Of a DNA stretch of 64,000 nt, positions 1-64,000 are shown piece by piece. Under the pieces are notes generated by a model. The model was given only the letters and a program-made list of their open reading frames with translations. It searched no databases and was not told where the DNA came from. The position numbers and the translations under genes are program-made. The DNA is from a virus. Location of the stretch: IMG/VR virus record IMGVR_UViG_3300045988_132920. One strand, written 5' to 3'. Within the stretch, counting starts at the first letter, position 1. Each line of letters begins with the position of its first letter.

Positions 1-1396
1 CTATAATTGAAGATATTTCTATATCAGGAAGGTAGTAATATGTTGGGTTTTCAAAATCAAACATATTTGAATTCTGAGTATAGTTGCGTAAAGTTGAGGT
101 CTTTTTATACAAAGCTGAAGGACCCATATAATTGAAATTATCAATTATTAATGAATCTGTTACGTTCTTAAAACCAATATAAAACTGTATTTTAGGCTCG
201 TCTAATATGTAACTTCCAGGCTCACCTTTGTAATCTATTGTAAACGCATACATTTTCTCATTATCAGAAAGCTCTTGTACATCTGATGGTGGTATTGGGT
301 AAGTTACTCTGTAGTGCCCTACAAGTAAACGTTCATCATACCCCCATGTAATTTCTTTTGTTGCTGAATCAAAAGAGCTATTTTGTGCATAAAATTCATT
401 CTCTAAATCATATGAGTATATAGTGAACTGAAAGGCTCTTTGACTTCCATATTGCACAAGTCGGAAGTCAAAATAGTATCTATCATTACTAGGGTCGATT
501 TTACCTATAATTAATCCATTTTTAGCAAGACTATTTAATTTTGCTGTATACACAAATGACATAGGTGTTTCAAGGCTTACGTAGTCAACATTTGTTGATT
601 GAAGTACATTATCTACAGCCATGTATGAATCTGCTTGCCTTAAGTTTTGGACTTTATAAGCCTTTTGTTCAGTAGTTGGATAAAAGAAATAGTCCGTAAT
701 ATCTTTCATACCCATTTTATTAATAGTCTTTTCATAACGTCCAAATTGTAATACGTTTTTAATAGAGTTAATAAATGACTTGTGACGTTCATACGCAAGT
801 TGTTCTTTTCTGTATCCTATATTTCTTGCATCCATCTCAATACAACGTTCAAAGTCTAACTGAAAACGTGTGATTCCTGTTTTAAGGTCATTTACTGTAG
901 ATTCTAATGTGTAATTCATGTTATTTAACTTTACTGAATAATTATCAGGGTGTTCATTATTAAACACCATATTTAATACAAGTCTTATAGTAAGGCTGTA
1001 TGAAATTGATTTACTTTTTATTAAAGTAAAGCCTGAAGCATAAGCAAATAGTTGTGGTACACCTTCATAAATCTCATATAATCCAATTTCGTGCATTACA
1101 GTACCACCTTCAAACTCTAATTCAGCAGAAATCGTAAAAGTATCTTCTGTTTGAATAATATTATCTTTATTAATTTCAAAAGTTTGAGTTGGGTTTAGTA
1201 GAGTATTGATACTTGAATCGTACTTAGTATTTAGCTTATCACCTATTTTAATACAGGTCCAATTAAATGTCTCAAAAGACTCACCTTCAGCTATACGTTG
1301 CAGTATACGTCTGTGCCCAAACTCAGTAATTATGAGCTTTCCAGAGACGTTTGTAGTTGATTTATCTTTTAATGAAAATGTTGCTATACTAGACAT
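1..1396 (-). CDS. Partial CDS running off the window edge (more than 460 codons), structural or tail-associated protein. ATG at 1396-1394 overlaps the stop of the upstream 1170-aa gene.
   Basis: Hand translation of the minus strand from ATG 1396 gives an uninterrupted reading frame to position 1, unlikely by chance in AT-rich DNA. It is contiguous and translationally coupled with the preceding large minus-strand gene. Confidence 0.55.
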   Translation of the reverse strand, partial: MSSIATFSLKDKSTTNVSGKLIITEFGHRRILQRIAEGESFETFNWTCIKIGDKLNTKYDSSINTLLNPTQTFEINKDNIIQTEDTFTISAELEFEGGTVMHEIGLYEIYEGVPQLFAYASGFTLIKSKSISYSLTIRLVLNMVFNNEHPDNYSVKLNNMNYTLESTVNDLKTGITRFQLDFERCIEMDARNIGYRKEQLAYERHKSFINSIKNVLQFGRYEKTINKMGMKDITDYFFYPTTEQKAYKVQNLRQADSYMAVDNVLQSTNVDYVSLETPMSFVYTAKLNSLAKNGLIIGKIDPSNDRYYFDFRLVQYGSQRAFQFTIYSYDLENEFYAQNSSFDSATKEITWGYDERLLVGHYRVTYPIPPSDVQELSDNEKMYAFTIDYKGEPGSYILDEPKIQFYIGFKNVTDSLIIDNFNYMGPSALYKKTSTLRNYTQNSNMFDFENPTYYYLPDIEISSII

Positions 1397-4300
1397 GGGT
1401 CCTTACCTATCATTGCCATTAAGCTATATGAGGTAGCTGTTAGGTAATCACTATTAAGTACATCTTTAATTAAGGCTATCAAGCACATCTTAGAGTCTAC
1501 ACAGTATTCATATCCATTAGCTGTACGGTAATAAGATGTTAATGGAAGTGGTACTTTTATAGAACCATCTTCATTAAGTTCTCCTGATATAAGTTCTCCA
1601 TCACGATAAATAATTGGTTGTGGAGACCTAGTCATACCTGTATAATTACCAATGAATTCTCTATCAACACTTAGTTTTTGACCATTTACAGACACTATTA
1701 ATCCTGCCCCGTCAGCACCTTCTCCATCGTATGTTATTGATAACACATAGAATTCTCCAGCTTTAGGGATTGTTCCTATTCCTGTTGAAAAAACTATATA
1801 ATTATGCTTATCTGTGTAGAAAATGACTTTAAGCTGACGTTCGGATGTAACATACATACGGAACATTGGTCTATCAGTGTAATCATTATCTTTTGCAAAT
1901 AGAGTGCAATCATGCTTGTTAGTGTTCTGAGAACACACAAAGAAAATTGTGAACGGGCAATCTTCTGTTCTATATTCAACTTTAGGGTCTTCTGGAGTAG
2001 GTGGTTTAGGGTCTTCTTCCTCTTTTCCACCACCATACTCTTTTGGAATTTCGTTGTATCCATCAATATCTACGCAGTCTTGATATATTCCAGAACAATC
2101 TACACCTTTAAAATCTTCCCATAGATGTGGCACGGGTCCTGTTAAAGCTATACAACCTGAAAAACAATCTTTAAAAGTTTTTGGTTCTTCAATATAGCTA
2201 AAGAATTCTGGAGGAATAGACTCTAATTGAGAGCAGTTTTTAAAGCAGCCTTCAAAATCTGTAAATTGAGGGTTAAACTCAAAGAAGTTTTGAGGAAGTG
2301 TACTAAATTGACCTCCAGCTAAGAATTTACAAGAACGAGCTTCTATATTTGCCTCATACGCATGAGGTAATGGGTCAGTTATTTCAGTAATAACAGCATT
2401 ACGAATATGGTGAATCATTGGGATGTCACCTGTATCAGTTTGAATTTTAATTGTGTACTGACCAACTGAGCTGTATGTGTGGTATAAGTTACCTTGAGTG
2501 TATGTTCCAGTAATTCCTATGATGTCATCCTCTGGAATATTAATTTCTCCAATCTGAGGAGCTTCACCCCAGTCAAGTCCAATGCTGTTAATAAACTTAC
2601 CATACCTATTAAATTCAATTACTACAGGTTCTGTAGTTGACTGAACATCAATTTTAAATGAGAATGTTTTTTGATTATGGTTACTTGTATCTTTTTCAGC
2701 ACCCCAAGTTGTAGGAATGCTACTATAGTTAGATAGCTTTTTACAATTAAAGAAACACCCTACCCCAGATGCACCTTCAATATTCCATAACTCAGGGGCT
2801 TCACCTTCTAAGTTTTCACACGCTGCAAAACACCATCCAAATCCTGTAGCATTTTTATTGTTCTTAAATAAGTTTTCAGGAATTGAAGTTAGTCCTGGAT
2901 TGTACTTGAAACATCCTGTAAAATATTGTGCAGCAATGTTATTACTAAATAGATTTTCAGGAATACTGGTCAAACCAATATAAGACACAGTATCTCCGTC
3001 TATAACCTCAGCAGAGCAGCCTTTGAAGCAGTTTGAAAAGTGTGTTACTTTAGTACATTTTTCAAATAAATCTTCTGGGATTGACTCAAGTGATACACAC
3101 TCGGCAAAACAGTTGTTGAAGTAACGTGCTTCTGTACTGTACATGAACAATGTGTTTGGAATTGAGTTAATATTTTTACAGTTTGCAAAAGTATACAAGA
3201 AAGATGTTACATTTGGAGTTGCAGCAAACCAAGAGATTGACCCTTCATTTAAGTCCAGGCTAGAGCAATTTCTAAATGTATAGTCCATGCTTGTAAGTTG
3301 TCTATTGTACATAAATACTTCAGGGACAACATATTTAAGCTCTGTAGCACTATCAAATATACCAACATATTCACGACCAGCTGTTTCTGATAAGTTACTC
3401 ATCAGTTTGTTAGCTTGAATAGAAGTACTTGTAGCAGGTTCTAGTCCATTATACAACTTTAAGAACGGAGTATCAATACTTATAACACCCGTACTACCCA
3501 TGTTATATAGCATAGGCATATATCCTGTAGCAGAAGTTATTGTAATTGTATAATTTGCACCACCTTCTGGCACAACATAACTGTGAGTTGCATTACCCTT
3601 TGTATGAATGTCCGCTGGAATAGGTTTACCAGTGTTAAGGTCTGTATCATTCCAATCAATCATTATTGGGTTAATAAACGGAGTATTAATACCAAAGTAA
3701 AGGGTTACTTCTCCACCGCCATCACCATCTAAGTGAATTGTAAATTTGAATTCTGAATCAGCTGATGCAGAGTAAGTTGATTTTACAAGTTCTTCAGGTG
3801 TTAGGCTTCTTGATAGACTTCTTCTAGCCAGTTTCCTAGGGGCGATAGTTACTACTTCTGGTTCATTATCTTCTAAAGTTATTTCAACTTGGCGTGTTAA
3901 TTGAAGGTCAATAGAGCCATCAAGCTCATACCTATCTGTCCCTTTAAAGTTCATCCAAGATGCAAGTCCTTCATATCCGTGTTCATACTTTGTTGATAAC
4001 TCATTTGTTGCTAAGTTTTTACCATTAATACCTATATCAGGTATAGATATTTTACGGGACTTATCATTCGTTTGTTGAAACACCCAGAAACCTTCTACGT
4101 TTTTCAAAGATGTAGCATTTAAAAGGTTTGCATAAGTAGATGTAGCTGCAAAAGAGGCATATTTCTTTTTGTCAGCTTCAATCATAGCATAAACTTGCTC
4201 ACCTCTGTTAAGCCCTAATATCTGAGCGTTATTAGAGATTTGTTGAGCTAAGTTAGACTCTACAAATAAGATATTTTTTTGAATATTGTCTATATCGTCT

Positions 4301-4896
4301 GTTGTAGCAAAGTTATTAACTGGGTCTAATAAGATTCTGTCGTAATTTTTAGCTAAATCGACTGACTTTAATTTAGCATTAAACTGAATTGACATGTAAT
4401 GGTGTGTATCTTCACCAGGTTTACCGATACCTTGGAAGGTACATATAGCAAATAAATGGTCTTCTCCGTTGATTGTTTCATATACACCAAGTTCGTGTAT
4501 GTCTATGTTAGAGAGACTTTCAGGTATTGTGGTAGACAATGTTACCATACTTTTTTCAACATCAACATACTTTGAGTTAATGTATACAGTTCCATTAGGA
4601 ATAGCCTTTCCTAGTTTTGTGTCATCATTAGTTTCAAAGTAGTTTCTGAATTTTGAAGTTGAGTATCCTGTCCCTAATATATTATCAACATCTTTATACC
4701 AGTTATATGAACCAATACGAGCTTTATATAAGTATAAAAAATCTTCTGGTGATAGAGACTTAACACGGTTTTTACCATATTTTGTGAATACCCAATACAC
4801 CTTATCGGTAGTATTGTGTAATTCGTTGTCAGCCATTATATATTTCCCCTCATAGTTAAGTTTTAATGTAGTCAATGGATAATTTAAGAGTCTCAA
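1384..4896 (-). CDS. Large tail fibre / receptor-binding protein carrying BspA-type leucine-rich repeats.
   Basis: 1170-aa ORF. Its central region holds repeated F-x-x-C-x-x-L-x-S-IPExLF units of about 23 aa (e.g. LTSIPENLFSNN, LESIPEDLFEKC), typical of the BspA-like LRR family. The N-terminal half is Gly/Thr-rich and beta-type in composition. Confidence 0.8.
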   Translation of the reverse strand: MRLLNYPLTTLKLNYEGKYIMADNELHNTTDKVYWVFTKYGKNRVKSLSPEDFLYLYKARIGSYNWYKDVDNILGTGYSTSKFRNYFETNDDTKLGKAIPNGTVYINSKYVDVEKSMVTLSTTIPESLSNIDIHELGVYETINGEDHLFAICTFQGIGKPGEDTHHYMSIQFNAKLKSVDLAKNYDRILLDPVNNFATTDDIDNIQKNILFVESNLAQQISNNAQILGLNRGEQVYAMIEADKKKYASFAATSTYANLLNATSLKNVEGFWVFQQTNDKSRKISIPDIGINGKNLATNELSTKYEHGYEGLASWMNFKGTDRYELDGSIDLQLTRQVEITLEDNEPEVVTIAPRKLARRSLSRSLTPEELVKSTYSASADSEFKFTIHLDGDGGGEVTLYFGINTPFINPIMIDWNDTDLNTGKPIPADIHTKGNATHSYVVPEGGANYTITITSATGYMPMLYNMGSTGVISIDTPFLKLYNGLEPATSTSIQANKLMSNLSETAGREYVGIFDSATELKYVVPEVFMYNRQLTSMDYTFRNCSSLDLNEGSISWFAATPNVTSFLYTFANCKNINSIPNTLFMYSTEARYFNNCFAECVSLESIPEDLFEKCTKVTHFSNCFKGCSAEVIDGDTVSYIGLTSIPENLFSNNIAAQYFTGCFKYNPGLTSIPENLFKNNKNATGFGWCFAACENLEGEAPELWNIEGASGVGCFFNCKKLSNYSSIPTTWGAEKDTSNHNQKTFSFKIDVQSTTEPVVIEFNRYGKFINSIGLDWGEAPQIGEINIPEDDIIGITGTYTQGNLYHTYSSVGQYTIKIQTDTGDIPMIHHIRNAVITEITDPLPHAYEANIEARSCKFLAGGQFSTLPQNFFEFNPQFTDFEGCFKNCSQLESIPPEFFSYIEEPKTFKDCFSGCIALTGPVPHLWEDFKGVDCSGIYQDCVDIDGYNEIPKEYGGGKEEEDPKPPTPEDPKVEYRTEDCPFTIFFVCSQNTNKHDCTLFAKDNDYTDRPMFRMYVTSERQLKVIFYTDKHNYIVFSTGIGTIPKAGEFYVLSITYDGEGADGAGLIVSVNGQKLSVDREFIGNYTGMTRSPQPIIYRDGELISGELNEDGSIKVPLPLTSYYRTANGYEYCVDSKMCLIALIKDVLNSDYLTATSYSLMAMIGKDPCLV

Positions 4897-4929
4897 TATA
4901 AATTTTGTAACGACAGCTATGAGGTTAAA

Positions 4930-5541
4930 ATGACTGCTACAGATAAAACACTGGCTAAAGACATGGTTAGACTAAAGAAAGCTAGTTCCTATAAGGAATT
5001 CAAGCCTGGCTTTTTCCGTAACGTGCCTGAGCTCGGTGGTCATATATACAGATTCAAATGTGCTGAATACTCAAAAATTTTTCTGATTGTGAATACTACA
5101 GGAGGATACACAAAAGAGTATTTTAATAAAGAGGAGTACCACTTCATCATAAGGCAGGCTAGTTCACTGAAGGAGTGGTTGACTAAATTTTTTCAAGAAG
5201 CTAGTGATATTATGGACATGGTGAACAACATCATGGATAAGGACCAACAAAATGCTGATATACGTGCTGCTGGGGTTCCTCACGGGTACAAAGTAGACCC
5301 TTCAGGGGAAGTAGTTATAGACCCTAAAGAAGCCTTATTAGTAAAACGTATTTACAAACTATATACAAACTACGGTTCAATCCGTAAAATTGCAGCTGAG
5401 TTAAAGACAAACTATTCACACGTTCGTGATGTATTGCACGACTATAGATATGAACGTATGGAAAAACCTATCATTCCAAGTTCTAACTTGAAAAAAGTAA
5501 GACAAATGATGGATACAAACAGAAAGAACAGGACAACCTAA
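4930..5541 (+). CDS. Hypothetical protein, 203 aa.
   Basis: ORF divergent from the structural genes, with a basic C-terminus. No motif recognised. Confidence 0.55.
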   Translation: MTATDKTLAKDMVRLKKASSYKEFKPGFFRNVPELGGHIYRFKCAEYSKIFLIVNTTGGYTKEYFNKEEYHFIIRQASSLKEWLTKFFQEASDIMDMVNNIMDKDQQNADIRAAGVPHGYKVDPSGEVVIDPKEALLVKRIYKLYTNYGSIRKIAAELKTNYSHVRDVLHDYRYERMEKPIIPSSNLKKVRQMMDTNRKNRTT

Positions 5542-5552
5542 GGGTAAATTCA

Positions 5553-8500
5553 ATGGCAAATATAGAACTTTCAGACGTAATGAATTCAATATCAAGAATT
5601 CAGCTAAACTACACAAATTTAGCGAAGTCTTGGTTTGACATTTTTTATAATCCACATCCTATGGATGTACAACTAGAGTTTTACGACACTGATGGTAAAT
5701 TAGCAACTTATATAATACCTAACAGAGCTAAAGATAAAAATTTCTTTACTAATGGTGCTGGTGAGCCTAGTGATAACTCAGAAAATGGTACTGTTTATGT
5801 AAATACTGAAGATGGTACTATCTGGGTTAAGTTCATTGAAGGGTGGTCACAGATAATAACTGAAGCCCAATTAAAGAGCTTTTTAATGGAAGGAGAAGGG
5901 AATCCAGACGATTCAATTTCTGCTCCTAACGGAACCTTATATGTCAACAGAAAAGATAGCTCTTTATGGATGAAACGTGCTAATGGTTGGGCTCAAATTG
6001 ACTCCTACCCTACTACTATTATAAAAGAATCTTTTGATGTTCCAGATGGAACAACTGAGATTAAACTGCAAAAGGGCACATGTAGACATATTGACCTTAT
6101 GCAAATATTTGAAAATGGTGTCCTTGTTCCACCTGCTAATTATAAAATTAAGGCTGATAATAAAACGGTAACATTCTATGATGCACCATTCCAAACTCCT
6201 AAGATATTAAACTCAAATGACCAATACGTTGAAACTGAGTCAACAGTTCATATAGAAATCCAGTATTACATGGATGTTCATTTTGAAGCTGGTTTAATTA
6301 ATGATGAATTTCAGCAGTTCCAACAACAATATGCAGAGGCTGTTCAAACTGTTAATTATGGTATTAACTATATCGACAGTTTATTAGCTAACTTAATGGA
6401 AAACTTTAGTACAGAAGCTCTTGAACGTGAAGCTGCTGCATTAATGGAACAATTAAATACTGAATTTTTGTCTGACAGAGAAGAACTTGAAACAATCTGG
6501 AAGAAGACAGAAAAATTTGTTAATGACAACTTAAATACGTTTTCAACAAACGTTAGTCTAGTTACATCATTGTACAATGAAACGGTTAATTTAGCTTCTG
6601 AGGCTAAGCTAAGTGCAACTAGTGCTGCTAGAGATGCTGCAAATGCACGTGTGTACATGGAAACTGTACAAAACGATGCTAATAGTCTTACTAAGAATAC
6701 AGATTTTGTAAAACTAGAACGTGCTTTATTTGGTCAAACAGCTATTTTGTCAGATGTTATTAATAATGCTGACCCACGTGGTTATTTGGAAAGCATGCAA
6801 GCTGACTTTTTAAGCTCATTAAACATAGTAAACCAACGTTTATCAGCAGATATTCTTGAAAAAGAAGATGCCCTAAAGACATTAATTACAGCTACAGAAA
6901 GTGAGCTAACCACAAAATTTGGTTGGTTATCAGATATTGTTGACGAAAATACACAATATTTTAAAAACTGGACTGATAGTCATGTTGACCTAGCTAACTT
7001 TAGTAACGAAGTACTAAGATATTATAACTATAATAACTTCCCTATAGATAATAATGCAATTTATCATTACTTCTATGATATGTCAAATGATAATGATTTA
7101 ACATTCCCTACACAAGCTGAGCTTCAATCAGGTCAGCCCCAAGAAATTGTAGTAAATGTTACTAAAGATTGTAGCTATTACACATATGATTTAGGTAAAT
7201 TCATGGAAGGTCCTAAGGATAGTGATACAGTTGATGAATACTACAATAAAGACTGGAATTTCACATTTGACATTATACCTGACCAAGCAATTAATTTATC
7301 TCGTTATGAAGTTGAGGGCGATATTTACGAGGGATTAACTTCTGGTATTGTCTCTGTTATAAGAGTTGCATTTATTAATGACACACCATACACTCCTAAA
7401 GTTACTTGGAGTAACAGAATTAAGTGGATTAACAAGATTGGTGGATTTGAAACAGCTCCTGAATTTGAAAAATACAAAGACTATATAATAGAGTTTATCT
7501 CATTTGATAACATGACAACTTGGTACGCATATGCTTTAGGACTTCCTCAAGTACCTGTAGAAATTGACACATTCCCAATCATGTTTAATATGGTGTGTGA
7601 TATTACTGATACAAACTTATTTGAAGGTGGAATAAATCAAATTTCAGCAAATGTTGGTCAGTATGCTATTGGTAAAGCTGCTACACTGACATTTAACATT
7701 GATGAGGAAGAAATTGAACTTGACGAACCACAGTACTTTAAAATTGTTCCAGGTGTATGTGGTGGGTTACCTCATGTAAATATATCAATGGAAATTGACC
7801 GTAAATATAGAGGACTTCCTTTAGAAAATGTTAGATTTAGAATTCCACAAACTGAAAAGAACTACACTTACTTTGTTAATAGTGACCTTGATAAACAGGG
7901 GCACGAAGTTTGGATTACACCAGAAGGTGGCGGAGACCCAGTCCCTGGAGAAGACCCAGATGTAATAAAAGGCATGAAGTATGTTCTAAATGATAACATT
8001 GAGTACAAGCCAGACGGAAGTAATGCTCCGATTGTATATGTAAATGACAGAAAGAAAGTGGAACGCCATTATCATGTATATGTTAATGTACCTGCAATAG
8101 ACACAGTTGTATCACATGCTGTAGGTAATTACAAACTTAAAGCATACTCAACTGGTACAAATGAAAGCATAGGTGCTGCAATCAAAAGAGTATGTAAAGC
8201 TGTTTCTGAAGCATCCTCAGCTTCTCAAGCTAATGCAGATTCGTTTGAAATTCAATCATCAGATGGTGAGGTTAAATATACAACTCTAACAGACTGGGTT
8301 AATAAACTTAATATTGATAAGACTCCAGATACTTTGAAACTTCATTCTGATATAGATGCCTATGATAGCTATGCGGATTTAGAAGTTGCTTTATCTGAAA
8401 TAAATGATGTTGACCAAGATTTACCTTATGTTGTACCATACAGAAGAAAAGGGGTAAATATTGAGACAGCTAAACTTATTGTAGGTTGGGATGATTATAC

Positions 8501-9356
8501 AACCGAAGAAGAAGTTGAGGATTCAGCTGATGGTGATACTTATACTGTTTATCACCACGACCCTATTTACAAAGATATACGTGTGTCAGACTTTTACCCT
8601 ATTAAATACAGAACTGAAGAAGGTGAGATAGTCACTTATAATCAGCCAATTAGATATAAAGCTCTGCATTTTGAAATTGAGTGGAGTGCATACCAAACAG
8701 CTGCTTCTTTAGGTGCAAAGGGTAATACTCAAGTTAGATACCCGTTAAAATTAAAGGCGTATCCAGTATTCTACTATTTGAACTTAGATGAAGCAAACAA
8801 TGGTGGCAACTTAATGGAAGTTCCTCCTGTTTCTGAAATAATTTCTCAACAACCAGTATTTGTATTTGACTTTAAAACAGAAACTGCTGTAATTGATAAC
8901 TTGAATGCAAGTTTGACTTTTGTTGAAACAGTTTACATAAAAGAATCTGACCAAGAAATTTCAAGCTCATCTGTAGAGTTATATACTGGAAAAACTTATA
9001 AATATACACATGACTACACTATGTCTAACAAGATATTTAATGAACTTATTGTAGACATTAATACCTTGGATAGTGAGCACGCTGACCATATTCCAGACCC
9101 TAATACTCAAGCTACATATATTGAGCAACTTAGCGTTGTTAGTATTGAAGATACAAACCCATCAGGTTTATTCTTTAAGTTAAATGAAGCTAATGTTGAG
9201 GGTGAAACAGATGAAGGTGAACAGCTTTATGTTGATTGGAACAAATATGACCTTGATGAATCAACTTATACAATTAAAGTTGCTCCTCAAACAGCTTCAA
9301 GTGATGACCCCGTGCTAATTGGTGCAGGTGAGTATACTGAGGTAATTGTAGGTTAA
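5553..9356 (+). CDS. Large tail fibre-like structural protein, 1267 aa.
   Basis: The N-terminus has duplicated tail-fibre-type motifs (NGTVYVNTEDGTIWVK...GWSQI and NGTLYVNRKDSSLWMK...GWAQI). The long ORF is tightly packed with its neighbours. Confidence 0.75.
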   Translation: MANIELSDVMNSISRIQLNYTNLAKSWFDIFYNPHPMDVQLEFYDTDGKLATYIIPNRAKDKNFFTNGAGEPSDNSENGTVYVNTEDGTIWVKFIEGWSQIITEAQLKSFLMEGEGNPDDSISAPNGTLYVNRKDSSLWMKRANGWAQIDSYPTTIIKESFDVPDGTTEIKLQKGTCRHIDLMQIFENGVLVPPANYKIKADNKTVTFYDAPFQTPKILNSNDQYVETESTVHIEIQYYMDVHFEAGLINDEFQQFQQQYAEAVQTVNYGINYIDSLLANLMENFSTEALEREAAALMEQLNTEFLSDREELETIWKKTEKFVNDNLNTFSTNVSLVTSLYNETVNLASEAKLSATSAARDAANARVYMETVQNDANSLTKNTDFVKLERALFGQTAILSDVINNADPRGYLESMQADFLSSLNIVNQRLSADILEKEDALKTLITATESELTTKFGWLSDIVDENTQYFKNWTDSHVDLANFSNEVLRYYNYNNFPIDNNAIYHYFYDMSNDNDLTFPTQAELQSGQPQEIVVNVTKDCSYYTYDLGKFMEGPKDSDTVDEYYNKDWNFTFDIIPDQAINLSRYEVEGDIYEGLTSGIVSVIRVAFINDTPYTPKVTWSNRIKWINKIGGFETAPEFEKYKDYIIEFISFDNMTTWYAYALGLPQVPVEIDTFPIMFNMVCDITDTNLFEGGINQISANVGQYAIGKAATLTFNIDEEEIELDEPQYFKIVPGVCGGLPHVNISMEIDRKYRGLPLENVRFRIPQTEKNYTYFVNSDLDKQGHEVWITPEGGGDPVPGEDPDVIKGMKYVLNDNIEYKPDGSNAPIVYVNDRKKVERHYHVYVNVPAIDTVVSHAVGNYKLKAYSTGTNESIGAAIKRVCKAVSEASSASQANADSFEIQSSDGEVKYTTLTDWVNKLNIDKTPDTLKLHSDIDAYDSYADLEVALSEINDVDQDLPYVVPYRRKGVNIETAKLIVGWDDYTTEEEVEDSADGDTYTVYHHDPIYKDIRVSDFYPIKYRTEEGEIVTYNQPIRYKALHFEIEWSAYQTAASLGAKGNTQVRYPLKLKAYPVFYYLNLDEANNGGNLMEVPPVSEIISQQPVFVFDFKTETAVIDNLNASLTFVETVYIKESDQEISSSSVELYTGKTYKYTHDYTMSNKIFNELIVDINTLDSEHADHIPDPNTQATYIEQLSVVSIEDTNPSGLFFKLNEANVEGETDEGEQLYVDWNKYDLDESTYTIKVAPQTASSDDPVLIGAGEYTEVIVG

Positions 9357-9371
9357 ACTAGGAGAATTATT

Positions 9372-9692
9372 ATGGAATTTATGAAAAAAGCTATGAAGAT
9401 AGTTAAAGATTGGATAATTTCTTTAGCTAAGGCTTGTTGGACTGAATATCTTAAGGATAAAGTTCATGCTCAAGTAGAAGAACTCATACGACAAGGCGTT
9501 AACATGGCAAATATCTTTTATAAATCAAAAGATTATGAGTTCAAGCGAAACTATGTAATTAAGTTTGTAACTGATAAAATTAAGTTACCTATAGCTTTAA
9601 AACCTTTTAAATGGGTTATAACTAAAGTTATGAGAGAGTCTATAGATAATGAAATTGAAAAATTACTCGATAAGCTAAATAAAACACACTAA
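9372..9692 (+). CDS. Hypothetical protein, 106 aa, possible fibre chaperone or assembly factor.
   Basis: ORF with an RBS (aggagaattattATG) directly after the fibre gene and followed by a terminator. Confidence 0.55.
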   Translation: MEFMKKAMKIVKDWIISLAKACWTEYLKDKVHAQVEELIRQGVNMANIFYKSKDYEFKRNYVIKFVTDKIKLPIALKPFKWVITKVMRESIDNEIEKLLDKLNKTH

Positions 9693-9721
9693 AACCGAAT
9701 AGTGTTGATTGAGACTAATGC

Positions 9722-9752
9722 TCGGCTGGACCAAGTCCAGCCTTTCTTTTGT
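9722..9752 (+). terminator. Rho-independent terminator.
   Basis: Hairpin ggctggaccaagtccagcc followed by tttctttt. Confidence 0.65.
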
Positions 9753-9793
9753 TATTAAATTCTATGCTGACTAAATAGTTGTAGGAAAAATAG

Positions 9794-10174
9794 ATGCACT
9801 TAGTGAACAGGAAGATATTAAAGGGTCGAGGAGACTTGTTTTCAATACGACACGATATTGAAAAACGTAGTATGATGGGTATAATTCAGCGTACACCTAT
9901 TGACATATCTAATTGTACTTTTACTATGTACGTTCATAGACATGTTGAGTACGAATGTAAAGATTTACTGTTCAGTGTAGAAGGTATTGTTGCTAATGGT
10001 GAGGCTGGTTTAGTATATTTCCATGTCCCTGCTGAAGAAACTGATATTCAACCTGCTACTTATTGGTATACTGTTGAAATGACAAAACCTAATGGTAAAG
10101 TTGTTAGAACAGAAGCTGCTAAGTACATCATAGCTAATAGTATGAATCCATATTATAACATATATAACAAATAG
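9794..10174 (+). CDS. Hypothetical protein, 126 aa.
   Basis: ORF with RBS (gtaggaaaaatagATG). Confidence 0.5.
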   Translation: MHLVNRKILKGRGDLFSIRHDIEKRSMMGIIQRTPIDISNCTFTMYVHRHVEYECKDLLFSVEGIVANGEAGLVYFHVPAEETDIQPATYWYTVEMTKPNGKVVRTEAAKYIIANSMNPYYNIYNK

Positions 10175-10183
10175 GGGACAGAC

Positions 10184-11077
10184 ATGGGATATAATAATGT
10201 ACATTTATCAGTTGATGATATGTTCGTATATTGGAGTGATATTCTTGGGGAACCTAAAGATTCTAAGAAGCTAAGAGACTATGTAAATGGTTTAATGGCT
10301 GATATGAAGAAATCTCTTGAAGATGAGTTATTTAATGGTTTAGATGAAGCTAATAATGCAAATATTGAACATATTAAAGACTTGCTTTCAGGTTCTCAGG
10401 ATTTAATAGACCCGTTTGCAATTAAATACCATCATACAACTGTAGGAGATGCTTTAGATGAATTAATGCACGAAGAATTTGATGCAGTTGTGCCAGAGGA
10501 TTATATTACAGACAAAGGTCGTAGATTACTCAACTATACTGTTGGCTGGACTTTTAATAAAGAACCAAAAAGTCTTATTGTTGAACAGTATGAATTAGGT
10601 GATAAACTTATAGACTCAACTAAGTTAGAACCTGATGCAGAGAGCATAACATTCCCTGAAATTAACAAAGATACAACAGTTAAAATAATTGCTGAAGATA
10701 ATGATGGTTGTGTAATTACAAAGTTACACAAAATAATCTTTAAAGACCGCTACTACACAGGTGTTCATGGTTCAACTAAAATAACAAATTCTAAGCTAAT
10801 TCATTTACACAGTGGATTTATAGATAAGGATTTGACTTATTGGTACAAAGACCATGATTGTTCTCATGGAACATATATTTATTTTGCAGTTCCTAATAAC
10901 ATTCATCGCAAGTATGAGTTTTTAGTTAATGGTCTTAAAGATAATGATTGGGAATTAGAAGTAAGAGACATTGAAAATGCGTACAATCATTTTGAGTCTT
11001 ATAGAATCTATCGTAAGGCTAATAAGATGCACGCAGAAGATATTATAGTGGAGGTACACGGACATGACTATGAATAA
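10184..11077 (+). CDS. Hypothetical structural protein, 297 aa.
   Basis: ORF with RBS (ggggacagacATG). Its end overlaps the next gene's start. Confidence 0.65.
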   Translation: MGYNNVHLSVDDMFVYWSDILGEPKDSKKLRDYVNGLMADMKKSLEDELFNGLDEANNANIEHIKDLLSGSQDLIDPFAIKYHHTTVGDALDELMHEEFDAVVPEDYITDKGRRLLNYTVGWTFNKEPKSLIVEQYELGDKLIDSTKLEPDAESITFPEINKDTTVKIIAEDNDGCVITKLHKIIFKDRYYTGVHGSTKITNSKLIHLHSGFIDKDLTYWYKDHDCSHGTYIYFAVPNNIHRKYEFLVNGLKDNDWELEVRDIENAYNHFESYRIYRKANKMHAEDIIVEVHGHDYE

Positions 11078-13232
11078 GGGACAGTTAGTAACTTCTACAA
11101 TAGTTCCTGCTCATGAGTTTGATACCTACGCAACACATGACTCCATTTATGGTAAAGGTGGTTGGAGAGAGGTAAAAACTCTAGCTGAACGTGATGCTAT
11201 CCCTATGGAACGTAGAAGACAAGGTATGGTTGTATATGTTCAAGAGAATTTTACAGCATACTTATTAAATAATGGCACAGTTAATGGATGCTTCATTCCA
11301 TTAATGCCAACAATTCCAACTGAGTTAATAAACCATCTAATGTCTACAGGTGTCTTAAATTTACCTGAGCTTGAACCTTATGCTAAGAAGATATGGGTTG
11401 AAGAACAGCTAAAAGATACTATTAAAACTGAAGATATTAATGATAATCTTGCTCATTTAATGGATTCTATTAAAGAATGGGTTGAAGGCAAAAAGTATCT
11501 TACAGAGCATCAACCTTTGGATGATTATATAAGAATTACAGAGGTTGAAGAATTACTTGAAAATTACTATACTTCAGAAACTATTGATGAAATGTTCTCA
11601 AAGTATATTACTGAAGAAGTTTGTAATGAACGATTTTTAAGTAAAGCAACTGCTGAAGAAACTTACCTTAAAAAAGATGAATTTAATGAGGATAGACTAA
11701 CTCTAAGTGGTACAATTCTTGGATTAGATACAAGAATTCAACATATTGAAGAAACTTATGTTAATTCATCTGAAATGGATGATAAAGGCTATATTACCGA
11801 AGCAACAGCTAGAGAAATCATTGAAGGGTATAATTTCCTTGTAGAAGATGTTTTAGCTGAGTTAGGCTATAAAACTGCTGAAGATTTACTTGAAGATTTT
11901 GCAACTAAGGCTGACTTAGAGAAAAAGTTGAAAGAAATCATGACTAAGGAAGACCTTAAAGGTTATGCTACAGAAGCATTTGTAGTTGATAAAGTTAAGA
12001 ACTTAGTTGCAGTTGATAAAATTGGTGACCATCTTAAAGGCTATGCTACAGAAGCATTTGTTACAGATAGAACAAGAAACCTTGTTACACAAGAGCAAGT
12101 TCTTGAGTACTTAAATGGTTATGTTACTGGAGATGACGTAGATAATAAAGTTGGTGATGCAGCAACTAAAGAAGACCTTAAAGGTTATGCAACTAAGGCA
12201 TTTGTTACTGATAAGATAGAAGATTTAGTTTCTAAAAATGAAATTAATTCTTACTTTAAAGGTTATGCTACAGAAGCATTTGTAACTGACAAAGTTAAAA
12301 ATACAGTTACACAAAAGCAACTAAATGACCGTTTAGCTGAGTTAAACATTGGAAGTGCTGATAATGTAGCTACACAAGATGATATTAAGAATTTCATTAC
12401 AGATGATGAAGTTGATGAGAAAATTGAAAATCTCGTGTCAATTACCGACATTGCACGACTTCTTAAGGGTTATGCCACAGAAGCATATGTAGCTGATAAA
12501 GTTAAAGATACTGTTACACAAAAACAACTAGCTGATATTTTAAATGGTCAAGCACCTGGTGAGATTGTTACTGGTGGTTTAACTGCTGATGATATTAAAA
12601 ATTTTGTTACAAACGATGATGTAGACAAGAAAATCAAAGCTCTTGTAGCTAAGAAAGACATACCTGGTTACTTTAAAGGTTATGCTACTGAGGCGTTTGT
12701 TACAGACAAACTTAAAGTTTTGCAAGATGCTCTTGCAAATGTAGGTAAAGGTGATACTGATGACTCTGAGATTTCACTTGATTTAACTGGGCTCGCCTCC
12801 AAGGTATGGGTGTCAGAACAGGATTTCGCTACTTGTTCATGGGTGAAATCTCAAAATTACCTACAAACTGAAATGCTTAAGGGCTATGCTACAGAAGCGT
12901 TTGTAATGGATAAAATCAAAAAGAGTGAGTCACAACCTATTAAAGGTGCTGCTACAGAGTCTTGGGTTATTAATTATCTAGCAAATGCACTGTCTGGAAT
13001 TTCAGTAGATGGCGTAATTACAGACTACAGATTATTAACTAACAAGCCTTCAATAGGTGGTGTTCAGTTAATTGATGATGTATCTTTAGATGACTTAGGT
13101 TTAGTTAGAAAAGAAGTATATGAAGCTAAAATTACTGAGTTAGAGAATAAACTTGCTGAATTAGCTACTTTAGTTGATGAGCACTTAAATCCTAAAGGTG
13201 CAGTCGTACACGGAGAGAAGATAAATGACTAA
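11064..13232 (+). CDS. Tail fibre protein with about 7 tandem (L/F)KGYATEAFVxDKVKxxV repeat units.
   Basis: 722-aa ORF. The protein repeats are mirrored by degenerate 45-nt DNA repeats near 11951, 12038, 12179, 12258, 12466, 12676 and 12878. The C-terminus is coiled-coil-like. Confidence 0.8.
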   Translation: MTMNKGQLVTSTIVPAHEFDTYATHDSIYGKGGWREVKTLAERDAIPMERRRQGMVVYVQENFTAYLLNNGTVNGCFIPLMPTIPTELINHLMSTGVLNLPELEPYAKKIWVEEQLKDTIKTEDINDNLAHLMDSIKEWVEGKKYLTEHQPLDDYIRITEVEELLENYYTSETIDEMFSKYITEEVCNERFLSKATAEETYLKKDEFNEDRLTLSGTILGLDTRIQHIEETYVNSSEMDDKGYITEATAREIIEGYNFLVEDVLAELGYKTAEDLLEDFATKADLEKKLKEIMTKEDLKGYATEAFVVDKVKNLVAVDKIGDHLKGYATEAFVTDRTRNLVTQEQVLEYLNGYVTGDDVDNKVGDAATKEDLKGYATKAFVTDKIEDLVSKNEINSYFKGYATEAFVTDKVKNTVTQKQLNDRLAELNIGSADNVATQDDIKNFITDDEVDEKIENLVSITDIARLLKGYATEAYVADKVKDTVTQKQLADILNGQAPGEIVTGGLTADDIKNFVTNDDVDKKIKALVAKKDIPGYFKGYATEAFVTDKLKVLQDALANVGKGDTDDSEISLDLTGLASKVWVSEQDFATCSWVKSQNYLQTEMLKGYATEAFVMDKIKKSESQPIKGAATESWVINYLANALSGISVDGVITDYRLLTNKPSIGGVQLIDDVSLDDLGLVRKEVYEAKITELENKLAELATLVDEHLNPKGAVVHGEKIND

Positions 13233-15915
13233 ATTTGTAAAATCTATTAAATTTGGCAAAGATGGCGACATATACGTTGTAAAAGATAGTGAAGCCCATG
13301 CCAAGATTGCAGCTTTAGAAGCTAAGGTTGATTCAGCTGAAGCTCCAGATGTATCTGGTCTTGCAACAAAAGAAGAATTGCAAGCTGTTAATACTAAAGT
13401 TGATGCTATAGAGATTCCAGATATATCTGGTCTTGCAACAAAAGAAGAACTTGCTTCTGCTAATGCTAAAATAGATGCTATAGAAATTCCAGATGTATCT
13501 GGTTTAGCAACTAAAGAAGAATTGCAAGCTGTTGAAATCCCTGATGTAGCAGGATTAGCTACTAAAGCGGAGCTTGAGGAAGCTGTTGCTAACCTAGCAA
13601 CGGAAACATCCCTCACACAACTTAATGAAACAACAACTGCTGCAATCAATGAAATCAAAGAAAATTATGCTACTAATGAAAGTGTTGATGCTAAAATAAG
13701 TAGTGTAAACACTGATTTTAATGACCTCTTTACTGTAACAGAAACTATTGAAAATAAAATATTACCAAAAGCTGTATTAACTAATAATAAATTAAGTACA
13801 ATGGCACAATTATCTAATTCAAGTAGTACTTGTGGTGTATTTATACCAACAAACCAAGTAAATATGCAAGGTAAAGTATTGTACTCATTAGATATGAATT
13901 GGGGTCAAACTGGTGATATGGATGTGTACATTGTTAATGCAGGTGGTAATGGTATTATTACACAAGACATGCTTCCAGCATTTTCAGCGATAGCAACAGA
14001 GCTTAAATTACTCTGTAAATTACATATCTCTAAATTAGGTGAATACAGCATAGTATTACAGGAAAGTGATGAAGTTACTAATATTAATCAGGATTATGTA
14101 AATGAAGATGGATATATAGTTATTCCAAACGGTCATTATGTAGGTCTTAAGGGTTATAGTCAAGCAAATGGTGCTGCGTTTAAATATGGTGGAACTGATA
14201 ATATTGGATTTATTTATTATTTGAATGGAAATAAATCAAAGTCAGATACATGTTTAGCAGTAGGTATGTCAACTTTAGAGAGTACTGAAGTAGTTTTAAA
14301 AGATTACACTTTTGATAATTATTTAGTTGAAACTAGTACAGTTGAATCTGTAAACTATCCAGCGACATTTGATACAACATATAATAATTCTATTTTACCA
14401 AGTCATAACGCAGTTAAAGGTATGTTTTTCTTCCCAGTAGTTCAACAACAATCTTGTAATGGTAAAGTTATTACTGGTATTTCATACTATGGTAATGCAG
14501 GTGTAACAATGAAAATTGGGTATCACCCATGGGCAGATAATTCGGTATTTACTTCAGGAATGGATGTTGCTGGGTGGAATGCTATTATGACTGGTGATGA
14601 CACACCATATATACTATTTGAAGTAACTCCAACAGAAACAACAACTACAGGTAAACCAGTATTTTATAAGTTAGATGGTACTGATGATAGAGTTAATATC
14701 CTTAATACTGAAAAGTATGATGCTGAGGCTGGTGGTTTTCCAGTAGACTCAACAATGGCTTTATTTGTGTCTGATAGAAACAATATAACTGGTGCTACAA
14801 GTGTCATTGCGATAGGTTCAACTAACAACTCATCATTCTTCTTTAAATCAGGTGTTACTGGGTATTGTGGTCACATTAATGCGAATAATAGTAAAATAAG
14901 CTCAACCACATCAGGGACACTACTAATTAATTTGCATACTACAGAGAAGATAGTTGAAGAAGTTAAAGATATTAAGTCTGGAGTACTTAAGGATGTATTA
15001 GGGGCTGATATACATAAAGAAGAATCTCCACTAAAAGGTAAATATTTATCATTAATTGGTGATAGTATTACTACTTTTTCAGGTTGGTCAAATGTTGCAC
15101 CAGCTTCACCAAATGGAGCTATCTATTATCCATATGGTGCAATTACTAATGTAGAACAAACCTATTGGCATAAACTTGTTACTAGAACAGGTATGAACTT
15201 ACTTGTAAATAACTCTTGGTCTGGTTCAAGATGTTCAAATTCAGGTGGAGGTCCAGTTGTATCAACAAGTAATGACAGATGTAAACAGCTACATAAAAAT
15301 GGGATTAATCCAGATTATATCTTAATTAACATTGGTACTAATGACTTTAATAACGATGTCGAATTAGGTACATGGAATGGTCGTGGTGAAAAATTCCCAG
15401 TAGATACACTTGCACCAACTACATTCAGAGAAGCCTACGCCGTAATGTTACACAGACTTCGTAAAAACTACCCATTAGCTAAGATTTATTGTTGCACAAT
15501 TCCGTGTGGTAACAATAAGTCTGATAATTTTAATGAAATTAATGCTAAGGGTGTATCATTGGTTGAATACAATGATGCAATCCGTGAGATTGCTACAGCA
15601 TATGGTGCTAGGGTTATTGAGCTTGCAACATCTGGTTTAGATTACTATACATTAAATACGCTGTATGTTGATGGTAGACTTCATCCAAATGAAGCAGGTA
15701 TGGAAAGATATTATGAAATCATTAGATATGCTATGGAAAATGAAGATTCAACAAACGTTTCATGTCCAAGAGCAGCAGCATTAATGAAGGGCAGTATTCC
15801 AGAGATAAGTAAATCTAGTGCAACTACATTAGAAGAACTTATTACAAGCTACAACACTTTATTGGATACGTTGCAAGCAAGAGGTATAATTGTTGCAACT
15901 GAGGCATCAGAATAA
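13225..15915 (+). CDS. Tail fibre / tailspike with N-terminal EIPDVSGLATKEELQAV repeats and a C-terminal SGNH (GDSL) esterase domain.
   Basis: 896-aa ORF. SGNH blocks are present: LSLIGDSITTFSGW (block I), NSWSGS (block II), INIGTNDF (block III), DGRLHPNEAG (block V). It shares a 36-aa segment with the convergent gene 15986..18694. Confidence 0.85.
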   Translation: MTKFVKSIKFGKDGDIYVVKDSEAHAKIAALEAKVDSAEAPDVSGLATKEELQAVNTKVDAIEIPDISGLATKEELASANAKIDAIEIPDVSGLATKEELQAVEIPDVAGLATKAELEEAVANLATETSLTQLNETTTAAINEIKENYATNESVDAKISSVNTDFNDLFTVTETIENKILPKAVLTNNKLSTMAQLSNSSSTCGVFIPTNQVNMQGKVLYSLDMNWGQTGDMDVYIVNAGGNGIITQDMLPAFSAIATELKLLCKLHISKLGEYSIVLQESDEVTNINQDYVNEDGYIVIPNGHYVGLKGYSQANGAAFKYGGTDNIGFIYYLNGNKSKSDTCLAVGMSTLESTEVVLKDYTFDNYLVETSTVESVNYPATFDTTYNNSILPSHNAVKGMFFFPVVQQQSCNGKVITGISYYGNAGVTMKIGYHPWADNSVFTSGMDVAGWNAIMTGDDTPYILFEVTPTETTTTGKPVFYKLDGTDDRVNILNTEKYDAEAGGFPVDSTMALFVSDRNNITGATSVIAIGSTNNSSFFFKSGVTGYCGHINANNSKISSTTSGTLLINLHTTEKIVEEVKDIKSGVLKDVLGADIHKEESPLKGKYLSLIGDSITTFSGWSNVAPASPNGAIYYPYGAITNVEQTYWHKLVTRTGMNLLVNNSWSGSRCSNSGGGPVVSTSNDRCKQLHKNGINPDYILINIGTNDFNNDVELGTWNGRGEKFPVDTLAPTTFREAYAVMLHRLRKNYPLAKIYCCTIPCGNNKSDNFNEINAKGVSLVEYNDAIREIATAYGARVIELATSGLDYYTLNTLYVDGRLHPNEAGMERYYEIIRYAMENEDSTNVSCPRAAALMKGSIPEISKSSATTLEELITSYNTLLDTLQARGIIVATEASE
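13606..13713. repeat. Perfect (or near-perfect) inverted repeat of about 100-108 bp, copy A. Partner is at 18586..18682 on the opposite strand.
   Basis: The plus sequence acatccctcacacaacttaatgaaacaacaactgctgcaatc...gtgtaaac reverse-complements to the text at 18586-18682. It encodes the shared TSLTQLNETTTAAINEIKENYATNESVDAKISSVNT segment of the two SGNH fibre proteins. Confidence 0.8.
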
Positions 15916-15920
15916 AGAAA

Positions 15921-15987
15921 ACTCCCAGGCATCTGGGAGTTTGAGATAAGTATTATGTGTGAGCTGGAGTAATCCAGCTCTTTTATT
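15921..15987. terminator. Bidirectional double-hairpin terminator between the convergent fibre genes.
   Basis: Hairpins actcccaggcatctgggagt and gagctggagtaatccagctc. T-runs follow on the plus strand (ttttatt) and A-runs precede (aaagaaaa), giving T-runs on the minus strand. Confidence 0.7.
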
Positions 15988-18694
15988 ATTCAGTTGGTTC
16001 TGGACCTGTAAATAATCCATCTGGATTATTAATGTTATACATATCTGTAACAGCTAACATTGCAGCCATTTGGCAAACTTGTCTATTTGCAGCTGTAACT
16101 GGAATAGTGTCTGAAGTTGTATTTAGTCTTGTTGGCATAAATGCTGAAGTATACATTGACTTCTTAAAGTATGGTGCAAGTAATGATTCATAGTATGCTA
16201 GTGCTGCTGTATATCTTGCAATACCGTCTGCCAAATGGTGACCATCACCACACAACCCTTTTGTTGCACTTGATGCTATTGTAGAAGCACGTAAATTTTG
16301 TATTGCTGTACCTACTGGAATAACAACATCCATGCCATATGTAGCTTGCATGTATTGTGCTGACTTGGCGATACCCTTCCATCTTGTAACAGTATCTGAG
16401 TTGTTACTGTAAGAGCCATGAACCATTAAAAATCCAATATGTGCCTGTGGTTGGTGGAATCTTAATAACCTGATTAATTCTTTTAAGTATCCACTGTCGG
16501 ATGTACCTTCCCAAGTTGTATAGTCATGTGAATATGTAGATACTTGGTGAATTAAGATAATATCCCATGTATTATTAGTTAAAGCATGTACAAATTTTTG
16601 TTGAGCTGTGCCTGATGATAGTAAATCTACAGATGCTTCACCAAATAGTTTACTAACACCACCACTTGCATCTTTACCATAATAAACATCATACCAGTTT
16701 TTATATGATGCTCCGCCTCTTATAGCCGTGCAGTGTGCAATTTTCGACACGTCAACACCTAACGCACATACAAGACCTGGAATATCATATGTTGGGTCTT
16801 GAGTAAATGAGTTACCAATATCAAGTATTCTAAACTCATCTTTGTAGTAACATGGTTTTGGATTTAAAAATTTACAACCACCTGATACAGCTGTGACATT
16901 ACTACCAGCTTTATCTGGGTCATTAAGTTTAGCAATAGTTTCACATAATGCAGATGTATTACGAGTGATAGTACATTTGAATATACTTTTATTAGCATCT
17001 TCTGTACCACCACCTACCCAACATGGTTCTGTTGCAGTATACTCTACAGAGTTATCAGAACTAGTAGTTATTTTAATCAAAAGTGCTTCATTAGTAGTCT
17101 TAGATATTGCATAAAATCCTTTAGCATTTGAACCACCAACGTTAGTAACTTTTATAGTGTCACCAATATTTAAGTCAAATCTCCAAGAATTCCACGTAGT
17201 TGCATATTCTTTTGTAAATGAAACTATATCACCAGTATTATAATTTTTTAGAGCATAATATTCCCCTAAGAAGAAATGAGCTGTGTCAGTGTCATAATCC
17301 TCAGCAGTGTAATTTTCCACAAAAAAGTTATTACCATCAATAACTGGATTATCTGTTATTTTTATACCATTAACAGTTGGTGTCTTATCTTTTACTGCAA
17401 TAATATGTGCTTTAAATACTGGATTACTTGATGACCTCCTTGGTTGAAGATACAAAATAACATCCTTCTCGCAAGTATATGTATATGGGTTTGACTCTGA
17501 ATATGATGCACCTGCTTGAGCTACATCTAGTACAACACCTGTTTCTTTATCTAAAATAAAGAATGCCCTAGCATTACCTCCACCTGATATAGCTAGTGAT
17601 ATAGTACTACCAGCTAGAAGTTCTATTTCTGGAAGTACGTTGAACTCATTAGTATTAAATGTCATTATCTTCAAAGTATCTGGAATACTTCCAATAGTAT
17701 ACATTGAAGCATTTATATAGTGTGCTTCTATTATTTCGGGTGAGTCAAAATCATATTCAAGAATTTCTTGACTTTTATAACTTGGAATACCTAAATCCTC
17801 ACTTGTAGTATTTTTAGTTAATTGAACACCATTAATCTTTAACACTTCTTTTGTAACATCAGCACTAATTTCAGTATATTCTTCGACTTCATATGTTGGG
17901 TCATAATCTGTCATGACATTACCTAGCTCAACCTGCGGTTGAGAAATATCTGGTGTTTCACTTGAAAAATAAGATAATGATATGTAATATACATTTTCTG
18001 GAGTATTAAATGTAAAACTACATCTTTGATTGACTTCAAAAAAATTCCCTCTGCAAAGTTCTGTTACGAAGTTACCATCTCTATCCCATCCTTCAAGTCT
18101 ATGACCACCTGACATTTTTGGAGTTATTGAATATGTATAAACTTTATTTGGTTCTATTGGCATTTCAGTTAACGTGTAATACCCAATACTAGATTGAAAT
18201 ACCCCAAGTTCATTATAATAACCATTTTCAACTAATTTTGCATTTGGATTAATAAAATTTTTAGATGTAACCTTAGCAACCTTACCAATTCGGATTGTAC
18301 TATCTGGAGTTAATTTATCCTGTTTACTATCTAAATCTTCTTTAGTAGCTAACCCTTCTAAATTAATAGCTCCACCAGTAGCAGCTTCTAAAACTTTAGT
18401 ATCAACATATGAAGTTGTTGCTAAATTAGATACATCTGGCACTTCTATAGCTTCCACTTTAGTATTAACAGCTTGAACTTCTGTTTTAGTTGCTAAGTTT
18501 GTAATATCTGGAATTTCAATATCTGCAACTTTATTATTAACATAGTCTATAGTAGCTAACCCTTCGATTGACGGGGTGTTTACACTACTTATTTTAGCAT
18601 CAACACTTTCATTAGTAGCATAATTTTCTTTGATTTCATTGATTGCAGCAGTTGTTGTTTCATTAAGTTGTGTGAGGGATGTTGGGTACAACAA
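15986..18694 (-). CDS. Second receptor-binding protein with a shared N-terminal module and a C-terminal SGNH-like hydrolase domain.
   Basis: 902-aa ORF. The N-terminal TSLTQLNETTTAAINEIKENYATNESVDAKISSVNT segment is identical to that in 13225..15915. SGNH-like motifs: ILDIGNSFTQD and GDGHHLADG. Confidence 0.85.
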   Translation of the reverse strand: MLYPTSLTQLNETTTAAINEIKENYATNESVDAKISSVNTPSIEGLATIDYVNNKVADIEIPDITNLATKTEVQAVNTKVEAIEVPDVSNLATTSYVDTKVLEAATGGAINLEGLATKEDLDSKQDKLTPDSTIRIGKVAKVTSKNFINPNAKLVENGYYNELGVFQSSIGYYTLTEMPIEPNKVYTYSITPKMSGGHRLEGWDRDGNFVTELCRGNFFEVNQRCSFTFNTPENVYYISLSYFSSETPDISQPQVELGNVMTDYDPTYEVEEYTEISADVTKEVLKINGVQLTKNTTSEDLGIPSYKSQEILEYDFDSPEIIEAHYINASMYTIGSIPDTLKIMTFNTNEFNVLPEIELLAGSTISLAISGGGNARAFFILDKETGVVLDVAQAGASYSESNPYTYTCEKDVILYLQPRRSSSNPVFKAHIIAVKDKTPTVNGIKITDNPVIDGNNFFVENYTAEDYDTDTAHFFLGEYYALKNYNTGDIVSFTKEYATTWNSWRFDLNIGDTIKVTNVGGSNAKGFYAISKTTNEALLIKITTSSDNSVEYTATEPCWVGGGTEDANKSIFKCTITRNTSALCETIAKLNDPDKAGSNVTAVSGGCKFLNPKPCYYKDEFRILDIGNSFTQDPTYDIPGLVCALGVDVSKIAHCTAIRGGASYKNWYDVYYGKDASGGVSKLFGEASVDLLSSGTAQQKFVHALTNNTWDIILIHQVSTYSHDYTTWEGTSDSGYLKELIRLLRFHQPQAHIGFLMVHGSYSNNSDTVTRWKGIAKSAQYMQATYGMDVVIPVGTAIQNLRASTIASSATKGLCGDGHHLADGIARYTAALAYYESLLAPYFKKSMYTSAFMPTRLNTTSDTIPVTAANRQVCQMAAMLAVTDMYNINNPDGLFTGPEPTE
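18586..18682. repeat. Inverted repeat copy B, partner of 13606..13713.
   Basis: Reverse complement of copy A read directly. One synonymous difference at the outer edge. Confidence 0.8.
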
Positions 18695-18819
18695 AATTAC
18701 ACTTAGAGAATGAACTAAACAAACCTGTGCAAAACTGTGAACTTAAATTATAGTGCAGACGTAGGTGGGGTTTCCTCCTTTCCCCACTTATGTCTTCATT
18801 AAAGTCATGGAGATATAAA

Positions 18820-19323
18820 ATGGCACACGAAGAACAAAGAGCCTCAGCAGGTTTTTCTAATGTAGAACTACTAAATCCAAAATTAAGAGTTAAGTTTCTT
18901 AGAAGTCAAAATGTACTTGGAGAAAAAGATGGTATTATTGATAGAACCCTAAAAACACCTTCAAGCAATGAAAAAGGTAAATTTGACATTGGTAACTTAA
19001 TAATTACTATGGATGAGGGTGAAGCCTATATTGATTTACCTTATTCAGATGATGGTACAAGTTCAGCAGGATTTGATGCAGTTCAACGTGTAGTCCTTGG
19101 GGGCATTCAGTTCGTTGATACTAAAGAACAATTATACAAAATAGCAGCCGATATTAAAACTCAAATTAAAGCTGGTAAACGTCCTATGCGTAAGATATTC
19201 TACTGCCTTGAAGATAGGGGCGGATATATGTTTTTTAGTGATGATTCTGGCATAAATGTTGATGAAATGAACATGACTAATATGATACCTTACCACACAA
19301 CTTGGTGTGAATTTGCTGACTAA
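18820..19323 (+). CDS. Hypothetical protein, about 167 aa.
   Basis: The start is reassigned to ATG 18820, which has an RBS (ggagatataaaATG). The track's 18790 start has none. Confidence 0.55.
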   Translation: MAHEEQRASAGFSNVELLNPKLRVKFLRSQNVLGEKDGIIDRTLKTPSSNEKGKFDIGNLIITMDEGEAYIDLPYSDDGTSSAGFDAVQRVVLGGIQFVDTKEQLYKIAADIKTQIKAGKRPMRKIFYCLEDRGGYMFFSDDSGINVDEMNMTNMIPYHTTWCEFAD

Positions 19324-19331
19324 CACTCAGG

Positions 19332-19360
19332 TTGACAATTTATAATAATCATGCTATTAT
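19332..19360 (+). promoter_or_regulatory. Consensus sigma70-like promoter upstream of the helicase gene.
   Basis: ttgaca, 17-nt spacer atttataataatcatgc, tattat. Confidence 0.6.
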
Positions 19361-19366
19361 GTCAGT

Positions 19367-21529
19367 GTGACAGAAATCACAGGGATGACAAGCATGCAAT
19401 ACAGCTTTACAACAACAGTACATAGAGTAATCTATTACAACGAAGAAACTAAATGGGGTGTCCTAGCATTAGATAATGTTTTAAAGAATGACCCTTACTT
19501 TAGGGATTCTGAAATCCTTGCTACAGGTAATTTCCGAGGTGTATATGAAGATTGCACTATTGATATTGAGGGTAAACAAGGGCATCACCCAAAATATGGT
19601 GTGCAATTACAGATTCTAGCTGTAAAAGTACACAAAGGTGTTGACCGTGCCTCTGTTGTAAACTTCCTGTCAAAATCAGACATTGCAGGTATTGCAGAAA
19701 ATCTTGCTAACAGCATCTTTAATAAGTTTGGTGAGAAGTCTATAGATATTGTACTTAACCATACTGAAAGACTTTTAGAAGTTAAAGGTATTGGTCAAGA
19801 TACATTTAATCTTGTTGTGGAGTCTGTCGGAAAATACAAACGCATGGAAAAACTGGTTAAGTACGCAACTCAACTGGGAATTAAGTACTCTCTTATTGAT
19901 AGGCTTGACAAATGCTACGGTGATGAAGCACTGAAAGTTTTAAAAACTGACATTTATAAAGTGCTGGATGATTGCCAAGGTGTATTTTCCTTTAGTCAGA
20001 TTGATAGTATTGGTGAGAAACTAGAAATACCTAAAGATAGCCCTAAGCGATTGAAGGCTTGCCTTAACTATTGCTTACTTAATCGGGTATTAACTAATTC
20101 TTCCACAGGGTGTGTTATTAGTGAACTTCGACAGGAGTTTGCTAAAGTATCAGGTTTACCAGACACACGATTGTTTAATGCTACAATGGCTACACTTGTA
20201 TCTCAAGGAATAGTGCTTGTAGAAGGTACACACGTTTACTTAAAATCATTCTATATGATGGAAGAACGTATTGCACAAATTCTGAATGCCCTTAATAGAA
20301 CACCTTTACTTACTAAAGTAAAGAAGTATGTTGTTGATGAAATTGCTGATGATATGTTCAGTTTTGACCTTAACTCTCAGCAAAAAGAAGCATTATACAA
20401 CATACCAAATGAACGAGTAAGTGTGTTAACTGGAGGTCCTGGTACTGGAAAGTCAACAATAACTAAGGTTTTAGTTCACATCTTTGATAGATACAATATT
20501 AAATACAAGTTACTTTCACCAACAGGTAAAGCAACTCGTAGATTGTCTGAATGTACAGGTAAACCAGCATTCACAATTCATAAATTTCTCGGTGTTACGA
20601 ACTCATTAGATGATGCTATGGTGACTTCTGTAGACGAGAATACAGCTATTATAGTGGATGAAGCATCTATGATGGATATTATGATGCTTAATAAGCTGTT
20701 GGAACTAGCCCTATTGAGTCCAATAAGACTAATACTTATTGGAGATAAAGACCAATTACCATCTGTTCAGGCAGGAAACGTACTTGGTGACTTGATTGAC
20801 TCAAATGTTGTTCATGTTCATCGACTTACGGACATTATGCGACAGTCTGAAGACTCTCATATCATTAAGTATTGCCACGCAATAAATAATGGTAAGATTA
20901 TTCAACCTTGTAAGCACGATGACTTCGTGTTTAGAGAGTATGAAGATACCTCTGAACTTTTAAATGACTTGTTAGATGACTTTAACTATGAAACTCATAG
21001 ATACGGACTTCTACAAGTTCAAGTAATTACACCTTATAAAAAAGGTGAGCTTGGTATGGAGTCACTAAATCGTGAGATAGCACGTTGCTGTAATGACCAT
21101 GAGCCCAACATAACCTTTAATTATCGTCTTGAAGATAAGGTTATGCAAACCATAAATGACTATGAAAATAATGTGTTTAATGGTGAGGTTGGTATTGTTC
21201 AGGACTTTTTTGGAGACAGCATGAGTGTTAGATTCCAAAGTAGTGATTCACCAATAGGATATGCTGTAACACAACTCAATGATTTACAGCTTGCATATGC
21301 TTGTACTTGTCATAAATCACAAGGTGCTGAGTATAACGCAGTGTTTGTAATCCTTGATAAGGAAATTAGTAATTTCCTACTTACACGTAAAATGTTGTAT
21401 ACTGCAACATCTCGTGGTAAGAAAAAAGTGTACATATATGGCACACCAGGGTGCCTTAATATGTGCATTAAGAACGTAGCTGAGAAGCCACGAATTACTA
21501 AATTAGGCTGTTTGATGACATCCTTTTAA
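19367..21529 (+). CDS. RecD-like (superfamily 1) DNA helicase / ATP-dependent exonuclease subunit.
   Basis: Walker A (LTGGPGTGKST), Walker B (IIVDEASMMD) and a C-terminal TATSRGKKKVYIYG motif typical of the RecD/TraA family. A consensus promoter lies upstream (ttgaca 19332-19337, tattat 19355-19360). An alternative start at ATG 19394 (MQYSF) is possible. Confidence 0.85.
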   Translation: MTEITGMTSMQYSFTTTVHRVIYYNEETKWGVLALDNVLKNDPYFRDSEILATGNFRGVYEDCTIDIEGKQGHHPKYGVQLQILAVKVHKGVDRASVVNFLSKSDIAGIAENLANSIFNKFGEKSIDIVLNHTERLLEVKGIGQDTFNLVVESVGKYKRMEKLVKYATQLGIKYSLIDRLDKCYGDEALKVLKTDIYKVLDDCQGVFSFSQIDSIGEKLEIPKDSPKRLKACLNYCLLNRVLTNSSTGCVISELRQEFAKVSGLPDTRLFNATMATLVSQGIVLVEGTHVYLKSFYMMEERIAQILNALNRTPLLTKVKKYVVDEIADDMFSFDLNSQQKEALYNIPNERVSVLTGGPGTGKSTITKVLVHIFDRYNIKYKLLSPTGKATRRLSECTGKPAFTIHKFLGVTNSLDDAMVTSVDENTAIIVDEASMMDIMMLNKLLELALLSPIRLILIGDKDQLPSVQAGNVLGDLIDSNVVHVHRLTDIMRQSEDSHIIKYCHAINNGKIIQPCKHDDFVFREYEDTSELLNDLLDDFNYETHRYGLLQVQVITPYKKGELGMESLNREIARCCNDHEPNITFNYRLEDKVMQTINDYENNVFNGEVGIVQDFFGDSMSVRFQSSDSPIGYAVTQLNDLQLAYACTCHKSQGAEYNAVFVILDKEISNFLLTRKMLYTATSRGKKKVYIYGTPGCLNMCIKNVAEKPRITKLGCLMTSF

Positions 21530-21530
21530 G

Positions 21531-21572
21531 TTGACATCCAGTTAAGTTATATGATATAATCTTAACTGGGGG
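21531..21572 (+). promoter_or_regulatory. Promoter with a 9-bp inverted repeat (ccagttaag...cttaactgg) bracketing the -10 element. Candidate operator.
   Basis: ttgaca 21531-21536, tataat 21555-21560. The palindrome arms lie at 21539-21547 and 21562-21570. Confidence 0.55.
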
Positions 21573-21580
21573 AGACTTAC

Positions 21581-21913
21581 ATGAAGAATTTTATCAGAAC
21601 AGTCTTAGACATAGTCAGGGCTTTACTTAGGTTAGTCTTGATGATGTGTAGGCTGGTAATATCTGGATTAGACCAAATCCTGTTTAATAATTCAGAAGTA
21701 GCTAATATTTCACTTATCTGTGTGGCTCAACGTAGAGAGCAAGAAAAGATTGCATACATTGATAAGTTAATTGAGAACAATATTGACCTTGCTTTACATC
21801 AACAAGTCCCACCAAGTAATTTCATACCGTTTCAAGAAGATAGTGAGTATGATGACGATGAGCCATTTGATGAGGACAATGATGATGGAGACTCAAATCC
21901 TCCAGTAAAGTAA
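21581..21913 (+). CDS. Hypothetical protein with a strongly acidic C-terminus, 110 aa.
   Basis: RBS (ggggagacttacATG). C-terminal run EDSEYDDDEPFDEDNDDGDS. Confidence 0.55.
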   Translation: MKNFIRTVLDIVRALLRLVLMMCRLVISGLDQILFNNSEVANISLICVAQRREQEKIAYIDKLIENNIDLALHQQVPPSNFIPFQEDSEYDDDEPFDEDNDDGDSNPPVK

Positions 21914-21924
21914 AGGAATATAAC

Positions 21925-22494
21925 ATGAATACAGCTAATATAGAGAACTTTCTTGATTTTGCATATAACCAGATAATAGGGTATTCTGACATTATGAAAA
22001 TTATAGAAGACGACAGTGAGGATGATACTAAGACTAAACAACGTAAACCTCACCCAGTGCTTTTGTACAGAAATGATGACATTCGACAAGATGATTGGGG
22101 AATGCACTTTACAATAATGTCAATTAACTGGAAGATTTTATGTGATGTTACTATTAAAAAGCCATCAAAGACTATTGAAACACCTGTGAAATCTACTGTA
22201 GACCTTTCAGCTGAACTTGACAACTATTTCAAACCTAAAGAAATTGTTGAAAGTATTGAATCTCTTGATGGAGCTAAACCAGAAGACGTTTTAGCTTTAA
22301 TTGACCTTAAAGTATATTCTTGGAAAGACCGAGACAATGATGGCAAGAATGATACTACAGAGTTTAATAATATCCCTGTTATGAAAGATGACTATAGGGC
22401 GATTGGCGGTATTTGTTCACATCTTACTAAAATGTGGGAAGATGAGTGGAAGGAAATGTGTAAAGTTAAAGGTAAGAAAGATAAATGCAATTAG
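21925..22494 (+). CDS. Hypothetical protein, 189 aa.
   Basis: RBS (aaggaatataacATG). Confidence 0.6.
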   Translation: MNTANIENFLDFAYNQIIGYSDIMKIIEDDSEDDTKTKQRKPHPVLLYRNDDIRQDDWGMHFTIMSINWKILCDVTIKKPSKTIETPVKSTVDLSAELDNYFKPKEIVESIESLDGAKPEDVLALIDLKVYSWKDRDNDGKNDTTEFNNIPVMKDDYRAIGGICSHLTKMWEDEWKEMCKVKGKKDKCN

Positions 22495-22874
22495 TTGAGT
22501 TGTGGAAATGTACAAATAGCTGTAGCATCGGTGTTGGTAATTCAGGTATTATAACTTGTGATATTATGGTGCGTAAATACGAAACTGGTGTTCTTACACA
22601 CTCTATTCAACTTCATAAAGGACAGTTATTTAAAGTTGATGGGTTTAATTTTTACACTAAAACTATGATATGTACAGTTAATAATGATTTTCAAGTAGCT
22701 ATCCCCTTTAGTGACGTTCCAAACACGGTTTCAATACATAATACTTATACAGGGGATGTGCACGGTATGTGTTTTGTGAATACTAAACATGATGTTGTTT
22801 CAGTGGTAACAATGGTCTATATCACTACAGGGCTAGTACTTTTAGGAAGTATCTTGTGTGCACTGCTTTGGTAA
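22485..22874 (+). CDS. Hypothetical protein with a C-terminal transmembrane helix, 129 aa.
   Basis: Its start overlaps the upstream stop. C-terminal hydrophobic segment VVTMVYITTGLVLLGSILCALLW. Confidence 0.5.
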   Translation: MQLVELWKCTNSCSIGVGNSGIITCDIMVRKYETGVLTHSIQLHKGQLFKVDGFNFYTKTMICTVNNDFQVAIPFSDVPNTVSIHNTYTGDVHGMCFVNTKHDVVSVVTMVYITTGLVLLGSILCALLW

Positions 22875-22919
22875 ATCTTAAATTCTTTGGTAGCAAAAGA
22901 CCAAGGATGAGATTAAATA

Positions 22920-24932
22920 ATGTCTAATATTCGTGAAACACTATTTGAGCAAAGATTAGTATATTGTACTAAAGATAAATTGAATGCTCACGCAAAAGAT
23001 TTAACACCAGGCTGTATCTACTATACAACTGACACAAAACAACTATTTTGTGACATTGCCTATGATGATGGTTATAAGGGGCACTCAACAGCTGGAACAG
23101 CTAATACTAAGAGAGTTTGCTTTGACTCTTTAATGTGCTTTAATACATACGCAGACCTTGTAGCATATACTGCTAATGACTTATCCTCTGAAAAACTGTA
23201 TTATGTTCGTGGAACTTCTACAAACTATAGTGAAGCAGGTATATATCATTACTCTGATGGTAAACTTAACCTTGTTATTAAAAACAGCTCAAACCAAAAC
23301 TCACCAGCATTATACCAGCTTGTTACAGCACTAAATACAGCTGATGCTAAAGAAGCTAATATTAATAAGGTATTTTTGTTACACGATACAACAAATCCTT
23401 TTGAAACAGCTCCATATACAGCTCATTTAGTTATTAAGAATGATAATGGTACTTATGGGTATGTTAGATTAGTACCTACTCGTGATGAAATAGAAGACCA
23501 TATAAACAGCTCTATTACAGATTCTTTGACACAGCTTAATGAAGTACTTGATACAATTCAACTTGAACTTGAGGCACGAGTAAATGACTCTGATGGTGGT
23601 TTCAAAGATACAGGTATTTCTAAAGTAATACAAGGGTACATGAAAAAAGGTACAGCATATCTCAAAAAGGAAACAGATACACTTCTTGAGGCTCAGAAAG
23701 AAAGTTTACTTCATTTAATTGAAGATTGTGGTAATATATCAACACTAAGAAAAGATGTTGTTGATACTGAAGTTTATCCAGGTGGTGTAACAGATACAGA
23801 CCCTGCTGTAATAACCCTTGAAGACACTGTGTCTGTATATACATATGATTTAGATACATCAACAGAAAATCCTGATAGACACGTGATTTCATTTGATACG
23901 TCAAGGTTGTCAAAAGCATTAGAAGTTGGTAAAGCTATAACTTTTGAGCTTATTTTACATAACACAAACAATATTGAACCAATGTTTAATGCTAACATAT
24001 CATGGGTTAATAATTATGAGCCTGAGTATGTGTTTGAATACACTTCTATTATCTTTAGGTCTATAGACCGTGGAAACACTTGGATTGCAGCATTTAATGG
24101 TGGCTGGTTGGGTGGGGGTTCTCTTGATGGGGACCACTCTGAAACAATAGTTACACCAAGTGAGGCAATGAGCCCATTAGCAGCTATTGAAGAAGCTAAA
24201 AGAGAAGCAATAAATACCATTAAAGAAGCTGTAGTTATTTCAGAATCTACTATTGACTCACAAATGTCTATGGCAGAAGGCAAGTTTAATGTTATGTCTG
24301 AACGTCTTGACAAGATGGAATCAGACCTTGAAAATTCTGTTGGTGAATATATTGATGGTAGAAAAATTGAGCTAGTCCAAGCAGTAGAAGCAGCAGGTGA
24401 CCTTAAATTAAGTGAACTTGATGATGACATAGCAAATATAGCAAAAGAGTGTGAAGATGCTGTGCAAACAGCAAACGATGCTTCTGCAAAGGCAGACTCA
24501 TTTGAACCATACAAAGAAAAAGTTGACAGTATTATTAAAAATAATCTTCCTACGTATGCTCTAACTGATTTAAGCAACTGTGCTGTACCATATATTCAAC
24601 AAGCTAAGGGTAGTGCATCTTCTGGGTATGCAGTTAAATACAGTAATAAGTTATGTGAACAATTTGGTCAAACTGAAGCAATATACTGTGGTGGTGCTTT
24701 TACATCTAAACCACTAGAGGTTAAGTTACCTATGAATTATAGTACACCAGTGTATAACATTCAGGTAACTCCAAGAATACTTGACTTAAATGCAACAAAG
24801 GAATTTAAGATTGGATGCACCGTAATAAAGCAAGAGGAAGGCTCTTTCACGATTTGGGTTGAACCTATTGAGAAGGTTAATGATTCGTTCCAAGTTCAGT
24901 TCTACTGGATTACTAAGGGCTTATCTGCTTAG
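22920..24932 (+). CDS. Hypothetical large structural protein, 670 aa.
   Basis: Long ORF with RBS (ggatgagattaaataATG) and a mid-protein coiled-coil region. Confidence 0.7.
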   Translation: MSNIRETLFEQRLVYCTKDKLNAHAKDLTPGCIYYTTDTKQLFCDIAYDDGYKGHSTAGTANTKRVCFDSLMCFNTYADLVAYTANDLSSEKLYYVRGTSTNYSEAGIYHYSDGKLNLVIKNSSNQNSPALYQLVTALNTADAKEANINKVFLLHDTTNPFETAPYTAHLVIKNDNGTYGYVRLVPTRDEIEDHINSSITDSLTQLNEVLDTIQLELEARVNDSDGGFKDTGISKVIQGYMKKGTAYLKKETDTLLEAQKESLLHLIEDCGNISTLRKDVVDTEVYPGGVTDTDPAVITLEDTVSVYTYDLDTSTENPDRHVISFDTSRLSKALEVGKAITFELILHNTNNIEPMFNANISWVNNYEPEYVFEYTSIIFRSIDRGNTWIAAFNGGWLGGGSLDGDHSETIVTPSEAMSPLAAIEEAKREAINTIKEAVVISESTIDSQMSMAEGKFNVMSERLDKMESDLENSVGEYIDGRKIELVQAVEAAGDLKLSELDDDIANIAKECEDAVQTANDASAKADSFEPYKEKVDSIIKNNLPTYALTDLSNCAVPYIQQAKGSASSGYAVKYSNKLCEQFGQTEAIYCGGAFTSKPLEVKLPMNYSTPVYNIQVTPRILDLNATKEFKIGCTVIKQEEGSFTIWVEPIEKVNDSFQVQFYWITKGLSA

Positions 24933-24968
24933 GTTGACATTTTAGCATTTTAATGATATAATGGATGT

Positions 24969-26429
24969 ATGGCAATATTTAGAACAAATATACGACATAC
25001 TCCAGCTAGAAGACCTGAGCCAAGTAACTTTGACTTAAGTCTTTATGAGCATCATACAGATGGTGATTGTATAGTTTTGACCAAGTACTTGAGTTGTTTA
25101 CAACATGTGATACTACCAAGTCCTGAGCAATACCCAAGTCTAAGAGTCTCTAATACATTTACTGTAGTTAATGATGTTGATATATTTGATTTTAATAATA
25201 TTCCTATTATACCAGATTTATCAGGGTTCTTAACCAGCCATGACTCCTCAGGAGGTCATATTCGTGAGGTTAGAAACTTGAGCACACCTGGAACTTCTGC
25301 CAGCAGTGCATGCTATGAGATGGAAAGTTTACCAGTGTACCCTGACCACATTGAAGACTTAGAGGAAGCATATTGTTTTAATAAGTCTAAGGAAACACCA
25401 GTACTACCTAGTAAAGCTAAAAACTTGCGTGGTGCATTTAATAGAAGCCATTTATTAAAAGCCCCTGAAATTCCAAGTGGTGTGACTACACTTGAATCAG
25501 CATTTTTAGGTTCAAAGGTCCATATACCAATGAAAATTATTCCAGGTACTGCAAAAGACTGTTCTAAGATATTCTTTGATGCTCACTTTCTTAAAGAAAT
25601 GCCTAACATAGGTTATGGGGTAGAAAACTTAGAATCTGCATTTTTTGATACTGATATTTGTGAAGTTAAAAGTATTCCAGAATCTGTAACTAACTTAGAT
25701 GGAGCTTTTGGTAGAACTAATATTATTAAACCTCCAAAGCTACCTAAAGGACTAACTCAACTAAATGAAACCTTTGTTGAGTGCTATGAACTTGCAAGTT
25801 CACCAGCTTTACCTGATGGGTTAATTAGCATGCACGGAGCCTTTAAGTCTTGTCATTCATTGAAAAGATGCAGACAGATGCCTAAGCACGTACTAGACTG
25901 TTCTGAGGCATACAGAGACTGTGTTCGCCTTGAAAAAGCATTACCGCCAGGTCCACTAGCATCCAAATGTCAGAATATGTACTTTGGTTGTTCATCTTTA
26001 ACTGAAGGTTGTGACATGCCTGATTCAGTTATACTTGCTTCTGGTTTTTATGGAAATTGTGTAAATCTAACTCACCCTGGTAAACTTGGTAAGTATGTAG
26101 AAGACTTGGAAGGTGCTTATAGGGGTTGCATACGACTAATTGAGGCACCTGAGATACCTGAGCATGTAAAGATTATTGCTGGCATGTTTCGTGGTTGTAA
26201 AGAGCTTAGCGGTGACATTATTATAAGGTCACGTCATATTATTAATATTAGTATGGCTTTTCCAGCACGTACACAAAGATTTAAGACAGTCTATATCCCT
26301 TTTTATAATGCTGATGGGACATACACCGACACATATAAGTCTTTTGAACAAAATCATTTCTTTGACTCTGCATATGAGCATTTGTATAATATGGAAGTAA
26401 AAGCATTAGAGTACTATGAAAATGATTAG
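24969..26429 (+). CDS. BspA-type leucine-rich-repeat protein, 486 aa.
   Basis: Repeats of the form L-x-x-A-F-x-x-x-x-I-x-x-x-x-IP-x-x-V-x-x-L (e.g. NLRGAFNRSHLLKAPEIPSGVTTLESAF). Promoter upstream (ttgaca 24933-24938, tataat 24956-24961). Confidence 0.8.
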   Translation: MAIFRTNIRHTPARRPEPSNFDLSLYEHHTDGDCIVLTKYLSCLQHVILPSPEQYPSLRVSNTFTVVNDVDIFDFNNIPIIPDLSGFLTSHDSSGGHIREVRNLSTPGTSASSACYEMESLPVYPDHIEDLEEAYCFNKSKETPVLPSKAKNLRGAFNRSHLLKAPEIPSGVTTLESAFLGSKVHIPMKIIPGTAKDCSKIFFDAHFLKEMPNIGYGVENLESAFFDTDICEVKSIPESVTNLDGAFGRTNIIKPPKLPKGLTQLNETFVECYELASSPALPDGLISMHGAFKSCHSLKRCRQMPKHVLDCSEAYRDCVRLEKALPPGPLASKCQNMYFGCSSLTEGCDMPDSVILASGFYGNCVNLTHPGKLGKYVEDLEGAYRGCIRLIEAPEIPEHVKIIAGMFRGCKELSGDIIIRSRHIINISMAFPARTQRFKTVYIPFYNADGTYTDTYKSFEQNHFFDSAYEHLYNMEVKALEYYEND

Positions 26430-26465
26430 GGTTGACACACAAGGTAAATAAAGGTATAATTAATC

Positions 26466-26696
26466 ATGTTGAACGTAGAACGTTACAAAATTAAAGGCAA
26501 AACGTATCGAAAAATAGGCGAGGAAACAGTAAATCCTGCTGATAGATGTATAGTAGATGAAATATGGATTCTGCAAAATCACCAAGGTCAAGAGTTTAGA
26601 CTTATGGTAAGGAGAGGTAGAAGCAATAGTTTTAGACTATACGAAAAAGATGGTAAATTTGTCTGTGGAACATACAGTATAAGTCAAGTTAAATAG
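26466..26696 (+). CDS. Hypothetical small protein, 76 aa.
   Basis: Promoter (ttgaca 26432-26437, tataat 26455-26460) plus an ORF. Confidence 0.5.
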   Translation: MLNVERYKIKGKTYRKIGEETVNPADRCIVDEIWILQNHQGQEFRLMVRRGRSNSFRLYEKDGKFVCGTYSISQVK

Positions 26697-26705
26697 GAGA
26701 CTTAA

Positions 26706-27047
26706 ATGGCACATTTTATTAACATAACAGCTGATAAATTAGATATAACTAATTCTGAAGGTAATAACGCAATAGTGTTTCATATCCCTGGTCACTGTGC
26801 TGGGTGTAAAAGAGCTTTAGAGCTCATAAATGAAATGGCTTTTGATGGTAAATTGGCTGATTGGAATTTTTATTTAATTGATGCTGAAAATGATACTAAT
26901 AAAGTACTTATTGATAAATATGAGGCTACTATAGCTCCAACAATTATTACTTTTAAGTCAGGTGTTAAAATGAATAGAACAAATGGTTTAAAAGAGTTTA
27001 TACAACAAAAGGACAAGTTATTTACAAATGAAACTAATGCAAATTGA
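26706..27047 (+). CDS. Thioredoxin/glutaredoxin-like CxxC protein, 113 aa.
   Basis: RBS (taggagacttaaATG). A CAGC motif follows a beta-strand-like VFHIPGH segment, consistent with a thioredoxin-fold active site. Confidence 0.45.
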   Translation: MAHFINITADKLDITNSEGNNAIVFHIPGHCAGCKRALELINEMAFDGKLADWNFYLIDAENDTNKVLIDKYEATIAPTIITFKSGVKMNRTNGLKEFIQQKDKLFTNETNAN

Positions 27048-28392
27048 ATTTGACAAACACATCCCTAATGATGTCATAACTAAAATTCAAACTCTTGTAG
27101 AGGTATTTACTGATGTATACCCTGATAAAGATATTCAATTAGGTATTGTTGGTGGTGCACTACGAGATATTGCATTGGGTATTAAGCCAAGTGATTGGGA
27201 CTTATTCATAGTCGGATTAACTTCAAATGAAGTCATCCAAGCTCTCACTGCTAATACAAAGTGGGAGGCATTTGAGTCAGGACTCAATTTTTCTATTGTA
27301 AGATGGAATCATTGTGAGATTACGGTTATTGAATCATATGATGACCTATGTGAGGATAGAGCAAGACGTGACCTCAGAATAAACTCCCTATACTTGTCTT
27401 ATGATGGTGGTAGTGGCTGGTATCTATCGACTACTACGGAAATTAATAGAGATTTTGAGCAAGGTATTTTAAGCTCAGACGGAGACGTTGATAAAAAGTT
27501 TGCTCAAGACCCTATAAAAATCCTAAGGGTTCTTAGATTCGCAGCCAAATATCACTTTCAAATTGACAGAGATTTGCACTTTGACATTCTAAGGCTAAGA
27601 CACTTAGTTAAAGATAAGGCTATACCTAAGGATAGAATTTTCCATGAGTTAAAGAAGGGATTTACTTGTGGTAATGCTTATGGGTTTGTTAGACTTCTTG
27701 ATGAGTTTGAGTTACTTGAGCATTTCTTCCCAGCAGTACATGCTTTAAAAGGTATAGACGGTGGTCATTATCACAATGAACAAGTGTTTACACATGTTAT
27801 GTTTGCATTAAAAGCACTTGACCCTATTGACCTACCATTTGAAGTAAAACTTGCTGCACTCTACCATGATACTGGTAAGTATCACTGGGAGATTGTTGAC
27901 GGTAAACGTAGATTTGTTGGTCACGATAGACTTGGTAAGTACGCAGCTAAGCAGGACCTTAATAGATTACGTTTTCCTGAGCACATTAAACGTACTGTAA
28001 AGGCTTTAGTTTGGTTTCATATGCACCAGGTAGATGGTAAAAAATCTACACGTAAGCTGGCTATAGGTCTTGGTAAGTTTAATGTACCATTAAAATATTT
28101 CTTTTGGGTAAGATATGCTGATAATATGGGAAGTGCTGTGTATAAAACAGATTTCATGTATTATTGGAAGCTCTATAGACAGGCTCTTAGGTACATTAAT
28201 CCGAAACACGTTCCGTCTGTAAAAGACCTTGTAATAAATGGTCACACAATTATGGAAAAGTTTGGAATTAAACAAGGACCTATTATTGGTAAGGCTTTAA
28301 AGATTCTGTTTAACAAAGTTGAAAATGAAGAACTTGAAAATGAAGAATCTGCTTTATTAGAAGAACTAAAACGACTTTTACCTACACTTTGA
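27028..28392 (+). CDS. cca: tRNA nucleotidyltransferase (CCA-adding enzyme) with an HD domain.
   Basis: Class II nucleotidyltransferase head motif GGALRD (GGxVRD consensus) near the N-terminus. HD-domain motifs H...LYHDTGK follow, as in bacterial CCA-adding enzymes. It sits next to the tRNA array. Confidence 0.85.
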   Translation: MKLMQIEFDKHIPNDVITKIQTLVEVFTDVYPDKDIQLGIVGGALRDIALGIKPSDWDLFIVGLTSNEVIQALTANTKWEAFESGLNFSIVRWNHCEITVIESYDDLCEDRARRDLRINSLYLSYDGGSGWYLSTTTEINRDFEQGILSSDGDVDKKFAQDPIKILRVLRFAAKYHFQIDRDLHFDILRLRHLVKDKAIPKDRIFHELKKGFTCGNAYGFVRLLDEFELLEHFFPAVHALKGIDGGHYHNEQVFTHVMFALKALDPIDLPFEVKLAALYHDTGKYHWEIVDGKRRFVGHDRLGKYAAKQDLNRLRFPEHIKRTVKALVWFHMHQVDGKKSTRKLAIGLGKFNVPLKYFFWVRYADNMGSAVYKTDFMYYWKLYRQALRYINPKHVPSVKDLVINGHTIMEKFGIKQGPIIGKALKILFNKVENEELENEESALLEELKRLLPTL

Positions 28393-28393
28393 G

Positions 28394-28630
28394 GTGATAA
28401 TGGTACTATATTGGTTTAGTTCACGTTATGACCCTGAGGTAGGGCACGCATATACTAATCTACATGACTTAAAGACATTTTGTGTAAATTGGTATAGTGC
28501 CTATGTGTCCCACAGGCTATCTGCATATTCATATCAAGCTGCTATAATGTCTTGTGTGATGCAAAATTATGACAGTATGAACGAATACAGGCTCTATGGT
28601 ATAATTAAGAGAAGTAAATGGTTTCTATAG
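28394..28630 (+). CDS. Hypothetical small protein, 78 aa.
   Basis: ORF coupled to the CCA gene stop, with RBS tgaggtgataATG. Confidence 0.4.
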   Translation: MIMVLYWFSSRYDPEVGHAYTNLHDLKTFCVNWYSAYVSHRLSAYSYQAAIMSCVMQNYDSMNEYRLYGIIKRSKWFL

Positions 28631-28632
28631 GG

Positions 28633-28661
28633 TTGACAATCGTGAAAACATGATGTATAAT
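28633..28661 (+). promoter_or_regulatory. Consensus promoter driving transcription into an ORF-free region of about 600 nt.
   Basis: gggttgaca, 17-nt spacer, tataat at 28656-28661. Confidence 0.6.
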
Positions 28662-29244
28662 AAATATGTACTTTGACAAGACCCATAATGTAAGTTCCGA
28701 TACTAACAGTTACGGATTATCGTATCCATCAGCTCGTTAGTTATGTGGAACCTGATGAAACAGTAAAATTTTCATCAGGGTATACCCAAATTAGCATATC
28801 CCTACGATTGAGTTATTCATAATGCAATAACAACAGGATAGTCTGGGAGGACGGAGTACCCCAGTAGGTCTTATTAAAGTCATATAATTGCACATTAAAA
28901 GTTTAATAGGTAACAACGAACGCATATCCAGTACGAAAGTAGCCCAGGGTTTTGGTACATTCCTCGTAAAGACCCCTGACCTCTATTTCAAGGATGGGCT
29001 TAATTACCCCAAAGGTGCTATAGGGATGGGACTCGTCAGGTTGTAGGACACAGACGACTGTTGTAATACAGTGGATATTACAGACATAGAGCTCAAAGTT
29101 TGTAATGTTTTATTTGGTATTGGTTCGGATTAATACAAAGGAGAAATACGTTTTTATCACCTCGCTGAGTATTAATATACCTATTTTAAATCTTCTACAA
29201 TAACAACCACTTTTACTGTCTGTTCCTTGACAGTATGTATCACA

Positions 29245-29275
29245 AAAAGAGACCCTTATTAGGGTCTCTTTTATG
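29245..29275. terminator. Bidirectional terminator ending the ORF-free transcript (plus) and the HNH gene (minus).
   Basis: Hairpin agagaccc-ttatta-gggtctct flanked by aaaa / tttt. Confidence 0.65.
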
Positions 29276-29693
29276 CGTTACAATTAAGACATCTTTTACC
29301 TTTCTTACGTCCAATTTCAATACCTAGTTCTTGTACAGTCTTTTTAATCATTTGGATATATTTATTACCATCAAATTTTCCAGGAATCTTTACATCTAAA
29401 AACTGGTCAAGATATGCTTTAATCATTGACCAGTCGAGTATTGTATTTAAAGGTTTTGTGCCACGGGCATTGTTCATTTCTTTAGAGGCAAGAGCATAGT
29501 TACTTAGAACAGACCTCCCTCCCTCACTTGCTGGCTTAAGATGTTCCAGCGATACATTGTTGACATTAATACCCTCTCCGTAGATTCCACGTTTGACAGT
29601 AGGTAACTTACCCTTCTTAAATAAAGTTTTTAATTCACTTTGGTATGAGCCAAAGCTCACTTGAGTTCCAGGTTGTACCTTGCTAACAGACAT
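29271..29693 (-). CDS. HNH-family endonuclease.
   Basis: Motifs SLEHLKPASEGG...NYALASKEMNNARG (His-Asn-His core with N spacing) and a C-terminal CLNC zinc-finger-like pair. It is a free-standing minus-strand gene between the CCA gene and the tRNA array. Confidence 0.7.
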   Translation of the reverse strand: MSVSKVQPGTQVSFGSYQSELKTLFKKGKLPTVKRGIYGEGINVNNVSLEHLKPASEGGRSVLSNYALASKEMNNARGTKPLNTILDWSMIKAYLDQFLDVKIPGKFDGNKYIQMIKKTVQELGIEIGRKKGKRCLNCNA

Positions 29694-29742
29694 TTATCAA
29701 CCTCATATTTTGTTATCATGTTACAATTTATTACAAGTGGGG

Positions 29743-29769
29743 TTGACATTAAAATTAATCTGTGATAAT
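29743..29769 (+). promoter_or_regulatory. Promoter at the head of the tRNA island.
   Basis: ggggttgacat...tgtgataat (extended -10). A second promoter lies at 30065-30093 (ttgaca-17-tatagt), just upstream of tRNA-Glu. Confidence 0.55.
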
Positions 29770-30064
29770 ATGAGATTATATTATAGGAAGCACACAACAA
29801 AGGATAAATTAAAAGTATGCAACTACTCAATACAGTGAAACAATTTAATAGCTGGAATATGGATTGCTCTCGTGATGAACATAGAGCATATTCACCTGCG
29901 GTTATTATATTAGGCACTGAGTTGCTGGGTGGTAGCAGATATATCCGAAGTTAAAGTTTGATTAACTTATAATAGATTTCAAAGATGCTACCTAGAGACC
30001 AAAAGAATCAAAGGTAGCATTTTTAGTTAGTACATTGACAATTTCATAGTAATACTCATAAGAA

Positions 30065-30093
30065 ACATATTGGGTTGACATATTCAACTTTTT
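30065..30093 (+). promoter_or_regulatory. Promoter immediately upstream of the first tRNA, tRNA-Glu.
   Basis: gggttgaca, 17-nt spacer tattcaactttttatga, tatagt. Confidence 0.55.
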
Positions 30094-30158
30094 ATGATAT
30101 AGTAGATAGTGTTGGAAGCAAGCCAATAAAAAACAGCACTTTGACACTATCTATATAT

Positions 30159-30234
30159 GCGGCTATCGTCTAATCGGTCAGGACGTCACCCTTTCAAGGT
30201 GGAAACGAGGGTTCAAACCCCTCTAGCCGTACCA
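30159..30234 (+). tRNA. tRNA-Glu (anticodon TTC).
   Basis: Cloverleaf read by eye: acceptor gcggcta/tagccgt, anticodon loop cTTTCaa, T-arm gaggg-ttcaaac-ccctc, CCA encoded. Confidence 0.8.
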
Positions 30235-30239
30235 TTTAT

Positions 30240-30314
30240 GGGGCATTAGTTCAGTTTGGTTAGAACATTGCACTGTCACTGCAAAGGTCAGGGATTCGAG
30301 CTCCCTATGCCCCG
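30240..30314 (+). tRNA. tRNA-Asp (anticodon GTC).
   Basis: Acceptor ggggcat/atgcccc, anticodon stem ttgca/tgcaa with loop ctGTCac, T-arm aggga-ttcgagc-tccct. Confidence 0.8.
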
Positions 30315-30550
30315 ATTTTAAAGTCTTATGACCTTGTTGTTATAGTCTGTGGATGGTTGCAAACTGAATCAGACCGAAATGGTACAAAGGACAGAAGTAG
30401 AGGTGCTCCTCTACCTGCATAGACCTACCCAGTTCTCAGTAATGGAATTGTATACTACGTTAACTTGTTGGCTGGTCACTAGGTGCAACTTTGACTAACA
30501 TATGCAGAGTTCAGTAGGTTCGACTCCTACCAAGGTTTTCAGTTTGTTAT

Positions 30551-30625
30551 GGGTCTGTAGCTCAATGGTGGAGCAGGGGACTCATAATCCCTTGGTTACA
30601 GGTTCGACTCCTGTCAGACCCACCA
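30551..30625 (+). tRNA. tRNA-Met (anticodon CAT).
   Basis: Acceptor gggtctg/cagaccc, anticodon loop ctCATaa, T-arm acagg-ttcgact-cctgt, CCA. Confidence 0.8.
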
Positions 30626-31075
30626 AGATTGAAAAGTTATTGTTCACTCGGTCTTTTCTTTGACTCCTTGTGGATTGTTAAAAGACCCACCTAGCTAGGG
30701 GATGGAATATACTAGGGTCCGTTAAGAGATTGTTGGACGTACGTGAAAACCGTATAAATACAAAAATCCATTACAGGTGAAAGTGCAACGGTGCACAGCT
30801 CTGGCTCATAACCAGGCACAGCCAAGCCCTTTTTTTGAAGGAACAACTTAGGTAGCCGTTCGACTCGGCAATATCCTGTATTGAATTCGGGTTGGTAACC
30901 TTTTCACTCATGATGTAGTGTTTGTGCTTGCAAGACGAACACTAAGTAGTGGACTCAGGGTGTGGTCTGAGGGGAAACAACACATAAACGGTACCGACTG
31001 AACTTAACGACTCCGAAGCAGTATAAACATTGGAGGGTCCGTTTGTGGGAGTTTTATAGTCAAACTTCCACACAT

Positions 31076-31151
31076 GCCGAAGTAGCTCAAATGGTAGAGC
31101 AGCTCACTTGTAATGAGACGGTTGTGGGTTCAAGTCCTGCCTTCGGCACCA
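31076..31151 (+). tRNA. tRNA-Thr (anticodon TGT).
   Basis: Acceptor gccgaag/cttcggc, loop ctTGTaa, T-arm ttcaagt, CCA. Confidence 0.75.
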
Positions 31152-31155
31152 ATAT

Positions 31156-31262
31156 TTGATGCTTTAGTTTAAGATTCCCTATCAGTATACTAGTTAGCAT
31201 AGGGAGAAGGCGAAAATACAGGTCCGCAAGCCTGAGATGTTAGTTCGACTCTAGCAAGTATC
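31156..31262 (+). ncRNA. Aberrant tRNA-like element of about 105 nt (7-bp acceptor-like pairing, T-arm gttag-ttcgact-ctagc, internal 7-bp hairpin, non-7-nt anticodon loop).
   Basis: gatgctt pairs with aagtatc and a canonical T-arm is present. The total length and an inserted tccctat...ataggga hairpin do not fit a standard cloverleaf. Possible insertion-containing or degenerate tRNA. Confidence 0.3.
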
Positions 31263-31275
31263 ATCAATTACTTAA

Positions 31276-31350
31276 TGGCAAGTAGCTCAATGGCAGAGCT
31301 CTCGGCTGTTAACCGAGCGGTTGGAGGTTCGAGTCCTCTCTTGCCAGCCA
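31276..31350 (+). tRNA. tRNA-Asn (anticodon GTT).
   Basis: Acceptor tggcaag/cttgcca, loop ctGTTaa, T-arm ggagg-ttcgagt-cctct, CCA. Confidence 0.8.
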
Positions 31351-31372
31351 ATTAACATAAAAGGAGATTAAT

Positions 31373-31630
31373 ATGTACCGATTAGTTAGAGCTTGGAAAG
31401 TCTGGAGAAATAAGAATAAATACAAGAATTCACCAGAATCAATTAAACAGGACATCTATGAGATAATAACGACTAAGTTATTTAAACAACCTCAAGAATG
31501 TCTAAGAGCTTTAGATGAATTTGAAGGTATAGTAAGTTATGACTATGATTCTAAGGGTAATTTTGAAGCAGTATTAGCTAGTGGTACAAAAATTAAGGTT
31601 TGTGTAACTTTAACAACTATTGAAATATAG
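31373..31630 (+). CDS. Hypothetical small basic protein, 85 aa.
   Basis: RBS (aaaggagattaatATG) directly after tRNA-Asn. Confidence 0.55.
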   Translation: MYRLVRAWKVWRNKNKYKNSPESIKQDIYEIITTKLFKQPQECLRALDEFEGIVSYDYDSKGNFEAVLASGTKIKVCVTLTTIEI

Positions 31631-31737
31631 GTGAGAGCCGAATATCAGTTGGTCGGACGTGTCTGTAAAACATGTGCCTAATAAGCCGTTGGGGGTGCAA
31701 CTCCCTTCTCACCTACCATATAATGAAAGGAACTCTT

Positions 31738-32046
31738 ATGAAGTTATTAATGTCTTTATTAGCATTAAGTTTGATGACATCTTCCGTATATGCTCAGAAT
31801 TACTTTCAAACACAAGGTCTTTCTAAGGAAGTTGTTAGTACAGATGACATTATAAATATGTGTAATTACTGTTCACATCATTATTTTATATACAACGTAA
31901 ATCATAAGTATAGATATAAAGTTATTTATGATAATGAGCTTAAATGTAATAATGACTATAATGCACTAGTGCTAAAAATGCAAAATGATGAATATAGTAA
32001 ATGTATAAAGCACGGTGGTGGTACTGCTTGTGCATTACGAAAATAG
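31738..32046 (+). CDS. Secreted small Cys-containing protein, about 102 aa with signal peptide. Paralogue of 34607..34885.
   Basis: Start reassigned to ATG 31738 (RBS gaaagga). Signal peptide MKLLMSLLALSLMTSSVYAQ. C-terminal motif SKCIKHGGGTACALRK. Confidence 0.6.
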   Translation: MKLLMSLLALSLMTSSVYAQNYFQTQGLSKEVVSTDDIINMCNYCSHHYFIYNVNHKYRYKVIYDNELKCNNDYNALVLKMQNDEYSKCIKHGGGTACALRK

Positions 32047-32203
32047 CTTAAGGGAACTGCGGTCCTGAAAACACTAAAAGGCATGCTCCATTACAGAAAA
32101 TCCTAGGTAAGAACCATATTTTAGTGTCAAACTGGCAGAGCTGTAAGTCTAGCTAACTTATAGGAAGTTTAGCAGGGTGGTGTCTGAAAACCCTGTAATC
32201 ATG

Positions 32204-32278
32204 GGGGCACATGTACCAAGGTGGCGAGATTCCCTTGCAAGGAAACTGTGGTGAGTTCGATTCTCATTGTCTCCACCA
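32204..32278 (+). tRNA. tRNA-Ala (anticodon TGC), weak D-arm.
   Basis: Acceptor gggggca/tgtctcc with G-U pairs, anticodon loop ctTGCaa, T-arm gtgag-ttcgatt-ctcat, CCA. D-stem pairing is poor. Confidence 0.5.
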
Positions 32279-32342
32279 ATTAAAACAAACTAATAGGAGA
32301 ATACAAATGAAACTTAAATCACGATGGTGTAATAAACAATAT

Positions 32343-32418
32343 GCGTGTATAGTTTAATGGTTTAGAATTCTGGTCTCCAAAACCAGAGATGTAGGTTCGA
32401 TTCCTGCTACACGTGCCA
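32343..32418 (+). tRNA. tRNA-Trp (anticodon CCA).
   Basis: Acceptor gcgtgta/tacacgt, anticodon stem ctggt/accag with loop ctCCAaa, T-arm ttcgatt, CCA. Confidence 0.8.
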
Positions 32419-32422
32419 ATAC

Positions 32423-32495
32423 GGGTGTGGAGCTCGGTTGGTTGAGCAGCTGGCTTTTAACCAGTTGGTTGCAGGTTCGATTCCTGTCGCACCCA
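32423..32495 (+). tRNA. tRNA-Lys (anticodon TTT).
   Basis: Acceptor gggtgtg/cgcaccc, loop ctTTTaa, T-arm gcagg-ttcgatt-cctgt. No encoded CCA. Confidence 0.75.
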
Positions 32496-32522
32496 ATTTT
32501 TACATAAAAAGGAGAATAAATT

Positions 32523-32756
32523 ATGGCAGTTTTTGCAGTAGCATTAAACAATGAAGGCTATGGATGTGGGTTTTACATCTGGCAAGCCGAAGACGAAGAA
32601 GCTCTTATAGCAGACCTTAAAAAAGAGTGGAATCGAGACCCAGACAATGATGTAGTACAAGCCTGGATAGATGAAGAATGGTTATTCTTCTCAAAAATTG
32701 ATGAAGAAGCATTTAAAGGTGAAAACTATTTTGAGGTATATAATAACTTCTCTTAA
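32523..32756 (+). CDS. Hypothetical small acidic protein, 77 aa.
   Basis: RBS (aaaggagaataaattATG). Its end abuts tRNA-Val. Confidence 0.55.
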   Translation: MAVFAVALNNEGYGCGFYIWQAEDEEALIADLKKEWNRDPDNDVVQAWIDEEWLFFSKIDEEAFKGENYFEVYNNFS

Positions 32757-32832
32757 GCTCGCTTAACTCAATCGGTAGAGTGTCTCCCTTACAAGGAGGA
32801 AGTTGTAGGTTCGAGTCCTACAGCGAGCACCA
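32757..32832 (+). tRNA. tRNA-Val (anticodon TAC).
   Basis: Acceptor gctcgct/agcgagc, loop ctTACaa, T-arm gtagg-ttcgagt-cctac, CCA. Confidence 0.8.
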
Positions 32833-32877
32833 TATTTGTTAAATTTTAATAGGTATAACAAGTATGGAGACAATATA

Positions 32878-33210
32878 ATGGCAGAATTATTTACAGCAGT
32901 TGAAGCTAAAGAAATCACAGATGCAGCATGTGATAAATATGCTGAAATCGTAAGAATAATCAAAGATAAAGCTGCAAACAAACAGTACGAAGTATTATTC
33001 ACAAACGAAGAAGTGTCTGATGAAATCTTTACTAAACTAAGAGAAGGCGGTTTCTACATCAATAGAGCAGCTCGTGGAGTTGTTATTGCGTGGGATACTG
33101 CTGTTAATGCAGACGACAAAAAAGAAGAAGTTACTACACCAGACCCTGGTAAAGAAGAAGATGGTAGTCAAGGCGGTAATGAGCAAGGTGAAGACCAAGT
33201 TACTGAATAG
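32878..33210 (+). CDS. Hypothetical protein with an acidic C-terminus, about 110 aa.
   Basis: Start reassigned to ATG 32878 (RBS ggagacaatataATG). A terminator hairpin at 33231-33262 follows. Confidence 0.55.
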   Translation: MAELFTAVEAKEITDAACDKYAEIVRIIKDKAANKQYEVLFTNEEVSDEIFTKLREGGFYINRAARGVVIAWDTAVNADDKKEEVTTPDPGKEEDGSQGGNEQGEDQVTE

Positions 33211-33265
33211 TCTGCAACTCAAAATCAAATAGGTTTGGAAGGAGCCTAATAGGCTCCTTCCTTAT

Positions 33266-33341
33266 GCCGAGGTAGCTCAGTTGGTAGAGCACCTGTCTGA
33301 AGAACAGGGTGTCACTGGTTCAATTCCAGTCCTCGGCACCA
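33266..33341 (+). tRNA. tRNA-Phe (anticodon GAA).
   Basis: Acceptor gccgagg/cctcggc, D-arm gctcagttggtagagc, loop ctGAAga, T-arm actgg-ttcaatt-ccagt, CCA. Confidence 0.85.
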
Positions 33342-33442
33342 TTTAAAAGTTTGGGTGGTCGTCTAAGTAAAGGACACGAAAATCGAAAATGATGGGGATT
33401 TATTAAGTGACGTCACATATTCAACCTATCCCACCCACCCAT

Positions 33443-33519
33443 ATCCTCGTAGCTCAATAGGACAGAGCATGGAGCTTCTACCTCCAGTGTTGGGGGTTCG
33501 ATTCCCTCCGAGGATGCCA
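33443..33519 (+). tRNA. tRNA-Arg (anticodon TCT).
   Basis: Acceptor atcctcg/cgaggat, loop ctTCTac, T-arm ggggg-ttcgatt-ccctc, CCA. Confidence 0.75.
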
Positions 33520-33606
33520 CTAAGAATCACATGCTAAATGAAGGCTACTCACGGACCAATAAGTAGGTCAGATGAGTTCTGGAGGTCCCACGTGGACTTC
33601 CATTAT

Positions 33607-33680
33607 GCGGATATAGTTTAAAGGTAAAATTCCTCCTTGCCATGGAGATGTTGCGAGTTCGATTCTCGCTATCCGCTCCA
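33607..33680 (+). tRNA. tRNA-Gly (anticodon GCC).
   Basis: Acceptor gcggata/tatccgc, loop ttGCCat, T-arm gcgag-ttcgatt-ctcgc, CCA. Confidence 0.8.
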
Positions 33681-33707
33681 ATAAATAAAAACGAAAGGAA
33701 CACAATT

Positions 33708-33992
33708 ATGATTGATGCAAACTTAGCCGTGCTTGATAAATTAGAAGACCTTATTAAATGTGATGGTAGGTTAACAATTACTTTAAACAAAACGGATTTA
33801 ATGGTTCTCCATAGTGCAATCCATAGTGAAAAGGTTTATATAGATAAACTTTTTAAAGGTTTTGCAGAAGGTGATAATGATGGAGCTGATTTAGATAGCT
33901 TTTGTCAATTACTCGGAGAAATTAGAGCTGACTCTGTTTCAGATATGGAGACAATTATACAAACTATAGTTAATAGAATTTTAGAAACTTAA
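33708..33992 (+). CDS. Hypothetical small protein, about 94 aa.
   Basis: Start reassigned to ATG 33708 (RBS aaacgaaaggaac). The track's 33642 start would overlap tRNA-Gly. Confidence 0.55.
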   Translation: MIDANLAVLDKLEDLIKCDGRLTITLNKTDLMVLHSAIHSEKVYIDKLFKGFAEGDNDGADLDSFCQLLGEIRADSVSDMETIIQTIVNRILET

Positions 33993-34001
33993 CTATATTA
34001 T

Positions 34002-34076
34002 TGCGAATATGGTCTAAAGGCTATGATTTCTGGCTTCCAACCAGACGGTCAGGGTTCGATTCCCTGTATTCGCTCC
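34002..34076 (+). tRNA. tRNA-Gly (anticodon TCC).
   Basis: Acceptor gcgaata/tattcgc, anticodon stem tctgg/ccaga with loop ctTCCaa, T-arm caggg-ttcgatt-ccctg, CCA. Confidence 0.8.
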
Positions 34077-34254
34077 ATTCCAGGTTGCTTAGTTAGCATA
34101 GGTCATACCAAGTGCACAGTATGGCTATGGGTAGGAATAACTCCCTACCCTAACTGGAAGCAACCTATGTCGTAGGACCACGTACAGTGGAGTGCTTGTA
34201 TGAAGAAGCTGCGTGGATAGTATAACAGACATTAAACTCCTTTGGTAGATATGA

Positions 34255-34331
34255 GTCTGGGTAGTCAAATTGGTAGAGACAGGGGACTTAAAATCCTCGT
34301 TTTGTGGGTTCGACTCCCACCCTAGACACCA
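34255..34331 (+). tRNA. tRNA with anticodon TAA (Leu, UUA) but a short class-I variable loop.
   Basis: Acceptor gtctggg/cctagac, anticodon stem gggga/tcctc with loop ctTAAaa, 5-nt variable loop, T-arm gtggg-ttcgact-cccac, A73, CCA. Confidence 0.65.
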
Positions 34332-34335
34332 ATAA

Positions 34336-34412
34336 GCCCCTGTAGTCAAATAGGTAAAGACGGCTGCCTTAGAAGCAGTGTTCTGCGAGTTCGACTCTCG
34401 CTGGGGGCACCA
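34336..34412 (+). tRNA. tRNA with anticodon TAG (Leu, CUA) and a short variable loop.
   Basis: Acceptor gcccctg/tgggggc, loop ctTAGaa, T-arm gcgag-ttcgact-ctcgc, A73, CCA. Confidence 0.65.
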
Positions 34413-34417
34413 ATTAT

Positions 34418-34492
34418 ACCCTTGTAGGCTAACGGAGAAACCGCAACACTACGAATGTTGAGTTCTAGGTTCGATTCCTAGTGGGGGTACCA
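34418..34492 (+). tRNA. tRNA-Arg (anticodon ACG).
   Basis: Anticodon stem caaca/tgttg with loop ctACGaa, T-arm ctagg-ttcgatt-cctag, acceptor with G-U pairs, CCA. Confidence 0.65.
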
Positions 34493-34493
34493 T

Positions 34494-34566
34494 GCCAGTA
34501 TGATGGAATGGTATACATACCAAGCTCAAACCTTGGGTTCTGCAAGTTCGACTCTTGCTACTGGCA
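34494..34566 (+). tRNA. tRNA with anticodon CAA (Leu, UUG) and a short variable loop.
   Basis: Acceptor gccagta/tactggc, anticodon stem ccaag/cttgg with loop ctCAAac, T-arm gcaag-ttcgact-cttgc, A73. No encoded CCA. Confidence 0.65.
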
Positions 34567-34606
34567 TTAGGTTGACAATGTTAAGTTAATATGATATATT
34601 TCTTGT

Positions 34607-34885
34607 ATGAAAAAGACTATTTTACTTACAATGATTTTATTAATGGGGACTGTTACATTAGCAGACGATTGGTATACAAACCCATCAAGTCCTACAAATG
34701 TAATGATGAATCCAATGAATGCTTGGCATCCAGCTAATATTTATCACAACACTGTACTTAACCCTTATAAATACTATGAGGAAGAAGACAGTTATGACAG
34801 AGCTACTAGAATTAAGACTAAGAAGTACAACTCTTGCGTGAAGTATGGTGGTGGAGATGCGTGCAGAAGTATATTAAATAACTAG
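34607..34885 (+). CDS. Secreted small Cys-containing protein, 92 aa with signal peptide. Paralogue of 31738..32046. Probably expressed from a leaderless mRNA.
   Basis: Signal peptide MKKTILLTMILLMGTVTLA. C-terminal NSCVKYGGGDACRSILNN. Promoter ttgaca 34572-34577, tatatt 34595-34600, which places the transcription start at about the ATG. Confidence 0.6.
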   Translation: MKKTILLTMILLMGTVTLADDWYTNPSSPTNVMMNPMNAWHPANIYHNTVLNPYKYYEEEDSYDRATRIKTKKYNSCVKYGGGDACRSILNN

Positions 34886-34958
34886 GTGTAGTGCAGTTTG
34901 GTAGCATGCCTGTTTTGGGAACAGGCGGTCGGGGGTTCAAATCCCTCCACCTAGACCA
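34882..34958 (+). tRNA. tRNA-Pro (anticodon TGG).
   Basis: Acceptor ctaggtg/cacctag, anticodon stem cctgt/acagg with loop ttTGGga, T-arm ggggg-ttcaaat-ccctc, CCA. Confidence 0.75.
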
Positions 34959-34963
34959 ATTAA

Positions 34964-35035
34964 TCCCCGATAGTTTAATCGGCAGAACATCTGATTTTGG
35001 TTCAGAAGGTCGAGGTTCGAGTCCTTGTTGGGGAA
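34964..35035 (+). tRNA. tRNA-Gln (anticodon TTG).
   Basis: Acceptor tccccga/ttgggga, anticodon stem tctga/tcaga with loop ttTTGgt, T-arm cgagg-ttcgagt-ccttg. Confidence 0.65.
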
Positions 35036-35108
35036 TTTTAACTTGGGTTGACAGATATTCAATTTAATGATATAATAACGAAGTAAACATACGAAAAAGG
35101 AAATACAT

Positions 35109-36140
35109 ATGACAACAGAACTTGTAACAAATGAGGATTTGTTCTACTCTTATCCGTCTATTGAAAATTCTTATAGGGAAGAATTCATCAATAAGATTTA
35201 TGCTCACGGATACGGAGATGAACGTTACTACGTAACTGAAAAAATCCATGGCTCAAACACGCAGCTCTCTTATGATGGTAATGAATTCAAGTATGGCACA
35301 CGTAGCCATTATCTTATTGAGAATGAGAAATGCTATAACGTACAGCCCTTACTTGACAAAGTTAAACCTGTATTAGAAGCTGAATACAAAAGATTGAAAG
35401 AAGACGTACCAACCTTAAGAAATGTTATTATCTATGGTGAGGTGTATGGTGGATGCTATCCACACCCTGATGTAAAGGTAAATAATCATGCTTCTAAAGT
35501 ACAAAAAGGTGTTTACTACTCACCTAATAATGAATGGTCAGCATTTGATTTTTGCTATGTAGATGATAATGGTAAGCACTTTTATACAGGTTCACAATTC
35601 ATTAAACTGTGTCAAGTAAATAACATTAGCACTACACCTGTATTAGCTATTGTTAATACACTAAAAGAAGCACTTGAGTTTAATAACGCAGGTGAGTCTA
35701 CCATAGGTCCACTTCTAGGGTACCCTGAGCTTGAAAATAACACTATGGAAGGGGTTGTAATTAAACCCCTTGATAAAGACCTCTGGATGGGTCAAACTCG
35801 TGTAGTAATCAAGAACAAAAATGATAAGTTCAAAGAAAAATCACACGAAAAGAAAGTAAACATCCAAATTGAACTACCAGAGTGTGTTACAAAGGCTTTG
35901 GAGGCTTCTGTACCCTATATAAATGAGAATCGTGTAAATAACGTTATTTCTCATTTAGGTGAAGTGACCTATAAGGACACAGGACGAATCATTGGTGAGA
36001 CTAACAAAGATGTTCTTGCAGTGATTCAAGATGAAGTACCTGAGTATAATCTTATGGAAAAGCAAGAACGTAAGCAATTTACAAAGTTGCTAAATAACGA
36101 AGTTGCTAAAGTTGTACGTAAGGTGATGCAGGTACGTTAA
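35109..36140 (+). CDS. RNA ligase of the T4 Rnl2 family.
   Basis: N-terminal YPSIENSYREEFINKIYAHG and the nucleotidyltransferase motif I TEKIHGSN (T4 Rnl2: EKIHGTN). Later motifs RVVIKNKNDKFKEK and YINENRVNNVISHLGEV closely parallel T4 Rnl2. Promoter ttgaca 35048-35053, tataat 35071-35076. Confidence 0.85.
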   Translation: MTTELVTNEDLFYSYPSIENSYREEFINKIYAHGYGDERYYVTEKIHGSNTQLSYDGNEFKYGTRSHYLIENEKCYNVQPLLDKVKPVLEAEYKRLKEDVPTLRNVIIYGEVYGGCYPHPDVKVNNHASKVQKGVYYSPNNEWSAFDFCYVDDNGKHFYTGSQFIKLCQVNNISTTPVLAIVNTLKEALEFNNAGESTIGPLLGYPELENNTMEGVVIKPLDKDLWMGQTRVVIKNKNDKFKEKSHEKKVNIQIELPECVTKALEASVPYINENRVNNVISHLGEVTYKDTGRIIGETNKDVLAVIQDEVPEYNLMEKQERKQFTKLLNNEVAKVVRKVMQVR

Positions 36141-36173
36141 TCAGGGTAAATTACCCTGATTATGCACCCTTAG

Positions 36174-36248
36174 CCAAGTGGTCAAGGCGGAGGTCTGCAA
36201 AACCTCTATCGTTGGTTCAAATCCAACAGGGTGCTCCATTTGGAGAGT
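36174..36248 (+). tRNA. tRNA-Cys (anticodon GCA).
   Basis: Acceptor gcaccct/agggtgc, anticodon stem gaggt/acctc with loop ctGCAaa, T-arm gttgg-ttcaaat-ccaac, CCA. Confidence 0.8.
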
Positions 36249-36351
36249 AAACTTCAGGGGTCTGAAGGCTGGTTTGCTAAACCAAGTGTTCACGTAAGTG
36301 GATGAGTTTCAAGTACTCTGCTCTCCTCCATTTATAACAAAGGAATAAGTT

Positions 36352-36732
36352 ATGATATATACAGGTTATTTTGCTAAAACAAAAGAATATGAGGCAGCAG
36401 GACTATTCCCTATAGGTGTTGCTGGTAAAACTCCAGATTTCTTTAAGAATATGGTTTGGAGAGATGTAGCACCAAGATGGGACCACTTTAAACGGTGGAA
36501 ATCTGGTGAGATAGATAACTTTCAATATTCTGAACTTTATACAACTATGCTCAACAAGCTAGATAAAGAAGATACAAGGAAGTTTATCCAAGAGCTTCTT
36601 CAGATTAATGAGAATATCATATTCTTATGTTATGAAAAACCAGGTACTTTCTGTCATAGACACATACTAGCAGATTGGCTAGAATCTGAGATAGGAGTGG
36701 GACCTGTTGATGAATATAAATTGGAGGTGTAA
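36352..36732 (+). CDS. DUF488 (YeaO-like) family protein.
   Basis: The C-terminal FCHRHILADWLES matches the DUF488 signature (CHR...LADWL). The N-terminus MIYTGYFAK fits the family. Confidence 0.45.
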   Translation: MIYTGYFAKTKEYEAAGLFPIGVAGKTPDFFKNMVWRDVAPRWDHFKRWKSGEIDNFQYSELYTTMLNKLDKEDTRKFIQELLQINENIIFLCYEKPGTFCHRHILADWLESEIGVGPVDEYKLEV

Positions 36733-36815
36733 CCCTAATTGGTAAGGGGGTAGTCTTGAAAACTACTAGTAGTCGGGAAACTGACGTGCTGGTTCGAGTC
36801 CAGTCACCTCCTCCA
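36724..36815 (+). tRNA. tRNA-Ser (anticodon TGA), class II with a long variable arm.
   Basis: Acceptor ggaggtg/cacctcc, anticodon stem gtagt/actac with loop ctTGAaa, long variable arm agtcgggaaactgac, T-arm ttcgagt, CCA. It overlaps the stop of 36352..36732. Confidence 0.8.
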
Positions 36816-36832
36816 GTATAGAAAGGACAAAT

Positions 36833-37192
36833 ATGTCACTTCAAGAAAACCTAGCATACTTAATGGAGTTCAACTACAAAAAGCTATTTAAAGGTGTTCC
36901 TAAAAATTACTATTTGTCTAAGGAGGACAGGCAAGAGCTATTAGATGCTATTGAATGTGCTCAAGAGACTTTTGGTAGGCAACATGGTGACTTTATCTTG
37001 GCAGATGGTAAGTTTACTCCCCACAAAGCACTTGAGTTTTGTAATGTTCGCTGCACAGATACTGTTGAAGAAGCAATTTGTAATTACGTACTTGCTGCAT
37101 TGAATCCAAAATATTCAGAGTACGAACAATTTGTTCAGTATACAGTAGATGAACTAAAAAAGTATGAGAATGGGTACAGAAATAAGAAATAA
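36833..37192 (+). CDS. Hypothetical protein, 119 aa.
   Basis: RBS (agaaaggacaaatATG). Confidence 0.55.
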   Translation: MSLQENLAYLMEFNYKKLFKGVPKNYYLSKEDRQELLDAIECAQETFGRQHGDFILADGKFTPHKALEFCNVRCTDTVEEAICNYVLAALNPKYSEYEQFVQYTVDELKKYENGYRNKK

Positions 37193-37265
37193 TGCTGGGT
37201 GTCCGAGTGGTTTAGGAGCTGCACTCATACCGCAGTTTACGTGGGTTCAAATCCCACCTCAGCAA
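37193..37265 (+). tRNA. tRNA with a CAT anticodon (Met/fMet or lysidine-Ile type), second copy.
   Basis: Acceptor tgctggg/ctcagca, anticodon loop ctCATac, T-arm gtggg-ttcaaat-cccac. The last anticodon-stem pair is mismatched. Confidence 0.55.
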
Positions 37266-37286
37266 TTATTTATGAATGGGGTCGTG

Positions 37287-37363
37287 GCAATGTAATGTGT
37301 CGTTAGCTCAGTTTGGTTAGAGCCCTGGATTGTGGTTCCAGTTGCATGGGTTCAAATCCCATA
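37287..37363 (+). tRNA. tRNA-His (anticodon GTG).
   Basis: Acceptor gtgtcgt/acgacac, anticodon stem ctgga/tccag with loop ttGTGgt, T-arm atggg-ttcaaat-cccat, CCA. Confidence 0.8.
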
Positions 37364-37478
37364 CGACACCCCATTTATAGAGTTTAGGTAAGGTCTACAT
37401 CACCTTCGGTAGCGAGTCGACACTACTGAAAATGGCAGTCGGGAGTGAGGCAACGACTAAAATATTTCTCACGAACAT

Positions 37479-37553
37479 GGTCTTGTAGCTCAGCGGTAGA
37501 GCACTCGGCTGATAACCGAGAGGTCGAAGGGTCAGCACCTTCCAAGACCACCA
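37479..37553 (+). tRNA. tRNA-Ile (anticodon GAT).
   Basis: Acceptor ggtcttg/caagacc, D-arm gctcagcggtagagc, anticodon stem ctcgg/ccgag with loop ctGATaa, CCA. Non-canonical T-loop gtcagca. Confidence 0.75.
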
Positions 37554-37596
37554 TTATTACTATGAAATTGTATATTCTAACTCATGGAGGGACAAA

Positions 37597-38250
37597 ATGA
37601 CACTTGACCATACTGTGAGACTTTTTAATACTACAATCAATGAGGCTTTTGCTGAGCTTAAAGAGCATCATGTACAGCCCGATTGTATTATTACCCATAT
37701 AAACAACAACTGCTTTGGTGGTGAAATTACCATTGAAAAAATGAGAGACCTTGGCGAAAGATTCAAAGATGTTCTTATTGGTCAAGGTCATATTTATTTG
37801 TATATTGATGATATTCAAGACTTAGGTATAGTCATGGTAGGCATGCAAGAAGCTGGGTTAACGTTTAAGAATATCCTAACAATACCTTACACAGATAAGA
37901 TAGTACAAGCTGGATGTAACACACGTAAATACTTTGATGGTGCTGTAAAACGAGTGTTATACTTTACTAAGTATGAAGGACATTTCTTAAACCATACAAA
38001 ACTATTTATTAAAATAAAGGCTACTAGTATGCACCCTGCTGTGTGGAATTGGTTTAAGGGTACAATCTCAGACTCTTACAAAAATATCATGCAAATATCT
38101 ACTCAGCACGCAGATACAATACTTGACCCATTTATGTTAACTGATGCCATTGGTAAAGCAACTGTTGAGGCAGACAGACACTACATCGGAATCAACCCTG
38201 GAAAAAATTTTAACGATATAAAGCATAGCTTAGAAATGTTACAAGTTTAA
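37597..38250 (+). CDS. Hypothetical protein, 217 aa.
   Basis: RBS (ggagggacaaaATG) after tRNA-Ile. Confidence 0.6.
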   Translation: MTLDHTVRLFNTTINEAFAELKEHHVQPDCIITHINNNCFGGEITIEKMRDLGERFKDVLIGQGHIYLYIDDIQDLGIVMVGMQEAGLTFKNILTIPYTDKIVQAGCNTRKYFDGAVKRVLYFTKYEGHFLNHTKLFIKIKATSMHPAVWNWFKGTISDSYKNIMQISTQHADTILDPFMLTDAIGKATVEADRHYIGINPGKNFNDIKHSLEMLQV

Positions 38251-38548
38251 GGGGTTGACAAATAAATTATCTTATGTTATTATATTTATATAAGGCAAAC
38301 GTCAGGCTAAGTAATCTACAGAACGGTCTGGTGGCAGATATAATTGCCAAGAGCCTCACTATACCGTTGCCGAGCGGTTCTTACATATGGTGAGACAACT
38401 CAGGAGATTGAGACCTCGTGTAAGAAGGTAGCTATTATAGCAAAAAAAAACATCAACTCCACGTTGTAGATAACCTCGCATAAGGGAACGAAAGACCTTG
38501 TTCAACATGCAGCTGACCAGTGAACAGCTTACCAAACACTGGACGTAG

Positions 38549-38622
38549 CGGAGTGGAGCAGTAGTAGCTCGCCAGTCTCATAAGCTGGAGGTCGTGGGTG
38601 CAACTCCCACCTCTCGCAACCA
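38549..38622 (+). ncRNA. tRNA-like element with a CAT anticodon loop but imperfect acceptor stem (possible third CAT tRNA or pseudo-tRNA).
   Basis: Anticodon stem ccagt/gctgg with loop ctCATaa, T-arm gtggg-tgcaact-cccac. Acceptor pairing is poor and the 3' end reads ...aacca. A roughly 250-nt ORF-free leader and a promoter lie upstream; a terminator follows. Confidence 0.4.
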
Positions 38623-38676
38623 ATTACAAATAGAGCCTAGTTACCTAAGGCTCTATTTTTATGTATATTTTAGTAT

Positions 38677-40503
38677 ATGAAACAAACAAGACATCTAATA
38701 AACTCATTTACTAACAACATTAATGATATACCTATTAATCAAATTGAACTTATTAAGGTAAATAAGTCAGTAGTTGGGTATAATGGCGACCAATTAACTA
38801 TTGACACAGAACTCAGTACTTTTGATAAGGATGCGTTGTATTATGATAATAGTGCTTTGTTTGTGTTTGTATCATCATTTACAGACTTAAATGATATTTC
38901 TAGCATTATTAGGGATTATTATGCTGATGTGTACAAAGGGTTATCTGGACGTGTAGAGGCTTATGTTAACTACAATAATAACTGGTATGAGCTAGTTATT
39001 TTATTAAACGTTTCTGTAGTTACTGTACACATTAACGGAATTGTAGATTCCCCTAGTGAGGAAGCAGATTCTTTGTATTACTGTGTTGAATCTAATTTAT
39101 ACCGATTAGACAACAAAGACATCATTATTGGTACAGCTCTTACACAAAAGTCATTGCAATATGGTGGAATGGCTAAGTCGTTTTATTTCAAAAATGGTCA
39201 ATGGATTGAAATAAGAGTTCAGATAGCACCTGATGAAGCCGAGATGTCATATACTGTAAGTGATAACATTGAGGAAGATATTGTCGTAGGTGGCATCTAT
39301 TACCTAATAAAAGGGCAGCTGTATAGGTGTGTACATGGTAACATTTGGATAGACTGTAATCCTATGACAGCAGGGGAGAAAGCTAACAATGCAACCAACT
39401 CTAATGCTATTGTTAATGGTAGCATGCAGCCTATATATAACAGAGACATAGTATATTTAGAATGCTACCCGTATGATACTAAAACTCATACAAGACTTGT
39501 TAAAAATAGATATGGTGAAACTGTTGAAGAACAGTATACACTAAACAAAGTTCTTTTTGATACCTTTGATTTAAGTACAATTACTTCAGCTGATGCACAC
39601 GAGCATTGTATGCTTATAAGAGATAAGTGGTATTATTATGCTCCAGCTAAAGAATTATTTAAGTGGACTCCTAATGGAGAACTACCTGAACTTGTACAAC
39701 CTTGGGTACTTACTGGTAAAAATACTCAACGTATTTTTTACTCTCCAGATAAAGGTGGTATTACACTTAATGACAGTAAGGACAATGCGTATATTGAAGT
39801 ACCAAGAGGTAAAAACTTAACACTTACTACAGAAGCCCTATCAAGTACAACTCCATTGTGGTTATATCATCCTGCAAGAGAAAGTTGGGTTGAGTATAAA
39901 GTAATTGTTACAGAGTCAAACCCAAACATGCTTTGGGCTAATAACTCTTTAAATGATGAGCTGATACAGGCTCTGGTTGAGCAAGATGCTTTTGTTTTAA
40001 ATATATCAAATGACCTTGGTTGGGAGCTGTACAAGTTTGATTACACAAAATTTTTTGTTAAATATGATTTTGTGGGCAAGTACGGAGACGAAGATGGCTA
40101 TGGTATTTATGAACGTCAGTTTCAGTTTTATAGAAACATGATGCACAGATATTATGATATTAACAAAATCAATAGAATTGACCATGCAGATATTACATTT
40201 ATTCACCAACATCCATTAATTGCAGTAGATGTTCCAGAGAACGGAAAAATTTATTATGATTCTGTTAAGGACACTTACTATATCACACAAATAGTTCCAC
40301 CAGAAGATGTTATTACATCAGAGATTGAGTCAGTAGTTAATGATGGTATCATAGATGACTTGGGGAATAACATACCTGTTATTGACAAGCAGTATTACAA
40401 CAAAGAAGGTCTCCCATTAGTATTTGATGGAGAAACCTACTTTGAATTTTTGGAATTAAAAACAGATAATGAGTTTATTCAGCACAGAATAATGTACCTG
40501 TAG
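38677..40503 (+). CDS. Hypothetical large protein, 608 aa.
   Basis: Long ORF after terminator 38630-38660. No motif recognised. Confidence 0.65.
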   Translation: MKQTRHLINSFTNNINDIPINQIELIKVNKSVVGYNGDQLTIDTELSTFDKDALYYDNSALFVFVSSFTDLNDISSIIRDYYADVYKGLSGRVEAYVNYNNNWYELVILLNVSVVTVHINGIVDSPSEEADSLYYCVESNLYRLDNKDIIIGTALTQKSLQYGGMAKSFYFKNGQWIEIRVQIAPDEAEMSYTVSDNIEEDIVVGGIYYLIKGQLYRCVHGNIWIDCNPMTAGEKANNATNSNAIVNGSMQPIYNRDIVYLECYPYDTKTHTRLVKNRYGETVEEQYTLNKVLFDTFDLSTITSADAHEHCMLIRDKWYYYAPAKELFKWTPNGELPELVQPWVLTGKNTQRIFYSPDKGGITLNDSKDNAYIEVPRGKNLTLTTEALSSTTPLWLYHPARESWVEYKVIVTESNPNMLWANNSLNDELIQALVEQDAFVLNISNDLGWELYKFDYTKFFVKYDFVGKYGDEDGYGIYERQFQFYRNMMHRYYDINKINRIDHADITFIHQHPLIAVDVPENGKIYYDSVKDTYYITQIVPPEDVITSEIESVVNDGIIDDLGNNIPVIDKQYYNKEGLPLVFDGETYFEFLELKTDNEFIQHRIMYL

Positions 40504-41023
40504 ATGAATTTAGTGTAAATTTTTCAATTACTGGTAATGACCCGTCCATCATTCTGTCAACTACAATAAATGATGCTTTTTCAAATCCCATGACTTTATT
40601 AGTATATTCAATAACTGGTTGAATCTCATAGTCTGAGCATGAAAATAGGTCTATTGATATATAGTTTTTCTCGGTCCAAGAATGCAGTGTGCAGTGACTT
40701 TCGACCCATATAGCAATAGCTGAGACACCACTACCTAGTGTGTTTCGTTGGTTAATGTGTGTCCTAAATGAACTAAGTATTTCAGAGTCATTACACTTAC
40801 CTTCTGCATCAAGTTTTTCTAATAACCTTACAGCCTCACCAGAGAATGGAAATGACATAGCTATTGGTGGGAATACTAAGGTCATGTTAGTTATTTTAGT
40901 TACTTCTTCTAAGTAATCAGATAAAAATTCTCGACTAGACATGTCTTTAACTTTATCTGACGAAAAGACTCCATCTATTATTAAGTGTCGTCCTGCGTAG
41001 TTTGGTGTATCAATAAAATTCAC
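40475..41023 (-). CDS. speH: S-adenosylmethionine decarboxylase proenzyme (pyruvoyl-dependent, SpeH/SpeD class I-like).
   Basis: Motif VESHCTLHSWTE matches the self-cleavage / pyruvoyl site E-S-H...H-T-W-P-E of bacterial class I AdoMetDC. Length is about 180 aa. Confidence 0.65.
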   Translation of the reverse strand: MNFIDTPNYAGRHLIIDGVFSSDKVKDMSSREFLSDYLEEVTKITNMTLVFPPIAMSFPFSGEAVRLLEKLDAEGKCNDSEILSSFRTHINQRNTLGSGVSAIAIWVESHCTLHSWTEKNYISIDLFSCSDYEIQPVIEYTNKVMGFEKASFIVVDRMMDGSLPVIEKFTLNSSTGTLFCAE

Positions 41024-41077
41024 TGTTACCTCCTATTGGTCGTACGTAATACAATATATCTTATCGAATTATTACTA

Positions 41078-41100
41078 ATTTGTCAACCCGATTGGGTTGA
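41078..41100. promoter_or_regulatory. Palindromic divergent-promoter core ttgtcaacccgattgggttgaca, with overlapping -35 hexamers on both strands.
   Basis: It lies between the minus-strand AdoMetDC gene and the plus-strand membrane-ORF operon. Perfect 10-bp inverted arms surround gatt. Confidence 0.55.
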
Positions 41101-41151
41101 CAGAATACCAAATTAATGATATGATTGAAGTACAACAACAAGGAGATAATC

Positions 41152-41310
41152 ATGAAATTATTACTATTACTTTTATTTTGCTTATTCTGTGGAATATCCT
41201 TAGATGGATTAACAGTAACAGGTGTTGTACAAGCACTAAATCAACATCCATTTTGGACACTTGTATTCTTAGGTGCTATATTCTCATCAACCTATGTAAA
41301 GGTAGGGTAA
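41152..41310 (+). CDS. Small hydrophobic membrane protein, 52 aa.
   Basis: Strong RBS aggag 7 nt upstream of ATG 41152. Two hydrophobic segments. The stop overlaps the next start (TAATG). Confidence 0.5.
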   Translation: MKLLLLLLFCLFCGISLDGLTVTGVVQALNQHPFWTLVFLGAIFSSTYVKVG

Positions 41311-41891
41311 TGGGTTACAGAAACTATTTAGCAGTAACAGATAGAAAAAGCATTAAGAATTATAAGCAAATTCTTAAGAAGTTTGTTGAAGATGATGGAC
41401 ATTGTTCTTACATAGACTTTCTTCACGAAGTTTCCAAAGAAGTGTATGAACTAGGTAAGTACTCTGATGAAGGAAGTGCTTTGGAGAGTTATTCTCCAAA
41501 AATTCCTGAGAGTATCGCTACTGAGTTTGAGGAACTAAAGCAACTTCTTGCAGAGCACGAGTATGGTTTTAACTATGTTAACCAAAGAGCTTTTAAGTGT
41601 ATAATTGATAGCTACCAAACTCGTTCAGGTTTGTACTATACAGATATGGTTGACTCATTAGTAGGAAAACCTGGAGCTCGTTTATCTAAGGAAGAAGCTA
41701 TAAAACAAGCTATTCACTATTTCAGAAAAATGGCGAATGAGTACTCTAATGGTTCTATAGTTGATACAGATATAGAAAATAAGTGCTCATTAACAAGCTC
41801 TTGGGATTATGCTATGTCTGTATTTAACTTAGCCTATATTTACAAGACATTTAACTGGGAAAATGATATAATGATAGTAGTAGGATATTAA
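41310..41891 (+). CDS. Hypothetical protein, about 193 aa.
   Basis: Start reassigned to ATG 41310, coupled to the upstream small ORF. The track's N-terminal extension from 41097 overlaps the promoter and is low-complexity. Confidence 0.6.
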   Translation: MGYRNYLAVTDRKSIKNYKQILKKFVEDDGHCSYIDFLHEVSKEVYELGKYSDEGSALESYSPKIPESIATEFEELKQLLAEHEYGFNYVNQRAFKCIIDSYQTRSGLYYTDMVDSLVGKPGARLSKEEAIKQAIHYFRKMANEYSNGSIVDTDIENKCSLTSSWDYAMSVFNLAYIYKTFNWENDIMIVVGY

Positions 41892-41892
41892 T

Positions 41893-42312
41893 ATGCCAAT
41901 GATACCTAAGCATATGCCAAAATATGAATATTATGCAGTAGCAGAGGAAGCAAATGGAGTTACTTTAAATCACCTGATTTCCTATGCTGAGCACTATGGT
42001 TTGTCACTAGATACACCAATTTATTGTCAGCACGTTGAGGATTCATTCCTTGCTGACCATCAGTCAGTTGAACTACTTGTTCCTGGCGATGAAAAGAACT
42101 ACGGCTGTTATCCGTGTGGGTGGGGTACAGAAAGTTTCCCGTGTGAATATGCAAATGAGTGTAAAGTGTATATTCAGGCGAGGGACCTAAATAAAGAACA
42201 CACAGATAAAACACCTGATTGTTGTAAAAAATGTCCTGAAAGAAATCAGTACTTACATGGTGAGTCTGTTTCATATAAAGGAAACAAATTACTTATAAAT
42301 TTGCATTATTAG
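41893..42312 (+). CDS. Cys-rich hypothetical protein, 139 aa.
   Basis: Multiple Cys pairs (CYPCGWG, CEYANEC, CCKKCPE) suggest metal binding. Confidence 0.55.
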   Translation: MPMIPKHMPKYEYYAVAEEANGVTLNHLISYAEHYGLSLDTPIYCQHVEDSFLADHQSVELLVPGDEKNYGCYPCGWGTESFPCEYANECKVYIQARDLNKEHTDKTPDCCKKCPERNQYLHGESVSYKGNKLLINLHY

Positions 42313-42333
42313 ATGTAGAAAGGAACAGAGAAC

Positions 42334-43836
42334 ATGTCAAATTTAATGTTTATGGCACTTTGGGCAGCTCTCGGTAGTGGAGCTATCTTGCTCATTGTAG
42401 TACTTTATGTACTAGGTCTTCGCAGAATTGTACAACCTGACCAAGTTCACGTTGTACAACGTAACAAGAACTCAGAAGTATATGGTTCAGCTGCAAAAGA
42501 CAACAGTGGTAACACTTATTATGAGTTTCCAAGTTGGATTCCTAGATTAGGTGTAACTGTTAAAATACTACCTACAGACATCTTTGATATTGACTTAAAT
42601 GATTATGAAGCCTATGACAAAGACCGTCTTCAGTTTTTAGTTGATATTAAGGCATTCTTTAGAATTGTTGATTTTAAAGTAGCTGCTGTTAAAATCAAAA
42701 GCACACAAAGTTTATCTTTACAGTTAAAAAGTATTGTACAAGGTGCAGTTCGTTCATTGCTTGCTAAAGAAGATTTAGAAAGCATTATGTCTGAACGTGC
42801 TAAGTATGGTACAATGTTTACTGAAGAAATTTGTGAGCAACTTAAGGAATGGGGTGTTGCAACAGTTAAGAATATTGAGTTGATGGATATTAGAGATGCC
42901 CATGGTTCAGATACTATTGCAAACATCATGAAAAAGAAGAAATCTGCTATTGAAGCTGAATCTCGTAAAACTGTTGCTGGTAATATTCAACAGGCAAAAG
43001 AAGCTGAAATTGTTGCAATGCAGATAGTTCAGTTAAAAGAACAAGATGCAAAACGTGAAGTAGGCTTGAGAGAAGCAGCAGTACAACAAGAGGTAGGTAT
43101 CGCTAATGAAAAGGCAGCTCAAGAAATCCAAGCTCAAAAGAAAACCACAGCTGAGAAAGAAATGGAAGTTACTCGTGTTAATACTATCAAAGCTGCTGAG
43201 ATTGATAAAGATGCTGCTGAAGTACAAGCAGAACAGAATAGAAAGGTTACTATTATTGATGCTGAAACTCGTGTTAAACGTGCTGAAGCAGACAAGCAGG
43301 CTACTATTCTAACTGCTGAAGCTGAAAAAGAAAAGACTATCCTTGAAGCTGAAGCTACTAAACAACGTGTTGAATTAAAGGCACAAGCTGATTTAACTAC
43401 TTCTGTAAATGAAGCTAAAGGTATTGAGGCTAAAGGTAAAGCTACTGCTGAATCTGAAAGACTTAATAAAACAGCTTCTGTTGCCGATAAAGTTACATTG
43501 GCTAAAGAAATTGGTGAAAATAAACCTTACCAAGAATTCTTACTTAAACAAAAACAAGTTGAAGTTATGGGCGAAGTTGGTGTGGCACAAGCTAAAAACT
43601 TATCAGGTGCAAACCTTAACGTCTACGCAACAGCTGGTAGTGTAACTGATGGTATATCAAAAGCAGCAAATATCTTTTCACCAAGTAACACACTTGATAT
43701 AGCTAGTGGCTTAGAAGCATTTGTAGCTACTCCATTTGGAGCTGCTGTAGCTGATAAAGTCCTTGGTACAGGCGATGCAGTGAAAACACTTGAGACGGCA
43801 AAGCAAGTGGTTAAAAATCCAAAAGGTGATAAATAA
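42334..43836 (+). CDS. SPFH/band-7 (flotillin-like) membrane protein with an Ala/Glu-rich C-terminal repeat region.
   Basis: N-terminal TM helix (ALWAALGSGAILLIVVLYVL), then an SPFH-like core. A long AEAEKEKTILEAEATKQRVELKAQ-type EA-repeat coiled coil follows, as in flotillins. Confidence 0.6.
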   Translation: MSNLMFMALWAALGSGAILLIVVLYVLGLRRIVQPDQVHVVQRNKNSEVYGSAAKDNSGNTYYEFPSWIPRLGVTVKILPTDIFDIDLNDYEAYDKDRLQFLVDIKAFFRIVDFKVAAVKIKSTQSLSLQLKSIVQGAVRSLLAKEDLESIMSERAKYGTMFTEEICEQLKEWGVATVKNIELMDIRDAHGSDTIANIMKKKKSAIEAESRKTVAGNIQQAKEAEIVAMQIVQLKEQDAKREVGLREAAVQQEVGIANEKAAQEIQAQKKTTAEKEMEVTRVNTIKAAEIDKDAAEVQAEQNRKVTIIDAETRVKRAEADKQATILTAEAEKEKTILEAEATKQRVELKAQADLTTSVNEAKGIEAKGKATAESERLNKTASVADKVTLAKEIGENKPYQEFLLKQKQVEVMGEVGVAQAKNLSGANLNVYATAGSVTDGISKAANIFSPSNTLDIASGLEAFVATPFGAAVADKVLGTGDAVKTLETAKQVVKNPKGDK

Positions 43837-44114
43837 TGGCAGACTTAGAGTCACTTAAAACTAAGATTCAACTGTACAAGATGAAAAAGACACAAATGGA
43901 AGATATTGAAGCTGAAATTAAAGACTTGCGTGACCAAATTGTTGATGGTATGAAGACTTTAAATAAAAGCAAGGTACAATCAGGCGACCTTACAGCCACT
44001 CTTTCATCCTACACATCTGAGTCCTTTAATAAGGCAAGATTTAAGAAAGACCATCCAGAAATGTACTTTCAATACTATACAACTTCTTTTTCAGACAGGT
44101 TACAGGTGAAATAA
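43836..44114 (+). CDS. Hypothetical protein, 92 aa.
   Basis: Start overlaps the upstream stop (TAATG). Terminator 44118-44148 downstream. Confidence 0.5.
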   Translation: MADLESLKTKIQLYKMKKTQMEDIEAEIKDLRDQIVDGMKTLNKSKVQSGDLTATLSSYTSESFNKARFKKDHPEMYFQYYTTSFSDRLQVK

Positions 44115-44117
44115 ACT

Positions 44118-44148
44118 AAAAGAGCTCAGTAATACTGGGCTCTTTTAT
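44118..44148 (+). terminator. Rho-independent terminator.
   Basis: aaagagctcagtaatactgggctctttt. Confidence 0.6.
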
Positions 44149-44211
44149 TGCTAAATAGTTGACACATATTAAAAACTATGATATACTTTTGTTAGATAGG
44201 AGAATAGCACG

Positions 44212-44514
44212 ATGCAGAGATTTATTAGATTAACTGAAATGATTAATACAGAACCTAAGAGTATCATACTTAACACATTTGATATTGTAGAAGTATATGA
44301 AGCAGATGACGATGAAGATGATATTAGTTCTCATATAATGCTAAGAACAGAATCTTCTGACTTAGACATTGTAGAGTCTGTGGATACTATTTATGACTTA
44401 ATCCATGGTAAAGAACCTTCAAAAGAAAACTTGAAATTTCCCGAACAAGTAGAAGCACAGTTTACATCTGAGCTCTACGGAAGTTTTGGTGATGGTGATG
44501 CGTTCAAGTTATAA
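44212..44514 (+). CDS. Hypothetical acidic protein, 100 aa.
   Basis: Promoter (ttgaca 44160-44165, tatact 44183-44188) and RBS aggagaatagcacgATG. Confidence 0.55.
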   Translation: MQRFIRLTEMINTEPKSIILNTFDIVEVYEADDDEDDISSHIMLRTESSDLDIVESVDTIYDLIHGKEPSKENLKFPEQVEAQFTSELYGSFGDGDAFKL

Positions 44515-44735
44515 AGCATCATTTATAAAGCTAAGTACATTCCTTATGACTTTGATAGCTTTAATGGTTCATTTTAGTTATTATGGTGTGTTTGACCATT
44601 TGTCACGTGTTCTTGATGGGGAAGTGACACCAGACAAATCGTTATTAATTGGAGCTTTATTATTAGTCAGTTTAATCGGGGTGCTGCAAGCACTATTGTT
44701 TACATACATTGATGAAAAATTATAGGGAGAGTAGA

Positions 44736-45383
44736 ATGAATGAATACGGGGTTAAGCTCATCGAACAAAAAACAGCCAATGCACGAGCTGAAAGTAAAGC
44801 TAGGTCTTTTAGTAAATTATCGAATTACACTTCAGACAAACAGTACTTCAGAAACTGGAACAACTTTAAACTAACACCTGAATACTTTTTGAATTACATG
44901 AAGGTTAATAATGGATATGCTAGTAAGTACTATTTAGTTAAAAAACTTTCAGATAACAAGGTATATACTAAACCTGAGGTTTATCAAGGGTTAAATAGTT
45001 TATTGAACTATTTTAAAGCACACCCAGAACTAGGTGTTCATACCTTTTTTATAGATGCTAGGTTGATGTTTATTATGCCATCTTTCAAAGATGAGTACCC
45101 TGACAGGTATGAACATAATAAAATTTGGAAACAATATTTTGCACAGCTTAAATTAGCTAATGAATCCAAGTATTGCACGTCTGTAATTGAAGCTGTTGAG
45201 CCTAAAGTTCAGCCAGTAGTTGTAACAGAAAAATCTGTAGAAGTATTAAGCCAAAAGGCTACGGAGATAGGGGAGAGAAAAAGAGGGACATTTGAGTCCT
45301 TATTATCTAGGGTTGGAGAGCACCTAGATAGTTCAAGTGCAGTAGTTAAAAAGGTGTGTAAGCACTTGTTAGCACATTTTTAG
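44736..45383 (+). CDS. Hypothetical protein, about 215 aa.
   Basis: Start chosen at ATG 44736 after RBS agggagag. The upstream in-frame ATG 44709 is possible. Confidence 0.55.
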   Translation: MNEYGVKLIEQKTANARAESKARSFSKLSNYTSDKQYFRNWNNFKLTPEYFLNYMKVNNGYASKYYLVKKLSDNKVYTKPEVYQGLNSLLNYFKAHPELGVHTFFIDARLMFIMPSFKDEYPDRYEHNKIWKQYFAQLKLANESKYCTSVIEAVEPKVQPVVVTEKSVEVLSQKATEIGERKRGTFESLLSRVGEHLDSSSAVVKKVCKHLLAHF

Positions 45384-45481
45384 ACTACTGTTATAATGTC
45401 GTATGTAATTACAATGAGGTAGCATAATGCTACCTCTTTCCTTAGGTTGACAGTTTAGATAAATTATGCTAAACTTAAAGT

Positions 45482-45979
45482 ATGTTTGAAGTAAGCAATG
45501 TATTATTTTTAGAAGAATTAACAGCAAGTTTATACATGTATAAAAGCATGGAGACTGTTTATTACAGATGTGACTGTATTCCAATTCATTTTACAGACTT
45601 GTTTAAATCACGTCACTTACTACAGACAAAGCACTATATAAATAGCAGAAGCAGTTACCATGATACAAAAGGGCAAGTTAACGGTACATTCATTCATAAC
45701 AATATGCTGTTCGTACAAATTGAACATGCAGAAAACTTCGATTATGTGGTAAGACGAACAAAATGGTTTGAAAAACCACGCAATATACAAGTTGAGCCGT
45801 TTGAGTGGTGCTACACATACTCCCCAGAAGTTATAGATGGTAATTTTGGTTTTGATGATGAACACGAAATTGGTCAACTTGGTTTAAGATGGGATGCACC
45901 TGAGTTAGCTGTAAGTTACCACTTAGAGTGGGGTGAACCTTTCCCATATGAACGACATTCTATAAATTACTGGAGATAA
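45482..45979 (+). CDS. Hypothetical protein, 165 aa.
   Basis: Promoter ttgaca 45445-45450 upstream. Confidence 0.5.
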   Translation: MFEVSNVLFLEELTASLYMYKSMETVYYRCDCIPIHFTDLFKSRHLLQTKHYINSRSSYHDTKGQVNGTFIHNNMLFVQIEHAENFDYVVRRTKWFEKPRNIQVEPFEWCYTYSPEVIDGNFGFDDEHEIGQLGLRWDAPELAVSYHLEWGEPFPYERHSINYWR

Positions 45980-45981
45980 TT

Positions 45982-46353
45982 ATGATACTTGAATATTCTG
46001 ATGCTAACTTAATACCTATTATAGGTAATGATGATGGACTTTATGTAACCCATGCAGTATCTGTGAAAATTGTGAATAAAAAGGTTCAGAAACGAATGAG
46101 TATTTTTGGTAAGCCTTGTCATCGCTCAAGGTCGCTACTTTCAAAAGACCCTTTTGGTGGTCTTTTACAAACTCCAGGCTATTATGGAAGAATAGCCTAT
46201 TCTATGCCTGAATTATACTACTTTGTATGTGTTGTAAGTTATACAAAATATCTAAGAGAAGCAATGTCAGGTAACTCAATTACTTCAATAGAGTTACACA
46301 CTGGTGGAACTCTTGAAGATATAGTTAGAAGACAGTTGGAGGGTTATGCTTAA
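45982..46353 (+). CDS. Hypothetical protein, 123 aa.
   Basis: ORF with RBS ggagataattATG. Confidence 0.45.
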   Translation: MILEYSDANLIPIIGNDDGLYVTHAVSVKIVNKKVQKRMSIFGKPCHRSRSLLSKDPFGGLLQTPGYYGRIAYSMPELYYFVCVVSYTKYLREAMSGNSITSIELHTGGTLEDIVRRQLEGYA

Positions 46354-46684
46354 GTTAACTGATGTTCGATTAACAGGCTGCTCAATGAAATACTCTACGG
46401 GAGAATGGACTAAAAGTGGTCTTGCGTTAATATGCTATTTTGCTGAGCTTACAGTATGTTCAGATGCTGCTTCAAGTATTATAAGAAGTAGGTGGTTTTG
46501 TAATAAGAGCCCACTACGAGTTGGTTGTAGCTACCAGTATTTTGACTATCCAACAATAGTACGTGCTAGTGGTTATTATCATAGCCCTGGTATTAAACTC
46601 CTATATCCAGTATTACTAAAACAAAAGCCTAGAGGTATAGGTCTTGGTTGTGTGGAGGTATCCTCATATGATTCAAGGGTATAA
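46346..46684 (+). CDS. Hypothetical protein, 112 aa.
   Basis: ORF overlapping the upstream stop. Confidence 0.4.
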   Translation: MLKLTDVRLTGCSMKYSTGEWTKSGLALICYFAELTVCSDAASSIIRSRWFCNKSPLRVGCSYQYFDYPTIVRASGYYHSPGIKLLYPVLLKQKPRGIGLGCVEVSSYDSRV

Positions 46685-46880
46685 AAATGTTCTTGTATTT
46701 GGGCATGTAGGTAATTTATATCTTATACCTGCTAGTGACCATATAACTAAGAGGCTGAGTATATTTCAGTACGTGGAAACACGGGCTCAAGTTCTTCCAG
46801 CTGTTGTGTACGTGTTGGGTTGACAAACTTGTAATCTTATGCTATTATAAATACATAAGCAATACCGAAAGGACAGAATA

Positions 46881-48065
46881 ATGAAAGCAATTAAAACAAA
46901 TAAGAATTCAATTTTGTCATGGGCAAAAGAGATTGAAGAACCAGCATTAAAACAATTAATTAATGCTGCTGAGCACCCTTGTATTAACATGCCTGTAGCT
47001 GTGTGTCCAGATGTACATGCAGGATTTGGTGTAACTATTGGCTGTGTACTTCCAGTAACAGATGCACTAATCCCAAATGCTGTAGGTGTGGATATTGGAT
47101 GCTCAATGTCAGCAGCTAAAACAAATATTCGTGTAGAAGATGTATCAACAGAACTATTAAAGAAGATTGTTGGTGGAGCTAAAGGTTACCCAGGAGGTAT
47201 TAGAGCTAATATCCCTGTAGGACAAAGCCACCACAAAACAAAACAAGACCACCATATCTTTGCTAACAGAGATATGTGGAATGACACAATAGTTTGTGCA
47301 CAAGAACTTGAATCAGCACAATACCAGTTAGGAACAATGGGTGGTGGAAATCACTTTATTGAACTACAAGCTGGAGATGATGGTTTCTTGTATTACATGA
47401 TTCACTCAGGCTCACGTAACTTAGGGTACAAAGTGGGGCAGTATTATGATAAACTTGCTAAAGACTTGTGCAGCAAGTACAAGCAAGATAGAGTAGTACA
47501 AGATGACTTAGCTTTCTTACCAAGAGGTACAAAAGAGTTTGATATGTACTTTAAAGAAATGAATTTGTGCTTGCAGTTTGCCAAAGCAAACCATGAACGT
47601 ATGCAAGAAATCTTAGATGGAATTTTGAGACATTATATTCCTGAAATTGCATTTACTAAACGTTGGTATACAAGGCACAACTATGCAGCTATTGAAAACC
47701 ATAAAGGTGTAAACTACTTTATACATAGGAAGGGTGCTATAAGAGCACGTGTGGGTGATGAACAAATTATCCCTGGCTCACAAGGTACAGCTTCTTATAT
47801 AGTAGAAGGCTTAGGTAATGTGGATTCATATTGCTCAGCTTCACATGGTTCAGGTAGAGTAATGTCAAGAAGGCAGGCAACAGCTTCTTTAAATCTTGCA
47901 GAAGAACAAAAGAAGATGGAAGGTATTGTTCATAACATGACTACTAACAAGCAGTTAGATGAAGCACCTTCAGCTTATAAAGACATTGAAGACGTATTAA
48001 AGCAAGAAGCAGACTTAGTGAATAAAATTGTTAAGTTAAAGCCTATTGCTGTAGTGAAGGAGTAA
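46881..48065 (+). CDS. rtcB: RtcB RNA 3'-phosphate / 2',3'-cyclic-phosphate ligase.
   Basis: Near-canonical RtcB blocks: CPDVHAGFG, AVGVDIGCSM, GGNHFIE, HSGSRNLG, HRKGA, IIPGSQG, SASHGSGRVMSR and SAYKDIEDV. These run collinear with E. coli RtcB motifs over the full length. Promoter ttgaca 46819-46824, tattat 46842-46847. Confidence 0.9.
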   Translation: MKAIKTNKNSILSWAKEIEEPALKQLINAAEHPCINMPVAVCPDVHAGFGVTIGCVLPVTDALIPNAVGVDIGCSMSAAKTNIRVEDVSTELLKKIVGGAKGYPGGIRANIPVGQSHHKTKQDHHIFANRDMWNDTIVCAQELESAQYQLGTMGGGNHFIELQAGDDGFLYYMIHSGSRNLGYKVGQYYDKLAKDLCSKYKQDRVVQDDLAFLPRGTKEFDMYFKEMNLCLQFAKANHERMQEILDGILRHYIPEIAFTKRWYTRHNYAAIENHKGVNYFIHRKGAIRARVGDEQIIPGSQGTASYIVEGLGNVDSYCSASHGSGRVMSRRQATASLNLAEEQKKMEGIVHNMTTNKQLDEAPSAYKDIEDVLKQEADLVNKIVKLKPIAVVKE

Positions 48066-48070
48066 GTATT

Positions 48071-48421
48071 ATGTCACAAACAGAAGACTTACATGTAACT
48101 ATACTTGGTCCTGCTGCATTTATGTTTGGTGCATTTGGGAAATTACTTTTCCACATGCACCTGCATGTACTACTAATCTTTGGATTCCTTATAGGACTAA
48201 TTATGTCTTATATAGCTATAAGATTTGGAGTAGACAAAGTATACACATTGTACAACCAAGGACAAATGGACCAAACAACAAGGCACATTCCAACAATACA
48301 AACTAAAAGAGTAGTGCATAAAGACTGGTGGAGCTTTTATTTGGAAGCACAAGTACTATACTTTCCACTTGCTACAATACTTGGAGGAATGATAGGAGTA
48401 TTATTAGGAGGACTTGTATGA
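48071..48421 (+). CDS. Small integral membrane protein, 116 aa.
   Basis: Three hydrophobic helices. It directly follows rtcB with RBS aggagtaagtattATG. Confidence 0.55.
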   Translation: MSQTEDLHVTILGPAAFMFGAFGKLLFHMHLHVLLIFGFLIGLIMSYIAIRFGVDKVYTLYNQGQMDQTTRHIPTIQTKRVVHKDWWSFYLEAQVLYFPLATILGGMIGVLLGGLV

Positions 48422-48520
48422 AGTTAGATAGAAAATTCTATAGTATAACTTATGTGAAAAGAGTACTAGGTGAAACTGTACTAAAGCTATTTTTAGCACA
48501 ATTAAAGAGGATATTATAAA

Positions 48521-49396
48521 GTGCCAATAGAAATAGAAGAAGTATGTTTCACAGAAAAAGTAGAGCTAGTAAAAGACACAGAACTAGCAGAAGCATATAA
48601 AAGAGAGGAAGATATTAACTCTTACTCTTTACAACATGCTTTTACACAAATACAAGAATCAAGACTGCAAAATGCAAGGAAATATATGTTTCTAAGTATT
48701 ACAGGTGAAGATGGCTTAATGTACTATGCAATAAATGCTAATACAAGAGTAATGATTAAAACAATAGTTAAAGCTCTTGGTAAAGTTCCAATGATAGGAT
48801 TAGCATGTAATAGGAGTCTTGAAGATATATTAATTACAAGTATGTCTAATGAAGTATTTGACCTTGATAAAGCAATGCTTGCTATACCAAGTAAATCTAT
48901 ACACGTGCAGATACATTTAAAAAGTAGCTCAGCTTCAGACAGAATTAAATGGTTCCACAGCAACGTGCAAGAACTTGAACAAAGTTTGAATGTACATATA
49001 CTAGACTATGAGTTTAAGGGCTTAACTGACCATGCTCTGGAACTAATGTATGGAAACTACATGTATGAAGACATAGTAACGTCAGTAGAACACAGAATAA
49101 GCAGTGATATTGCAACTAAGTGGAAATGGATTTCATCTCATATGACATTCCATTACTATATGGCATCACTTGCAAGGTCTTTTCAACTAGGTATAGGTGA
49201 TAACTTAACTGTTACTACAACTGGCTGGCTTGTAACAGACTCAAATGCACAAGATAGAATACCACTATATTCATGGGGTGCACAGCACTATAATTCATCA
49301 GGTGACACATATAATGACCTGGTTAATAAGTATTCAGCTACTGCATTCATAGGTAAGCCTTCAGATAAGTATATACCTTTCAGATTCAAAGATTAA
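48521..49396 (+). CDS. Hypothetical protein, 291 aa (GTG start).
   Basis: RBS agagga 8 nt upstream of GTG 48521. Confidence 0.55.
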   Translation: MPIEIEEVCFTEKVELVKDTELAEAYKREEDINSYSLQHAFTQIQESRLQNARKYMFLSITGEDGLMYYAINANTRVMIKTIVKALGKVPMIGLACNRSLEDILITSMSNEVFDLDKAMLAIPSKSIHVQIHLKSSSASDRIKWFHSNVQELEQSLNVHILDYEFKGLTDHALELMYGNYMYEDIVTSVEHRISSDIATKWKWISSHMTFHYYMASLARSFQLGIGDNLTVTTTGWLVTDSNAQDRIPLYSWGAQHYNSSGDTYNDLVNKYSATAFIGKPSDKYIPFRFKD

Positions 49397-49440
49397 TATA
49401 TCATACCTAAATTCCATCCAATTTAAGAGTAATATCTAAT

Positions 49441-50289
49441 TTATACTACACCATCCTCCTCGGTGTAGTTTTTCTTATGTACCCTATAATATCCACCATA
49501 CCTTGAAACTGTAATGTCTTTGTTTTTCATAAACCCCTTCCTAATGCTATTAATTATTACTTTTGTAGAGGCTAAACTAATATTCATTCTAGCAGAGAAG
49601 TGCCTGTATATTTCATATATCTTTCTACCTTCAAACATATCAATAACATTGTCTAATGTTAGAAAATGACTATGTAAAAACTGCAAATGAGTTTTTGGAA
49701 TATAAGGGTGGTATTGTAAATTACCTTCAGCTATTGGATAACTCTTTAATGTGTAGTAGTCTAACCACGTACGAAGTGTTAGATTCCTCCTGTTATCTTT
49801 ACGAATCTTGCTAGGTACATACTCCTTAAATACTTCTTTTATCTGTTCCACAGTTAATCCAGATATTTTTGAGAGCTGTGGAATAGTTAATCCACATCTA
49901 TGCGTTAATAAAATGTCATATATAGTTTTATACAACTTACTAATAGGAGTGTCGCCTGTCATAATCTCATTAATAGCTTGTTTTATATCATCAACTGTAC
50001 AACCAAACCACTCTGTACCCTGTAGTCTATAAAATCCTTTTTGTTGTAGTACTTTATGTATATCTCTATCCGTTATATTAAAATCATTATCATAACTTGG
50101 TAAAATAAATAGTACATTGAATTGATTACCTTGTGTACACGGGTACCCTTGCAGCTGAGCTTGAATACGTGCTTCAACTGACCCTGTTGTTTGACCAATT
50201 TTAACTAGCCCTTTTCCAGAAGTAGTACTTGTTTGCCATGCTTGATTTCGACTGTGCTCTGTGTCATAGACGTAGATAGTTTGTGACAT
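49441..50289 (-). CDS. T5orf172 / GIY-YIG-like domain protein with a C-terminal DNA-binding region; putative homing-endonuclease-like or regulatory protein.
   Basis: The N-terminus IYVYDTEHSRN...GLVKIGQTTGSVEARIQ...GTEWFGCTVDDI matches the T5orf172 domain signature (YIY...KIGxT...R...EWF). It is a lone minus-strand gene among plus-strand genes, next to direct repeats. Confidence 0.65.
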   Translation of the reverse strand: MSQTIYVYDTEHSRNQAWQTSTTSGKGLVKIGQTTGSVEARIQAQLQGYPCTQGNQFNVLFILPSYDNDFNITDRDIHKVLQQKGFYRLQGTEWFGCTVDDIKQAINEIMTGDTPISKLYKTIYDILLTHRCGLTIPQLSKISGLTVEQIKEVFKEYVPSKIRKDNRRNLTLRTWLDYYTLKSYPIAEGNLQYHPYIPKTHLQFLHSHFLTLDNVIDMFEGRKIYEIYRHFSARMNISLASTKVIINSIRKGFMKNKDITVSRYGGYYRVHKKNYTEEDGVV

Positions 50290-50372
50290 TAATAAAATCT
50301 CCTTTTGTCAGAGAATCTAATAATATGGTAGCTGTATAAGCTGATAAGAGTAGGCTGTTGGTGGTTGCAAAT

Positions 50373-50463
50373 TGGTAAGAACAGAGTTATACAGGTTAAA
50401 AAGGTAGAGTAGATTAATAGTTGTAGAGGTTGGTAAGAACAGAGTTATACAGGTTAAAAAGGT
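50373..50463. repeat. Two perfect 34-bp direct repeats (ttggtaagaacagagttatacaggttaaaaaggt) separated by 23 bp.
   Basis: Copies at 50373-50406 and 50430-50463 read directly. They lie in the upstream region of the minus-strand T5orf172-like gene, in an ORF-free stretch. Confidence 0.85.
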
Positions 50464-50711
50464 GCTAACGGCTGAAACCCGCTGTGTGACTGGGTTATAG
50501 AAAGGTCGAAGTTTTCAGAAAATCCTAAAATTTCTGTGAGCCTCTAAAGACACACCCGACCACACCTGCTTTTCACCCTTCTATCGCCCTTTTTTCACTT
50601 CAAAAAATTGTTACAATAATTTACATAAAACATGCTTGCATGCTATTGACATTTAACTTTTTTAGTGTAATAATAGTATTATAAAGTTAAGCAAACGAAA
50701 GGGAAACGACC

Positions 50712-51185
50712 ATGACAACTTATGAAACACTTTACAACGCAATCGCAAAAGCGAACGAAAAACAAGGACTAAACGCAATGGACATCGCAAGGGGTACGAA
50801 GGCAACAGGCTCAAAAAATGGCATTAAGTACCTAAACATCGGGGGCGTAGTAGTTGCTTACTCTAGCGACAAGCAAGCATTACAAGCTAACAGAAACAGG
50901 GCATGCTCAATCGCTAGACAACAAACGGCAAGCATGAGAAACGGCATGTCTTATGGAGTACCTAACTGTGTAAGCCAAGTATATAGCGACTATTCAGCAT
51001 TTGTAGGAATTGAAAAAATCGGATTTGCAAGCCAAGCATACAAACTAGCCTACATCAGAAAATACTTGCAAGGTGAATTTTACTTCTTAATCGGTCAAGG
51101 CATAAGCAATAACTTCCACGAGATAATAAACGGAGATTACAACATAGTAAACAGTTTAGAAGATAAAAGGGATATATGGGGCTAA
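50712..51185 (+). CDS. Early-region hypothetical protein, 157 aa.
   Basis: Conserved leader aaacgaaagggaaacgaccATG. Promoter ttgaca 50646-50651. Confidence 0.6.
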   Translation: MTTYETLYNAIAKANEKQGLNAMDIARGTKATGSKNGIKYLNIGGVVVAYSSDKQALQANRNRACSIARQQTASMRNGMSYGVPNCVSQVYSDYSAFVGIEKIGFASQAYKLAYIRKYLQGEFYFLIGQGISNNFHEIINGDYNIVNSLEDKRDIWG

Positions 51186-51250
51186 AACCCCATTCCCTAC
51201 TGGGTTTTAACAATAAGTGATACATACAATTAAGTAAAGGAGAATTAAAA

Positions 51251-51616
51251 ATGAAACAAGCACAAGTAAACTACTCAACAATTACAGAAACTATCATTGA
51301 TGATGTAAAGCAAGCTATTATTGACATACAGGCAGGTGAAGATGATTGTTTTATGAAGTTCTTAAACAATGGCATGGTTGGTTATAGCCTTGCATGTTCA
51401 GGTGGTTATTCAATCATTTACGATTGTACAAATGACAGGCTAGTAGTAGCATGGTTGTTAAAGGTTAGAGGGTCAAACATTCATGATTGTATTGACGGGT
51501 CATGGGGTCAAGGTTATTATTTCGATAATAATGGGGGTAGTTACCTTAATGAACGATATGACATTGACAAGGTTGTAGATTTATTTGTCCGTAAAGCACT
51601 AGGGATTAGGGATTAA
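51251..51616 (+). CDS. Early-region hypothetical protein, 121 aa.
   Basis: RBS aaggagaattaaaaATG. Terminator hairpins 51611-51676 downstream. Confidence 0.6.
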   Translation: MKQAQVNYSTITETIIDDVKQAIIDIQAGEDDCFMKFLNNGMVGYSLACSGGYSIIYDCTNDRLVVAWLLKVRGSNIHDCIDGSWGQGYYFDNNGGSYLNERYDIDKVVDLFVRKALGIRD

Positions 51617-51954
51617 GCCTAATCCCTTTAGGGATTTAAGATTAAAGACTGATTGATGTTTCAATCAGTCTTTTAGTATTGATATAAAATATTCAATCTG
51701 GGGCTACTAGCAGGCTATTTAAGACAGGTTACAGTTAATGAATGATAGTTTATACAGTTTGATAGGTTGGAGGGCTTAACGGGGCTTGTAGCTCGTGTAA
51801 GATTGGCATGCTAAAATTGCATACTATTGTAACACAAGAATTTTATTTGTCAAGGGTTTATTAAGTTTTGTAACAAATTAAATACAGGGGTTGACATTTA
51901 AAATTTTTAGTGCTATTATATAAGAGTAGCAGATAAACGAAAGGGAATTAAAAA

Positions 51955-52254
51955 ATGTTAGAACACACTTTGAACATCGGACTTAATGACATGGTAACAC
52001 GCAAGCAAGAAATTGAAACCGACAGAGCTATTGAAATTATCGGTGCAGTGTTAGGGGATTGCACAGTAAAACAAGGTGCAACAGGCTTTTATGCTCACGA
52101 AGACGGCTCAAAAGTAGTTGAAAAATCACTTGAAGTAGTTGTATATGGTGGAAGACAAAAGCAAGTAATCGCTAAAGTTAGGGAGCTAAAAGTTCTTTTA
52201 AATCAAGAGAGCATAGTTTATAATTGCGAGCAGTCAAAAGCAAAATTTATCTAG
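51955..52254 (+). CDS. Early-region hypothetical protein, 99 aa.
   Basis: Cassette promoter (ttgaca 51891-51896, tattat 51914-51919) and leader aaacgaaagggaattaaaaaATG. Confidence 0.6.
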   Translation: MLEHTLNIGLNDMVTRKQEIETDRAIEIIGAVLGDCTVKQGATGFYAHEDGSKVVEKSLEVVVYGGRQKQVIAKVRELKVLLNQESIVYNCEQSKAKFI

Positions 52255-52330
52255 TTTAATGGGGGGATAACTCTCCCCCCCTATAAACTAATCTTAATTA
52301 AGTATGTAGTAAGTAGTAAAGGATAATAAA

Positions 52331-52576
52331 ATGAGTAAAGATGAGAGAATTATTTTAATGTTGTTTGTAGTAGCAGGATTTATTGGCATGTTGTTCTTAC
52401 CTATGTTAGGTATGCTTTATATATGGGACGAGATAGCACGCATGGCAGATAAGGCATGGCAAGTATGCGTTTTATATAAATGTTTATCAATCCTATGGTG
52501 CATGGCTACTTATGCAATTCAGTTTGGCATGGGCAAGATGATATTCAAGCATATTATTTGCAAGCAACCATTTTAA
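52331..52576 (+). CDS. Early-region small membrane protein, 81 aa.
   Basis: RBS aaaggataataaaATG. Two hydrophobic helices. Terminator 52598-52628. Confidence 0.55.
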   Translation: MSKDERIILMLFVVAGFIGMLFLPMLGMLYIWDEIARMADKAWQVCVLYKCLSILWCMATYAIQFGMGKMIFKHIICKQPF

Positions 52577-52597
52577 AATGATTTTAAAATAAGGATT

Positions 52598-52628
52598 TGA
52601 GCCATGACTTTACGGAGTCATGGCTTTT
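52598..52628 (+). terminator. Rho-independent terminator.
   Basis: agccatgact-ttacgg-agtcatggct then tttcg. Confidence 0.65.
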
Positions 52629-52746
52629 CGATTGGTTGTAGTATAGTGTGAGGTGCAAGCCGTGAAACGGCTATAACGCAGTTATAGCTTGTGTTTCAGG
52701 CATATAATAGATATAGGTTAAGTTTTGTAACATACTGAAAATTTTT

Positions 52747-52774
52747 ATTGACAAAATTTGATTTTGTGATACAA
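52747..52774 (+). promoter_or_regulatory. Family-B promoter (TTGACA-N16-tgaTACAATagtat), plus strand.
   Basis: ttgaca 52747-52752, tacaat 52769-52774. Further plus-strand members at 55726, 56695, 57383, 59085, 60967 and 61008. Confidence 0.6.
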
Positions 52775-52879
52775 TAGTATACACTATTATGGATTGTAAC
52801 AATATGTTAATATACTATTGACATATAAGTTTATTAGTGATATAATCATCATGTGGTACATAAATGAAAGGAAAGAATT

Positions 52880-53299
52880 ATGGATTTTAAACAAGGTATA
52901 TGCCCGTTATGTGGTAGTGAAAATTTGGATTACGGGGTATTACAACCTGATGACGATTGTATTTATTACCCGTGTGAATGTGGGGATTGTGGAGCTACTT
53001 TTAAGGAATATTACAGCCTTGATTTTTCAGGTCAAGAAAATATATCTGCTGGAGATACTGGGAATGTAGTTGAAAGATACACACTTGAAAGACAGGTTAA
53101 AGAGGGATTTTTCGCTGATTTATCATTATATAAAAAGATTGCTACCTTTGAAACTTACGAGGAAGCATGGGAAGCATACGAAAAGCAAACAGTAACAGGG
53201 GATTATGCTATCGTTAGAGCTAACTATAAAGTGGAAAATGATGAACTCACAGAGATAGTACAGACAAGGAAAGCTGAAACACTTGTAAACCATAAATAA
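52880..53299 (+). CDS. Early-region zinc-ribbon protein, 139 aa.
   Basis: CPLCGSEN...CECGDCGA four-Cys motif at the N-terminus. Tandem promoters at 52747 and 52817. Terminator 53301-53337. Confidence 0.6.
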   Translation: MDFKQGICPLCGSENLDYGVLQPDDDCIYYPCECGDCGATFKEYYSLDFSGQENISAGDTGNVVERYTLERQVKEGFFADLSLYKKIATFETYEEAWEAYEKQTVTGDYAIVRANYKVENDELTEIVQTRKAETLVNHK

Positions 53300-53300
53300 A

Positions 53301-53337
53301 GGGATAAGCATGCCAGTAGTTGGCATGCTTATTTTTA
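53301..53337. terminator. Rho-independent terminator, hairpin symmetric with flanking A/T runs.
   Basis: gggataagcatgcca-gtagt-tggcatgcttatttttaac. Confidence 0.7.
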
Positions 53338-53345
53338 ACATGCGT

Positions 53346-53378
53346 ATACTATTGTAACACAAAAAACTCATTTGTCAA
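53346..53378 (-). promoter_or_regulatory. Family-B promoter on the minus strand, antisense and directly downstream of terminator 53301-53337.
   Basis: The minus strand reads ttgacaaatgagttttttgtgttacaatagtat. The same arrangement recurs at 51823, 54136, 54866, 55787, 58088 and 59134. Confidence 0.5.
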
Positions 53379-53414
53379 GTGTTTATTAAGAAGTGTAACA
53401 AATTAAATAAAGGG

Positions 53415-53443
53415 GTTGACATATAAGTTTATTAGTTGTATAA
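53415..53443 (+). promoter_or_regulatory. Family-A cassette promoter (gggTTGACAt-N17-TATAAT with TGn extended -10).
   Basis: ttgaca 53415-53420, tataat 53438-53443. Equivalent copies at 51891, 52817, 54213, 54939, 55859, 56774, 57446, 58165, 59207, 61719, 63097 and 63949. Confidence 0.65.
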
Positions 53444-53474
53444 TATTCATGTAAATAAACGAAAGGAATTAAAC

Positions 53475-54095
53475 ATGAAAGTAAATGACTTTATTATGGC
53501 AGTACTAGACCATTCAAAAACAGACCCAAGTATATTAAACAAGGAATTGCAGTTATATAATTCAGCCGAACGCAAATCCTATGCAACAGACTCAATTCCA
53601 ACTTTTGTTGACCTATCAGATGACAAGTATCTTGATATAGTGTTTAACAATCAAGGGAACATTGCAGATATAAGACAGGAACTGGAGGGGAAAGCCTTAA
53701 ATCCTGTGCAAGTATTAAATGGGTGGAGTGGCTTATACACTATTGTCAAGAATGCACTTGCTAAAATTGAAACACCTAATGAAACAGAGATGTGCTTAAT
53801 TCAACAATACTACTATAATAAGCTCATTGAGAATTTACAAGGTATAAAAGCCATTGACAAATCAGTTGAACTTGTTGAGGATGAGGGGCTTGAGTTTATG
53901 CGACACATTGATGTTGAAATTAACTTCAACAACGGTGGTGGGCATGCAGGAATACGAGCTTTTATTACAATAACAAAGGATAACAAGAACGAAATTCAAG
54001 CCTATGTGCAAGATGAGTTTTACGGAACTATTCCACAAGAGGATAATTATTTTGAAGATATAAACATTAACAACCTTATCGCTTATCTACAATAA
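53475..54095 (+). CDS. Early-region hypothetical protein, about 206 aa.
   Basis: Start reassigned to ATG 53475 behind leader aaacgaaaggaattaaacATG. Cassette promoter ttgaca 53415-53420, tataat 53438-53443. Terminator 54097-54134. Confidence 0.6.
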   Translation: MKVNDFIMAVLDHSKTDPSILNKELQLYNSAERKSYATDSIPTFVDLSDDKYLDIVFNNQGNIADIRQELEGKALNPVQVLNGWSGLYTIVKNALAKIETPNETEMCLIQQYYYNKLIENLQGIKAIDKSVELVEDEGLEFMRHIDVEINFNNGGGHAGIRAFITITKDNKNEIQAYVQDEFYGTIPQEDNYFEDININNLIAYLQ

Positions 54096-54096
54096 A

Positions 54097-54134
54097 GGGA
54101 ACAGGCATGCACACTAGCATGCCTGTTCTTTTGT
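54097..54134 (+). terminator. Rho-independent terminator.
   Basis: gggaacaggcatgc-acact-agcatgcctgttcttttg. Confidence 0.7.
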
Positions 54135-54272
54135 TTAATGAAATACTATTGTACCACAAAAAACTCATTTGTCAAGTGTTTGTTAAGAAATGTAAATTTA
54201 TAAAACAATGTATTGACATTTAAGTTTATTAGTGTTATTATATAAGAGTAGATAAACGAAAGGAACACAGAT

Positions 54273-54461
54273 ATGGCAACAAATTTTGAAATGTTTTTAG
54301 ACACAGTAAACGGATTAAAGTACTCACAAGGCTTTTATAGCAGACTCGCAAATCAAATTGCTGAAATGTCAGAAGAAGACTTAAACAGAGCTAAAGAAGA
54401 AATCAATGCACTACCTCAATTCAATGACCAACTTGATGTAATATTGTGGTTAGAACAATAG
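54273..54461 (+). CDS. Early-region small protein, 62 aa.
   Basis: Cassette promoter (ttgaca 54213-54218) and leader gataaacgaaaggaacacagatATG. Confidence 0.55.
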   Translation: MATNFEMFLDTVNGLKYSQGFYSRLANQIAEMSEEDLNRAKEEINALPQFNDQLDVILWLEQ

Positions 54462-54472
54462 GAGAGTTACAG

Positions 54473-54805
54473 ATGTTAAACGACTTAGACTTAATGGTGA
54501 AACTATTTGACAATAAGTTAAATGAATATCATACAGACAGCCTTGTGAAATTCCGCAAGGCAGTTGAAGACAAAGTTCTTGATACAGAAACAAAGCAAGC
54601 CTTAATGCAGTTAAGCACAGAAGACCTTGCAAATCTCATGCGTATTGCAGAAAATGCACACATTGACGAGATGAACGGCAGAGAAACGCAATGGGATACA
54701 GTAGCAGAGCATGCCAAGTCATCAATAGCACAGTTTGCACTTAACAACCTATCGGTTGAAGAATTGCAAGAATGGACTGATATATGTAATGCAATGGCAT
54801 GCTAA
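54473..54805 (+). CDS. Early-region hypothetical protein, about 110 aa.
   Basis: Start reassigned to ATG 54473 after RBS taggagag. Terminator 54834-54860. Confidence 0.55.
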   Translation: MLNDLDLMVKLFDNKLNEYHTDSLVKFRKAVEDKVLDTETKQALMQLSTEDLANLMRIAENAHIDEMNGRETQWDTVAEHAKSSIAQFALNNLSVEELQEWTDICNAMAC

Positions 54806-55001
54806 AACAGAGTTAATTTATACGGTGATTACTAGCACACATTTGTGTGCTTTTTCTTTAGTAGTGAAATACTATTGTAACATAAAAAACTCATTTGTCA
54901 AGTGTTTGTTAAGCAATGTAAATTTATTAAACATACTATTGACATTAAAGTTTTTTAGTTGTATAATGATTATGTGATAGATAAACGAAAGGGAACAAGA
55001 C

Positions 55002-55622
55002 ATGGAAAGACCAGTAAAGATTGAAATTAACAAGGACGAAGAAAAAAGGATTTACATAAATGATGACATCTTCATTGATATATCAAACAATGGGGGCAGA
55101 GAGTATGACATCTATGTATTTGACCAAATGAAATGTGTAGCAACACAGAGCATGGATATAATAGGCATAAGGGAAGACCAATACACCTATGACAAACGAA
55201 CAGTAAAAGAACTCAACAGAGAGCATATACACAGGGCAGAAGTAACAAACATATTAAGCATACTTGATAAGCACACTAAATCCTTACAGGATAAGTTTGC
55301 TAAACTATGTGCAACTAAAAGACCTTTAACTGCTTCTGAAATAATGTTTACTGAAAAAGAAGTTCAAGAACTATTTAAAGGTGAGGTTACATACATTGAG
55401 CTATGCCCTAACACTGATGACAGTATAAGTGTTTTTGTAGTTTTCGAGGGTAAGGTAGGTGTATTTTATGAAATGAATAAAATACACCTACCTTACAAGG
55501 GTTTTCAACATAAACGAACTATTGAGTACTACACAGTTTATAATTCCTTTAGTGATGAAACTACCCTTGAACTAAACGAAAGAACATTGCGAGCTATTGA
55601 CAGAGATGAGTGCCGACTGTAA
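55002..55622 (+). CDS. Early-region hypothetical protein, 206 aa.
   Basis: Cassette promoter (ttgaca 54939-54944, tataat 54962-54967) and leader aaacgaaagggaacaagacATG. Hairpin 55610-55633 at the stop. Confidence 0.6.
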   Translation: MERPVKIEINKDEEKRIYINDDIFIDISNNGGREYDIYVFDQMKCVATQSMDIIGIREDQYTYDKRTVKELNREHIHRAEVTNILSILDKHTKSLQDKFAKLCATKRPLTASEIMFTEKEVQELFKGEVTYIELCPNTDDSISVFVVFEGKVGVFYEMNKIHLPYKGFQHKRTIEYYTVYNSFSDETTLELNERTLRAIDRDECRL

Positions 55623-55919
55623 CCAGTCGGCACAACCCCACTTCACCCCTATAACCCCCATTTTACAAGGGTTAGAGGGGTATTTTAGGTAGGTATTAAG
55701 TTTTGTAACAATCTGAAAATTTTTATTGACAAATAACTTTTTTGTGGTACAATAGTATTCACCATGCCCGTGATTGAGCATGAAAATATACTATTGTAAC
55801 ACAGGTTAGATTGATTGTCAAGTACATGTTAAGAATTGTAACAATTAAATACATGGGGTTGACATAAGAAATCTTTAGTTGTATAATAATTATGTGATAC
55901 AAAACGAAAGGGAATACAA

Positions 55920-56114
55920 ATGAGAAAAGAAGATTTACAGGAACTCCTTAACAAATGTGGTGAGATTGAGCTTGATTTAACCTTATCACAGGAAGATGAT
56001 GAAATTATTTTAACAATAGGGTCAGAAAATTCATCTGGAGAGGAATACATCATAAATAACACAGATGACATTAAAAACATTATTGAAGATTACATAGCAG
56101 ATTTATATGAATAA
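55920..56114 (+). CDS. Early-region small acidic protein, 64 aa.
   Basis: Cassette promoter (ttgaca 55859-55864, tataat 55882-55887) and leader aaaacgaaagggaatacaaATG. Confidence 0.55.
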   Translation: MRKEDLQELLNKCGEIELDLTLSQEDDEIILTIGSENSSGEEYIINNTDDIKNIIEDYIADLYE

Positions 56115-56132
56115 ACGAAAGGGAACATGAAC

Positions 56133-56684
56133 ATGAAACAACACACAATTTGGAAAGATACTTCAATGTGGACTGTAAAGAACATTGACGAGGCAAAAGC
56201 AAGTGCTAGAGCAGAACTAATAGACAACGGATTTGAAAATCCAACAGACGAGCAAATAAGCGAATATATCGAACAGGATAACGAATTTGAATATCAAGCA
56301 ACATACAACAAGTTCAAACAAGTACAAACTAACGGCAAAATTGTTCTTGTTGCAGATAATGCAACATGGAGAGGTAGGAGAGTAGGCTTAAAATATTTAG
56401 GACACAATTTAGGTAATATTTTACAGTCATTCTTCAACGGCTACCCTGCTTTTACTTATGATAGGTTTAACATCAGAGGTGAGGAATGCCACCATGACCA
56501 ACGATTTTGCAGCGATAGCAGACCTAATCAGTATTTATTCAGAGAGCTTAAGGAAGAATACAGTGATATGGACGATTATAGGCTATGTGAGTTGCTTGTG
56601 CAAGATAATGAGATTAACAAACGCAATTTAGCAAAATATACAAAATCATTAAGACCATATTTAAAGGAAGTATGGGGGATTTAA
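56133..56684 (+). CDS. Early-region hypothetical protein, about 183 aa.
   Basis: Leader aaacgaaagggaacatgaacATG. The second ATG is chosen for its RBS spacing. Confidence 0.55.
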   Translation: MKQHTIWKDTSMWTVKNIDEAKASARAELIDNGFENPTDEQISEYIEQDNEFEYQATYNKFKQVQTNGKIVLVADNATWRGRRVGLKYLGHNLGNILQSFFNGYPAFTYDRFNIRGEECHHDQRFCSDSRPNQYLFRELKEEYSDMDDYRLCELLVQDNEINKRNLAKYTKSLRPYLKEVWGI

Positions 56685-56901
56685 TCCCTCATACTTGACA
56701 AATAATTATTTTATGATACAATAGTATGCTTGTCATGTAATTGTAAAGATATGTTACAACAATAAATAAGTATTTGACATTTTAATTTGTTAGTGCTATC
56801 ATATACATGTATTAAGGATAAAGAAAAGCACTTGACAAATAATTACTTTTCACCTATACTTAATCATGTGATACATAAGACAAAAGAAAGGGAACAACAT
56901 C

Positions 56902-57309
56902 ATGGCAATCAAGGTAAAAGACGAAGTAAGAAAAGGCATAAGCTACACTAAAAGGGAAATTGTAGACCTAGAAGAACTTATTGCTGAATGTGATGAAGCA
57001 ATAGGCTACATGTCAGAAACTACTTTTACAAGACACCGTAACGCACACAGAATTAACAAGGTAATTGAGCAGAAGAAGTCAGCACAACAAGAGCTATCAC
57101 TTCAAAAGTTAAGCCTTAAAAACTATGCTGAATTTTACGGTCTTAAAAAGTCAGATGTTGAAGCAGTTGCACCAGCGACAGATGAGCAACTGGAAAAGGA
57201 CTGGCAAGCAGACTTAAGGGAAGCAAATAAACCATATAACCCTAACGACCTAATAAAACTTATGGAACAGTTTGACAGGGAACACCCTCAACAATTTGAA
57301 ATAGTATAA
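56902..57309 (+). CDS. Early-region hypothetical protein, 135 aa.
   Basis: Three promoters upstream (56695, 56774, 56833). RBS aaagaaagggaacaacatcATG. Confidence 0.6.
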   Translation: MAIKVKDEVRKGISYTKREIVDLEELIAECDEAIGYMSETTFTRHRNAHRINKVIEQKKSAQQELSLQKLSLKNYAEFYGLKKSDVEAVAPATDEQLEKDWQADLREANKPYNPNDLIKLMEQFDREHPQQFEIV

Positions 57310-57501
57310 CTCTTGTTCGGAAACATAAATTAGGCACAGGTTCACAGAGCTTGTGCCTATTGCCTTTTAGATGTAAGTATTGACAAATAATTATTTTATG
57401 GTACAATAGTATCTTTTGCATGCCTGTATAATATCGAGGGTTGACAAACAACTTTTTTAGTGTTATAATATACATGTGATACCAAACGAAAGGGAACATA
57501 T

Positions 57502-57693
57502 ATGACTGTAAGAATACTAAACACATGCCCGATTTGTGGCTGTTCAAAATTCAAGTATCAAGATGATGGATTTATGTGCCTTGATTGTGGTGAGTTCTCA
57601 TACATAGAGGACATGACCTCAACAGCTTTAGAAGTGCATGAGTTATCTGAACATGATTTGATTGACAGGTCATTAGTAAAGGGGGAACAATAA
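57502..57693 (+). CDS. Early-region zinc-ribbon mini-protein, 63 aa.
   Basis: CPICGCSKF...CLDCGEF. Leader aaacgaaagggaacatatATG. Confidence 0.55.
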   Translation: MTVRILNTCPICGCSKFKYQDDGFMCLDCGEFSYIEDMTSTALEVHELSEHDLIDRSLVKGEQ

Positions 57694-58073
57694 TGAGTAT
57701 AAAAGAACAATTACAAATAACGATTGTACAAAAGATGATTGTACGAAGTCCTTTTGCAAAAGGTAACTGTAAGGAATACATACTTGATTTAACATACAAT
57801 AATAAGACAATGCGTTATAACTTTTATGATAGTGTGTATAATTATGAGAACAACCAAGAGCTTAATAAGTTTGAAACACTTTATGCAATCCTTACAGACC
57901 GTAGAGCATACAGATATTCAAGAAGTGTAGAGGACTTTGCAAAAGAGTTTGGTTACACAGATGAAGAAAAGGCAAGGAAAGTATATAGTGCTTGTAAGAA
58001 GATAGCACTTGACCTTGAAAGACTATTCACAGAGGAAGAACTAGAACAGCTTGAGCAAGAAGTAGAAGTGTAG
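57693..58073 (+). CDS. Early-region hypothetical protein, 126 aa.
   Basis: TAATG overlap with the upstream gene. Terminator 58069-58090. Confidence 0.55.
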   Translation: MSIKEQLQITIVQKMIVRSPFAKGNCKEYILDLTYNNKTMRYNFYDSVYNYENNQELNKFETLYAILTDRRAYRYSRSVEDFAKEFGYTDEEKARKVYSACKKIALDLERLFTEEELEQLEQEVEV

Positions 58074-58090
58074 GGAATTCCCTACACTTT
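58069..58090 (+). terminator. Rho-independent terminator.
   Basis: Palindrome tgtagggaattccctaca followed by tttt. Confidence 0.6.
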
Positions 58091-58229
58091 TGAAACATAC
58101 TATTGTAACACAAAAAACTCATTTGTCAAGAGTATGTTAAGAAATATTAAATGTTGAAACAAGGGGTTGACAGGTAAGTTTATTAGTGCTATAATAAGGG
58201 AGTGATAGATAACGAAAGGGAATAAACAA

Positions 58230-58895
58230 ATGAAAAACTTAAACAACATGACAACAGAGGAAATTCAAGACACTATTTGGGAAGTACTTGAAAGTAAATC
58301 AGGTGAGGAAGTCTTAAGAGCTTTTACTAACTGGCATGGAACTCAACTTCTTACAGGGGAATTCCTAGAAGCATTGTCAGATGACGGAATGACAGATGAG
58401 GAATACGGATATTTTGATGATGAAGAAGATGAAGAAATCGAAGAAGACGATGATGACAGTGATGAGGACACTAAAGAATTCCTTGATACTTTAACTGATG
58501 ATGAGCTTGAAGAAGTACATTCAAAAGTAGTTAAGTTATATGAAACACTTGCAAAGTTAGCTACTGATAGTTCAGCAAAGGAAACACAACACGGGCAAGT
58601 AGACCATGTAAGATGTGCTTTTAAAGCTCTTGTTAGCTTGTACAATGGTGAATACACAGATATGCTTAGTGAAAACCACTACATGGACATAAGACTAAAC
58701 ATAGCACCTATACATGATGTGCTAATTACATTAACTGCACTACCAAATAAAAGACCTTATATAAATGTTAATCAATGGGTGGACTACAAAGACGGAACTG
58801 CTATATACTTAGGTGAAGTTGAAAGGCAATGCAAGTTAAGACTTGGTAAAGAATTCCCTGATAAAATAGGTTATTGGGGAATAGGGCAGAACTAA
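58230..58895 (+). CDS. Early-region protein with an extended acidic D/E tract, 221 aa.
   Basis: Cassette promoter plus leader gataacgaaagggaataaacaaATG. Tract DEEYGYFDDEEDEEIEEDDDDSDEDTKEF. Confidence 0.6.
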   Translation: MKNLNNMTTEEIQDTIWEVLESKSGEEVLRAFTNWHGTQLLTGEFLEALSDDGMTDEEYGYFDDEEDEEIEEDDDDSDEDTKEFLDTLTDDELEEVHSKVVKLYETLAKLATDSSAKETQHGQVDHVRCAFKALVSLYNGEYTDMLSENHYMDIRLNIAPIHDVLITLTALPNKRPYINVNQWVDYKDGTAIYLGEVERQCKLRLGKEFPDKIGYWGIGQN

Positions 58896-59266
58896 ATTCC
58901 CTATCGTATCACAAAAGAAGCTACTCTTGCAGATGATTGCAAGGGTAGCTTTAGTATGTATGGTAGCCTACACCCAACCACTCGCACGCCGCTAAATGGC
59001 TATAACCCTTGCTACACAATGGTTTGAGATAGATTGATTGAGGGTGTTAAGTTTTGTGAAATTCTGAAAATTTTTACTTGACATTTTTGTGATTTATGAT
59101 ACAATAGTATACCTCACGCAGTAAAATACTATTGTATCACATGACACACATTTTGTCAACCCTTACATTGTAAATTTTTATTAACTTTATTAAATCGTAG
59201 GGGTTGACATTAAACTTTTTTAGTGCTATAATAAGGGAGTGATAGATAACGAAAGGGAACAAACAA

Positions 59267-59785
59267 ATGACAAGAAAAACTTTAGATGTAGCATTAGACT
59301 TTGTAAATCAAGAACAGGATTATGGTAAAGGGTCATCAGTACACTACAATGGGCATTTATTTTACAGTTACGCAACAGTAGTTGCACAGATTGTAAAGGG
59401 TAAAGACAATGGAACATATTGTCTATTGAGCAATAACAATATGAGCATGATTACTTCAAAACATTTGGGAAACCTTGTTTCAGCTTGTATTAGAACAAAC
59501 ACACCTATTATCCGTGTAGCTTGCGACTGGTACGACCGTTATGAAGTTACACCAACAGAGTATGCTAATAGGCAAATAAAAGACCTTAATTACTATGTAG
59601 AGAATAAGGACATTTTAACTAAAAAGCCTAACAGAACAGAGTTTATCAGTATTTATGTAAATACACAGGAACTAATTGAAACATTAGAACTTGATATTAA
59701 AATTCCTCAAGAAATAACAGACTTATATAACAACTTGTTTAATGTAGAGTTTGTGAAATCACTAAGAAAACGCAAGGTAGCCTAG
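59267..59785 (+). CDS. Early-region hypothetical protein, 172 aa.
   Basis: Cassette promoter and leader gataacgaaagggaacaaacaaATG. Confidence 0.6.
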   Translation: MTRKTLDVALDFVNQEQDYGKGSSVHYNGHLFYSYATVVAQIVKGKDNGTYCLLSNNNMSMITSKHLGNLVSACIRTNTPIIRVACDWYDRYEVTPTEYANRQIKDLNYYVENKDILTKKPNRTEFISIYVNTQELIETLELDIKIPQEITDLYNNLFNVEFVKSLRKRKVA

Positions 59786-59841
59786 AAATAGGCTACTATG
59801 CCAACGAGTAGTAAATACACATAATTGTAAAGGATAATAAA

Positions 59842-60702
59842 ATGAAGGTATTAGTAAAACAAGAATTAACTAACAGAGATTTTCAAAAGGAACTATTTGA
59901 AAAGAACGGCATAATAACACTTGCACATAACACAGATAACTTAGAATTATTTGTGCCAACATCTTGGGTAAGTGGTGAAACATTAACACACTTATCAATG
60001 AGTGGTAGAGCCTTTTCAGAGATTAAGTACTCAAAAGATGATAATAAAATTCAAGTAGACAGGCATAACCACTCATGCTCAACACCACATGATTTTGAGT
60101 TTGAACTTAATAAGATTACAACATGGATTGGTCAGACAATTCTACCAGTATATAAAGATTTATCAATAGGTAAGTTGTACTCGCTATATGTAATGTACAC
60201 TATTAACAGAGCTTTGTTTGATAACACTAGAACACAGGATGAGGGTTTGATTGAACTAGCACATAAGATTGTACATGCCAGTAACTCAATTTCAGTTGAA
60301 AAAGACATTAACCAAAACGCAGATACAGCAGAACTTGAAAAAGAAGTAGAACAGCACTTCAATAAGATTGCAGAATGTATTTGCTACACCTTAAGAGAAG
60401 ATAGAATTCTAACTGGTAAAGGTAATCCTTTTGTAAACTTCTTCTCAAGATTGTTTCAATCAGATTTCTTTGAAAATTATTCAGAATACACTTACTTATG
60501 TAAGAAACAAGAAATGATTAAAGACATGATTAAGTTTGATTTGATGTTTAGACCTAAGGCAGAAACTACACAGGAAATTATAGACACCTATGCAGACACT
60601 ATTAGGAATACATCATTTAATAAGTTTGAATTTGATTATGTTAAGTTATGCCTAGCAGAGTATATACATAGTACTCATTACATAATGGAGTATAACTTAT
60701 AA
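59842..60702 (+). CDS. Early-region hypothetical protein, 286 aa.
   Basis: RBS aaaggataataaaATG. Terminator 60750-60777. Confidence 0.6.
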   Translation: MKVLVKQELTNRDFQKELFEKNGIITLAHNTDNLELFVPTSWVSGETLTHLSMSGRAFSEIKYSKDDNKIQVDRHNHSCSTPHDFEFELNKITTWIGQTILPVYKDLSIGKLYSLYVMYTINRALFDNTRTQDEGLIELAHKIVHASNSISVEKDINQNADTAELEKEVEQHFNKIAECICYTLREDRILTGKGNPFVNFFSRLFQSDFFENYSEYTYLCKKQEMIKDMIKFDLMFRPKAETTQEIIDTYADTIRNTSFNKFEFDYVKLCLAEYIHSTHYIMEYNL

Positions 60703-60749
60703 AGATTTAATATCTAGTGTTTTGTTCGTGGTTTGTTCATAACAACCTA

Positions 60750-60777
60750 ACCCTCTTAATGAGGGTTTTTCTTTTGT
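60750..60777 (+). terminator. Rho-independent terminator.
   Basis: aaccctc-ttaat-gagggtt then tttcttttg. Confidence 0.65.
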
Positions 60778-61772
60778 AAGAACACAGGAAGCCCCAGTTG
60801 ATTATCCTAAAATCATGATGTGTTGACACATTTAGATTTACATAAAATCGGGTAGGGCTACAATGCAGTAATAGCTTGAAAATTGATTTTTGATGTTTAG
60901 AAAATCCCTAATAGGACTTTTTCAAAATGGGTATGGTAGAAAATTGCTTCAAGTACAGGGTTGACAAAATGATTGTTATGTGGTACAATAGTATGCTACA
61001 CAAGGGATTGACATAATTTGGCTCGTGTGGTACAATAGTATATTTTGCATGGGCATGCCTGTAAACCCTCTCGTAGTCGGTATGCGACAGATTGGGTGAA
61101 TGAGCATTTTGAGCCTACTAGGACACCATTAAAAGCCATTATTGGTCATCAGATGTGTTGTGTGTTGATTGAGCATGTCGACCTCGTCAGAGCCGTTGCA
61201 ATGGCTTTAGGTTTGATAAACAGGGAGAATAGTTGAGCAGAGAGAGTTTGAGAGTGCCGACCCGACCGAAACTACTACAACTACTGGGCGATAGCGAGTG
61301 AGGTTGAGCAGAACGGTGCGTGGGGCAGACGGGGCAAGGCTGTGTTTTAGACACACTCACATTCCCCAAAATTCCCAAACATTTCCCGACCCAAACGCAC
61401 CTCACACCCTCAAACAAAACTTCAAACCCTGTTTCAACTTCCCACAAATTATATTATCTAATGAAGCGGAAACGCAGACACCCCAACACATACCACCGAC
61501 ACAGACGGCTGAAACCCAGACAAAATAGGCGTTCATGGCACTTTCGCACTGTAAACAGTGTTTTATATGCCTAAAAAGCCCTCGTAGTCTACACGACAGC
61601 CTATTCCTAACATCTATTTCATACACTCTCACATATACAAGCCTAAAAACTGGCTATACTGTGTTCTTTTGTAATCCTTTAATACACATACTATACAGAC
61701 CCTCTCATGTAGTAGGGTTGACAAATTACTTTTTTAGTGTTATCATATAAGAGTAAACGAAAGAGGTAACAA

Positions 61773-61970
61773 ATGTATGGTAAAGACATTAACGGTATTG
61801 ACATCAAACTAAATGACATAGTACAAAGTATCAAAAAGAATACTGACTGGAATGACCAGTTAAACAATGACCTTATGACACAAGTTGTAGACAACGAATT
61901 TCAAATTGACAATGACTACATCTATGAAGTAATAGGGAACACTATTGACAATCCCAAACTTACATACTAA
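61773..61970 (+). CDS. Early-region small protein, 65 aa.
   Basis: Cassette promoter (gggttgacaaattacttttttagtgttatcat) and leader gtaaacgaaagaggtaacaaATG. Confidence 0.5.
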   Translation: MYGKDINGIDIKLNDIVQSIKKNTDWNDQLNNDLMTQVVDNEFQIDNDYIYEVIGNTIDNPKLTY

Positions 61971-61985
61971 CAAGGAAGCAAGCAA

Positions 61986-62570
61986 ATGACAGAATTAACA
62001 TATACAGAAGAAAACACATGTACTACAACACTTACAACAGACATCTTAAATGAAAGATACTGTGTTGTTCCTAGTATTGAACAGGAATTACTTGACAAGT
62101 ACAAAGAAAACACTAAAAGAAGAATAGTTGTAAATACTAAAATTAGTACAGATAAGTTTACAATAACAATAAACCCTAGTATAAACAGGCTGTTTCTTAC
62201 TTTTACTCAAAATGATGATGTAGTTATTCTTCAATTATTCATCAAGACAAATGTTGAGCTTGAGTGTGTTGAAGGTCTTATTTTCTCATTCCTTGAGAAC
62301 TGTTTAGACTACTTACACAACCTTGCTAAAAGTCAAACATTATACAGGGCTATATGGAATGCAGACTGTGTTTCAAAATACCCTAATGTTAAAGGACAAG
62401 TTGAAATAATAATTAAAGACCTGTTTACAGGTGATACAGAGTATGGTGTTGATTATTTTGACTTTATTAGCGAAGAAAAAGGTGAGGAATTCTGTAATGA
62501 ATTCAACTCACTTAACATTACTATTATGGAAGACTTTAGAGAATTTTGTAATAAGAGAGGTATTATATAA
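61986..62570 (+). CDS. Early-region hypothetical protein, 194 aa.
   Basis: RBS caaggaagcaagcaaATG. Confidence 0.55.
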   Translation: MTELTYTEENTCTTTLTTDILNERYCVVPSIEQELLDKYKENTKRRIVVNTKISTDKFTITINPSINRLFLTFTQNDDVVILQLFIKTNVELECVEGLIFSFLENCLDYLHNLAKSQTLYRAIWNADCVSKYPNVKGQVEIIIKDLFTGDTEYGVDYFDFISEEKGEEFCNEFNSLNITIMEDFREFCNKRGII

Positions 62571-62791
62571 TGGCACTTACACAAGCATGTATAGATGAAA
62601 TAAAGTTAAATCCTAAAGAATACAGAGCTATATTTGACAAGCATAATAATATGCAAGACAAATACAATAGATTTACTGGAGAGGATTTACTTAATGCACA
62701 AAGGCTTAGTAATAACTGGGAAAAAGAAGTTGAAACCTATGAAGAATACTGGGCTAGAATATATGCTTCTGATATGCTTATTATGAGGTAG
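62570..62791 (+). CDS. Early-region small protein, 73 aa.
   Basis: TAATG overlap coupling. Confidence 0.5.
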   Translation: MALTQACIDEIKLNPKEYRAIFDKHNNMQDKYNRFTGEDLLNAQRLSNNWEKEVETYEEYWARIYASDMLIMR

Positions 62792-62794
62792 TAA

Positions 62795-63025
62795 ATGAAC
62801 GATTATAGATTGAACTTAATACATAAGACAGATAATAAAACATGTGCTAGGACGTTATGTCAAGTAGCATGGTTTAATGCAGTATCAGCTTTTGACACAC
62901 TTAGAACAGCTTATTTACAAGGGTTATTCCCTAGTACTGTTGTAGGAGTTGTATTAGTACACAATAGAACTAACAAGGTTATTAAAGATTGTTCTAAGCT
63001 ACACAATAAACTTATTGACTATTAA
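62795..63025 (+). CDS. Early-region small protein, 76 aa.
   Basis: RBS atgaggtagtaaATG. Confidence 0.45.
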   Translation: MNDYRLNLIHKTDNKTCARTLCQVAWFNAVSAFDTLRTAYLQGLFPSTVVGVVLVHNRTNKVIKDCSKLHNKLIDY

Positions 63026-63160
63026 ACATTCATTCATATATTATTTCTAAAAACTTTCATTCTTATGTCAATCCTCACCTCCTAATATCAAAAGGGTTGA
63101 CATTTCTTTTTGTTAGTGTTATAATAACTATGTAAGCAAACAACGAAAGAGGTAACAATA

Positions 63161-63523
63161 ATGGCTAAGTTAGGTACATTCATAAACGAAGAAACATCTC
63201 GTGAAACACTAATACTTGGAAAGCTAGTTATTAGTGGCTTTAGAGGTGACGGAATAACTTACCCTAAAGGGAAGTACATCTATGAATTCATTAAGTATGA
63301 TAACTGTGTTGTGAACTTCAAAGGGGATAACTTCATCAATTACAGTATTATGTGCTTTATACCTTTAAACTCAAAAACCATTAGAATTGCCGTAGTCAAT
63401 ACTAATCAACCTAATGTAGTAGTAATCAGATTTACTCAAAGGTATGAAACTGTTGCAGATAAGAATAGTATTGTTAAATGGTTTACAGACAGACATATAC
63501 CAGTCTATAAAGTAGAGAACTAG
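63161..63523 (+). CDS. Early-region hypothetical protein, 120 aa.
   Basis: Cassette promoter (gggttgacatttctttttgttagtgttataat) and leader acaacgaaagaggtaacaataATG. Confidence 0.55.
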   Translation: MAKLGTFINEETSRETLILGKLVISGFRGDGITYPKGKYIYEFIKYDNCVVNFKGDNFINYSIMCFIPLNSKTIRIAVVNTNQPNVVVIRFTQRYETVADKNSIVKWFTDRHIPVYKVEN

Positions 63524-63536
63524 AAAGGGTAAACTT

Positions 63537-63932
63537 ATGATACTAATTAAAAGACTTGAATTTACACAAGACAATCAAGGAAGACCTGTAACAGTTGAAA
63601 CTACTGTGTTTCACCTTAGTGTACTTGTAAATGATACAGATAACATGCACACTCATCTAATTGAGGAAAATGTGTTTGAAAACAATGTGTTTAGAGAGCT
63701 TGTGCAAGAGTATATGGAAAACGAAACAGATGAAGTACTATTCTGTACTAGCACTGATGAGGGTGCAGAATTTGAAGTAACAGGAGAAGTATGTCTTGAA
63801 TTCCTTAATAGAATGAAAGCTAAAGGCTACAACCTAGACAATTTGTGGAAAGAGGACGGAGTAACATTTTTGAATAACAAGTTCTTTAATGTTAGCACTC
63901 AACATTATGCCGTTGAAGTTGTTGATTACTAA
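63537..63932 (+). CDS. Early-region hypothetical acidic protein, 131 aa.
   Basis: RBS gaaagggtaaacttATG. Another cassette promoter begins at 63949. Confidence 0.55.
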   Translation: MILIKRLEFTQDNQGRPVTVETTVFHLSVLVNDTDNMHTHLIEENVFENNVFRELVQEYMENETDEVLFCTSTDEGAEFEVTGEVCLEFLNRMKAKGYNLDNLWKEDGVTFLNNKFFNVSTQHYAVEVVDY

Positions 63933-64000
63933 TAAGTAGGGTTGACAAATAACTTTTTTAGTGTTATACTATTCATGTAAGCAAACAACGAAAGAGGTAA

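What the first reader, a model, noticed from the sequence alone, without database searches (positions are those of the whole stretch)
27028..48065. Co-localised tRNA and RNA-repair toolkit: at least 23 tRNAs, a CCA-adding enzyme, an Rnl2-family ligase, RtcB and an HNH nuclease
Within about 20 kb the phage encodes a large tRNA array (30159-38622). It also encodes an HD-domain CCA-adding enzyme (27028-28392), a T4 Rnl2-like RNA ligase with its own promoter inside the array (35109-36140), and a full-length RtcB 3'-P/2',3'>p RNA ligase (46881-48065). Rnl-type and RtcB-type ligases seal complementary break chemistries: 5'-P/3'-OH and 5'-OH/3'-P or cyclic phosphate. A CCA enzyme with an HD phosphoesterase can rebuild and heal tRNA 3' ends. 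The combined set resembles a counter-defence module against host tRNA-targeting nucleases such as anticodon nucleases or tRNA-cleaving toxins. That such enzymes can serve this role is established for T4 Rnl1/Pnk versus PrrC. Finding RtcB and Rnl2 together inside a phage tRNA island is unusual. No Pnk-like kinase/phosphatase was recognised, so RtcB may cover the 3'-P chemistry.
Basis: partly seen in the sequence, partly recalled or inferred. Interest (0 to 1): 0.8.

Follow-up and report, generated by a model that had tools for sequence, protein, structure and literature searches.

The report
Phage tRNA island with RNA-repair enzymes
An uncultured human-gut phage carries a near-complete set of 27 tRNA genes together with two RNA ligases of complementary chemistry and a tRNA 3'-end rebuilding enzyme, a real and evolutionarily conserved toolkit for keeping translation running when tRNAs are attacked, but of a kind already described in large phages.

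Summary

The grouping is not a coincidence. In eight diverged relatives (Rnl2 43-55% identical), RtcB lies within 10 kb of Rnl2 in five, adjacent in one and inside the tRNA array in another. A CCA-type enzyme lies within 10 kb in four.

The counter-defence reading is plausible but inferred. Codon support and tRNA maturation remain possible. 'Unusual' is overstated. Iyer et al. 2021 already describe jumbo phages that combine tRNAs with RtcB, Rnl1/Rnl2, CCA-adding enzymes and RlaP. Verdict: new member of a known kind, in an uncharacterised gut phage lineage. Interest is moderate to low.

The parts
27028..28392 (+). Class II tRNA nucleotidyltransferase (CCA-adding type) with a C-terminal HD phosphoesterase domain, 454 aa
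   Evidence: Pfam PolyA_pol, PolyA_pol_RNAbd, HD and tRNA_NucTran2_2 are all above cut-off. PHROG 2244 'tRNA nucleotidyltransferase' E 1e-36. GGALRD..DWD, RRDlriN and LYHDTGK are present; motif D reads QDPIK. Homologues in L013, L019, L016 and L022.
28633..28661 (+). Perfect sigma-70-type promoter that opens a ~600-nt ORF-free stretch (28662-29265)
   Evidence: 12/12 consensus match. No Rfam match for the stretch and fold z-score -1.77. Whether it belongs to the module is unknown.
29271..29693 (-). Stand-alone HNH (Cas9-type beta-beta-alpha-metal) nuclease-fold protein, 140 aa
30075..30103 (+). Promoter-like site (11/12, extended -10 TG) 56 nt upstream of the first tRNA
30159..38618 (+). tRNA array of 27 genes covering all 20 amino acids, one anticodon per codon box with U34 in four-fold boxes, interrupted by small ORFs, Rnl2, DUF488 and a DNA methyltransferase
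   Evidence: ARAGORN finds 25. Rfam scores 24 at 50.8-74.2 bits and Tyr at 31.8 bits. 21 of 27 encode a 3' CCA and 6 do not. The anticodon set fits the codon usage, which is 77% A/T at third positions.
32205..32278 (+). tRNA-Ala(UGC) with G3:U70 and a weak D arm
   Evidence: Rfam 28.5 bits against GA 29. ARAGORN calls it at -ps95. 97% identical in L013 and 89% in L014.
35048..35076 (+). Perfect sigma-70-type promoter (extended -10 TG) 33 nt upstream of the Rnl2 start codon
35109..36140 (+). Rnl2-family ATP-dependent RNA ligase (seals 3'-OH/5'-P), 343 aa, inside the array
   Evidence: PF09414 78 bits and PF18043 49.7 bits. TIGR02307 scores 140.6 bits, below its equivalog cut-off of 197. Alignment to T4 Rnl2 2HVQ with motifs I, III, IV and V conserved. 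275 homologues, many on 180-300 kb contigs.
36242..36330 (+). (8/4) tRNA-Ser(GCU): 8-bp acceptor stem, 6-bp D stem, long variable arm, 4-bp T stem, encoded CCA
   Evidence: 10 compensatory pairs against the L019 homologue. The kind was described by Mukai et al. (PMC5389517).
36352..36732 (+). DUF488-N3a protein, 126 aa, function unknown; a weak candidate for an end-processing enzyme
46820..46848 (+). Promoter-like site (11/12) 33 nt upstream of the RtcB start codon
46881..48065 (+). RtcB GTP-dependent RNA ligase (seals 3'-P or 2',3'>P with 5'-OH), 394 aa, bacterial-size
   Evidence: PF01139 316 bits over profile positions 1-426. PHROG 1075 E 6e-109. DVHAG, DIGC, GNHF, HSGSR, HN and SHGSGR motifs conserved against 1UC2/2EPG. 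Homologues lie next to Rnl2 in L014, L019 and L020 at 50-60% identity.

Best explanation
This is a translation-protection island of a large, uncultured human-gut phage. It combines replacement and repair.

(1) Replacement. A self-sufficient set of 27 tRNAs, one per codon box and matched to the phage's A/T-ending codons, can stand in for host tRNAs that are depleted or cleaved.

(2) Repair without end-healing. RtcB directly seals 3'-P or 2',3'-cyclic-P with 5'-OH breaks. These are left by metal-independent RNases such as HEPN anticodon nucleases, MazF-type toxins and colicin-type tRNases. The Rnl2-family ligase directly seals 3'-OH/5'-P nicks, which are left by metal-dependent nucleases such as Toprim (AriB/OLD), HNH (PtuB) or PIN enzymes. 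The class II nucleotidyltransferase rebuilds clipped 3' CCA ends. It also matures the six phage tRNAs that lack an encoded CCA. Its HD domain may remove 2',3'-cyclic or 3'-phosphates.

Strong host-type promoters in front of the array, Rnl2 and RtcB suggest expression by host RNA polymerase.

Shown here: the identity and catalytic intactness of the parts, the integrity of the tRNAs, and the evolutionary conservation of the association. Inferred: the substrates, the timing, and the counter-defence purpose.
For: Parts. The tRNAs have high scores, are complete and are conserved. The anticodon set matches the codon usage.

Conserved neighbourhood. Eight relatives have Rnl2 43-55% identical to the window's.
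- L014: RtcB is adjacent to Rnl2.
- L019: RtcB and Rnl2 both lie inside a 25-tRNA array that follows a CCA gene and a tmRNA.
- L020: RtcB is within 1.2 kb of Rnl2, after a 22-tRNA array.
- L016 and L022: RlaP-HNH-Rnl2-UvrD, with RtcB and a PolyA_pol/CCA enzyme within about 8 kb.

In L016 and L022 the RtcB and CCA enzymes are only 25-29% identical to the window's, while Rnl2 is 43-46% identical. The trio is therefore kept together across very distant versions of two of its genes. A MazE antitoxin gene sits two genes upstream of RtcB in L016.

Background rates are low. RtcB occurs in 1.4% and Rnl2-like ligases in 2.8% of phage records.

Promoters.

Literature.
- Jumbo phages pair tRNAs with RtcB, Rnl1/2, CCA-adding enzyme and RlaP as predicted counters to tRNA-cleaving immunity (PMC7824862).
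- AriB leaves 3'-OH/5'-P ends (PMC12409363).
- Cas12a3 clips tRNA CCA tails (PMC12851939).
- By their titles and abstracts, phage tRNAs overcome tRNA-targeting defences (PMC10264068 and PMC11555353; PMC11464382).
Against: - There is no functional data, and the host and its defence repertoire are unknown.
- The relatives share ancestry, so part of the co-localisation is inherited synteny and not independent selection.
- In L013, L015 and L021 no RtcB lies within 10 kb of Rnl2. Distant Rnl2 homologues in IMG/VR have no tRNAs nearby.
- T4 Rnl2 prefers nicks in duplex RNA, and its natural substrate is still unknown, so tRNA repair by this ligase is an assumption.
- The nucleotidyltransferase's motif D has Lys where the templating Arg is expected. 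Its best solved relatives are annotated as poly(A) polymerases (3wfo and the 3aq entries). CCA specificity is therefore unproven.
- The tRNA set is equally well explained by codon-usage support.
Confidence: 0.65

Rival explanations
1. The island is for translation capacity and tRNA maturation only. The tRNAs adapt an AT-rich phage (35% GC) to its own codon usage or make it independent of the host pool after host shut-off. The nucleotidyltransferase is there to add CCA to the six phage tRNAs that lack it. The ligases serve other RNA transactions, and their proximity is incidental.
For: 77% of third codon positions are A or T. The set is one tRNA per box, with U34 in the four-fold boxes, which fits the phage's codons. 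Six of 27 tRNAs lack an encoded CCA and need an adding enzyme. The relatives also carry a tmRNA, another general translation component.
Against: This does not explain why two ligases of complementary chemistry recurrently sit next to or inside the arrays, including adjacent Rnl2-RtcB pairs. It also does not explain why RlaP, a ligase-associated repair nucleotidyltransferase, joins them in L016 and L022. A host with CCA-less tRNA genes already needs its own CCA enzyme.
Confidence: 0.2
2. This is an accessory-gene hot spot with no functional link. tRNA arrays in large phages are plastic regions that accumulate unrelated cargo such as methyltransferases, nucleases and small ORFs. The repair genes are merely co-resident there and are inherited together.
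For: The array also holds a DNA N6/N4 methyltransferase, DUF488 and several lineage-specific small ORFs with no homologues in the relatives. TnpB-like insertions and an integrase occur in the relatives' arrays. The ORFs flanking RtcB are not conserved.
Against: Gene order is heavily rearranged among the relatives, yet Rnl2, RtcB and CCA stay within a few kb of each other. A sub-lineage also keeps the trio with very distant RtcB and CCA versions. The background frequencies of RtcB and Rnl2 in phages are low.
Confidence: 0.1
3. The module repairs self-inflicted damage or processes phage RNA. The ligases and the nucleotidyltransferase would mend RNAs cut by the phage's own nucleases, such as the HNH protein or host-RNA degradation enzymes. 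Alternatively, they would join fragments during maturation of phage transcripts.
For: A conserved HNH-fold protein sits beside the array. HNH-Rnl2 operons occur in L016 and L022. HNH-Rnl2 fusions are noted in the literature (PMC7824862).
Against: ARAGORN and Rfam report no intron-containing or split tRNA, and Rfam reports no intron family in the array. Nothing indicates that the HNH protein acts on RNA.
Confidence: 0.05

Closest known systems
Jumbo-phage RNA-repair and tRNA provisioning systems (Iyer, Anantharaman, Krishnan, Burroughs & Aravind 2021, Viruses 13:63; Burroughs & Aravind 2016, NAR 44:8525)
   Same: It has the same inventory: many tRNAs, RtcB and/or Rnl2-type ligases, and a CCA-adding enzyme. 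RlaP and HNH-linked Rnl2 appear in the relatives. The proposed role is the same, countering attacks on the translation apparatus.
   Different: This lineage has no isolated relative; the best protein identity to any deposited phage is about 30-39%. The ligases are physically embedded in or abut the tRNA array. No kinase or phosphatase end-healing partner is detectable in 64 kb, whereas the review states that such enzymes generally accompany ATP-grasp (its term for Rnl1/Rnl2-type) ligases.
T4 Pnkp + Rnl1 repair of PrrC-cleaved tRNA-Lys (Amitsur, Levitz & Kaufmann 1987)
   Same: It is a phage-encoded repair of tRNA breaks inflicted by a host defence.
   Different: There is no Pnkp and no Rnl1. 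The 2',3'>P/5'-OH chemistry would be handled in one step by RtcB instead of by heal-and-seal. The ATP-dependent ligase is of the Rnl2 family, not Rnl1.
T4 RNA ligase 2 (gp24.1; PDB 2HVQ)
   Same: It has the same two-domain architecture (nucleotidyltransferase domain plus Rnl2 C-terminal domain) and the same catalytic motifs.
   Different: Identity to T4-like phage Rnl2 is only about 28%. It scores below the NCBIfam equivalog cut-off, 140.6 against 197 bits.
Bacterial RtcB (E. coli rtcBA operon; PrfH-associated RtcB2)
   Same: It shows a full-length RtcB profile match with all metal-ligand and His-GMP motifs, and it is of bacterial length, 394 aa.
   Different: No RtcA, RtcR, archease or PrfH partner is present. 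It is below every NCBIfam RtcB cut-off, so it belongs to a distinct phage subfamily.
E. coli multifunctional CCA-adding/repair enzyme (Cca, with HD-domain phosphoesterase activities)
   Same: It has the same head, body and HD domain organisation. NCBIfam PRK10885 'multifunctional CCA addition/repair protein' is matched at 92 bits.
   Different: It is far below the equivalog cut-off (92 against 451 bits). Motif D reads QDPIK where EDxxR is expected. Its specificity (CCA, A or poly(A)) is unknown.
(8/4) tRNA-Ser / allo-tRNAs (Mukai et al. 2017, NAR 45:2776)
   Same: The tRNA at 36242-36330 has the 8-bp acceptor stem, 4-bp T stem, long variable arm and serine anticodon described for phages and Clostridia.
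   Different: Only one homologue (L019) was compared here, and aminoacylation identity was not tested.

Membership tests
Rnl2-family RNA ligase | Nucleotidyltransferase domain with a motif I lysine (KxxG) and motifs III, IV and V | tested here: met
   PF09414 scores 78 bits against a cut-off of 27. EKIHGSN, YGEV, EGVVIKP and IKNKN align with the corresponding segments of T4 Rnl2; the motif numbering is from my own knowledge of the family.
Rnl2-family RNA ligase | Rnl2-specific C-terminal domain | tested here: met
   PF18043 T4_Rnl2_C scores 49.7 bits against a cut-off of 27, over residues 258-334.
Rnl2-family RNA ligase | NCBIfam equivalog score (TIGR02307) | tested here: not met
   140.6 bits against a cut-off of 197.15. 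It is a family member but not an equivalog-level match.
Rnl2-family RNA ligase | ATP-dependent sealing of 3'-OH/5'-P RNA nicks | not testable with these tools
   Needs biochemistry.
RtcB RNA ligase | Full-length RtcB fold/profile | tested here: met
   PF01139 scores 316.3 bits over profile positions 1-426 of 426.
RtcB RNA ligase | Metal-binding Asp/Cys/His residues and the His that forms the His-GMP intermediate | tested here: met
   DVHAG, DIGC, GNHF, HSGSR, HN and SHGSGR align with the corresponding P. horikoshii and T. thermophilus RtcB motifs.
RtcB RNA ligase | GTP/Mn-dependent joining of 3'-P or 2',3'>P to 5'-OH | not testable with these tools
   Needs biochemistry.
Class II CCA-adding enzyme | Pol-beta head with GGxxRD...DxD (motif A) and RRD (motif B) | tested here: met
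   GGALRD...DWD and RRDLRIN are present. PF01743 scores 36.2 bits against a cut-off of 23.
Class II CCA-adding enzyme | Motif D EDxxR amino-acid template for CTP/ATP selection | tested here: inconclusive
   It reads QDPIK. Asp is kept and Arg is replaced by Lys. The L016 homologue reads QDPLR.
Class II CCA-adding enzyme | CCA, as opposed to A-adding or poly(A), specificity | not testable with these tools
   The best solved relatives are annotated as poly(A) polymerases (3wfo, 3aqm/3aqk/3aql), ahead of the CCA-adding enzymes.
Class II CCA-adding enzyme | HD phosphoesterase domain with H...HD...D ligands | tested here: met
   PF01966 scores 25.6 bits against a cut-off of 22. H249, H256, H280, D281, H299, H331 and D365 are invariant among three homologues.
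HNH nuclease | Beta-beta-alpha-metal fold with catalytic His and Asn residues | tested here: met
HNH nuclease | Pfam HNH-clan profile match | tested here: not met
   There is no Pfam hit at E <= 0.1. One of 46 homologues carries PF13395.
T4-type heal-and-seal system (Pnkp + Rnl1) | Polynucleotide kinase/3'-phosphatase | tested here: not met
   No Pnk, 2H or phosphatase family is found in the 65 ORFs scanned with Pfam.
T4-type heal-and-seal system (Pnkp + Rnl1) | Rnl1-family ligase | tested here: not met
   The only ATP-dependent ligase is of the Rnl2 type.
Functional tRNA genes | Rfam RF00005 score at or above the gathering score, and a cloverleaf | tested here: met
   25 of 27 score at least 29 bits. 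Ala scores 28.5 bits but is 97% conserved in a diverged relative. Ser(GCU) is supported by covariation.
(8/4) tRNA-Ser / allo-tRNA | 8-bp acceptor stem plus 4-bp T stem, long variable arm, Ser anticodon | tested here: met
   The structure was counted on the window/L019 alignment: 98.3% of cells pair and 10 pairs are compensatory. The definition is from PMC5389517.
Anti-defence (counter-immunity) module | Demonstrated rescue of infection from a tRNA-targeting host system | not testable with these tools
   The phage is uncultured and its host is unknown.

The most novel reading that the evidence does not exclude
In this gut-phage clade the island is a 'healing-free' dual-ligase repair system, and the conserved DUF488-N3a protein is an unrecognised RNA-end-processing enzyme. 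That protein has an invariant Cys-x-Glu at a strand end and an HRH at a helix start, on a Rossmann-like fold that weakly resembles rhodanese and Cys-phosphatases. It could be a 3'- or 2'-phosphatase feeding Rnl2, taking the place of the missing Pnkp. This would give DUF488, a widespread family of unknown function, its first biochemical role.
Probability: 0.08. Interest if true: 0.6.

Novelty: new member of a known kind. Interest (0 to 1): 0.35.

Why it matters
tRNA-targeting immunity (PrrC/RloC, PARIS, retron PtuAB, Schlafens, Cas12a3) is now recognised as widespread, and phage tRNAs are proven escape devices. This island is a clean, conserved natural example from an abundant, uncultured human-gut phage lineage. 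Tool results show identical RtcB on 21 contigs, from several gut metagenome samples. The island holds replacement tRNAs, two ligases that together cover both RNA break chemistries, and a 3'-end rebuilder, all packed together with no detectable end-healing enzyme.

If the inferred function holds, it suggests that gut bacteria hosting these phages deploy several mechanistically different RNA-cleaving defences. It would also give a compact set of enzymes (RtcB, Rnl2, CCA/HD) to test as broad-spectrum anti-defence genes.

It does not change current understanding, because the category is already described.

Tried and rejected
(1) Close relatives among deposited phages. Megablast of the 21-kb region found only a 42-nt tRNA match. 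Protein searches gave at most 39% identity.

(2) IMG/VR relatives found through Rnl2. There were five loci at 31-37% identity, none with tRNAs within 10 kb, so they are uninformative for the module.

(3) Pseudomonas phage vB_PsaM_M1, the best Rnl2 hit among isolates. Its gene organisation is different.

(4) Archease, Pnk, 2H or other healing genes. Pfam scans of 65 ORFs across the window were negative.

(5) DUF488 as a known RNA-repair component.
- Neither the literature searches nor the one paper read for it gave a biochemical role, and Burroughs & Aravind 2016 is not held.
- There is no significant sequence match in the PDB; the best is E 0.032.
- In unrelated jumbo phages (STsAS, KTN4) the homologue is not near repair genes.
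- I therefore rejected it as an established module member and kept it only as a low-probability lead.
- The afdb50 fold library was unavailable.

(6) A tmRNA in the window, as found in five relatives. There is none by ARAGORN, even relaxed, by BLAST with the relatives' tmRNAs, or by Rfam.

(7) The ORF-free 28662-29265 stretch as a known RNA. It has no Rfam match, a fold z-score of -1.77, and no similarity to the relatives.

(8) Introns or split tRNAs that would need RtcB for splicing. ARAGORN and Rfam found none.

(9) A weak YrlA (Y-RNA-like) hit at 30495-30602, E 0.07. It is explained by overlap with tRNA-Met and was rejected.

Full report
SOURCE AND CONTEXT. The window is 35% GC. It has no close relative among 50,697 deposited phage genomes: megablast of the 21-kb region matched only 42 nt of a tRNA. 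An identical RtcB protein is encoded on 21 metagenomic contigs, with human gut metagenome samples among the places shown. One contig is 73 kb and one falls in the 0.2-1 Mb class. Upstream genes are tail-fibre-like proteins and an exonuclease V/Dda-like helicase. The helicase's closest matches include uncultured 'human fecal' phage contigs at about 30% identity. The window is therefore part of a large, uncultured human-gut phage.

CHECK OF THE OBSERVATION.

tRNAs. ARAGORN finds 25 tRNA genes between 30159 and 38618, all on the + strand. Rfam lists 24 at gathering score with 50.8-74.2 bits. The class II tRNA-Tyr scores 31.8 bits against GA 29 in the more permissive run. Two further elements are real tRNAs.
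- 32205-32278 is a tRNA-Ala(UGC). It scores 28.5 bits and ARAGORN calls it at a relaxed threshold. Reading the sequence, its acceptor stem carries the G3:U70 alanine identity pair. It is 97% identical in relative L013, whose Rnl2 is only 53% identical, and 89% identical in L014. This indicates strong purifying selection.
- 36242-36330 folds into a cloverleaf with an 8-bp acceptor stem, a 6-bp D stem, a long variable arm, a 4-bp T stem, anticodon GCU and an encoded CCA. Against its homologue in L019 (78% identity), 10 of 30 pairs changed on both sides and 98.3% of cells pair. Slid controls give at most one compensatory pair.

The array therefore holds 27 tRNA genes for all 20 amino acids, one anticodon per codon box, with U34 in the four-fold boxes. 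This fits the phage's codon usage, which is 77% A/T at third positions. Twenty-one of the 27 encode the 3' CCA. Asp, Lys, Leu(CAA), Gln and two of the three CAU tRNAs do not.

Enzymes.
- 27028-28392 has the PolyA_pol head, RNA-binding, HD and tRNA_NucTran2_2 domains, all above Pfam cut-offs. It carries GGALRD...DWD, RRDlriN and LYHDTGK. Its motif D reads QDPIK where EDxxR is expected, and its best solved relatives are annotated as poly(A) polymerases. CCA specificity is therefore likely but unproven.
- 35109-36140 has the RNA_ligase and T4_Rnl2_C domains. It aligns with T4 Rnl2 along its length, with the lysine of motif I (EKIHGSN) and motifs III, IV and V conserved.
- 46881-48065 matches the whole RtcB profile at 316 bits. 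All metal-ligand motifs and the SHGSGR histidine are conserved.

Promoters. The window contains 13 such perfect sites, all on the + strand, against 0.12 expected. Near-perfect sites precede the first tRNA (30075) and RtcB (46820).

End-healing genes. No Pnk, 2H phosphoesterase, archease or other end-healing gene was found among the 65 ORFs scanned with Pfam.

IS THE GROUPING MEANINGFUL? A search with the Rnl2 protein returned 275 homologues (E <= 1e-10). Many are 40-56% identical and sit on 130-300 kb contigs. I fetched eight contexts.
- L013 (238-kb contig) is syntenic with the window. The order is thioredoxin-like, an HD/CCA-type protein, HNH, Rnl2, 23 tRNAs by ARAGORN's default call (25 at a relaxed threshold), a tmRNA, DUF488-N3a, methyltransferase and AdoMet decarboxylase-like.
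- In L014, RtcB is the gene immediately after Rnl2, at the end of a 25-tRNA array.
- In L019, both RtcB and Rnl2 lie inside a 25-tRNA array that follows a CCA-type gene and a tmRNA.
- In L020, a 22-tRNA array and a tmRNA precede Rnl2, and RtcB follows two small ORFs further on.
- L016 and L022 have no tRNAs nearby. They have an RlaP-HNH-Rnl2-UvrD block, with RtcB and a PolyA_pol-type enzyme within about 8 kb, and in L016 a MazE antitoxin gene two genes upstream of RtcB.
- L015 and L021 have Rnl2 without RtcB within 10 kb.

RtcB is therefore within 10 kb of Rnl2 in five of eight relatives, and a CCA-type enzyme in four of eight. The RtcB and CCA proteins of L016 and L022 are only 25-29% identical to the window's, while their Rnl2 is 43-46% identical. 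The trio is thus held together across very distant versions of two of its members, which argues for selection on the combination and not only inherited synteny. Background frequencies among deposited phages are 1.4% for RtcB and 2.8% for Rnl2-like ligases. By contrast, the ORFs that flank RtcB in the window have no counterpart in the relatives, and distant Rnl2 homologues in IMG/VR have no tRNAs nearby.

MECHANISM (inferred). RtcB seals 3'-P or 2',3'>P with 5'-OH ends. Rnl2 seals 3'-OH with 5'-P ends. Both statements are established enzymology of the two families. With both present, breaks from metal-independent RNases and from metal-dependent nucleases can each be sealed in one step. The first group includes HEPN anticodon nucleases, MazF-type toxins and colicin-type tRNases. 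The second includes AriB, a Toprim nuclease shown to leave 3'-OH/5'-P ends (PMC12409363). This would explain the absence of a Pnkp.

The nucleotidyltransferase would rebuild clipped 3' tails. Such clipping is now known for Cas12a3 (PMC12851939). The same enzyme would also mature the six CCA-less phage tRNAs. Its HD domain has conserved ligands, and in the E. coli enzyme this domain is known to have phosphoesterase activity.

The complete tRNA set provides replacement. By their titles and abstracts, several papers show that phage tRNAs defeat tRNA-targeting defences (PMC10264068 and PMC11555353; PMC11464382). Strong host-type promoters suggest transcription by host RNA polymerase.

None of these functional steps was or could be tested here.

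COMPARISON WITH WHAT IS KNOWN. Iyer et al. 2021 (PMC7824862) describe this category in jumbo phages. [quoted passage not shown] They also report the RlaP and CCA-adding nucleotidyltransferases, and HNH domains fused to Rnl2.

Three things are specific here.
- The lineage is gut-derived and uncultured, with no isolate relative.
- The ligases are physically embedded in or abut the tRNA array.
- No end-healing enzyme is detectable, whereas the review notes that such enzymes generally accompany ATP-grasp ligases.

The 8/4 tRNA-Ser is also a known kind, reported in phages and Clostridia (PMC5389517).

VERDICT. It is a new member of a known kind, of moderate to low interest.

Noticed in passing
window 36242-36330; L019 14275-14368: An (8/4) 'Sec-like' tRNA-Ser(GCU) was missed by ARAGORN and scores below the Rfam tRNA-Sec gathering score. 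It has 10 compensatory pairs against its L019 homologue. The kind was described by Mukai et al. 2017 in phages and Clostridia.
   Followed up: yes
window 32205-32278; L013 9875-9949; L014 9393-9469: tRNA-Ala(UGC) has a degenerate D arm and G3:U70. It is below the Rfam threshold yet 97% identical in a relative whose proteins are about 50% identical. Its 3' end also resembles the tRNA-like domain of the relatives' tmRNAs.
   Followed up: partly
window 34255-34331, 34336-34412, 34493-34567: All three tRNA-Leu genes are only 75-77 nt long, with a class I, short variable arm. Bacterial tRNA-Leu is class II. The relatives carry a mix of long (82-87 nt) and short Leu tRNAs. The short Leu(CAA) is 97% identical in L013 and lacks both A73 and an encoded CCA.
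   Followed up: partly
window 28633-29265: A ~600-nt ORF-free stretch lies between a perfect sigma-70 promoter and a strong hairpin followed by a T-run. It has no Rfam family, a fold z-score of -1.77, and no similarity to the relatives. In L019 a tmRNA occupies the equivalent position, after the CCA gene and a small ORF; in L013 the tmRNA lies further downstream. It may be an unknown non-coding RNA.
   Followed up: partly
L013 6424-6821; L014 7816-8187; L015 11096-11503; L019 956-1345; L020 7583-7993: Five relatives encode a phage tmRNA (tag peptide ANNVIKADFGYRTAIAA or variants) within or beside the tRNA array. The window has none.
   Followed up: partly
window 36352-36732: A DUF488-N3a protein lies inside the array. 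It has invariant YTG, C-x-E and FCHRH residues, a confident alpha/beta model and weak rhodanese/Cys-phosphatase-like fold matches. Homologues occur in phiKZ-like, Lak, Erwinia and Salmonella jumbo phages (154 phage records). Its function is unknown.
   Followed up: partly
window 42334-43836; L014 3785-5341; L016 20244-; L019 16531-17973; L020 13391-14926: A 500-aa SPFH/Band_7 protein is the best-conserved protein of the neighbourhood, at 47-67% identity. It recurs within a few kb of RtcB and is adjacent to it in L020. I know of no link to RNA repair.
   Followed up: no
window 40475-41023 (-); L013 19205-19771; L019 15829-16383: An S-adenosylmethionine decarboxylase-like gene (PF02675) sits on the opposite strand and is conserved at 62-66% identity in two relatives. 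A DNA N6/N4 methyltransferase (37597-38250) sits inside the array.
   Followed up: no
L013 4135-5121: The L013 homologue of the CCA enzyme (328 aa, 46-47% identical) lacks the nucleotidyltransferase head. It keeps the HD domain and C-terminal part, directly after a ThyX gene. This hints that the HD phosphoesterase is selected on its own.
   Followed up: partly
window 27028-28392, residues ~160-166: Motif D of the nucleotidyltransferase reads QDPIK where EDxxR is expected. Lys replaces the base-templating Arg. The L016 homologue keeps the Arg.
   Followed up: partly
window 50646-63970: A series of near-identical strong promoters (TTGACAT-TAA-TTT-TTAGTG-TATAAT) precedes small ORFs with no Pfam match, which looks like an early-gene region. 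The extended -10 TG and exact 17-nt spacing suggest a host with canonical sigma-70/sigma-A promoters, possibly Firmicutes.
   Followed up: partly
window 49441-50289 (-): A T5orf172/MUG113 (GIY-YIG-related) gene lies on the opposite strand just downstream of the RtcB block. It has no homologue in the relatives and is likely a mobile nuclease.
   Followed up: no
L013 1534-3108; L019 20339-; L021 14795-16171: TnpB/Cas12f-like (IS605-family) genes are inserted in or near the islands of three relatives. An integrase sits next to DUF488 in L015.
   Followed up: no
L016 16290-16457: A MazE antitoxin-like gene lies between the PolyA_pol-type enzyme and RtcB in a relative. This is suggestive of countering MazF-type RNases, whose products RtcB can religate.
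   Followed up: no
window 24969-26429: A 486-aa protein with BspA-type leucine-rich repeats (LRR_5) lies upstream of the island, next to tail-fibre-like genes. It may be a host-recognition protein.
   Followed up: no

What the first reader, a model, noticed from the sequence alone, without database searches (positions are those of the whole stretch)
28633..29275. About 600-nt promoter-to-terminator interval with no ORF of 60 or more codons, adjacent to the HNH endonuclease
A consensus promoter (28633-28661) and a strong bidirectional terminator (29245-29275) bracket roughly 580 nt. This stretch has no long ORF on either strand but has internal hairpins, for example cctgatgaaa...tttcatcagg at 28756-28783. 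A structured non-coding RNA, a cluster of micro-ORFs, or the remnant of an intron-like element linked to the neighbouring HNH gene are all possible.
Basis: seen in the sequence. Interest (0 to 1): 0.55.

Follow-up and report, generated by a model that had tools for sequence, protein, structure and literature searches.

The report
New two-module phage non-coding RNA gene
The ORF-free interval is a real gene for a roughly 600-nt structured non-coding RNA made of two separately conserved folded modules; it sits in a gut phage's tRNA and RNA-repair island, matches no catalogued RNA family, and most resembles in size and setting the enigmatic ROOL and GOLLD phage RNAs.

Summary
A perfect sigma-70 promoter (28633-28661) and an intrinsic bidirectional terminator (29244-29272) bracket about 600 nt with no credible ORF.

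The interval is a + strand RNA gene with two autonomous modules.
- Module A (28668-28881) is a junction closed by its own 5'/3' ends. It has a 5-bp hairpin with an always 12-nt loop.
- Module B (about 28886-29190) has a long segmented hairpin. It is followed by a hairpin whose 12-nt loop carries a 6-nt palindrome.

I found A in 9 phage lineages and B in 7. They occur together or each alone, always near a CCA-adding-enzyme gene and tRNA or tmRNA genes.

Helices covary strongly. In A, 93% of cells are paired against 64% in shuffles and 33-45% in slid controls, and 15 of 16 pairs show double changes. In B's core the figures are 86% against 66%. The loop palindrome changes sequence but stays a palindrome (GAGCUC, GUGCAC, UGUACA), which suggests self-pairing between RNA molecules.

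Rfam 15 matches none of the copies, so ROOL, GOLLD, Y RNA, tmRNA and intron models all fail. The micro-ORF and intron-remnant readings are rejected. The biological function is unknown. I infer a trans-acting, probably self-associating RNA of the tRNA island. There are no expression data.

The parts
28633..28661 (+). Sigma-70 promoter TTGACA-17-TATAAT. The inferred transcription start is about 28668.
   Evidence: 12/12 match. Promoters scoring 10-12/12 end 1-18 nt upstream of the RNA's start (in L012 the -10 hexamer ends 3 nt inside the start I assigned) in L003, L004, L090, L100, L012, L008, L099 and L010.
28668..28881 (+). Module A: a multi-helix junction closed by helix P1.
- P1: 28670-28684 pairs with 28866-28880.
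- Conserved joiner AUAAUGUAAGUUCC: 28685-28698.
- 3-bp helix Px: 28688-28690 with 28795-28797.
- Arm P2: base helix 28702-28707 with 28736-28741.
- Conserved AAAUUAGCAU: 28788-28797.
- P3: 28798-28801 with 28836-28839, enclosing hairpin P4 at 28812-28831.
   Evidence: The covariance model R1 scores this copy at 135.8 bits and finds only one copy in the window. P2 is complementary in 10 of 10 sequences checked, with different sequences. The Px pair covaries A:U x7 and G:C x4.
28751..28787 (+).
   Evidence: The insert is absent from L008 and L010. Other lineages carry different hairpins at this point (alignment A3).
28843..28864 (+). Hairpin P5 of module A: a 5-bp stem (CUGGG/CCCAG) with a 12-nt loop AGGACGGAGUAC. 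This is the family's signature.
   Evidence: The 5-bp stem and exactly 12-nt loop occur in 10 of 10 sequences. The stem is 100% paired and all 5 pairs show double changes. Loop consensus: N-G-R-N-N-R-G-R-K-U-A-M.
28886..29190 (+). Module B. Conserved 5' motifs are AAAGUUUAAUAGGUAA (28898-28913) and UACGAAA (28932-28938). They are followed by the structured core listed in the next three parts. The 3' boundary is approximate.
   Evidence: Profile nhmmer finds B in 9 sequences at E 1e-23 to 1e-34.
28961..29048 (+). Central segmented hairpin of module B.
- Bd: 28961-28964 with 29045-29048.
- Conserved internal loop GUAAAG: 28966-28971.
- Ba: 28975-28980 with 29035-29040.
- Bb: 28981-28986 with 29020-29025.
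- Bc: 28995-28998 with 29008-29011, with a 9-nt loop CUUAAUUAC.
- 9-nt 3' bulge: 29026-29034.
   Evidence: RNAalifold found Ba. Tool counts: Ba 96% paired, Bc 100% paired, and 13 of 16 pairs with double changes.
29063..29081 (+). Hairpin Be: GUAAUA-CAGUGGA-UAUUAC.
   Evidence: Stems differ among lineages but stay paired: 7 lineage strings were verified, and the L100 string was not located. The three A-to-G changes in L003 (29066, 29077, 29080) all give G.U on the + strand. They would give C.A on the - strand.
29081..29102 (+). Hairpin with a 12-nt loop carrying the palindrome GAGCUC (29089-29094). It is a candidate kissing loop between RNA molecules.
   Evidence: The homologous hairpins in L011/L095 (GAGCUC), L004 (GAGCUC), L090 (UGUACA) and L091 (GUGCAC) all hold a central 6-nt palindrome in the loop, and their stems covary. 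A shuffled loop holds a palindrome with probability 0.07-0.16.
29191..29243 (+). Poorly conserved 3' tail with a small hairpin (29215-29234).
   Evidence: Located. It is not alignable to distant homologues.
29244..29272 (.). Intrinsic bidirectional terminator, shared with the convergent HNH-like gene.
   Evidence: Sequence, fold. Hairpins followed by a T-run also follow the RNA in L008, L011 and L095; a hairpin also follows it in L010.
29271..29693 (-). Convergent 140-aa HNH-like gene. It is a neighbour, not part of the RNA.
27028..28392 (+). CCA-adding enzyme gene. It is the syntenic anchor of the RNA family.
   Evidence: Pfam PolyA_pol, PolyA_pol_RNAbd, HD and tRNA_NucTran2_2. Homologues in all RNA-bearing loci.

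Best explanation
The interval is a stand-alone gene for a non-coding RNA of a family absent from Rfam 15.

Host RNA polymerase starts at the consensus promoter, at about 28668. It stops at the intrinsic terminator, at about 29272, giving a primary transcript of roughly 600 nt. The transcript folds into two autonomous domains.
- Module A is a junction of four helices (P1, P2, P3/P4, P5) closed by pairing of its own ends. It has invariant single-stranded segments and a 12-nt signature loop.
- Module B is a long segmented hairpin followed by two small hairpins. One of them displays a palindromic 12-nt loop.

Each module occurs alone in related phages, so they are separable functional units. They may be cut apart after transcription.

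I infer that the RNA acts in trans as a folded, abundant RNA of the phage's tRNA, CCA-adding and RNA-ligase island. I also infer that module B pairs with a second copy of itself through the palindromic loop, forming a dimer or higher assembly. That behaviour has been shown for ROOL, GOLLD and OLE RNAs.

Status of each step:
- Shown: promoter and terminator signals, conservation, the helices and the strand.
- Inferred: transcription itself, processing, self-association and any role in tRNA or translation biology.

My confidence by claim:
- Real structured + strand RNA gene: about 0.9.
- Family not previously catalogued: about 0.65.
- Self-association: about 0.35.
- Any specific cellular role: 0.2 or less.

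The overall confidence value of 0.7 refers to the core claim: a real, two-module, structured + strand RNA gene that is not a member of any catalogued family.
For: Promoter and terminator
- The promoter scores 12/12. Equivalent promoters sit just upstream of the RNA's start (-10 hexamer ending 1-18 nt before it; in L012 it overlaps the assigned start by 3 nt) in 8 other loci.
- Hairpins followed by a T-run follow the RNA in L008, L011 and L095, and a hairpin follows it in L010.

Homology
- nhmmer links the copies pairwise at E from 5e-8 (closest pair) to 1e-3 (weakest link).
- Profiles find A in 11 sequences and B in 9.
- Model R1 scores the A copies at 89-136 bits. Nothing else in 188 kb scores above 16 bits.

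Structure of A
- P1+P3+P5 on a plain MAFFT alignment: 93.1% of cells paired, against 64.1% shuffled (0/500) and 33-45% slid. 15 of 16 pairs have double changes. Covariation score 0.947 against 0.333.
- The model-fitted alignment gives 95.1%.
- P2 is complementary in 10 of 10 sequences with six or more different sequences.
- P5 is always 5 bp with a 12-nt loop.

Structure of B
- The core is 86.0% paired, against 66.4% shuffled (0/500) and 35-51% slid.
- Bd, Be and the kissing-hairpin stems all covary.

Strand
- About 18 G.U cells lie in supported helices.
- Three A-to-G changes in L003 create G.U pairs in Be.

Palindromic loop
- GAGCUC, UGUACA and GUGCAC sit at the same loop position.
- The same kind of palindrome switching was used as evidence for intermolecular kissing in OLE and GOLLD (PMC12286853).

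Context
- 25 tRNA genes at 30159-38618.
- An Rnl2-type RNA ligase and DUF488 inside the array.
- The CCA-adding enzyme upstream.
- tmRNA genes next to the RNA in L004 and L091; in L099 a tmRNA-like sequence follows module A by eye only (not tested with a tool).
- ROOL and GOLLD are likewise encoded in phages and prophages near tRNA islands (PMC5737381; PMC12286853).
Against: - There are no expression data of any kind.
- All homologues were found through synteny with the CCA-enzyme gene, so the association with that gene is partly built in. Only 9 (A) and 7 (B) lineages are available, and they are phylogenetically related.
- The single-sequence MFE z-score is better on the - strand (-5.76) than on the + strand (-2.33), from 20 shuffles each.
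- The global fold of module B is unresolved, both its 5' 70 nt and everything after 29103. The last roughly 100 nt are poorly conserved.
- The palindromic hairpin is missing in L100 and L012. GAGCUC could also be read as a DNA-level site.
- Pattern scans found no copy in IMG/VR or in GTDB representative genomes, so the host and the breadth of the family are unknown.
- I cannot exclude that the family appears in a candidate-motif list not held in Rfam, for example the large screens PMC8040213 and PMC10690425.
Confidence: 0.7

Rival explanations
1. It is a divergent member of the ROOL (or GOLLD) family that the Rfam models fail to recognise.
For: The size (about 530-600 nt) is close to the ROOL average of 581 nt. 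The source is gut or rumen phage. The RNA lies next to a tRNA island, as described for ROOL and GOLLD.
Against: No ROOL or GOLLD hit appears even at E<=10 with permissive filters on the window copy. None appears at E<=5 or E<=1 on ten other loci carrying diverse copies. The RNA splits into two modules that occur alone, which is not reported for ROOL. GOLLD usually exceeds 800 nt.
Confidence: 0.05
2. The interval encodes one or several small proteins (micro-ORFs).
For: ORFs of 24-52 codons exist on the + strand. An AAGGAG sequence lies at 29138-29143.
Against: No ORF has a Shine-Dalgarno sequence at the right distance, and no start codon follows AAGGAG. The 52-aa ORF is broken by a 1-nt insertion in L003. 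ORFs are not positionally conserved in homologues, and several units have no + strand ORF of 25 codons or more. Substitutions between lineages preserve base pairs, not codons. By contrast, the upstream 78-aa ORF shows 9 of 13 changes at third codon positions.
Confidence: 0.03
3. It is the remnant of a group I or group II intron, or of a homing element, that belonged to the neighbouring HNH gene.
For: The HNH-like ORF is adjacent, and its orthologue accompanies the RNA in 6 of 13 loci. Phage tRNA regions often hold homing endonucleases (my own knowledge).
Against: No intron model matches. The RNA has its own consensus promoter and terminator. The HNH gene is on the opposite strand. The RNA is found without the HNH gene in L004, L090, L100, L099 and L005. 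Both modules are under structural selection.
Confidence: 0.03
4. It is a Y-RNA-like partner of a Ro60/Rsr protein, part of an RNA quality-control system.
For: In a more distant relative (L092-L094) the CCA-enzyme gene is flanked by a TROVE/Ro60-vWA protein (Pfam 5e-16) and by RtcB. An unassigned T-loop-containing RNA lies downstream. Module A is closed by a long terminal stem, as Y RNAs are.
Against: The window has no TROVE gene (tblastn). The positionally equivalent 486-aa protein is a BspA-type LRR protein. No Rfam Y RNA-type family matches. L092 itself lacks modules A and B.
Confidence: 0.05
5. The functional transcript is on the - strand, as an antisense RNA or a long 3' UTR of the HNH-like gene.
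For: The MFE z-score is lower on the - strand. The HNH-like gene reads toward the interval and shares the terminator.
Against: The terminator lies between the HNH-like gene and the interval. Consensus promoters are on the + strand in 9 loci. About 18 G.U pairs in covarying helices would be C.A mismatches on the - strand. The RNA occurs without the HNH-like gene.
Confidence: 0.03

Closest known systems
ROOL RNA (Rfam ROOL family; Weinberg et al. 2017, PMC5737381; cryo-EM PMC12286853)
   Same: It is a large (about 580 nt), highly structured RNA with no known protein partner. It is encoded by phages and prophages, often beside tRNA islands, and was first seen in rumen metagenomes. It self-assembles through loop-loop contacts. 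The RNA here has a similar size, the same genomic setting and a candidate symmetric kissing loop.
   Different: The Rfam model gives no match to any of the 11 copies. The RNA here is built from two modules that also exist separately. [quoted passage not shown] Self-assembly is only inferred here.
GOLLD RNA (Rfam GOLLD family)
   Same: It is a phage or prophage RNA near tRNA arrays, with a modular build (a conserved 3' region and a variable 5' region). Palindrome switching in one of its loops supports intermolecular kissing (PMC12286853).
   Different: GOLLD often exceeds 800 nt. There is no Rfam match here, and the sequences and helices are different.
Small stable RNAs encoded within the tRNA gene cluster of phage T4 (recalled from my own knowledge, not checked here)
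   Same: They are phage-encoded stable RNAs of unknown function, embedded in or next to the tRNA gene cluster and co-expressed with tRNAs.
   Different: As I recall them, they are much shorter than either module and show no evident sequence relation. I made no comparison with the tools.
HIV-1 dimerisation initiation site (DIS) hairpin
   Same: It is a hairpin loop with a central 6-nt palindrome (GCGCGC or GUGCAC) that mediates RNA-RNA kissing. L091 carries the same GUGCAC.
   Different: The system is unrelated and the loop is 9 nt, against 12 nt here. The analogy concerns mechanism only.
Bacterial Y RNAs (YrlA) with Rsr/Ro60
   Same: They have a terminal stem closing a structured domain. They are encoded near RNA-repair genes (RtcB) and sometimes in phages. 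A relative of this phage has Ro60 next to the CCA-enzyme gene.
   Different: The window has no Ro60 gene. No tRNA-like T-arm was recognised in module A. No Rfam Y RNA-type family matched.

Membership tests
ROOL RNA | Match to the Rfam covariance model at or above the gathering score | tested here: not met
   No ROOL hit at the gathering threshold. None at E<=10 on 28380-29320. None at E<=5 or E<=1 on L004, L008, L010, L011, L012, L007, L090, L091 and L092.
ROOL RNA | Phage or prophage location near tRNA genes, with a length around 580 nt | tested here: met
   An array of 25 tRNAs starts 900 nt downstream. The transcription unit is about 600 nt.
ROOL RNA | [quoted passage not shown] | tested here: inconclusive
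   Only one multistem junction (module A) and a series of hairpins (module B) were resolved. No pseudoknot was identified. The global fold of B is unresolved.
GOLLD RNA | Match to the Rfam model, with its universally conserved 3' region | tested here: not met
   No hit.
Y RNA / YrlA | Rfam model match and an adjacent Ro60/TROVE gene | tested here: not met
   No Rfam hit. No TROVE gene in the window by tblastn with the L092 protein. The upstream 486-aa protein is an LRR protein.
Group I / group II intron | Match to the intron covariance models | tested here: not met
   No hit at E<=10.
tmRNA | tRNA-like domain plus tag reading frame (ARAGORN, Rfam) | tested here: not met
   ARAGORN and Rfam find no tmRNA in the window. 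Relatives carry a separate canonical tmRNA beside the modules.
HEARO / IscB omega RNA (HNH-associated RNA) | Rfam model match and an adjacent IscB-sized (about 400-500 aa) RuvC-HNH protein | tested here: not met
   No Rfam hit. The neighbour is 140 aa and has only an HNH-like motif.
HNH endonuclease (the neighbouring ORF) | His-Me finger motif and a family-model match | tested here: inconclusive
   PHROG HNH families at E 5e-4 to 4e-3. The window protein has no Pfam hit. Orthologues hit Pfam HNH at 8e-5 and HNH_5 at 4e-4. PDB 4h9d HNH at E 0.021. The EH...N...N motif is invariant.
New family proposed here (module A) | P1 closure, joiner AURRUG-n-UAAGUYC, GAAKNAGCAY, P3, and a 5-bp P5 with a 12-nt loop NGRNNRGRKURAM | tested here: met
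   The window copy scores 135.8 bits with R1. All features are present at 28668-28881.

The most novel reading that the evidence does not exclude
This is a third, previously unrecognised class of large phage RNA of tRNA islands, alongside ROOL and GOLLD. It is built from two separable modules. Its B module self-associates through a DIS-like palindromic kissing loop, forming RNA-only dimers or larger assemblies that act on the tRNA or translation machinery during infection.
Probability: 0.3. Interest if true: 0.85.

Novelty: new variant of a known kind. Interest (0 to 1): 0.66.

Why it matters
ROOL and GOLLD are among the largest and most mysterious bacterial and phage RNAs. They sit next to tRNA islands and form RNA-only cages, and their function is still unknown. 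A third, unrelated family in the same genomic niche would show that this niche repeatedly recruits big structured RNAs.

The new family also has useful properties for experiments. Its two modules are small (about 160-210 nt and about 250-300 nt) and occur separately in nature. Its gene neighbourhood is clear: a CCA-adding enzyme, an Rnl2-type ligase, tmRNA and a tRNA array. That gives a simpler system in which to ask what such RNAs do. Possible roles include tRNA protection, counter-defence against anticodon nucleases, or action as a scaffold.

The covarying palindromic loop gives a direct, cheap test of self-assembly.

Tried and rejected
- Rfam at gathering and at permissive E-values, on the window and on 12 related loci: only tRNA and tmRNA were found.
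- GenBank phage collection by blastn and megablast: no DNA relatives.
- IMG/VR scans with an exact 20-mer, a 16-mer and three gapped patterns: zero hits or chance hits only, checked with nhmmer and the covariance model.
- GTDB genomes with the CCA-enzyme alignment and with a module-A pattern: no relatives. The 34 pattern hits are at chance level, and the best model score is 21.9 bits.
- The Ro60 idea for the 486-aa upstream protein: it is an LRR protein.
- Literature search for the conserved sequence strings: nothing relevant.
- Pseudoknot between the P5 loop and the joiner or the 5' end, examined by eye: not consistent across lineages, so dropped.
- Pairing between the 5' and 3' ends of module B: only a 3-bp UAC/GUA match is conserved, so it remains unresolved.
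- A sarcin-ricin reading of the P5 loop: it does not fit half of the sequences.
- A second AGGACGGAGUAA-like site at 63847: it lies inside an ORF and has no other family features.
Full report
**1. The observation**

The window is a fragment of an uncultured gut-metagenome phage.
- It has no DNA relative in GenBank phages.
- Identical copies of the region lie on ENA gut-metagenome contigs.

At the stated place:
- There is a perfect TTGACA-17-TATAAT promoter at 28633-28661.
- There is a strong hairpin, AAAAAGAGACCC-TTATTA-GGGTCTCTTTT, at 29244-29272.
- Between them no ORF exceeds 52 codons on either strand. That is no more than shuffled sequence gives.
- The neighbouring 140-aa ORF on the minus strand is only weakly HNH-like.

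**2. Gene neighbourhood**

- Upstream lie a thioredoxin-like gene, a CCA-adding enzyme gene (27028-28392) and a 78-aa ORF.
- The 78-aa ORF is a real coding sequence. 9 of its 13 differences from a 96%-identical relative fall at third codon positions.
- Downstream, after the HNH-like gene, lie 25 tRNA genes (30159-38618).
- Interspersed with the tRNAs are an Rnl2-type RNA ligase, a DUF488 protein and a DNA methyltransferase.

So the interval lies at the head of a tRNA supply and repair island.

**3. Finding relatives**

Rfam found nothing in the interval, even at E<=10. I therefore used the CCA-enzyme protein as an anchor. I fetched contigs encoding its homologues at 38-98% identity.

- A 96%-identical relative (L003) carries about 20 substitutions and two small indels in the RNA region. 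One of these frameshifts the 52-codon ORF.
- In much more distant relatives the stretch after the CCA gene is again ORF-free. It shares short motifs with the window.
- nhmmer confirms a chain of homology, with pairwise E from 5e-8 (closest pair) to 1e-3 (weakest link) and profile E down to 1e-36.

**4. Two modules**

The homology splits cleanly into two units.
- Module A is window 28668-28881.
- Module B is about 28886-29190.

| Arrangement | Loci |
|---|---|
| A and B in tandem | window, L003, L004, L011, L095, L090, L100 |
| A alone, followed by a terminator | L008, L010 |
| A after a tRNA | L005 |
| A before a tmRNA-like sequence (by eye only) | L099 |
| B alone | L091 (directly after the CCA stop, before a tmRNA); L012 (right after a promoter) |

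This gives 9 lineages for A and 7 for B. No second copy of either module exists in the window.

**5. Structure of module A**

Read across lineages, A has these parts:
- a terminal helix P1 formed by its 5' and 3' ends;
- a conserved joiner, AURRUG-n-UAAGUYC;
- a 3-bp helix Px between RUG and the CAY of the conserved GAAKNAGCAY;
- a variable arm P2;
- a 4-bp P3 enclosing a hairpin P4;
- a hairpin P5 that always has a 5-bp stem and a 12-nt loop (N-G-R-N-N-R-G-R-K-U-A-M).

Counts on a plain MAFFT alignment of 11 sequences, for P1+P3+P5:

| Measure | Observed | Control |
|---|---|---|
| Cells paired | 93.1% | 64.1% in shuffles (0 of 500 reach it); 33-45% with the 3' partner slid |
| Pairs with changes on both sides | 15 of 16 | shuffled mean 11.0 (4 of 500 shuffles reach 15) |
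| Covariation score | 0.947 | 0.333 |

Further support:
- A covariance model built from this alignment scores the 11 copies at 89-136 bits. Nothing else in 188 kb scores above 16 bits.
- Its fitted alignment gives 95.1% paired. That figure leans toward the model.
- P2's base helix is complementary in 10 of 10 sequences, with at least six different sequences.
- The Px pair switches A:U to G:C in step.
- The differences between the window and L003 inside A all fall in unpaired positions.

**6. Structure of module B**

RNAalifold found a long-range helix, Ba (CCUGAC/GUCAGG). Single-sequence folds and explicit checks show a common architecture:
- Bd;
- a conserved 5' internal loop (YGUAAAR...);
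- Ba;
- Bb;
- Bc with a 9-nt loop (NUAAUUAN or UAGCUAA);
- a 9-12-nt bulge on the 3' side.

Tool counts on a MAFFT alignment:

| Measure | Value |
|---|---|
| Cells paired | 86.0%, against 66.4% shuffled (0 of 500) and 35-51% slid |
| Ba paired | 96% |
| Bc paired | 100% |
| Bb paired | 66% (two sequences are out of register in the alignment) |
| Pairs with double changes | 13 of 16 |

Downstream come a conserved CAWGCG, a covarying hairpin Be, and then a hairpin with a 12-nt loop (16 nt in L004). The 5' 70 nt and the 3' part of B are conserved in sequence motifs, but I could not resolve their pairing.

**7. The palindromic loop**

The hairpin at 29081-29102 has the loop AUA-GAGCUC-AAA. The homologous hairpins have different stems. 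Their loops are:
- AAU-GAGCUC-AAC in L011 and L095;
- a loop containing GAGCUC in L004;
- ACAG-UGUACA-UA in L090;
- GUA-GUGCAC-UAA in L091.

A 6-nt palindrome cannot pair within its own loop. A palindrome that changes sequence but stays a palindrome is the signature used to support intermolecular kissing loops in OLE and GOLLD (PMC12286853). It is also the principle of the HIV-1 DIS.

A composition-preserving shuffle of each loop yields a palindrome with probability 0.07-0.16. Three independent palindrome types together give about 2e-3. The hairpin is absent in L100 and L012. It is therefore an accessory feature, and the inference is moderate.

**8. Strand and transcription**

- Nine of thirteen loci have a promoter scoring 10-12/12 just upstream of the first helix on the + strand; the -10 hexamer ends 1-18 nt before it, and in L012 it overlaps the assigned start by 3 nt.
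- L005 shares a promoter with a tRNA, and L091 has none of its own.
- Hairpins followed by a T-run follow the RNA in L008, L011 and L095; a hairpin also follows it in L010.
- About 18 G.U cells in supported helices would be C.A mismatches on the other strand. So would three A-to-G changes in L003 that create G.U pairs in Be.
- The better single-sequence z-score on the minus strand is the one contrary indication. It rests on 20 shuffles and on thermodynamics alone.

**9. What it is not**

| Candidate | Result |
|---|---|
| Micro-ORFs | No Shine-Dalgarno sequence, frameshifted in L003, not conserved |
| Intron remnant | No model match; own promoter and terminator; occurs without the HNH-like gene |
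| ROOL, GOLLD, OLE, raiA, 6S, RNase P, SRP, HEARO, Y RNA, tmRNA | No Rfam match for any copy |
| Ro60 partner | No TROVE gene in the window. A distant relative (L092) does place Ro60 and RtcB around its CCA gene. |

Distribution:
- Pattern scans found no copy in IMG/VR.
- A pattern scan found no copy in GTDB representative genomes, and a CCA-enzyme alignment scan found no relatives there.
- All known copies are therefore in metagenome assemblies.

**10. Interpretation**

*Shown:* a conserved, promoter- and terminator-bounded unit on the + strand. It encodes two independently conserved RNA folds with extensive compensatory change.

*Inferred:*
- It is transcribed by host polymerase.
- It may be processed into A and B, because each occurs alone.
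- It acts in trans as a folded RNA.
- B probably self-pairs through its palindromic loop.

The closest analogues in behaviour and setting are ROOL and GOLLD. Both are large phage RNAs beside tRNA islands that form RNA-only assemblies of unknown function (PMC5737381; PMC12286853). Membership in either family was tested and not met. I therefore file this as a new family of the same kind.

A role linked to tRNA or translation is suggested only by the neighbourhood. Possibilities are sequestering or protecting tRNAs, acting as a decoy for tRNA-targeting defences, or scaffolding repair enzymes. None of these was tested.

**11. Limits**

- There are no expression data.
- The sample is small and related, and it was gathered through CCA-gene synteny.
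- The fold of B is incomplete.
- I cannot rule out that the motif sits unnamed in large candidate lists (PMC8040213, PMC10690425).

Noticed in passing
window 30159-38618: An array of 25 tRNA genes, with promoters at 30075 and 30141. Between the tRNAs lie protein genes: an Rnl2-type RNA ligase (35109-36140), DUF488 (36352-36732) and an N6/N4 DNA methyltransferase (37597-38250). Together with the CCA-adding enzyme this looks like a tRNA supply and repair island.
   Followed up: partly
window 28394-28630 (+): A 78-aa ORF lies between the CCA gene and the RNA promoter. It has no family match, but 9 of its 13 differences from L003 are at third codon positions, so it is probably a real gene. The gene caller did not call it in L003.
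   Followed up: partly
L092:1623-3098 and L092:5190-5660 (also L093, L094): A more distant relative encodes a TROVE/Ro60-vWA protein just upstream of its CCA-enzyme gene and an intein-containing RtcB downstream. Between them lie an unassigned RNA with a GUUCGAAUC T-loop, a tRNA and a truncated tmRNA-like element. This may be a phage Ro60/Y-RNA/RtcB module.
   Followed up: partly
L004:6879-7272, L091:5417-5804, L099 about 3815-3960: Phage-encoded tmRNA genes lie next to the new RNA modules. Rfam scores L004 at 115 bits and L091 at 119 bits. The L099 one was recognised by eye only.
   Followed up: partly
window 24969-26429 (+): A 486-aa BspA-type leucine-rich-repeat protein (Pfam LRR_5 1.5e-7; PDB TpLRR 8e-10) is conserved upstream of the CCA gene in several relatives.
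   Followed up: partly
window 29271-29693 (-): A profile of the HNH-like protein family matches ribosomal protein bL25, a 5S rRNA binder, as weakly as it matches an HNH endonuclease (both E 0.021 against PDB). This is probably noise, but it was not resolved.
   Followed up: no
window 63847-63870 (+): The sequence GGAAAG-AGGACGGAGTAA-CATTTT resembles the P5 signature loop. It lies inside an ORF and lacks the other family features. The covariance model does not score it.
   Followed up: yes
window 28882-28913; L004:5668-5720; L090:5108-5150; L100:3884-3925: The linker between modules A and B is itself conserved (AUUGUAMNUU-GAAAAUUAAAUAGGUAAAA). In L090 it contains a TTGACA hexamer. It is unclear whether it is RNA structure, a processing site or a vestigial internal promoter.
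   Followed up: no
window 29743-29771 (+): A promoter-like site scoring 10/12, with an extended -10 TG, lies just upstream of the start of the HNH-like gene, on the opposite strand to that gene and pointing toward the tRNA array.
   Followed up: no
L008:2352-2376: The loop of arm P2 of module A in L008 contains the palindrome GCAUGC. Other lineages have no palindrome there.
   Followed up: no

Follow-up and report, generated by a model that had tools for sequence, protein, structure and literature searches.

The locus holds two short genes, ORF1 and ORF2, in a tRNA island of the 64-kb window from a gut phage (the window being the whole 64,000-nucleotide stretch of DNA that was analysed). A preliminary description had presented them as paralogous Cys mini-proteins with Sec signal peptides and a common C-terminal motif, the second of them read from a leaderless mRNA. 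Both open reading frames are present, at 31738-32046 and 34607-34885, and their assignment to the tRNA island is correct, as ORF1 starts 19 nt after tRNA-Tyr and ORF2 lies between tRNA-Leu(CAA) and tRNA-Pro. The features along the locus are as follows.

31629-31718, plus strand: tRNA-Tyr, directly 5' of ORF1 and ending 19 nt before it
31725-31731, plus strand: Shine-Dalgarno-like GAAAGGA, 6 nt 5' of the ORF1 ATG, from reading the sequence
31738-32046, plus strand: ORF1, 102-aa precursor; predicted mature protein of 83 aa, 9.8 kDa, pI 8.3, 5 Cys
31738-31794, plus strand: predicted ORF1 signal peptide MKLLMSLLALSLMTSSVYA, cleaved between A19 and Q20; heuristic score 3.99
31909-31947, plus strand: degenerate first module of ORF1, YRYKVIYDNELKC, which aligns with module 1 of two-module relatives
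31993-32031, plus strand: C-terminal Cys-x8-Cys module of ORF1, YSKCIKHGGGTAC, from the motif
34493-34567, plus strand: tRNA-Leu(CAA), directly 5' of the ORF2 promoter
34572-34600, plus strand: predicted ORF2 promoter, TTGACA, 17-nt spacer with TG, TATATT; 11 of 12 consensus positions
34607-34885, plus strand: ORF2, 92-aa precursor; predicted mature protein of 73 aa, 8.5 kDa, pI 6.9, 2 Cys
34607-34663, plus strand: predicted ORF2 signal peptide MKKTILLTMILLMGTVTLA, cleaved between A19 and D20; heuristic score 4.17
34664-34774, plus strand: aromatic, Asn-Pro-rich N-terminal segment of mature ORF2, DDWYTNPSSPTNVMMNPMNAWHPANIYHNTVLNPYKY, conserved in alignments
34826-34864, plus strand: C-terminal Cys-x8-Cys module of ORF2, YNSCVKYGGGDAC, from the motif; helix, GGG turn and second helix in AlphaFold2
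34882-34958, plus strand: tRNA-Pro(TGG), whose acceptor-stem nucleotides 2-4 are the ORF2 stop TAG (34883-34885)

Apart from tRNAs, the neighbours of the two genes are Rnl2, DUF488 and small ORFs without matches. The unit of tRNA-Leu, promoter, ORF2 and tRNA-Pro is kept in four lineages, and in L001, L014 and L016 the ORF2 stop abuts the 5' end of the tRNA with a gap of 0 nt.

Both ORF1 and ORF2 prove to be real genes, subject to purifying selection (dN/dS 0.18 and 0.07), with coding changes mostly at third codon positions. Compared with L001, ORF1 has a dN/dS of 0.175, and 24 of the 40 differences fall on third positions; its orthologue P0001 is 84% identical. For ORF2 the overall value is 0.069, and the mature part, at 0.02 (dS 0.87), is more constrained than the neighbouring Rnl2 gene (0.07). 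A protein identical to ORF2 (P0002) turned up on 23 contigs, which reach up to 239 kb in length. The segment DDWYTNPSSPTNVMMNPMNAWHPANIYHNTVLNPYKY is nearly invariant across four lineages and recognisable in the more distant relative P0005.

The shared C-terminal motif of the two proteins is Y-x-x-C-[IV]-K-[HY]-G-G-G-x-A-C; translating the window in all six frames shows it nowhere else. Its core, C-x-K-x-G-G-G-x-A-C, occurs in that translation exactly twice, at 32002-32031 and 34835-34864. The proposed paralogy was borne out, since aligning ORF1 with ORF2 revealed similarity beyond chance: pairwise BLASTP gave E=6e-6 over 19 residues, and the Smith-Waterman score of the mature proteins was attained in only 4 of 20,000 shuffles. 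The label Cys mini-protein suits ORF1, with its five cysteines, but is a poorer fit for ORF2, whose only two cysteines are those of the loop.

Both N-termini are organised like a Sec signal peptide, with n-, h- and c-regions: MKLLMSLLALSLMTSSVYA followed by QN in ORF1 and MKKTILLTMILLMGTVTLA followed by DD in ORF2. The regions divide as MK/LLMSLLALSLM/TSSVYA before Q in ORF1 and MKK/TILLTMILLMGTV/TLA before D in ORF2, so that each has the sequence features of a Sec/SPase I substrate, namely a positively charged n-region, an uncharged hydrophobic h-region within 7-15 residues and small residues at -3 and -1. When all ORFs in the window were put through a crude signal-peptide scan, ORF2 (4.17) ranked first and ORF1 (3.99) second, and the remaining matches were antisense ORFs within larger genes. 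The signal-peptide codons evolve with a dN/dS of about 0.8-1.8 while retaining their hydrophobic nature; in ORF1 the signal peptide stands at ~0.8 vs 0.14 for the mature part, and six of the nine amino-acid changes between ORF2 and L001 lie within the signal peptide, all of them keeping hydrophobicity. Among the relatives described below, P0004-P0007 carry similar signals of 18-24 residues, and the start of P0003 is recorded as truncated. These heuristic scores, together with the evolutionary signature, support the signal peptides that had been proposed and suggest that both proteins are probably exported by 19-residue Sec-type signals with an AxA-like cleavage site. No lipobox ([LVI][ASTVI][GAS]C) and no cysteine in or just after the signal peptide was found in ORF1, ORF2 or P0001-P0007, which sets them apart from lipoproteins of the Llp/Cor or o-spanin type.

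The two genes differ in their upstream sequences. ORF1 is preceded by a Shine-Dalgarno-like element and has no strong promoter of its own, the only match of the promoter scan being a 9/12 site at 31521-31549; it is probably co-transcribed with the upstream tRNAs. Directly before ORF2 lie TTGACA (34572-34577), the TG of an extended -10 (34592-34593) and TATATT (34595-34600), a promoter whose sequence and spacing are kept in L001, L014 and L016. The -10 element ends exactly 6 nt before the ATG at 34607, and no Shine-Dalgarno sequence is present. All four orthologues have the ATG start and the 6-nt gap and lack a Shine-Dalgarno sequence, although the six nucleotides themselves differ, and leaderless-type geometry also occurs at three further genes of the window (24969, 26466 and 45482). 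The recurrence of this geometry in four lineages and at three other genes of the window lends a leaderless ORF2 mRNA good support, though not proof, in agreement with the earlier reading of this promoter; the transcript would begin on the A of the ATG or beside it. In leaderless phage mRNAs, such as lambda cI from pRM, the -10 lies 5-7 nt before a 5'-terminal AUG and no Shine-Dalgarno sequence is present (PMC10491246). ORF2 resembles lambda cI in both respects, but it encodes a secretory precursor, shares its transcription unit with tRNA genes that follow directly, and has a predicted transcription start.

Searches beyond this phage indicate that the motif defines a wider family. Its module spans 13 residues, [Y/L]-x-x-C-[ILV]-x-[YHN]-[GK]-G-G-x-[AG]-C, is present in one or two copies and is usually followed by a short basic tail. 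A profile of the module, searched against 1.84 billion (1.84e9) proteins, returned only six matches at E<=1e-3, all of them short, with a hydrophobic N-terminus resembling a signal and one or two copies of the module; three of the six are new proteins with two modules apiece. P0004 and P0005 were located by pattern and word searches. Every recovered context is phage-like, including a 115-kb gut phage contig with Rnl2, RtcB and NAPRTase, and arrays of small co-directional ORFs. Scanning 185,579 species genomes gave a single chance match, inside a 217-aa ORF that is ClpP-like by eye. No fitting family for the module proteins was found in Pfam, PHROG, NCBIfam, PADLOC or the PDB, and the family contexts have no conserved partner gene in common. 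The family thus appears to be previously undescribed and, so far, phage-restricted.

Within this family, alignments show ORF1 to be a degenerate two-module form, with Lys in place of the first Cys of its first module, and ORF2 to be a one-module form. ORF1 is nearest P0004 (BLASTP E=2e-6, full-length alignment) and ORF2 is nearest P0005 (E=7e-9, whole length), which argues that they are old paralogues from two subfamilies of a wider modular family rather than products of a local or recent duplication.

AlphaFold2 models were poor overall (mean pLDDT 39 and 56), and Foldseek gave no match. For the ORF2 module, two helices joined by a GGG turn are predicted with a block-mean pLDDT of ~75. Because ORF2 has no other cysteines, those of the module can form a bond only within the pair or with another molecule. 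The cysteine count of ORF1 is odd (5), and this protein also has a CxxC-x-HH cluster; the reading favored below accounts for neither. The module is distinct from the CHCH/twin CX9C fold, given the CX8C spacing, the central GGG helix breaker and the single motif of ORF2; one of 11 family members matched Pfam CHCH, at E=0.015.

The closest functional parallel is T4 Spackle (Sp, gene 61.3), an early protein synthesised as a precursor of ~97 aa, whose periplasmic signal is cleaved off and whose 75-aa helical mature form has one disulfide and acts alone in the envelope, binding the gp5 lysozyme of an incoming phage to cause superinfection exclusion (PMC7677548). ORF2 is similar in its 92-aa precursor, 73-aa predicted mature form, predicted helical C-terminus and single Cys pair. 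The pair differs in position, however, being Cys-x8-Cys within one module vs C29-C81 across the bundle in Spackle, and the family is modular (1-2 repeats), unlike Spackle. Spackle was not retrieved when all PDB sequences were searched at E<=10 with profiles and with single sequences, and no PHROG or Pfam match was found. T5 Llp and Cor-type lipoproteins are likewise small, early and exported phage products whose action in the envelope shields the infected cell (PMC9586334); these have a lipobox Cys at +1, whereas members of the present family have no lipobox and no homology to them.

We therefore favor, at a probability of roughly 40%, the reading that ORF1 and ORF2 are ancient paralogues in an exported Cys-loop family of phage-like contexts, with an early, Spackle-like accessory role in the envelope. 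Host RNA polymerase would transcribe the tRNA island first, and the precursors would then leave the cytoplasm through Sec and lose their signal after Ala19. A disulfide between the two cysteines of the module would staple the helix-GGG-turn-helix hairpin, and the resulting 8-10 kDa proteins would act on a conserved target in the cell envelope, in the case of ORF2 probably bound through the almost invariant aromatic, Asn-Pro-rich N-terminal segment. By analogy with Spackle, the most likely outcome would be that the envelope of the infected cell is modified or protected, through superinfection exclusion or the block of an envelope enzyme or receptor. The functions proposed in the preliminary description, namely superinfection exclusion, receptor masking, toxin and signal, remain hypotheses, and homology favors none of them. 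The disulfide would be less certain in a host that is an obligate anaerobe without Dsb enzymes.

Alternatively, the signal could remain uncleaved as an anchor, and the proteins would then work at the cytoplasmic membrane, as T4 Imm does, or as do small membrane modulators of host transporters or defence sensors. The hydrophobic segments span 16-17 residues when the c-region is included, and in L028 a 156-aa protein, whose N-terminal domain is apparently cytoplasmic, ends in a hydrophobic segment and then the module; the hydrophobic segment of P0008 is also interior. The uncharged cores are just 8-13 residues, however, good -3/-1 residues (V-Y-A and T-L-A) lie at the same position, 19, in both paralogues, and the h-regions change freely in evolution, unlike the mature parts, so we consider an anchor unlikely.

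It is likewise unlikely that the proteins are Sec-dependent bacteriocin-like or cationic disulfide-loop peptides released against competitors or uninfected neighbours. Sec-dependent class II bacteriocins are small and combine a Sec leader with a disulfide, which the predicted features of both proteins recall, and most family members are basic (pI 8.3-9.6) with a basic tail beyond the loop, such as KKKRKK, ALRK or KSIK. Mature ORF2, on the other hand, is neutral (pI 6.9) and not obviously amphipathic, and no adjacent candidate immunity gene is kept across contexts. The YGNGV box of pediocin-like class II peptides, any other bacteriocin signature and any Pfam or NCBIfam bacteriocin match are also missing.

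A role in lysis timing, in which the proteins would regulate holin, endolysin or spanin from the periplasm in the manner of the T4 antiholin RI, seems rather improbable. Lysis inhibition depends on small periplasmic domains (PMC6832632), and the size and predicted periplasmic targeting of the two proteins resemble RI. The genes are nonetheless found in a tRNA/RNA-repair region with host-type promoters and not in a lysis cassette, no holin or endolysin adjoins them in any context, and they have neither RI similarity nor a SAR-type N-terminus.

Even less probable is descent from a secreted group XIII/XIV phospholipase A2, as a remnant or offshoot that kept the disulfide loop for lipid or membrane binding. 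These enzymes (TbSP1, 4AUP; S. violaceoruber, 1LWB/1FAZ) are small helical secreted proteins with disulfides, as the family is predicted to be, and share Y-x-x-C-x-x-Y-x-G...x-A-C with it. The family profile matched TbSP1 at E=0.013 and 0.063, a borderline result confined to the loop, and hhalign paired the module with Y-N-E-C-A-K-Y-S-G...G-V-A-C-R-K-I at 37-40% probability (pairwise E ~3e-4), a statistically weak resemblance. Only ~20 columns can be aligned, though, the loop has 10-13 residues in the phospholipases vs 8 in the family, the module HMM gives the TbSP1 fragment no score, and no member matches Pfam Phospholip_A2_3 (E<=10). The catalytic C-x-R-H-D-F-G-Y-R-N is absent: ORF1 has a loosely similar C-S-H-H-Y-F-I-Y-N, with Tyr for Asp in a region that hhalign leaves unaligned, and the other members have nothing there.

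Small, predicted Sec-exported phage products could also be extracellular communication peptides (arbitrium-like pro-peptides) or host-directed gut signals, and signalling had been suggested in the preliminary description, but this is barely plausible given that no receptor-like (AimR/TPR) gene adjoins, that conservation extends over all 73 aa of mature ORF2 instead of being limited to a short C-terminal AimP-like peptide, and that the phage looks lytic and very large (239 kb for the longest ORF2 contig), with no lysogeny genes seen in a non-exhaustive look through the window.

Returning to the proposed role in the envelope, the strong conservation of mature ORF2 in these alignments fits a conserved host target better than it fits the often fast-evolving proteins by which one phage excludes another.

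The window, at 35% GC, belongs to a large phage genome. It carries 25 tRNA genes between 30159 and 38618, along with tail-fibre-like genes and an exonuclease V/Dda-like helicase. Genes for tRNA and RNA repair lie in and around the tRNA island:

Genes for tRNA and RNA repair in the window
27028-28392, CCA-adding enzyme
35109-36140, RNA ligase 2 (Rnl2)
36352-36732, DUF488-N3a protein
46881-48065, RtcB

The island also contains two small plus-strand ORFs, present where a preliminary description had placed a pair of paralogous, signal-peptide-bearing Cys mini-proteins. ORF1 (31738-32046, 102 aa) starts 19 nt past tRNA-Tyr, with GAAAGGA 6 nt upstream; a longer start at 31672 was rejected because it overlaps tRNA-Tyr and has no Shine-Dalgarno sequence, whereas 31738 has one. 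ORF2 (34607-34885, 92 aa) is flanked by tRNA-Leu(CAA) and tRNA-Pro. These two ORFs contain the only two copies of the motif C-x-K-x-G-G-G-x-A-C in the 64 kb translated in six frames, each copy near the C-terminus. BLASTP aligned ORF1 with ORF2 at E=6e-6 over 19 residues, and after removal of the signal peptides their local alignment score was reached by 4 of 20,000 shuffles. The similarity is therefore real rather than due to chance, and the proposed shared motif and paralogy hold.

Megablast of 31600-35100 against 50,697 phages found no close deposited phage, and tblastn of ORF1 and ORF2 against deposited phages returned nothing meaningful, even at E<=10. Relatives are present in metagenomes. 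An ORF1 orthologue (P0001) has 84% identity, a protein identical to ORF2 (P0002) was read on 23 contigs, the longest of 239 kb and several from records labelled human gut metagenome, and an ORF2 orthologue with 65% identity was found as P0003 and in the related phage locus L016. Compared with the related phage L001, dN/dS was 0.175 for ORF1 and 0.069 for ORF2, with differences mostly at third codon positions. The mature part of ORF2 (0.02) is more tightly constrained than the neighbouring RNA ligase 2 (0.07). As judged by these substitution patterns, ORF1 and ORF2 are real, conserved genes.

The features of a Sec-type signal peptide are evident in both proteins, as the preliminary description had claimed. 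By the classical rules both N-termini read as signal peptides: the n-region is basic, the hydrophobic core is uncharged and the residues at -3 and -1 are small, with cleavage predicted at position 19 in each (between MKLLMSLLALSLMTSSVYA and QN in ORF1, and between MKKTILLTMILLMGTVTLA and DD in ORF2). When every ORF of 50 aa or more in the window was put through a crude signal-peptide scan, ORF1 and ORF2 had the top two scores; the remaining matches were antisense ORFs within larger genes. Neither protein carries a lipobox, and beyond the signal peptide both are hydrophilic. Signal-peptide codons had dN/dS of 0.8-1.8 against L001, near neutral at the protein level with hydrophobicity kept, versus 0.14 (ORF1) and 0.02 (ORF2, at dS 0.87) in the mature parts. 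This split matches the expected signature of a cleaved signal peptide, which is a fast-evolving leader joined to a conserved mature protein. Both proteins would be exported via Sec and cleaved at residue 19. As a separate observation, dS against L001 was about 0.09 in the signal-peptide codons (31738-31794 and 34607-34663) versus 0.6-0.87 in the mature codons, and 0.05-0.39 in neighbouring genes; this contrast could stem from mosaic recombination or from a constraint on the nucleotides of the 5' ends.

The wider family was found first with a degenerate DNA pattern of the motif, then with a word-indexed profile search, and then with a HMMER module profile. The DNA pattern led to P0004, a 90-aa ORF in a 115-kb IMG/VR contig with a signal peptide (MKRTLIVLLSLLVGSSVYA) very like those of the window pair and tandem 13-residue Cys-x8-Cys modules (KYERCLKYGGGKAC and RYNRCIQYKGGKAC). 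The word-indexed search yielded P0005, with 126 aa, two modules and an ORF2-like Asn-Pro-rich N-terminus. When a 30-column module profile was run exhaustively with HMMER over 1.84 billion representative proteins, no more than six proteins reached E<=1e-3, and three of these were new (P0006, P0007 and P0008, two modules each). The consensus module reads [Y/L]-x-x-C-[ILV]-x-[YHN]-[GK]-G-G-x-[AG]-C, and in most cases a short basic tail comes after it. The mature proteins of the family are mostly basic (pI 8.3-9.6), with ORF2 at 6.9. A 156-aa ORF of an IMG/VR contig probably adds a further member through its C-terminus (27 bits). This minus-strand ORF (IMGVR_UViG_3300035006_000011, 1116-1586) consists of an N-terminal domain that by eye is T5orf172-like, a hydrophobic segment and a C-terminal NNPYNPKYNNCVFHGGGAACEKVKRN module, and represents either a fusion or an overlapping small gene starting at an internal Met.

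The searches beyond the window recovered P0004-P0008, and the recovered contexts of family members look phage-like. One is a contig with Rnl2, RtcB and NAPRTase in which the family gene lies two ORFs downstream of RtcB, and the others are long arrays of small co-directional unannotated ORFs. The window's own pairing of Rnl2 and RtcB is shared by the distant phage carrying P0004. A motif pattern scan of one genome per species across 185,579 prokaryotic species gave only a chance match (L017), within a 217-aa ORF that looks ClpP-like by eye. Four IMG/VR pattern matches (L025, L026, L027 and L029) were also set aside as chance, as they contain stops or sit inside an unrelated large protein, and a family-alignment search for related loci gave 95 pattern matches with none confirmed. 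At the level of these searches, the family is built of modules and has so far been confined to phages. Small exported phage accessory proteins are a known kind; what is new here is the family context, that of rare, unannotated, modular mini-proteins of large gut phages with predicted export.

The family alignment points to an ancestor in which a signal peptide and a variable N-terminal region preceded modules 1 and 2. ORF1 carries a degenerate module 1 (YRYKVIYDNELKC) whose first Cys is changed to Lys, and ORF2 has lost module 1. ORF1 aligns over its full length with P0004 (E=2e-6) and ORF2 with P0005 (E=7e-9). Since each window protein is closer to a relative in another phage than to its neighbour, the two are old paralogues of two subfamilies, and a recent local duplication is ruled out. 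ORF2 is the more widely retained, being found in four lineages and always between tRNA-Leu(CAA) and tRNA-Pro, and ORF1 is absent at the corresponding position of the divergent L016 island. ORF1 and P0001 each have five Cys in total, an odd number, and both contain C-N-Y-C-S-H-H, at residues 42-48 in ORF1 (31861-31881); the equivalent place in P0004 reads H-R-H-C-C-G-C. This segment could be a metal-binding or redox site, or could supply a free thiol for intermolecular bonding.

The preliminary description, correct overall, had also read ORF2 as leaderless, and its expression signals are as described. Upstream lie TTGACA, a 17-nt spacer with TG, and TATATT, which together match 11 of 12 consensus positions plus an extended -10 TG; 6 nt separate the -10 from the ATG, and a Shine-Dalgarno sequence is lacking. 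Three related phage loci (L001, L014 and L016) keep both this promoter and its 6-nt distance, although the six nucleotides themselves vary (tcttgt, tcttat, tattat), and the start codon is ATG in all four lineages. The same arrangement occurs at three other window genes, in a TTAGG(G)TTGACA context with 5-6 nt from -10 to ATG and no Shine-Dalgarno sequence:

Other leaderless-like promoters in the window
24934-24971, promoter and start of a 486-aa BspA-type LRR protein (24969)
26432-26468, promoter and start of a 76-aa ORF (26466)
45447-45484, promoter and start of a 165-aa ORF (45482)

These comparisons establish a host-type promoter geometry for ORF2. Given the conserved distance, the conserved ATG and the three similar genes, a leaderless ORF2 mRNA is a well-founded prediction, with the transcription start placed from geometry, and leaderless expression appears to be a recurrent strategy in this phage. 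The family members of other phages are preceded by strong Shine-Dalgarno sequences of the GGAG type. ORF2 would offer a clean natural example of a predicted secretory protein on a predicted leaderless mRNA within a tRNA operon.

The 3' end of ORF2 meets tRNA-Pro directly. The TAG stop (34883-34885) doubles as nucleotides 2-4 of the acceptor stem of tRNA-Pro, a 4-nt overlap in the window (34880-34888), and in the other lineages the stop abuts tRNA-Pro with a 0-nt gap (L001 8884-8887, L014 994-997, L016 3006-3009). RNase P cleavage would thus leave an mRNA ending at or before the stop. A long shot built on this arrangement is a new class of phage envelope effector whose output is timed by RNA context, in which a leaderless mRNA has its stop removed or placed at its end by RNase P, coupling ORF2 to tRNA processing and ribosome rescue. 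If true, such coupling would be a new regulatory principle.

AlphaFold2, run with a shallow family alignment, gave low-confidence models (mean pLDDT 39 for ORF1 and 56 for ORF2). At the C-terminus of ORF2, modeled with pLDDT about 75, a GGG turn joins a long helix to a short one, and Foldseek of the ORF2 model against the PDB returned no matches. From this model we infer a Cys-x8-Cys disulfide stapling a helix-GGG-helix hairpin; an intramodule bond is the simplest reading because ORF2 has only the two module Cys. The Cys pair would be oxidised, and its role would need rethinking if the host cannot form disulfides. Searches of Pfam, PHROG, NCBIfam and PADLOC found no consistently matching family. 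Sub-threshold matches of single members to DUF6090, phrog_8894, CHCH, Paramecium_SA, Cas5d and ZorB were rejected as chance; the phrog_8894 match was not common to P0001 despite 84% identity.

Phage proteins that act outside the cytoplasm govern infection of an already infected cell and envelope behaviour during infection, and to our knowledge very few of them are understood, among them Spackle, Imm, RI, Llp and Cor. We rank first an envelope-protecting or superinfection-exclusion-type role, at a tentative probability of roughly 40% with the export steps included, in which the proteins would act in the envelope on a conserved target. By analogy, the closest functional counterpart is T4 Spackle, a periplasmic protein made early as a ~97-aa precursor; its mature form of 75 aa is helical, has one disulfide and inhibits the lysozyme of a superinfecting phage (PMC7677548). 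No sequence similarity between Spackle and the Cys-loop family was found. The aromatic, Asn-Pro-rich N-terminal 37 residues of ORF2 are near-invariant across four lineages, which suggests a binding epitope there, with the C-terminal loop as a stabilising or anchoring element. Purifying selection this strong points to a target that is itself conserved, more probably one of the host than one in a rapidly co-evolving phage, and speaks mildly against a role in a classic arms race between phages.

Among the rival readings, a membrane-anchored modulator is unlikely, and a cationic antibacterial peptide is about as unlikely. A lysis-timing factor is improbable. The only recurring PDB lead was the C-terminal loop of group XIII/XIV secreted phospholipases A2 (PLA2), where 4AUP reads LYNECAKYSGLESWKGVACRKI, with HMM E-values of 0.013-0.063 and hhalign probabilities of 37-40% over about 20 columns of the loop only. 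The catalytic CxRHDFGYRN region is absent and Pfam gives no support, so membership of the PLA2 family was rejected and the likeness was kept as a weak structural analogy. A PLA2-derived lipid binder is very improbable. A signalling peptide is the least probable of these readings.

For the envelope-protecting or exclusion-type role, an ordinary exclusion function would add a new family name. Interest is moderate at present, and would be greater if the leaderless translation and tRNA-processing link or a new envelope target were demonstrated. The family comprises compact, easily synthesised proteins of 6-12 kDa with one or two disulfide-type loops, unannotated in libraries; it comes from large uncultivated human-gut phages and offers a concrete target for finding a new envelope interaction. 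As to the host, tblastn of the helicase, Rnl2 and RtcB gave only relatives at 27-39% identity from many host phyla, and the phage clade was not found in the literature. Short signal peptides, sigma-70 consensus promoters and Shine-Dalgarno usage would argue against Bacteroidota and would be compatible with a Gram-negative host.

Several further elements of the window were recorded. Strong plus-strand promoter matches number 53, and 50600-64000 is densely packed with near-perfect TTGACA-17-TATAAT promoters. Behind them comes a repeated leader (...ATGTGATA.ATAAACGAAAGGGAA...ATG), and often a divergent minus-strand TTGACA-16-TACAAT promoter is paired with them:

Example promoters of the 50600-64000 array
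53416-53444, promoter
54939-54967, promoter
58167-58195, promoter
59204-59232, promoter

The non-coding stretch from ORF1 to tRNA-Trp (32047-32281) is 98% identical between the window and L001, versus only 87% in the adjacent ORF1 coding sequence (dS about 0.6), which suggests a conserved ncRNA candidate; the fold predicted for it does not exceed shuffled sequence in stability (z = 0.83). Within it, 32205-32278 is a tRNA-like element scoring 28.5 bits against an Rfam threshold of 29, with no ARAGORN call. Judged by eye, its anticodon loop reads CUUGCAA (UGC, Ala), its T-arm is good and its CCA is encoded, and it has a G3:U70 pair as well as three mismatches at the acceptor stem base; tRNA-Ala is otherwise absent from the island. 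Directly 3' of tRNA-Cys, 36242-36326 resembles tRNA-Sec (39.1 bits, below the gathering score of 47, and no ARAGORN call) and may be a long-variable-arm tRNA or a pseudogene. Finally, a 52-aa ORF at 41152-41310 (MKLLLLLLFCLFCGISLDG...FWTLVFLGAIFSS...), which has a promoter of its own (11/12, 41097-41125) and a Shine-Dalgarno sequence, contains two hydrophobic segments and may encode a further small membrane protein.
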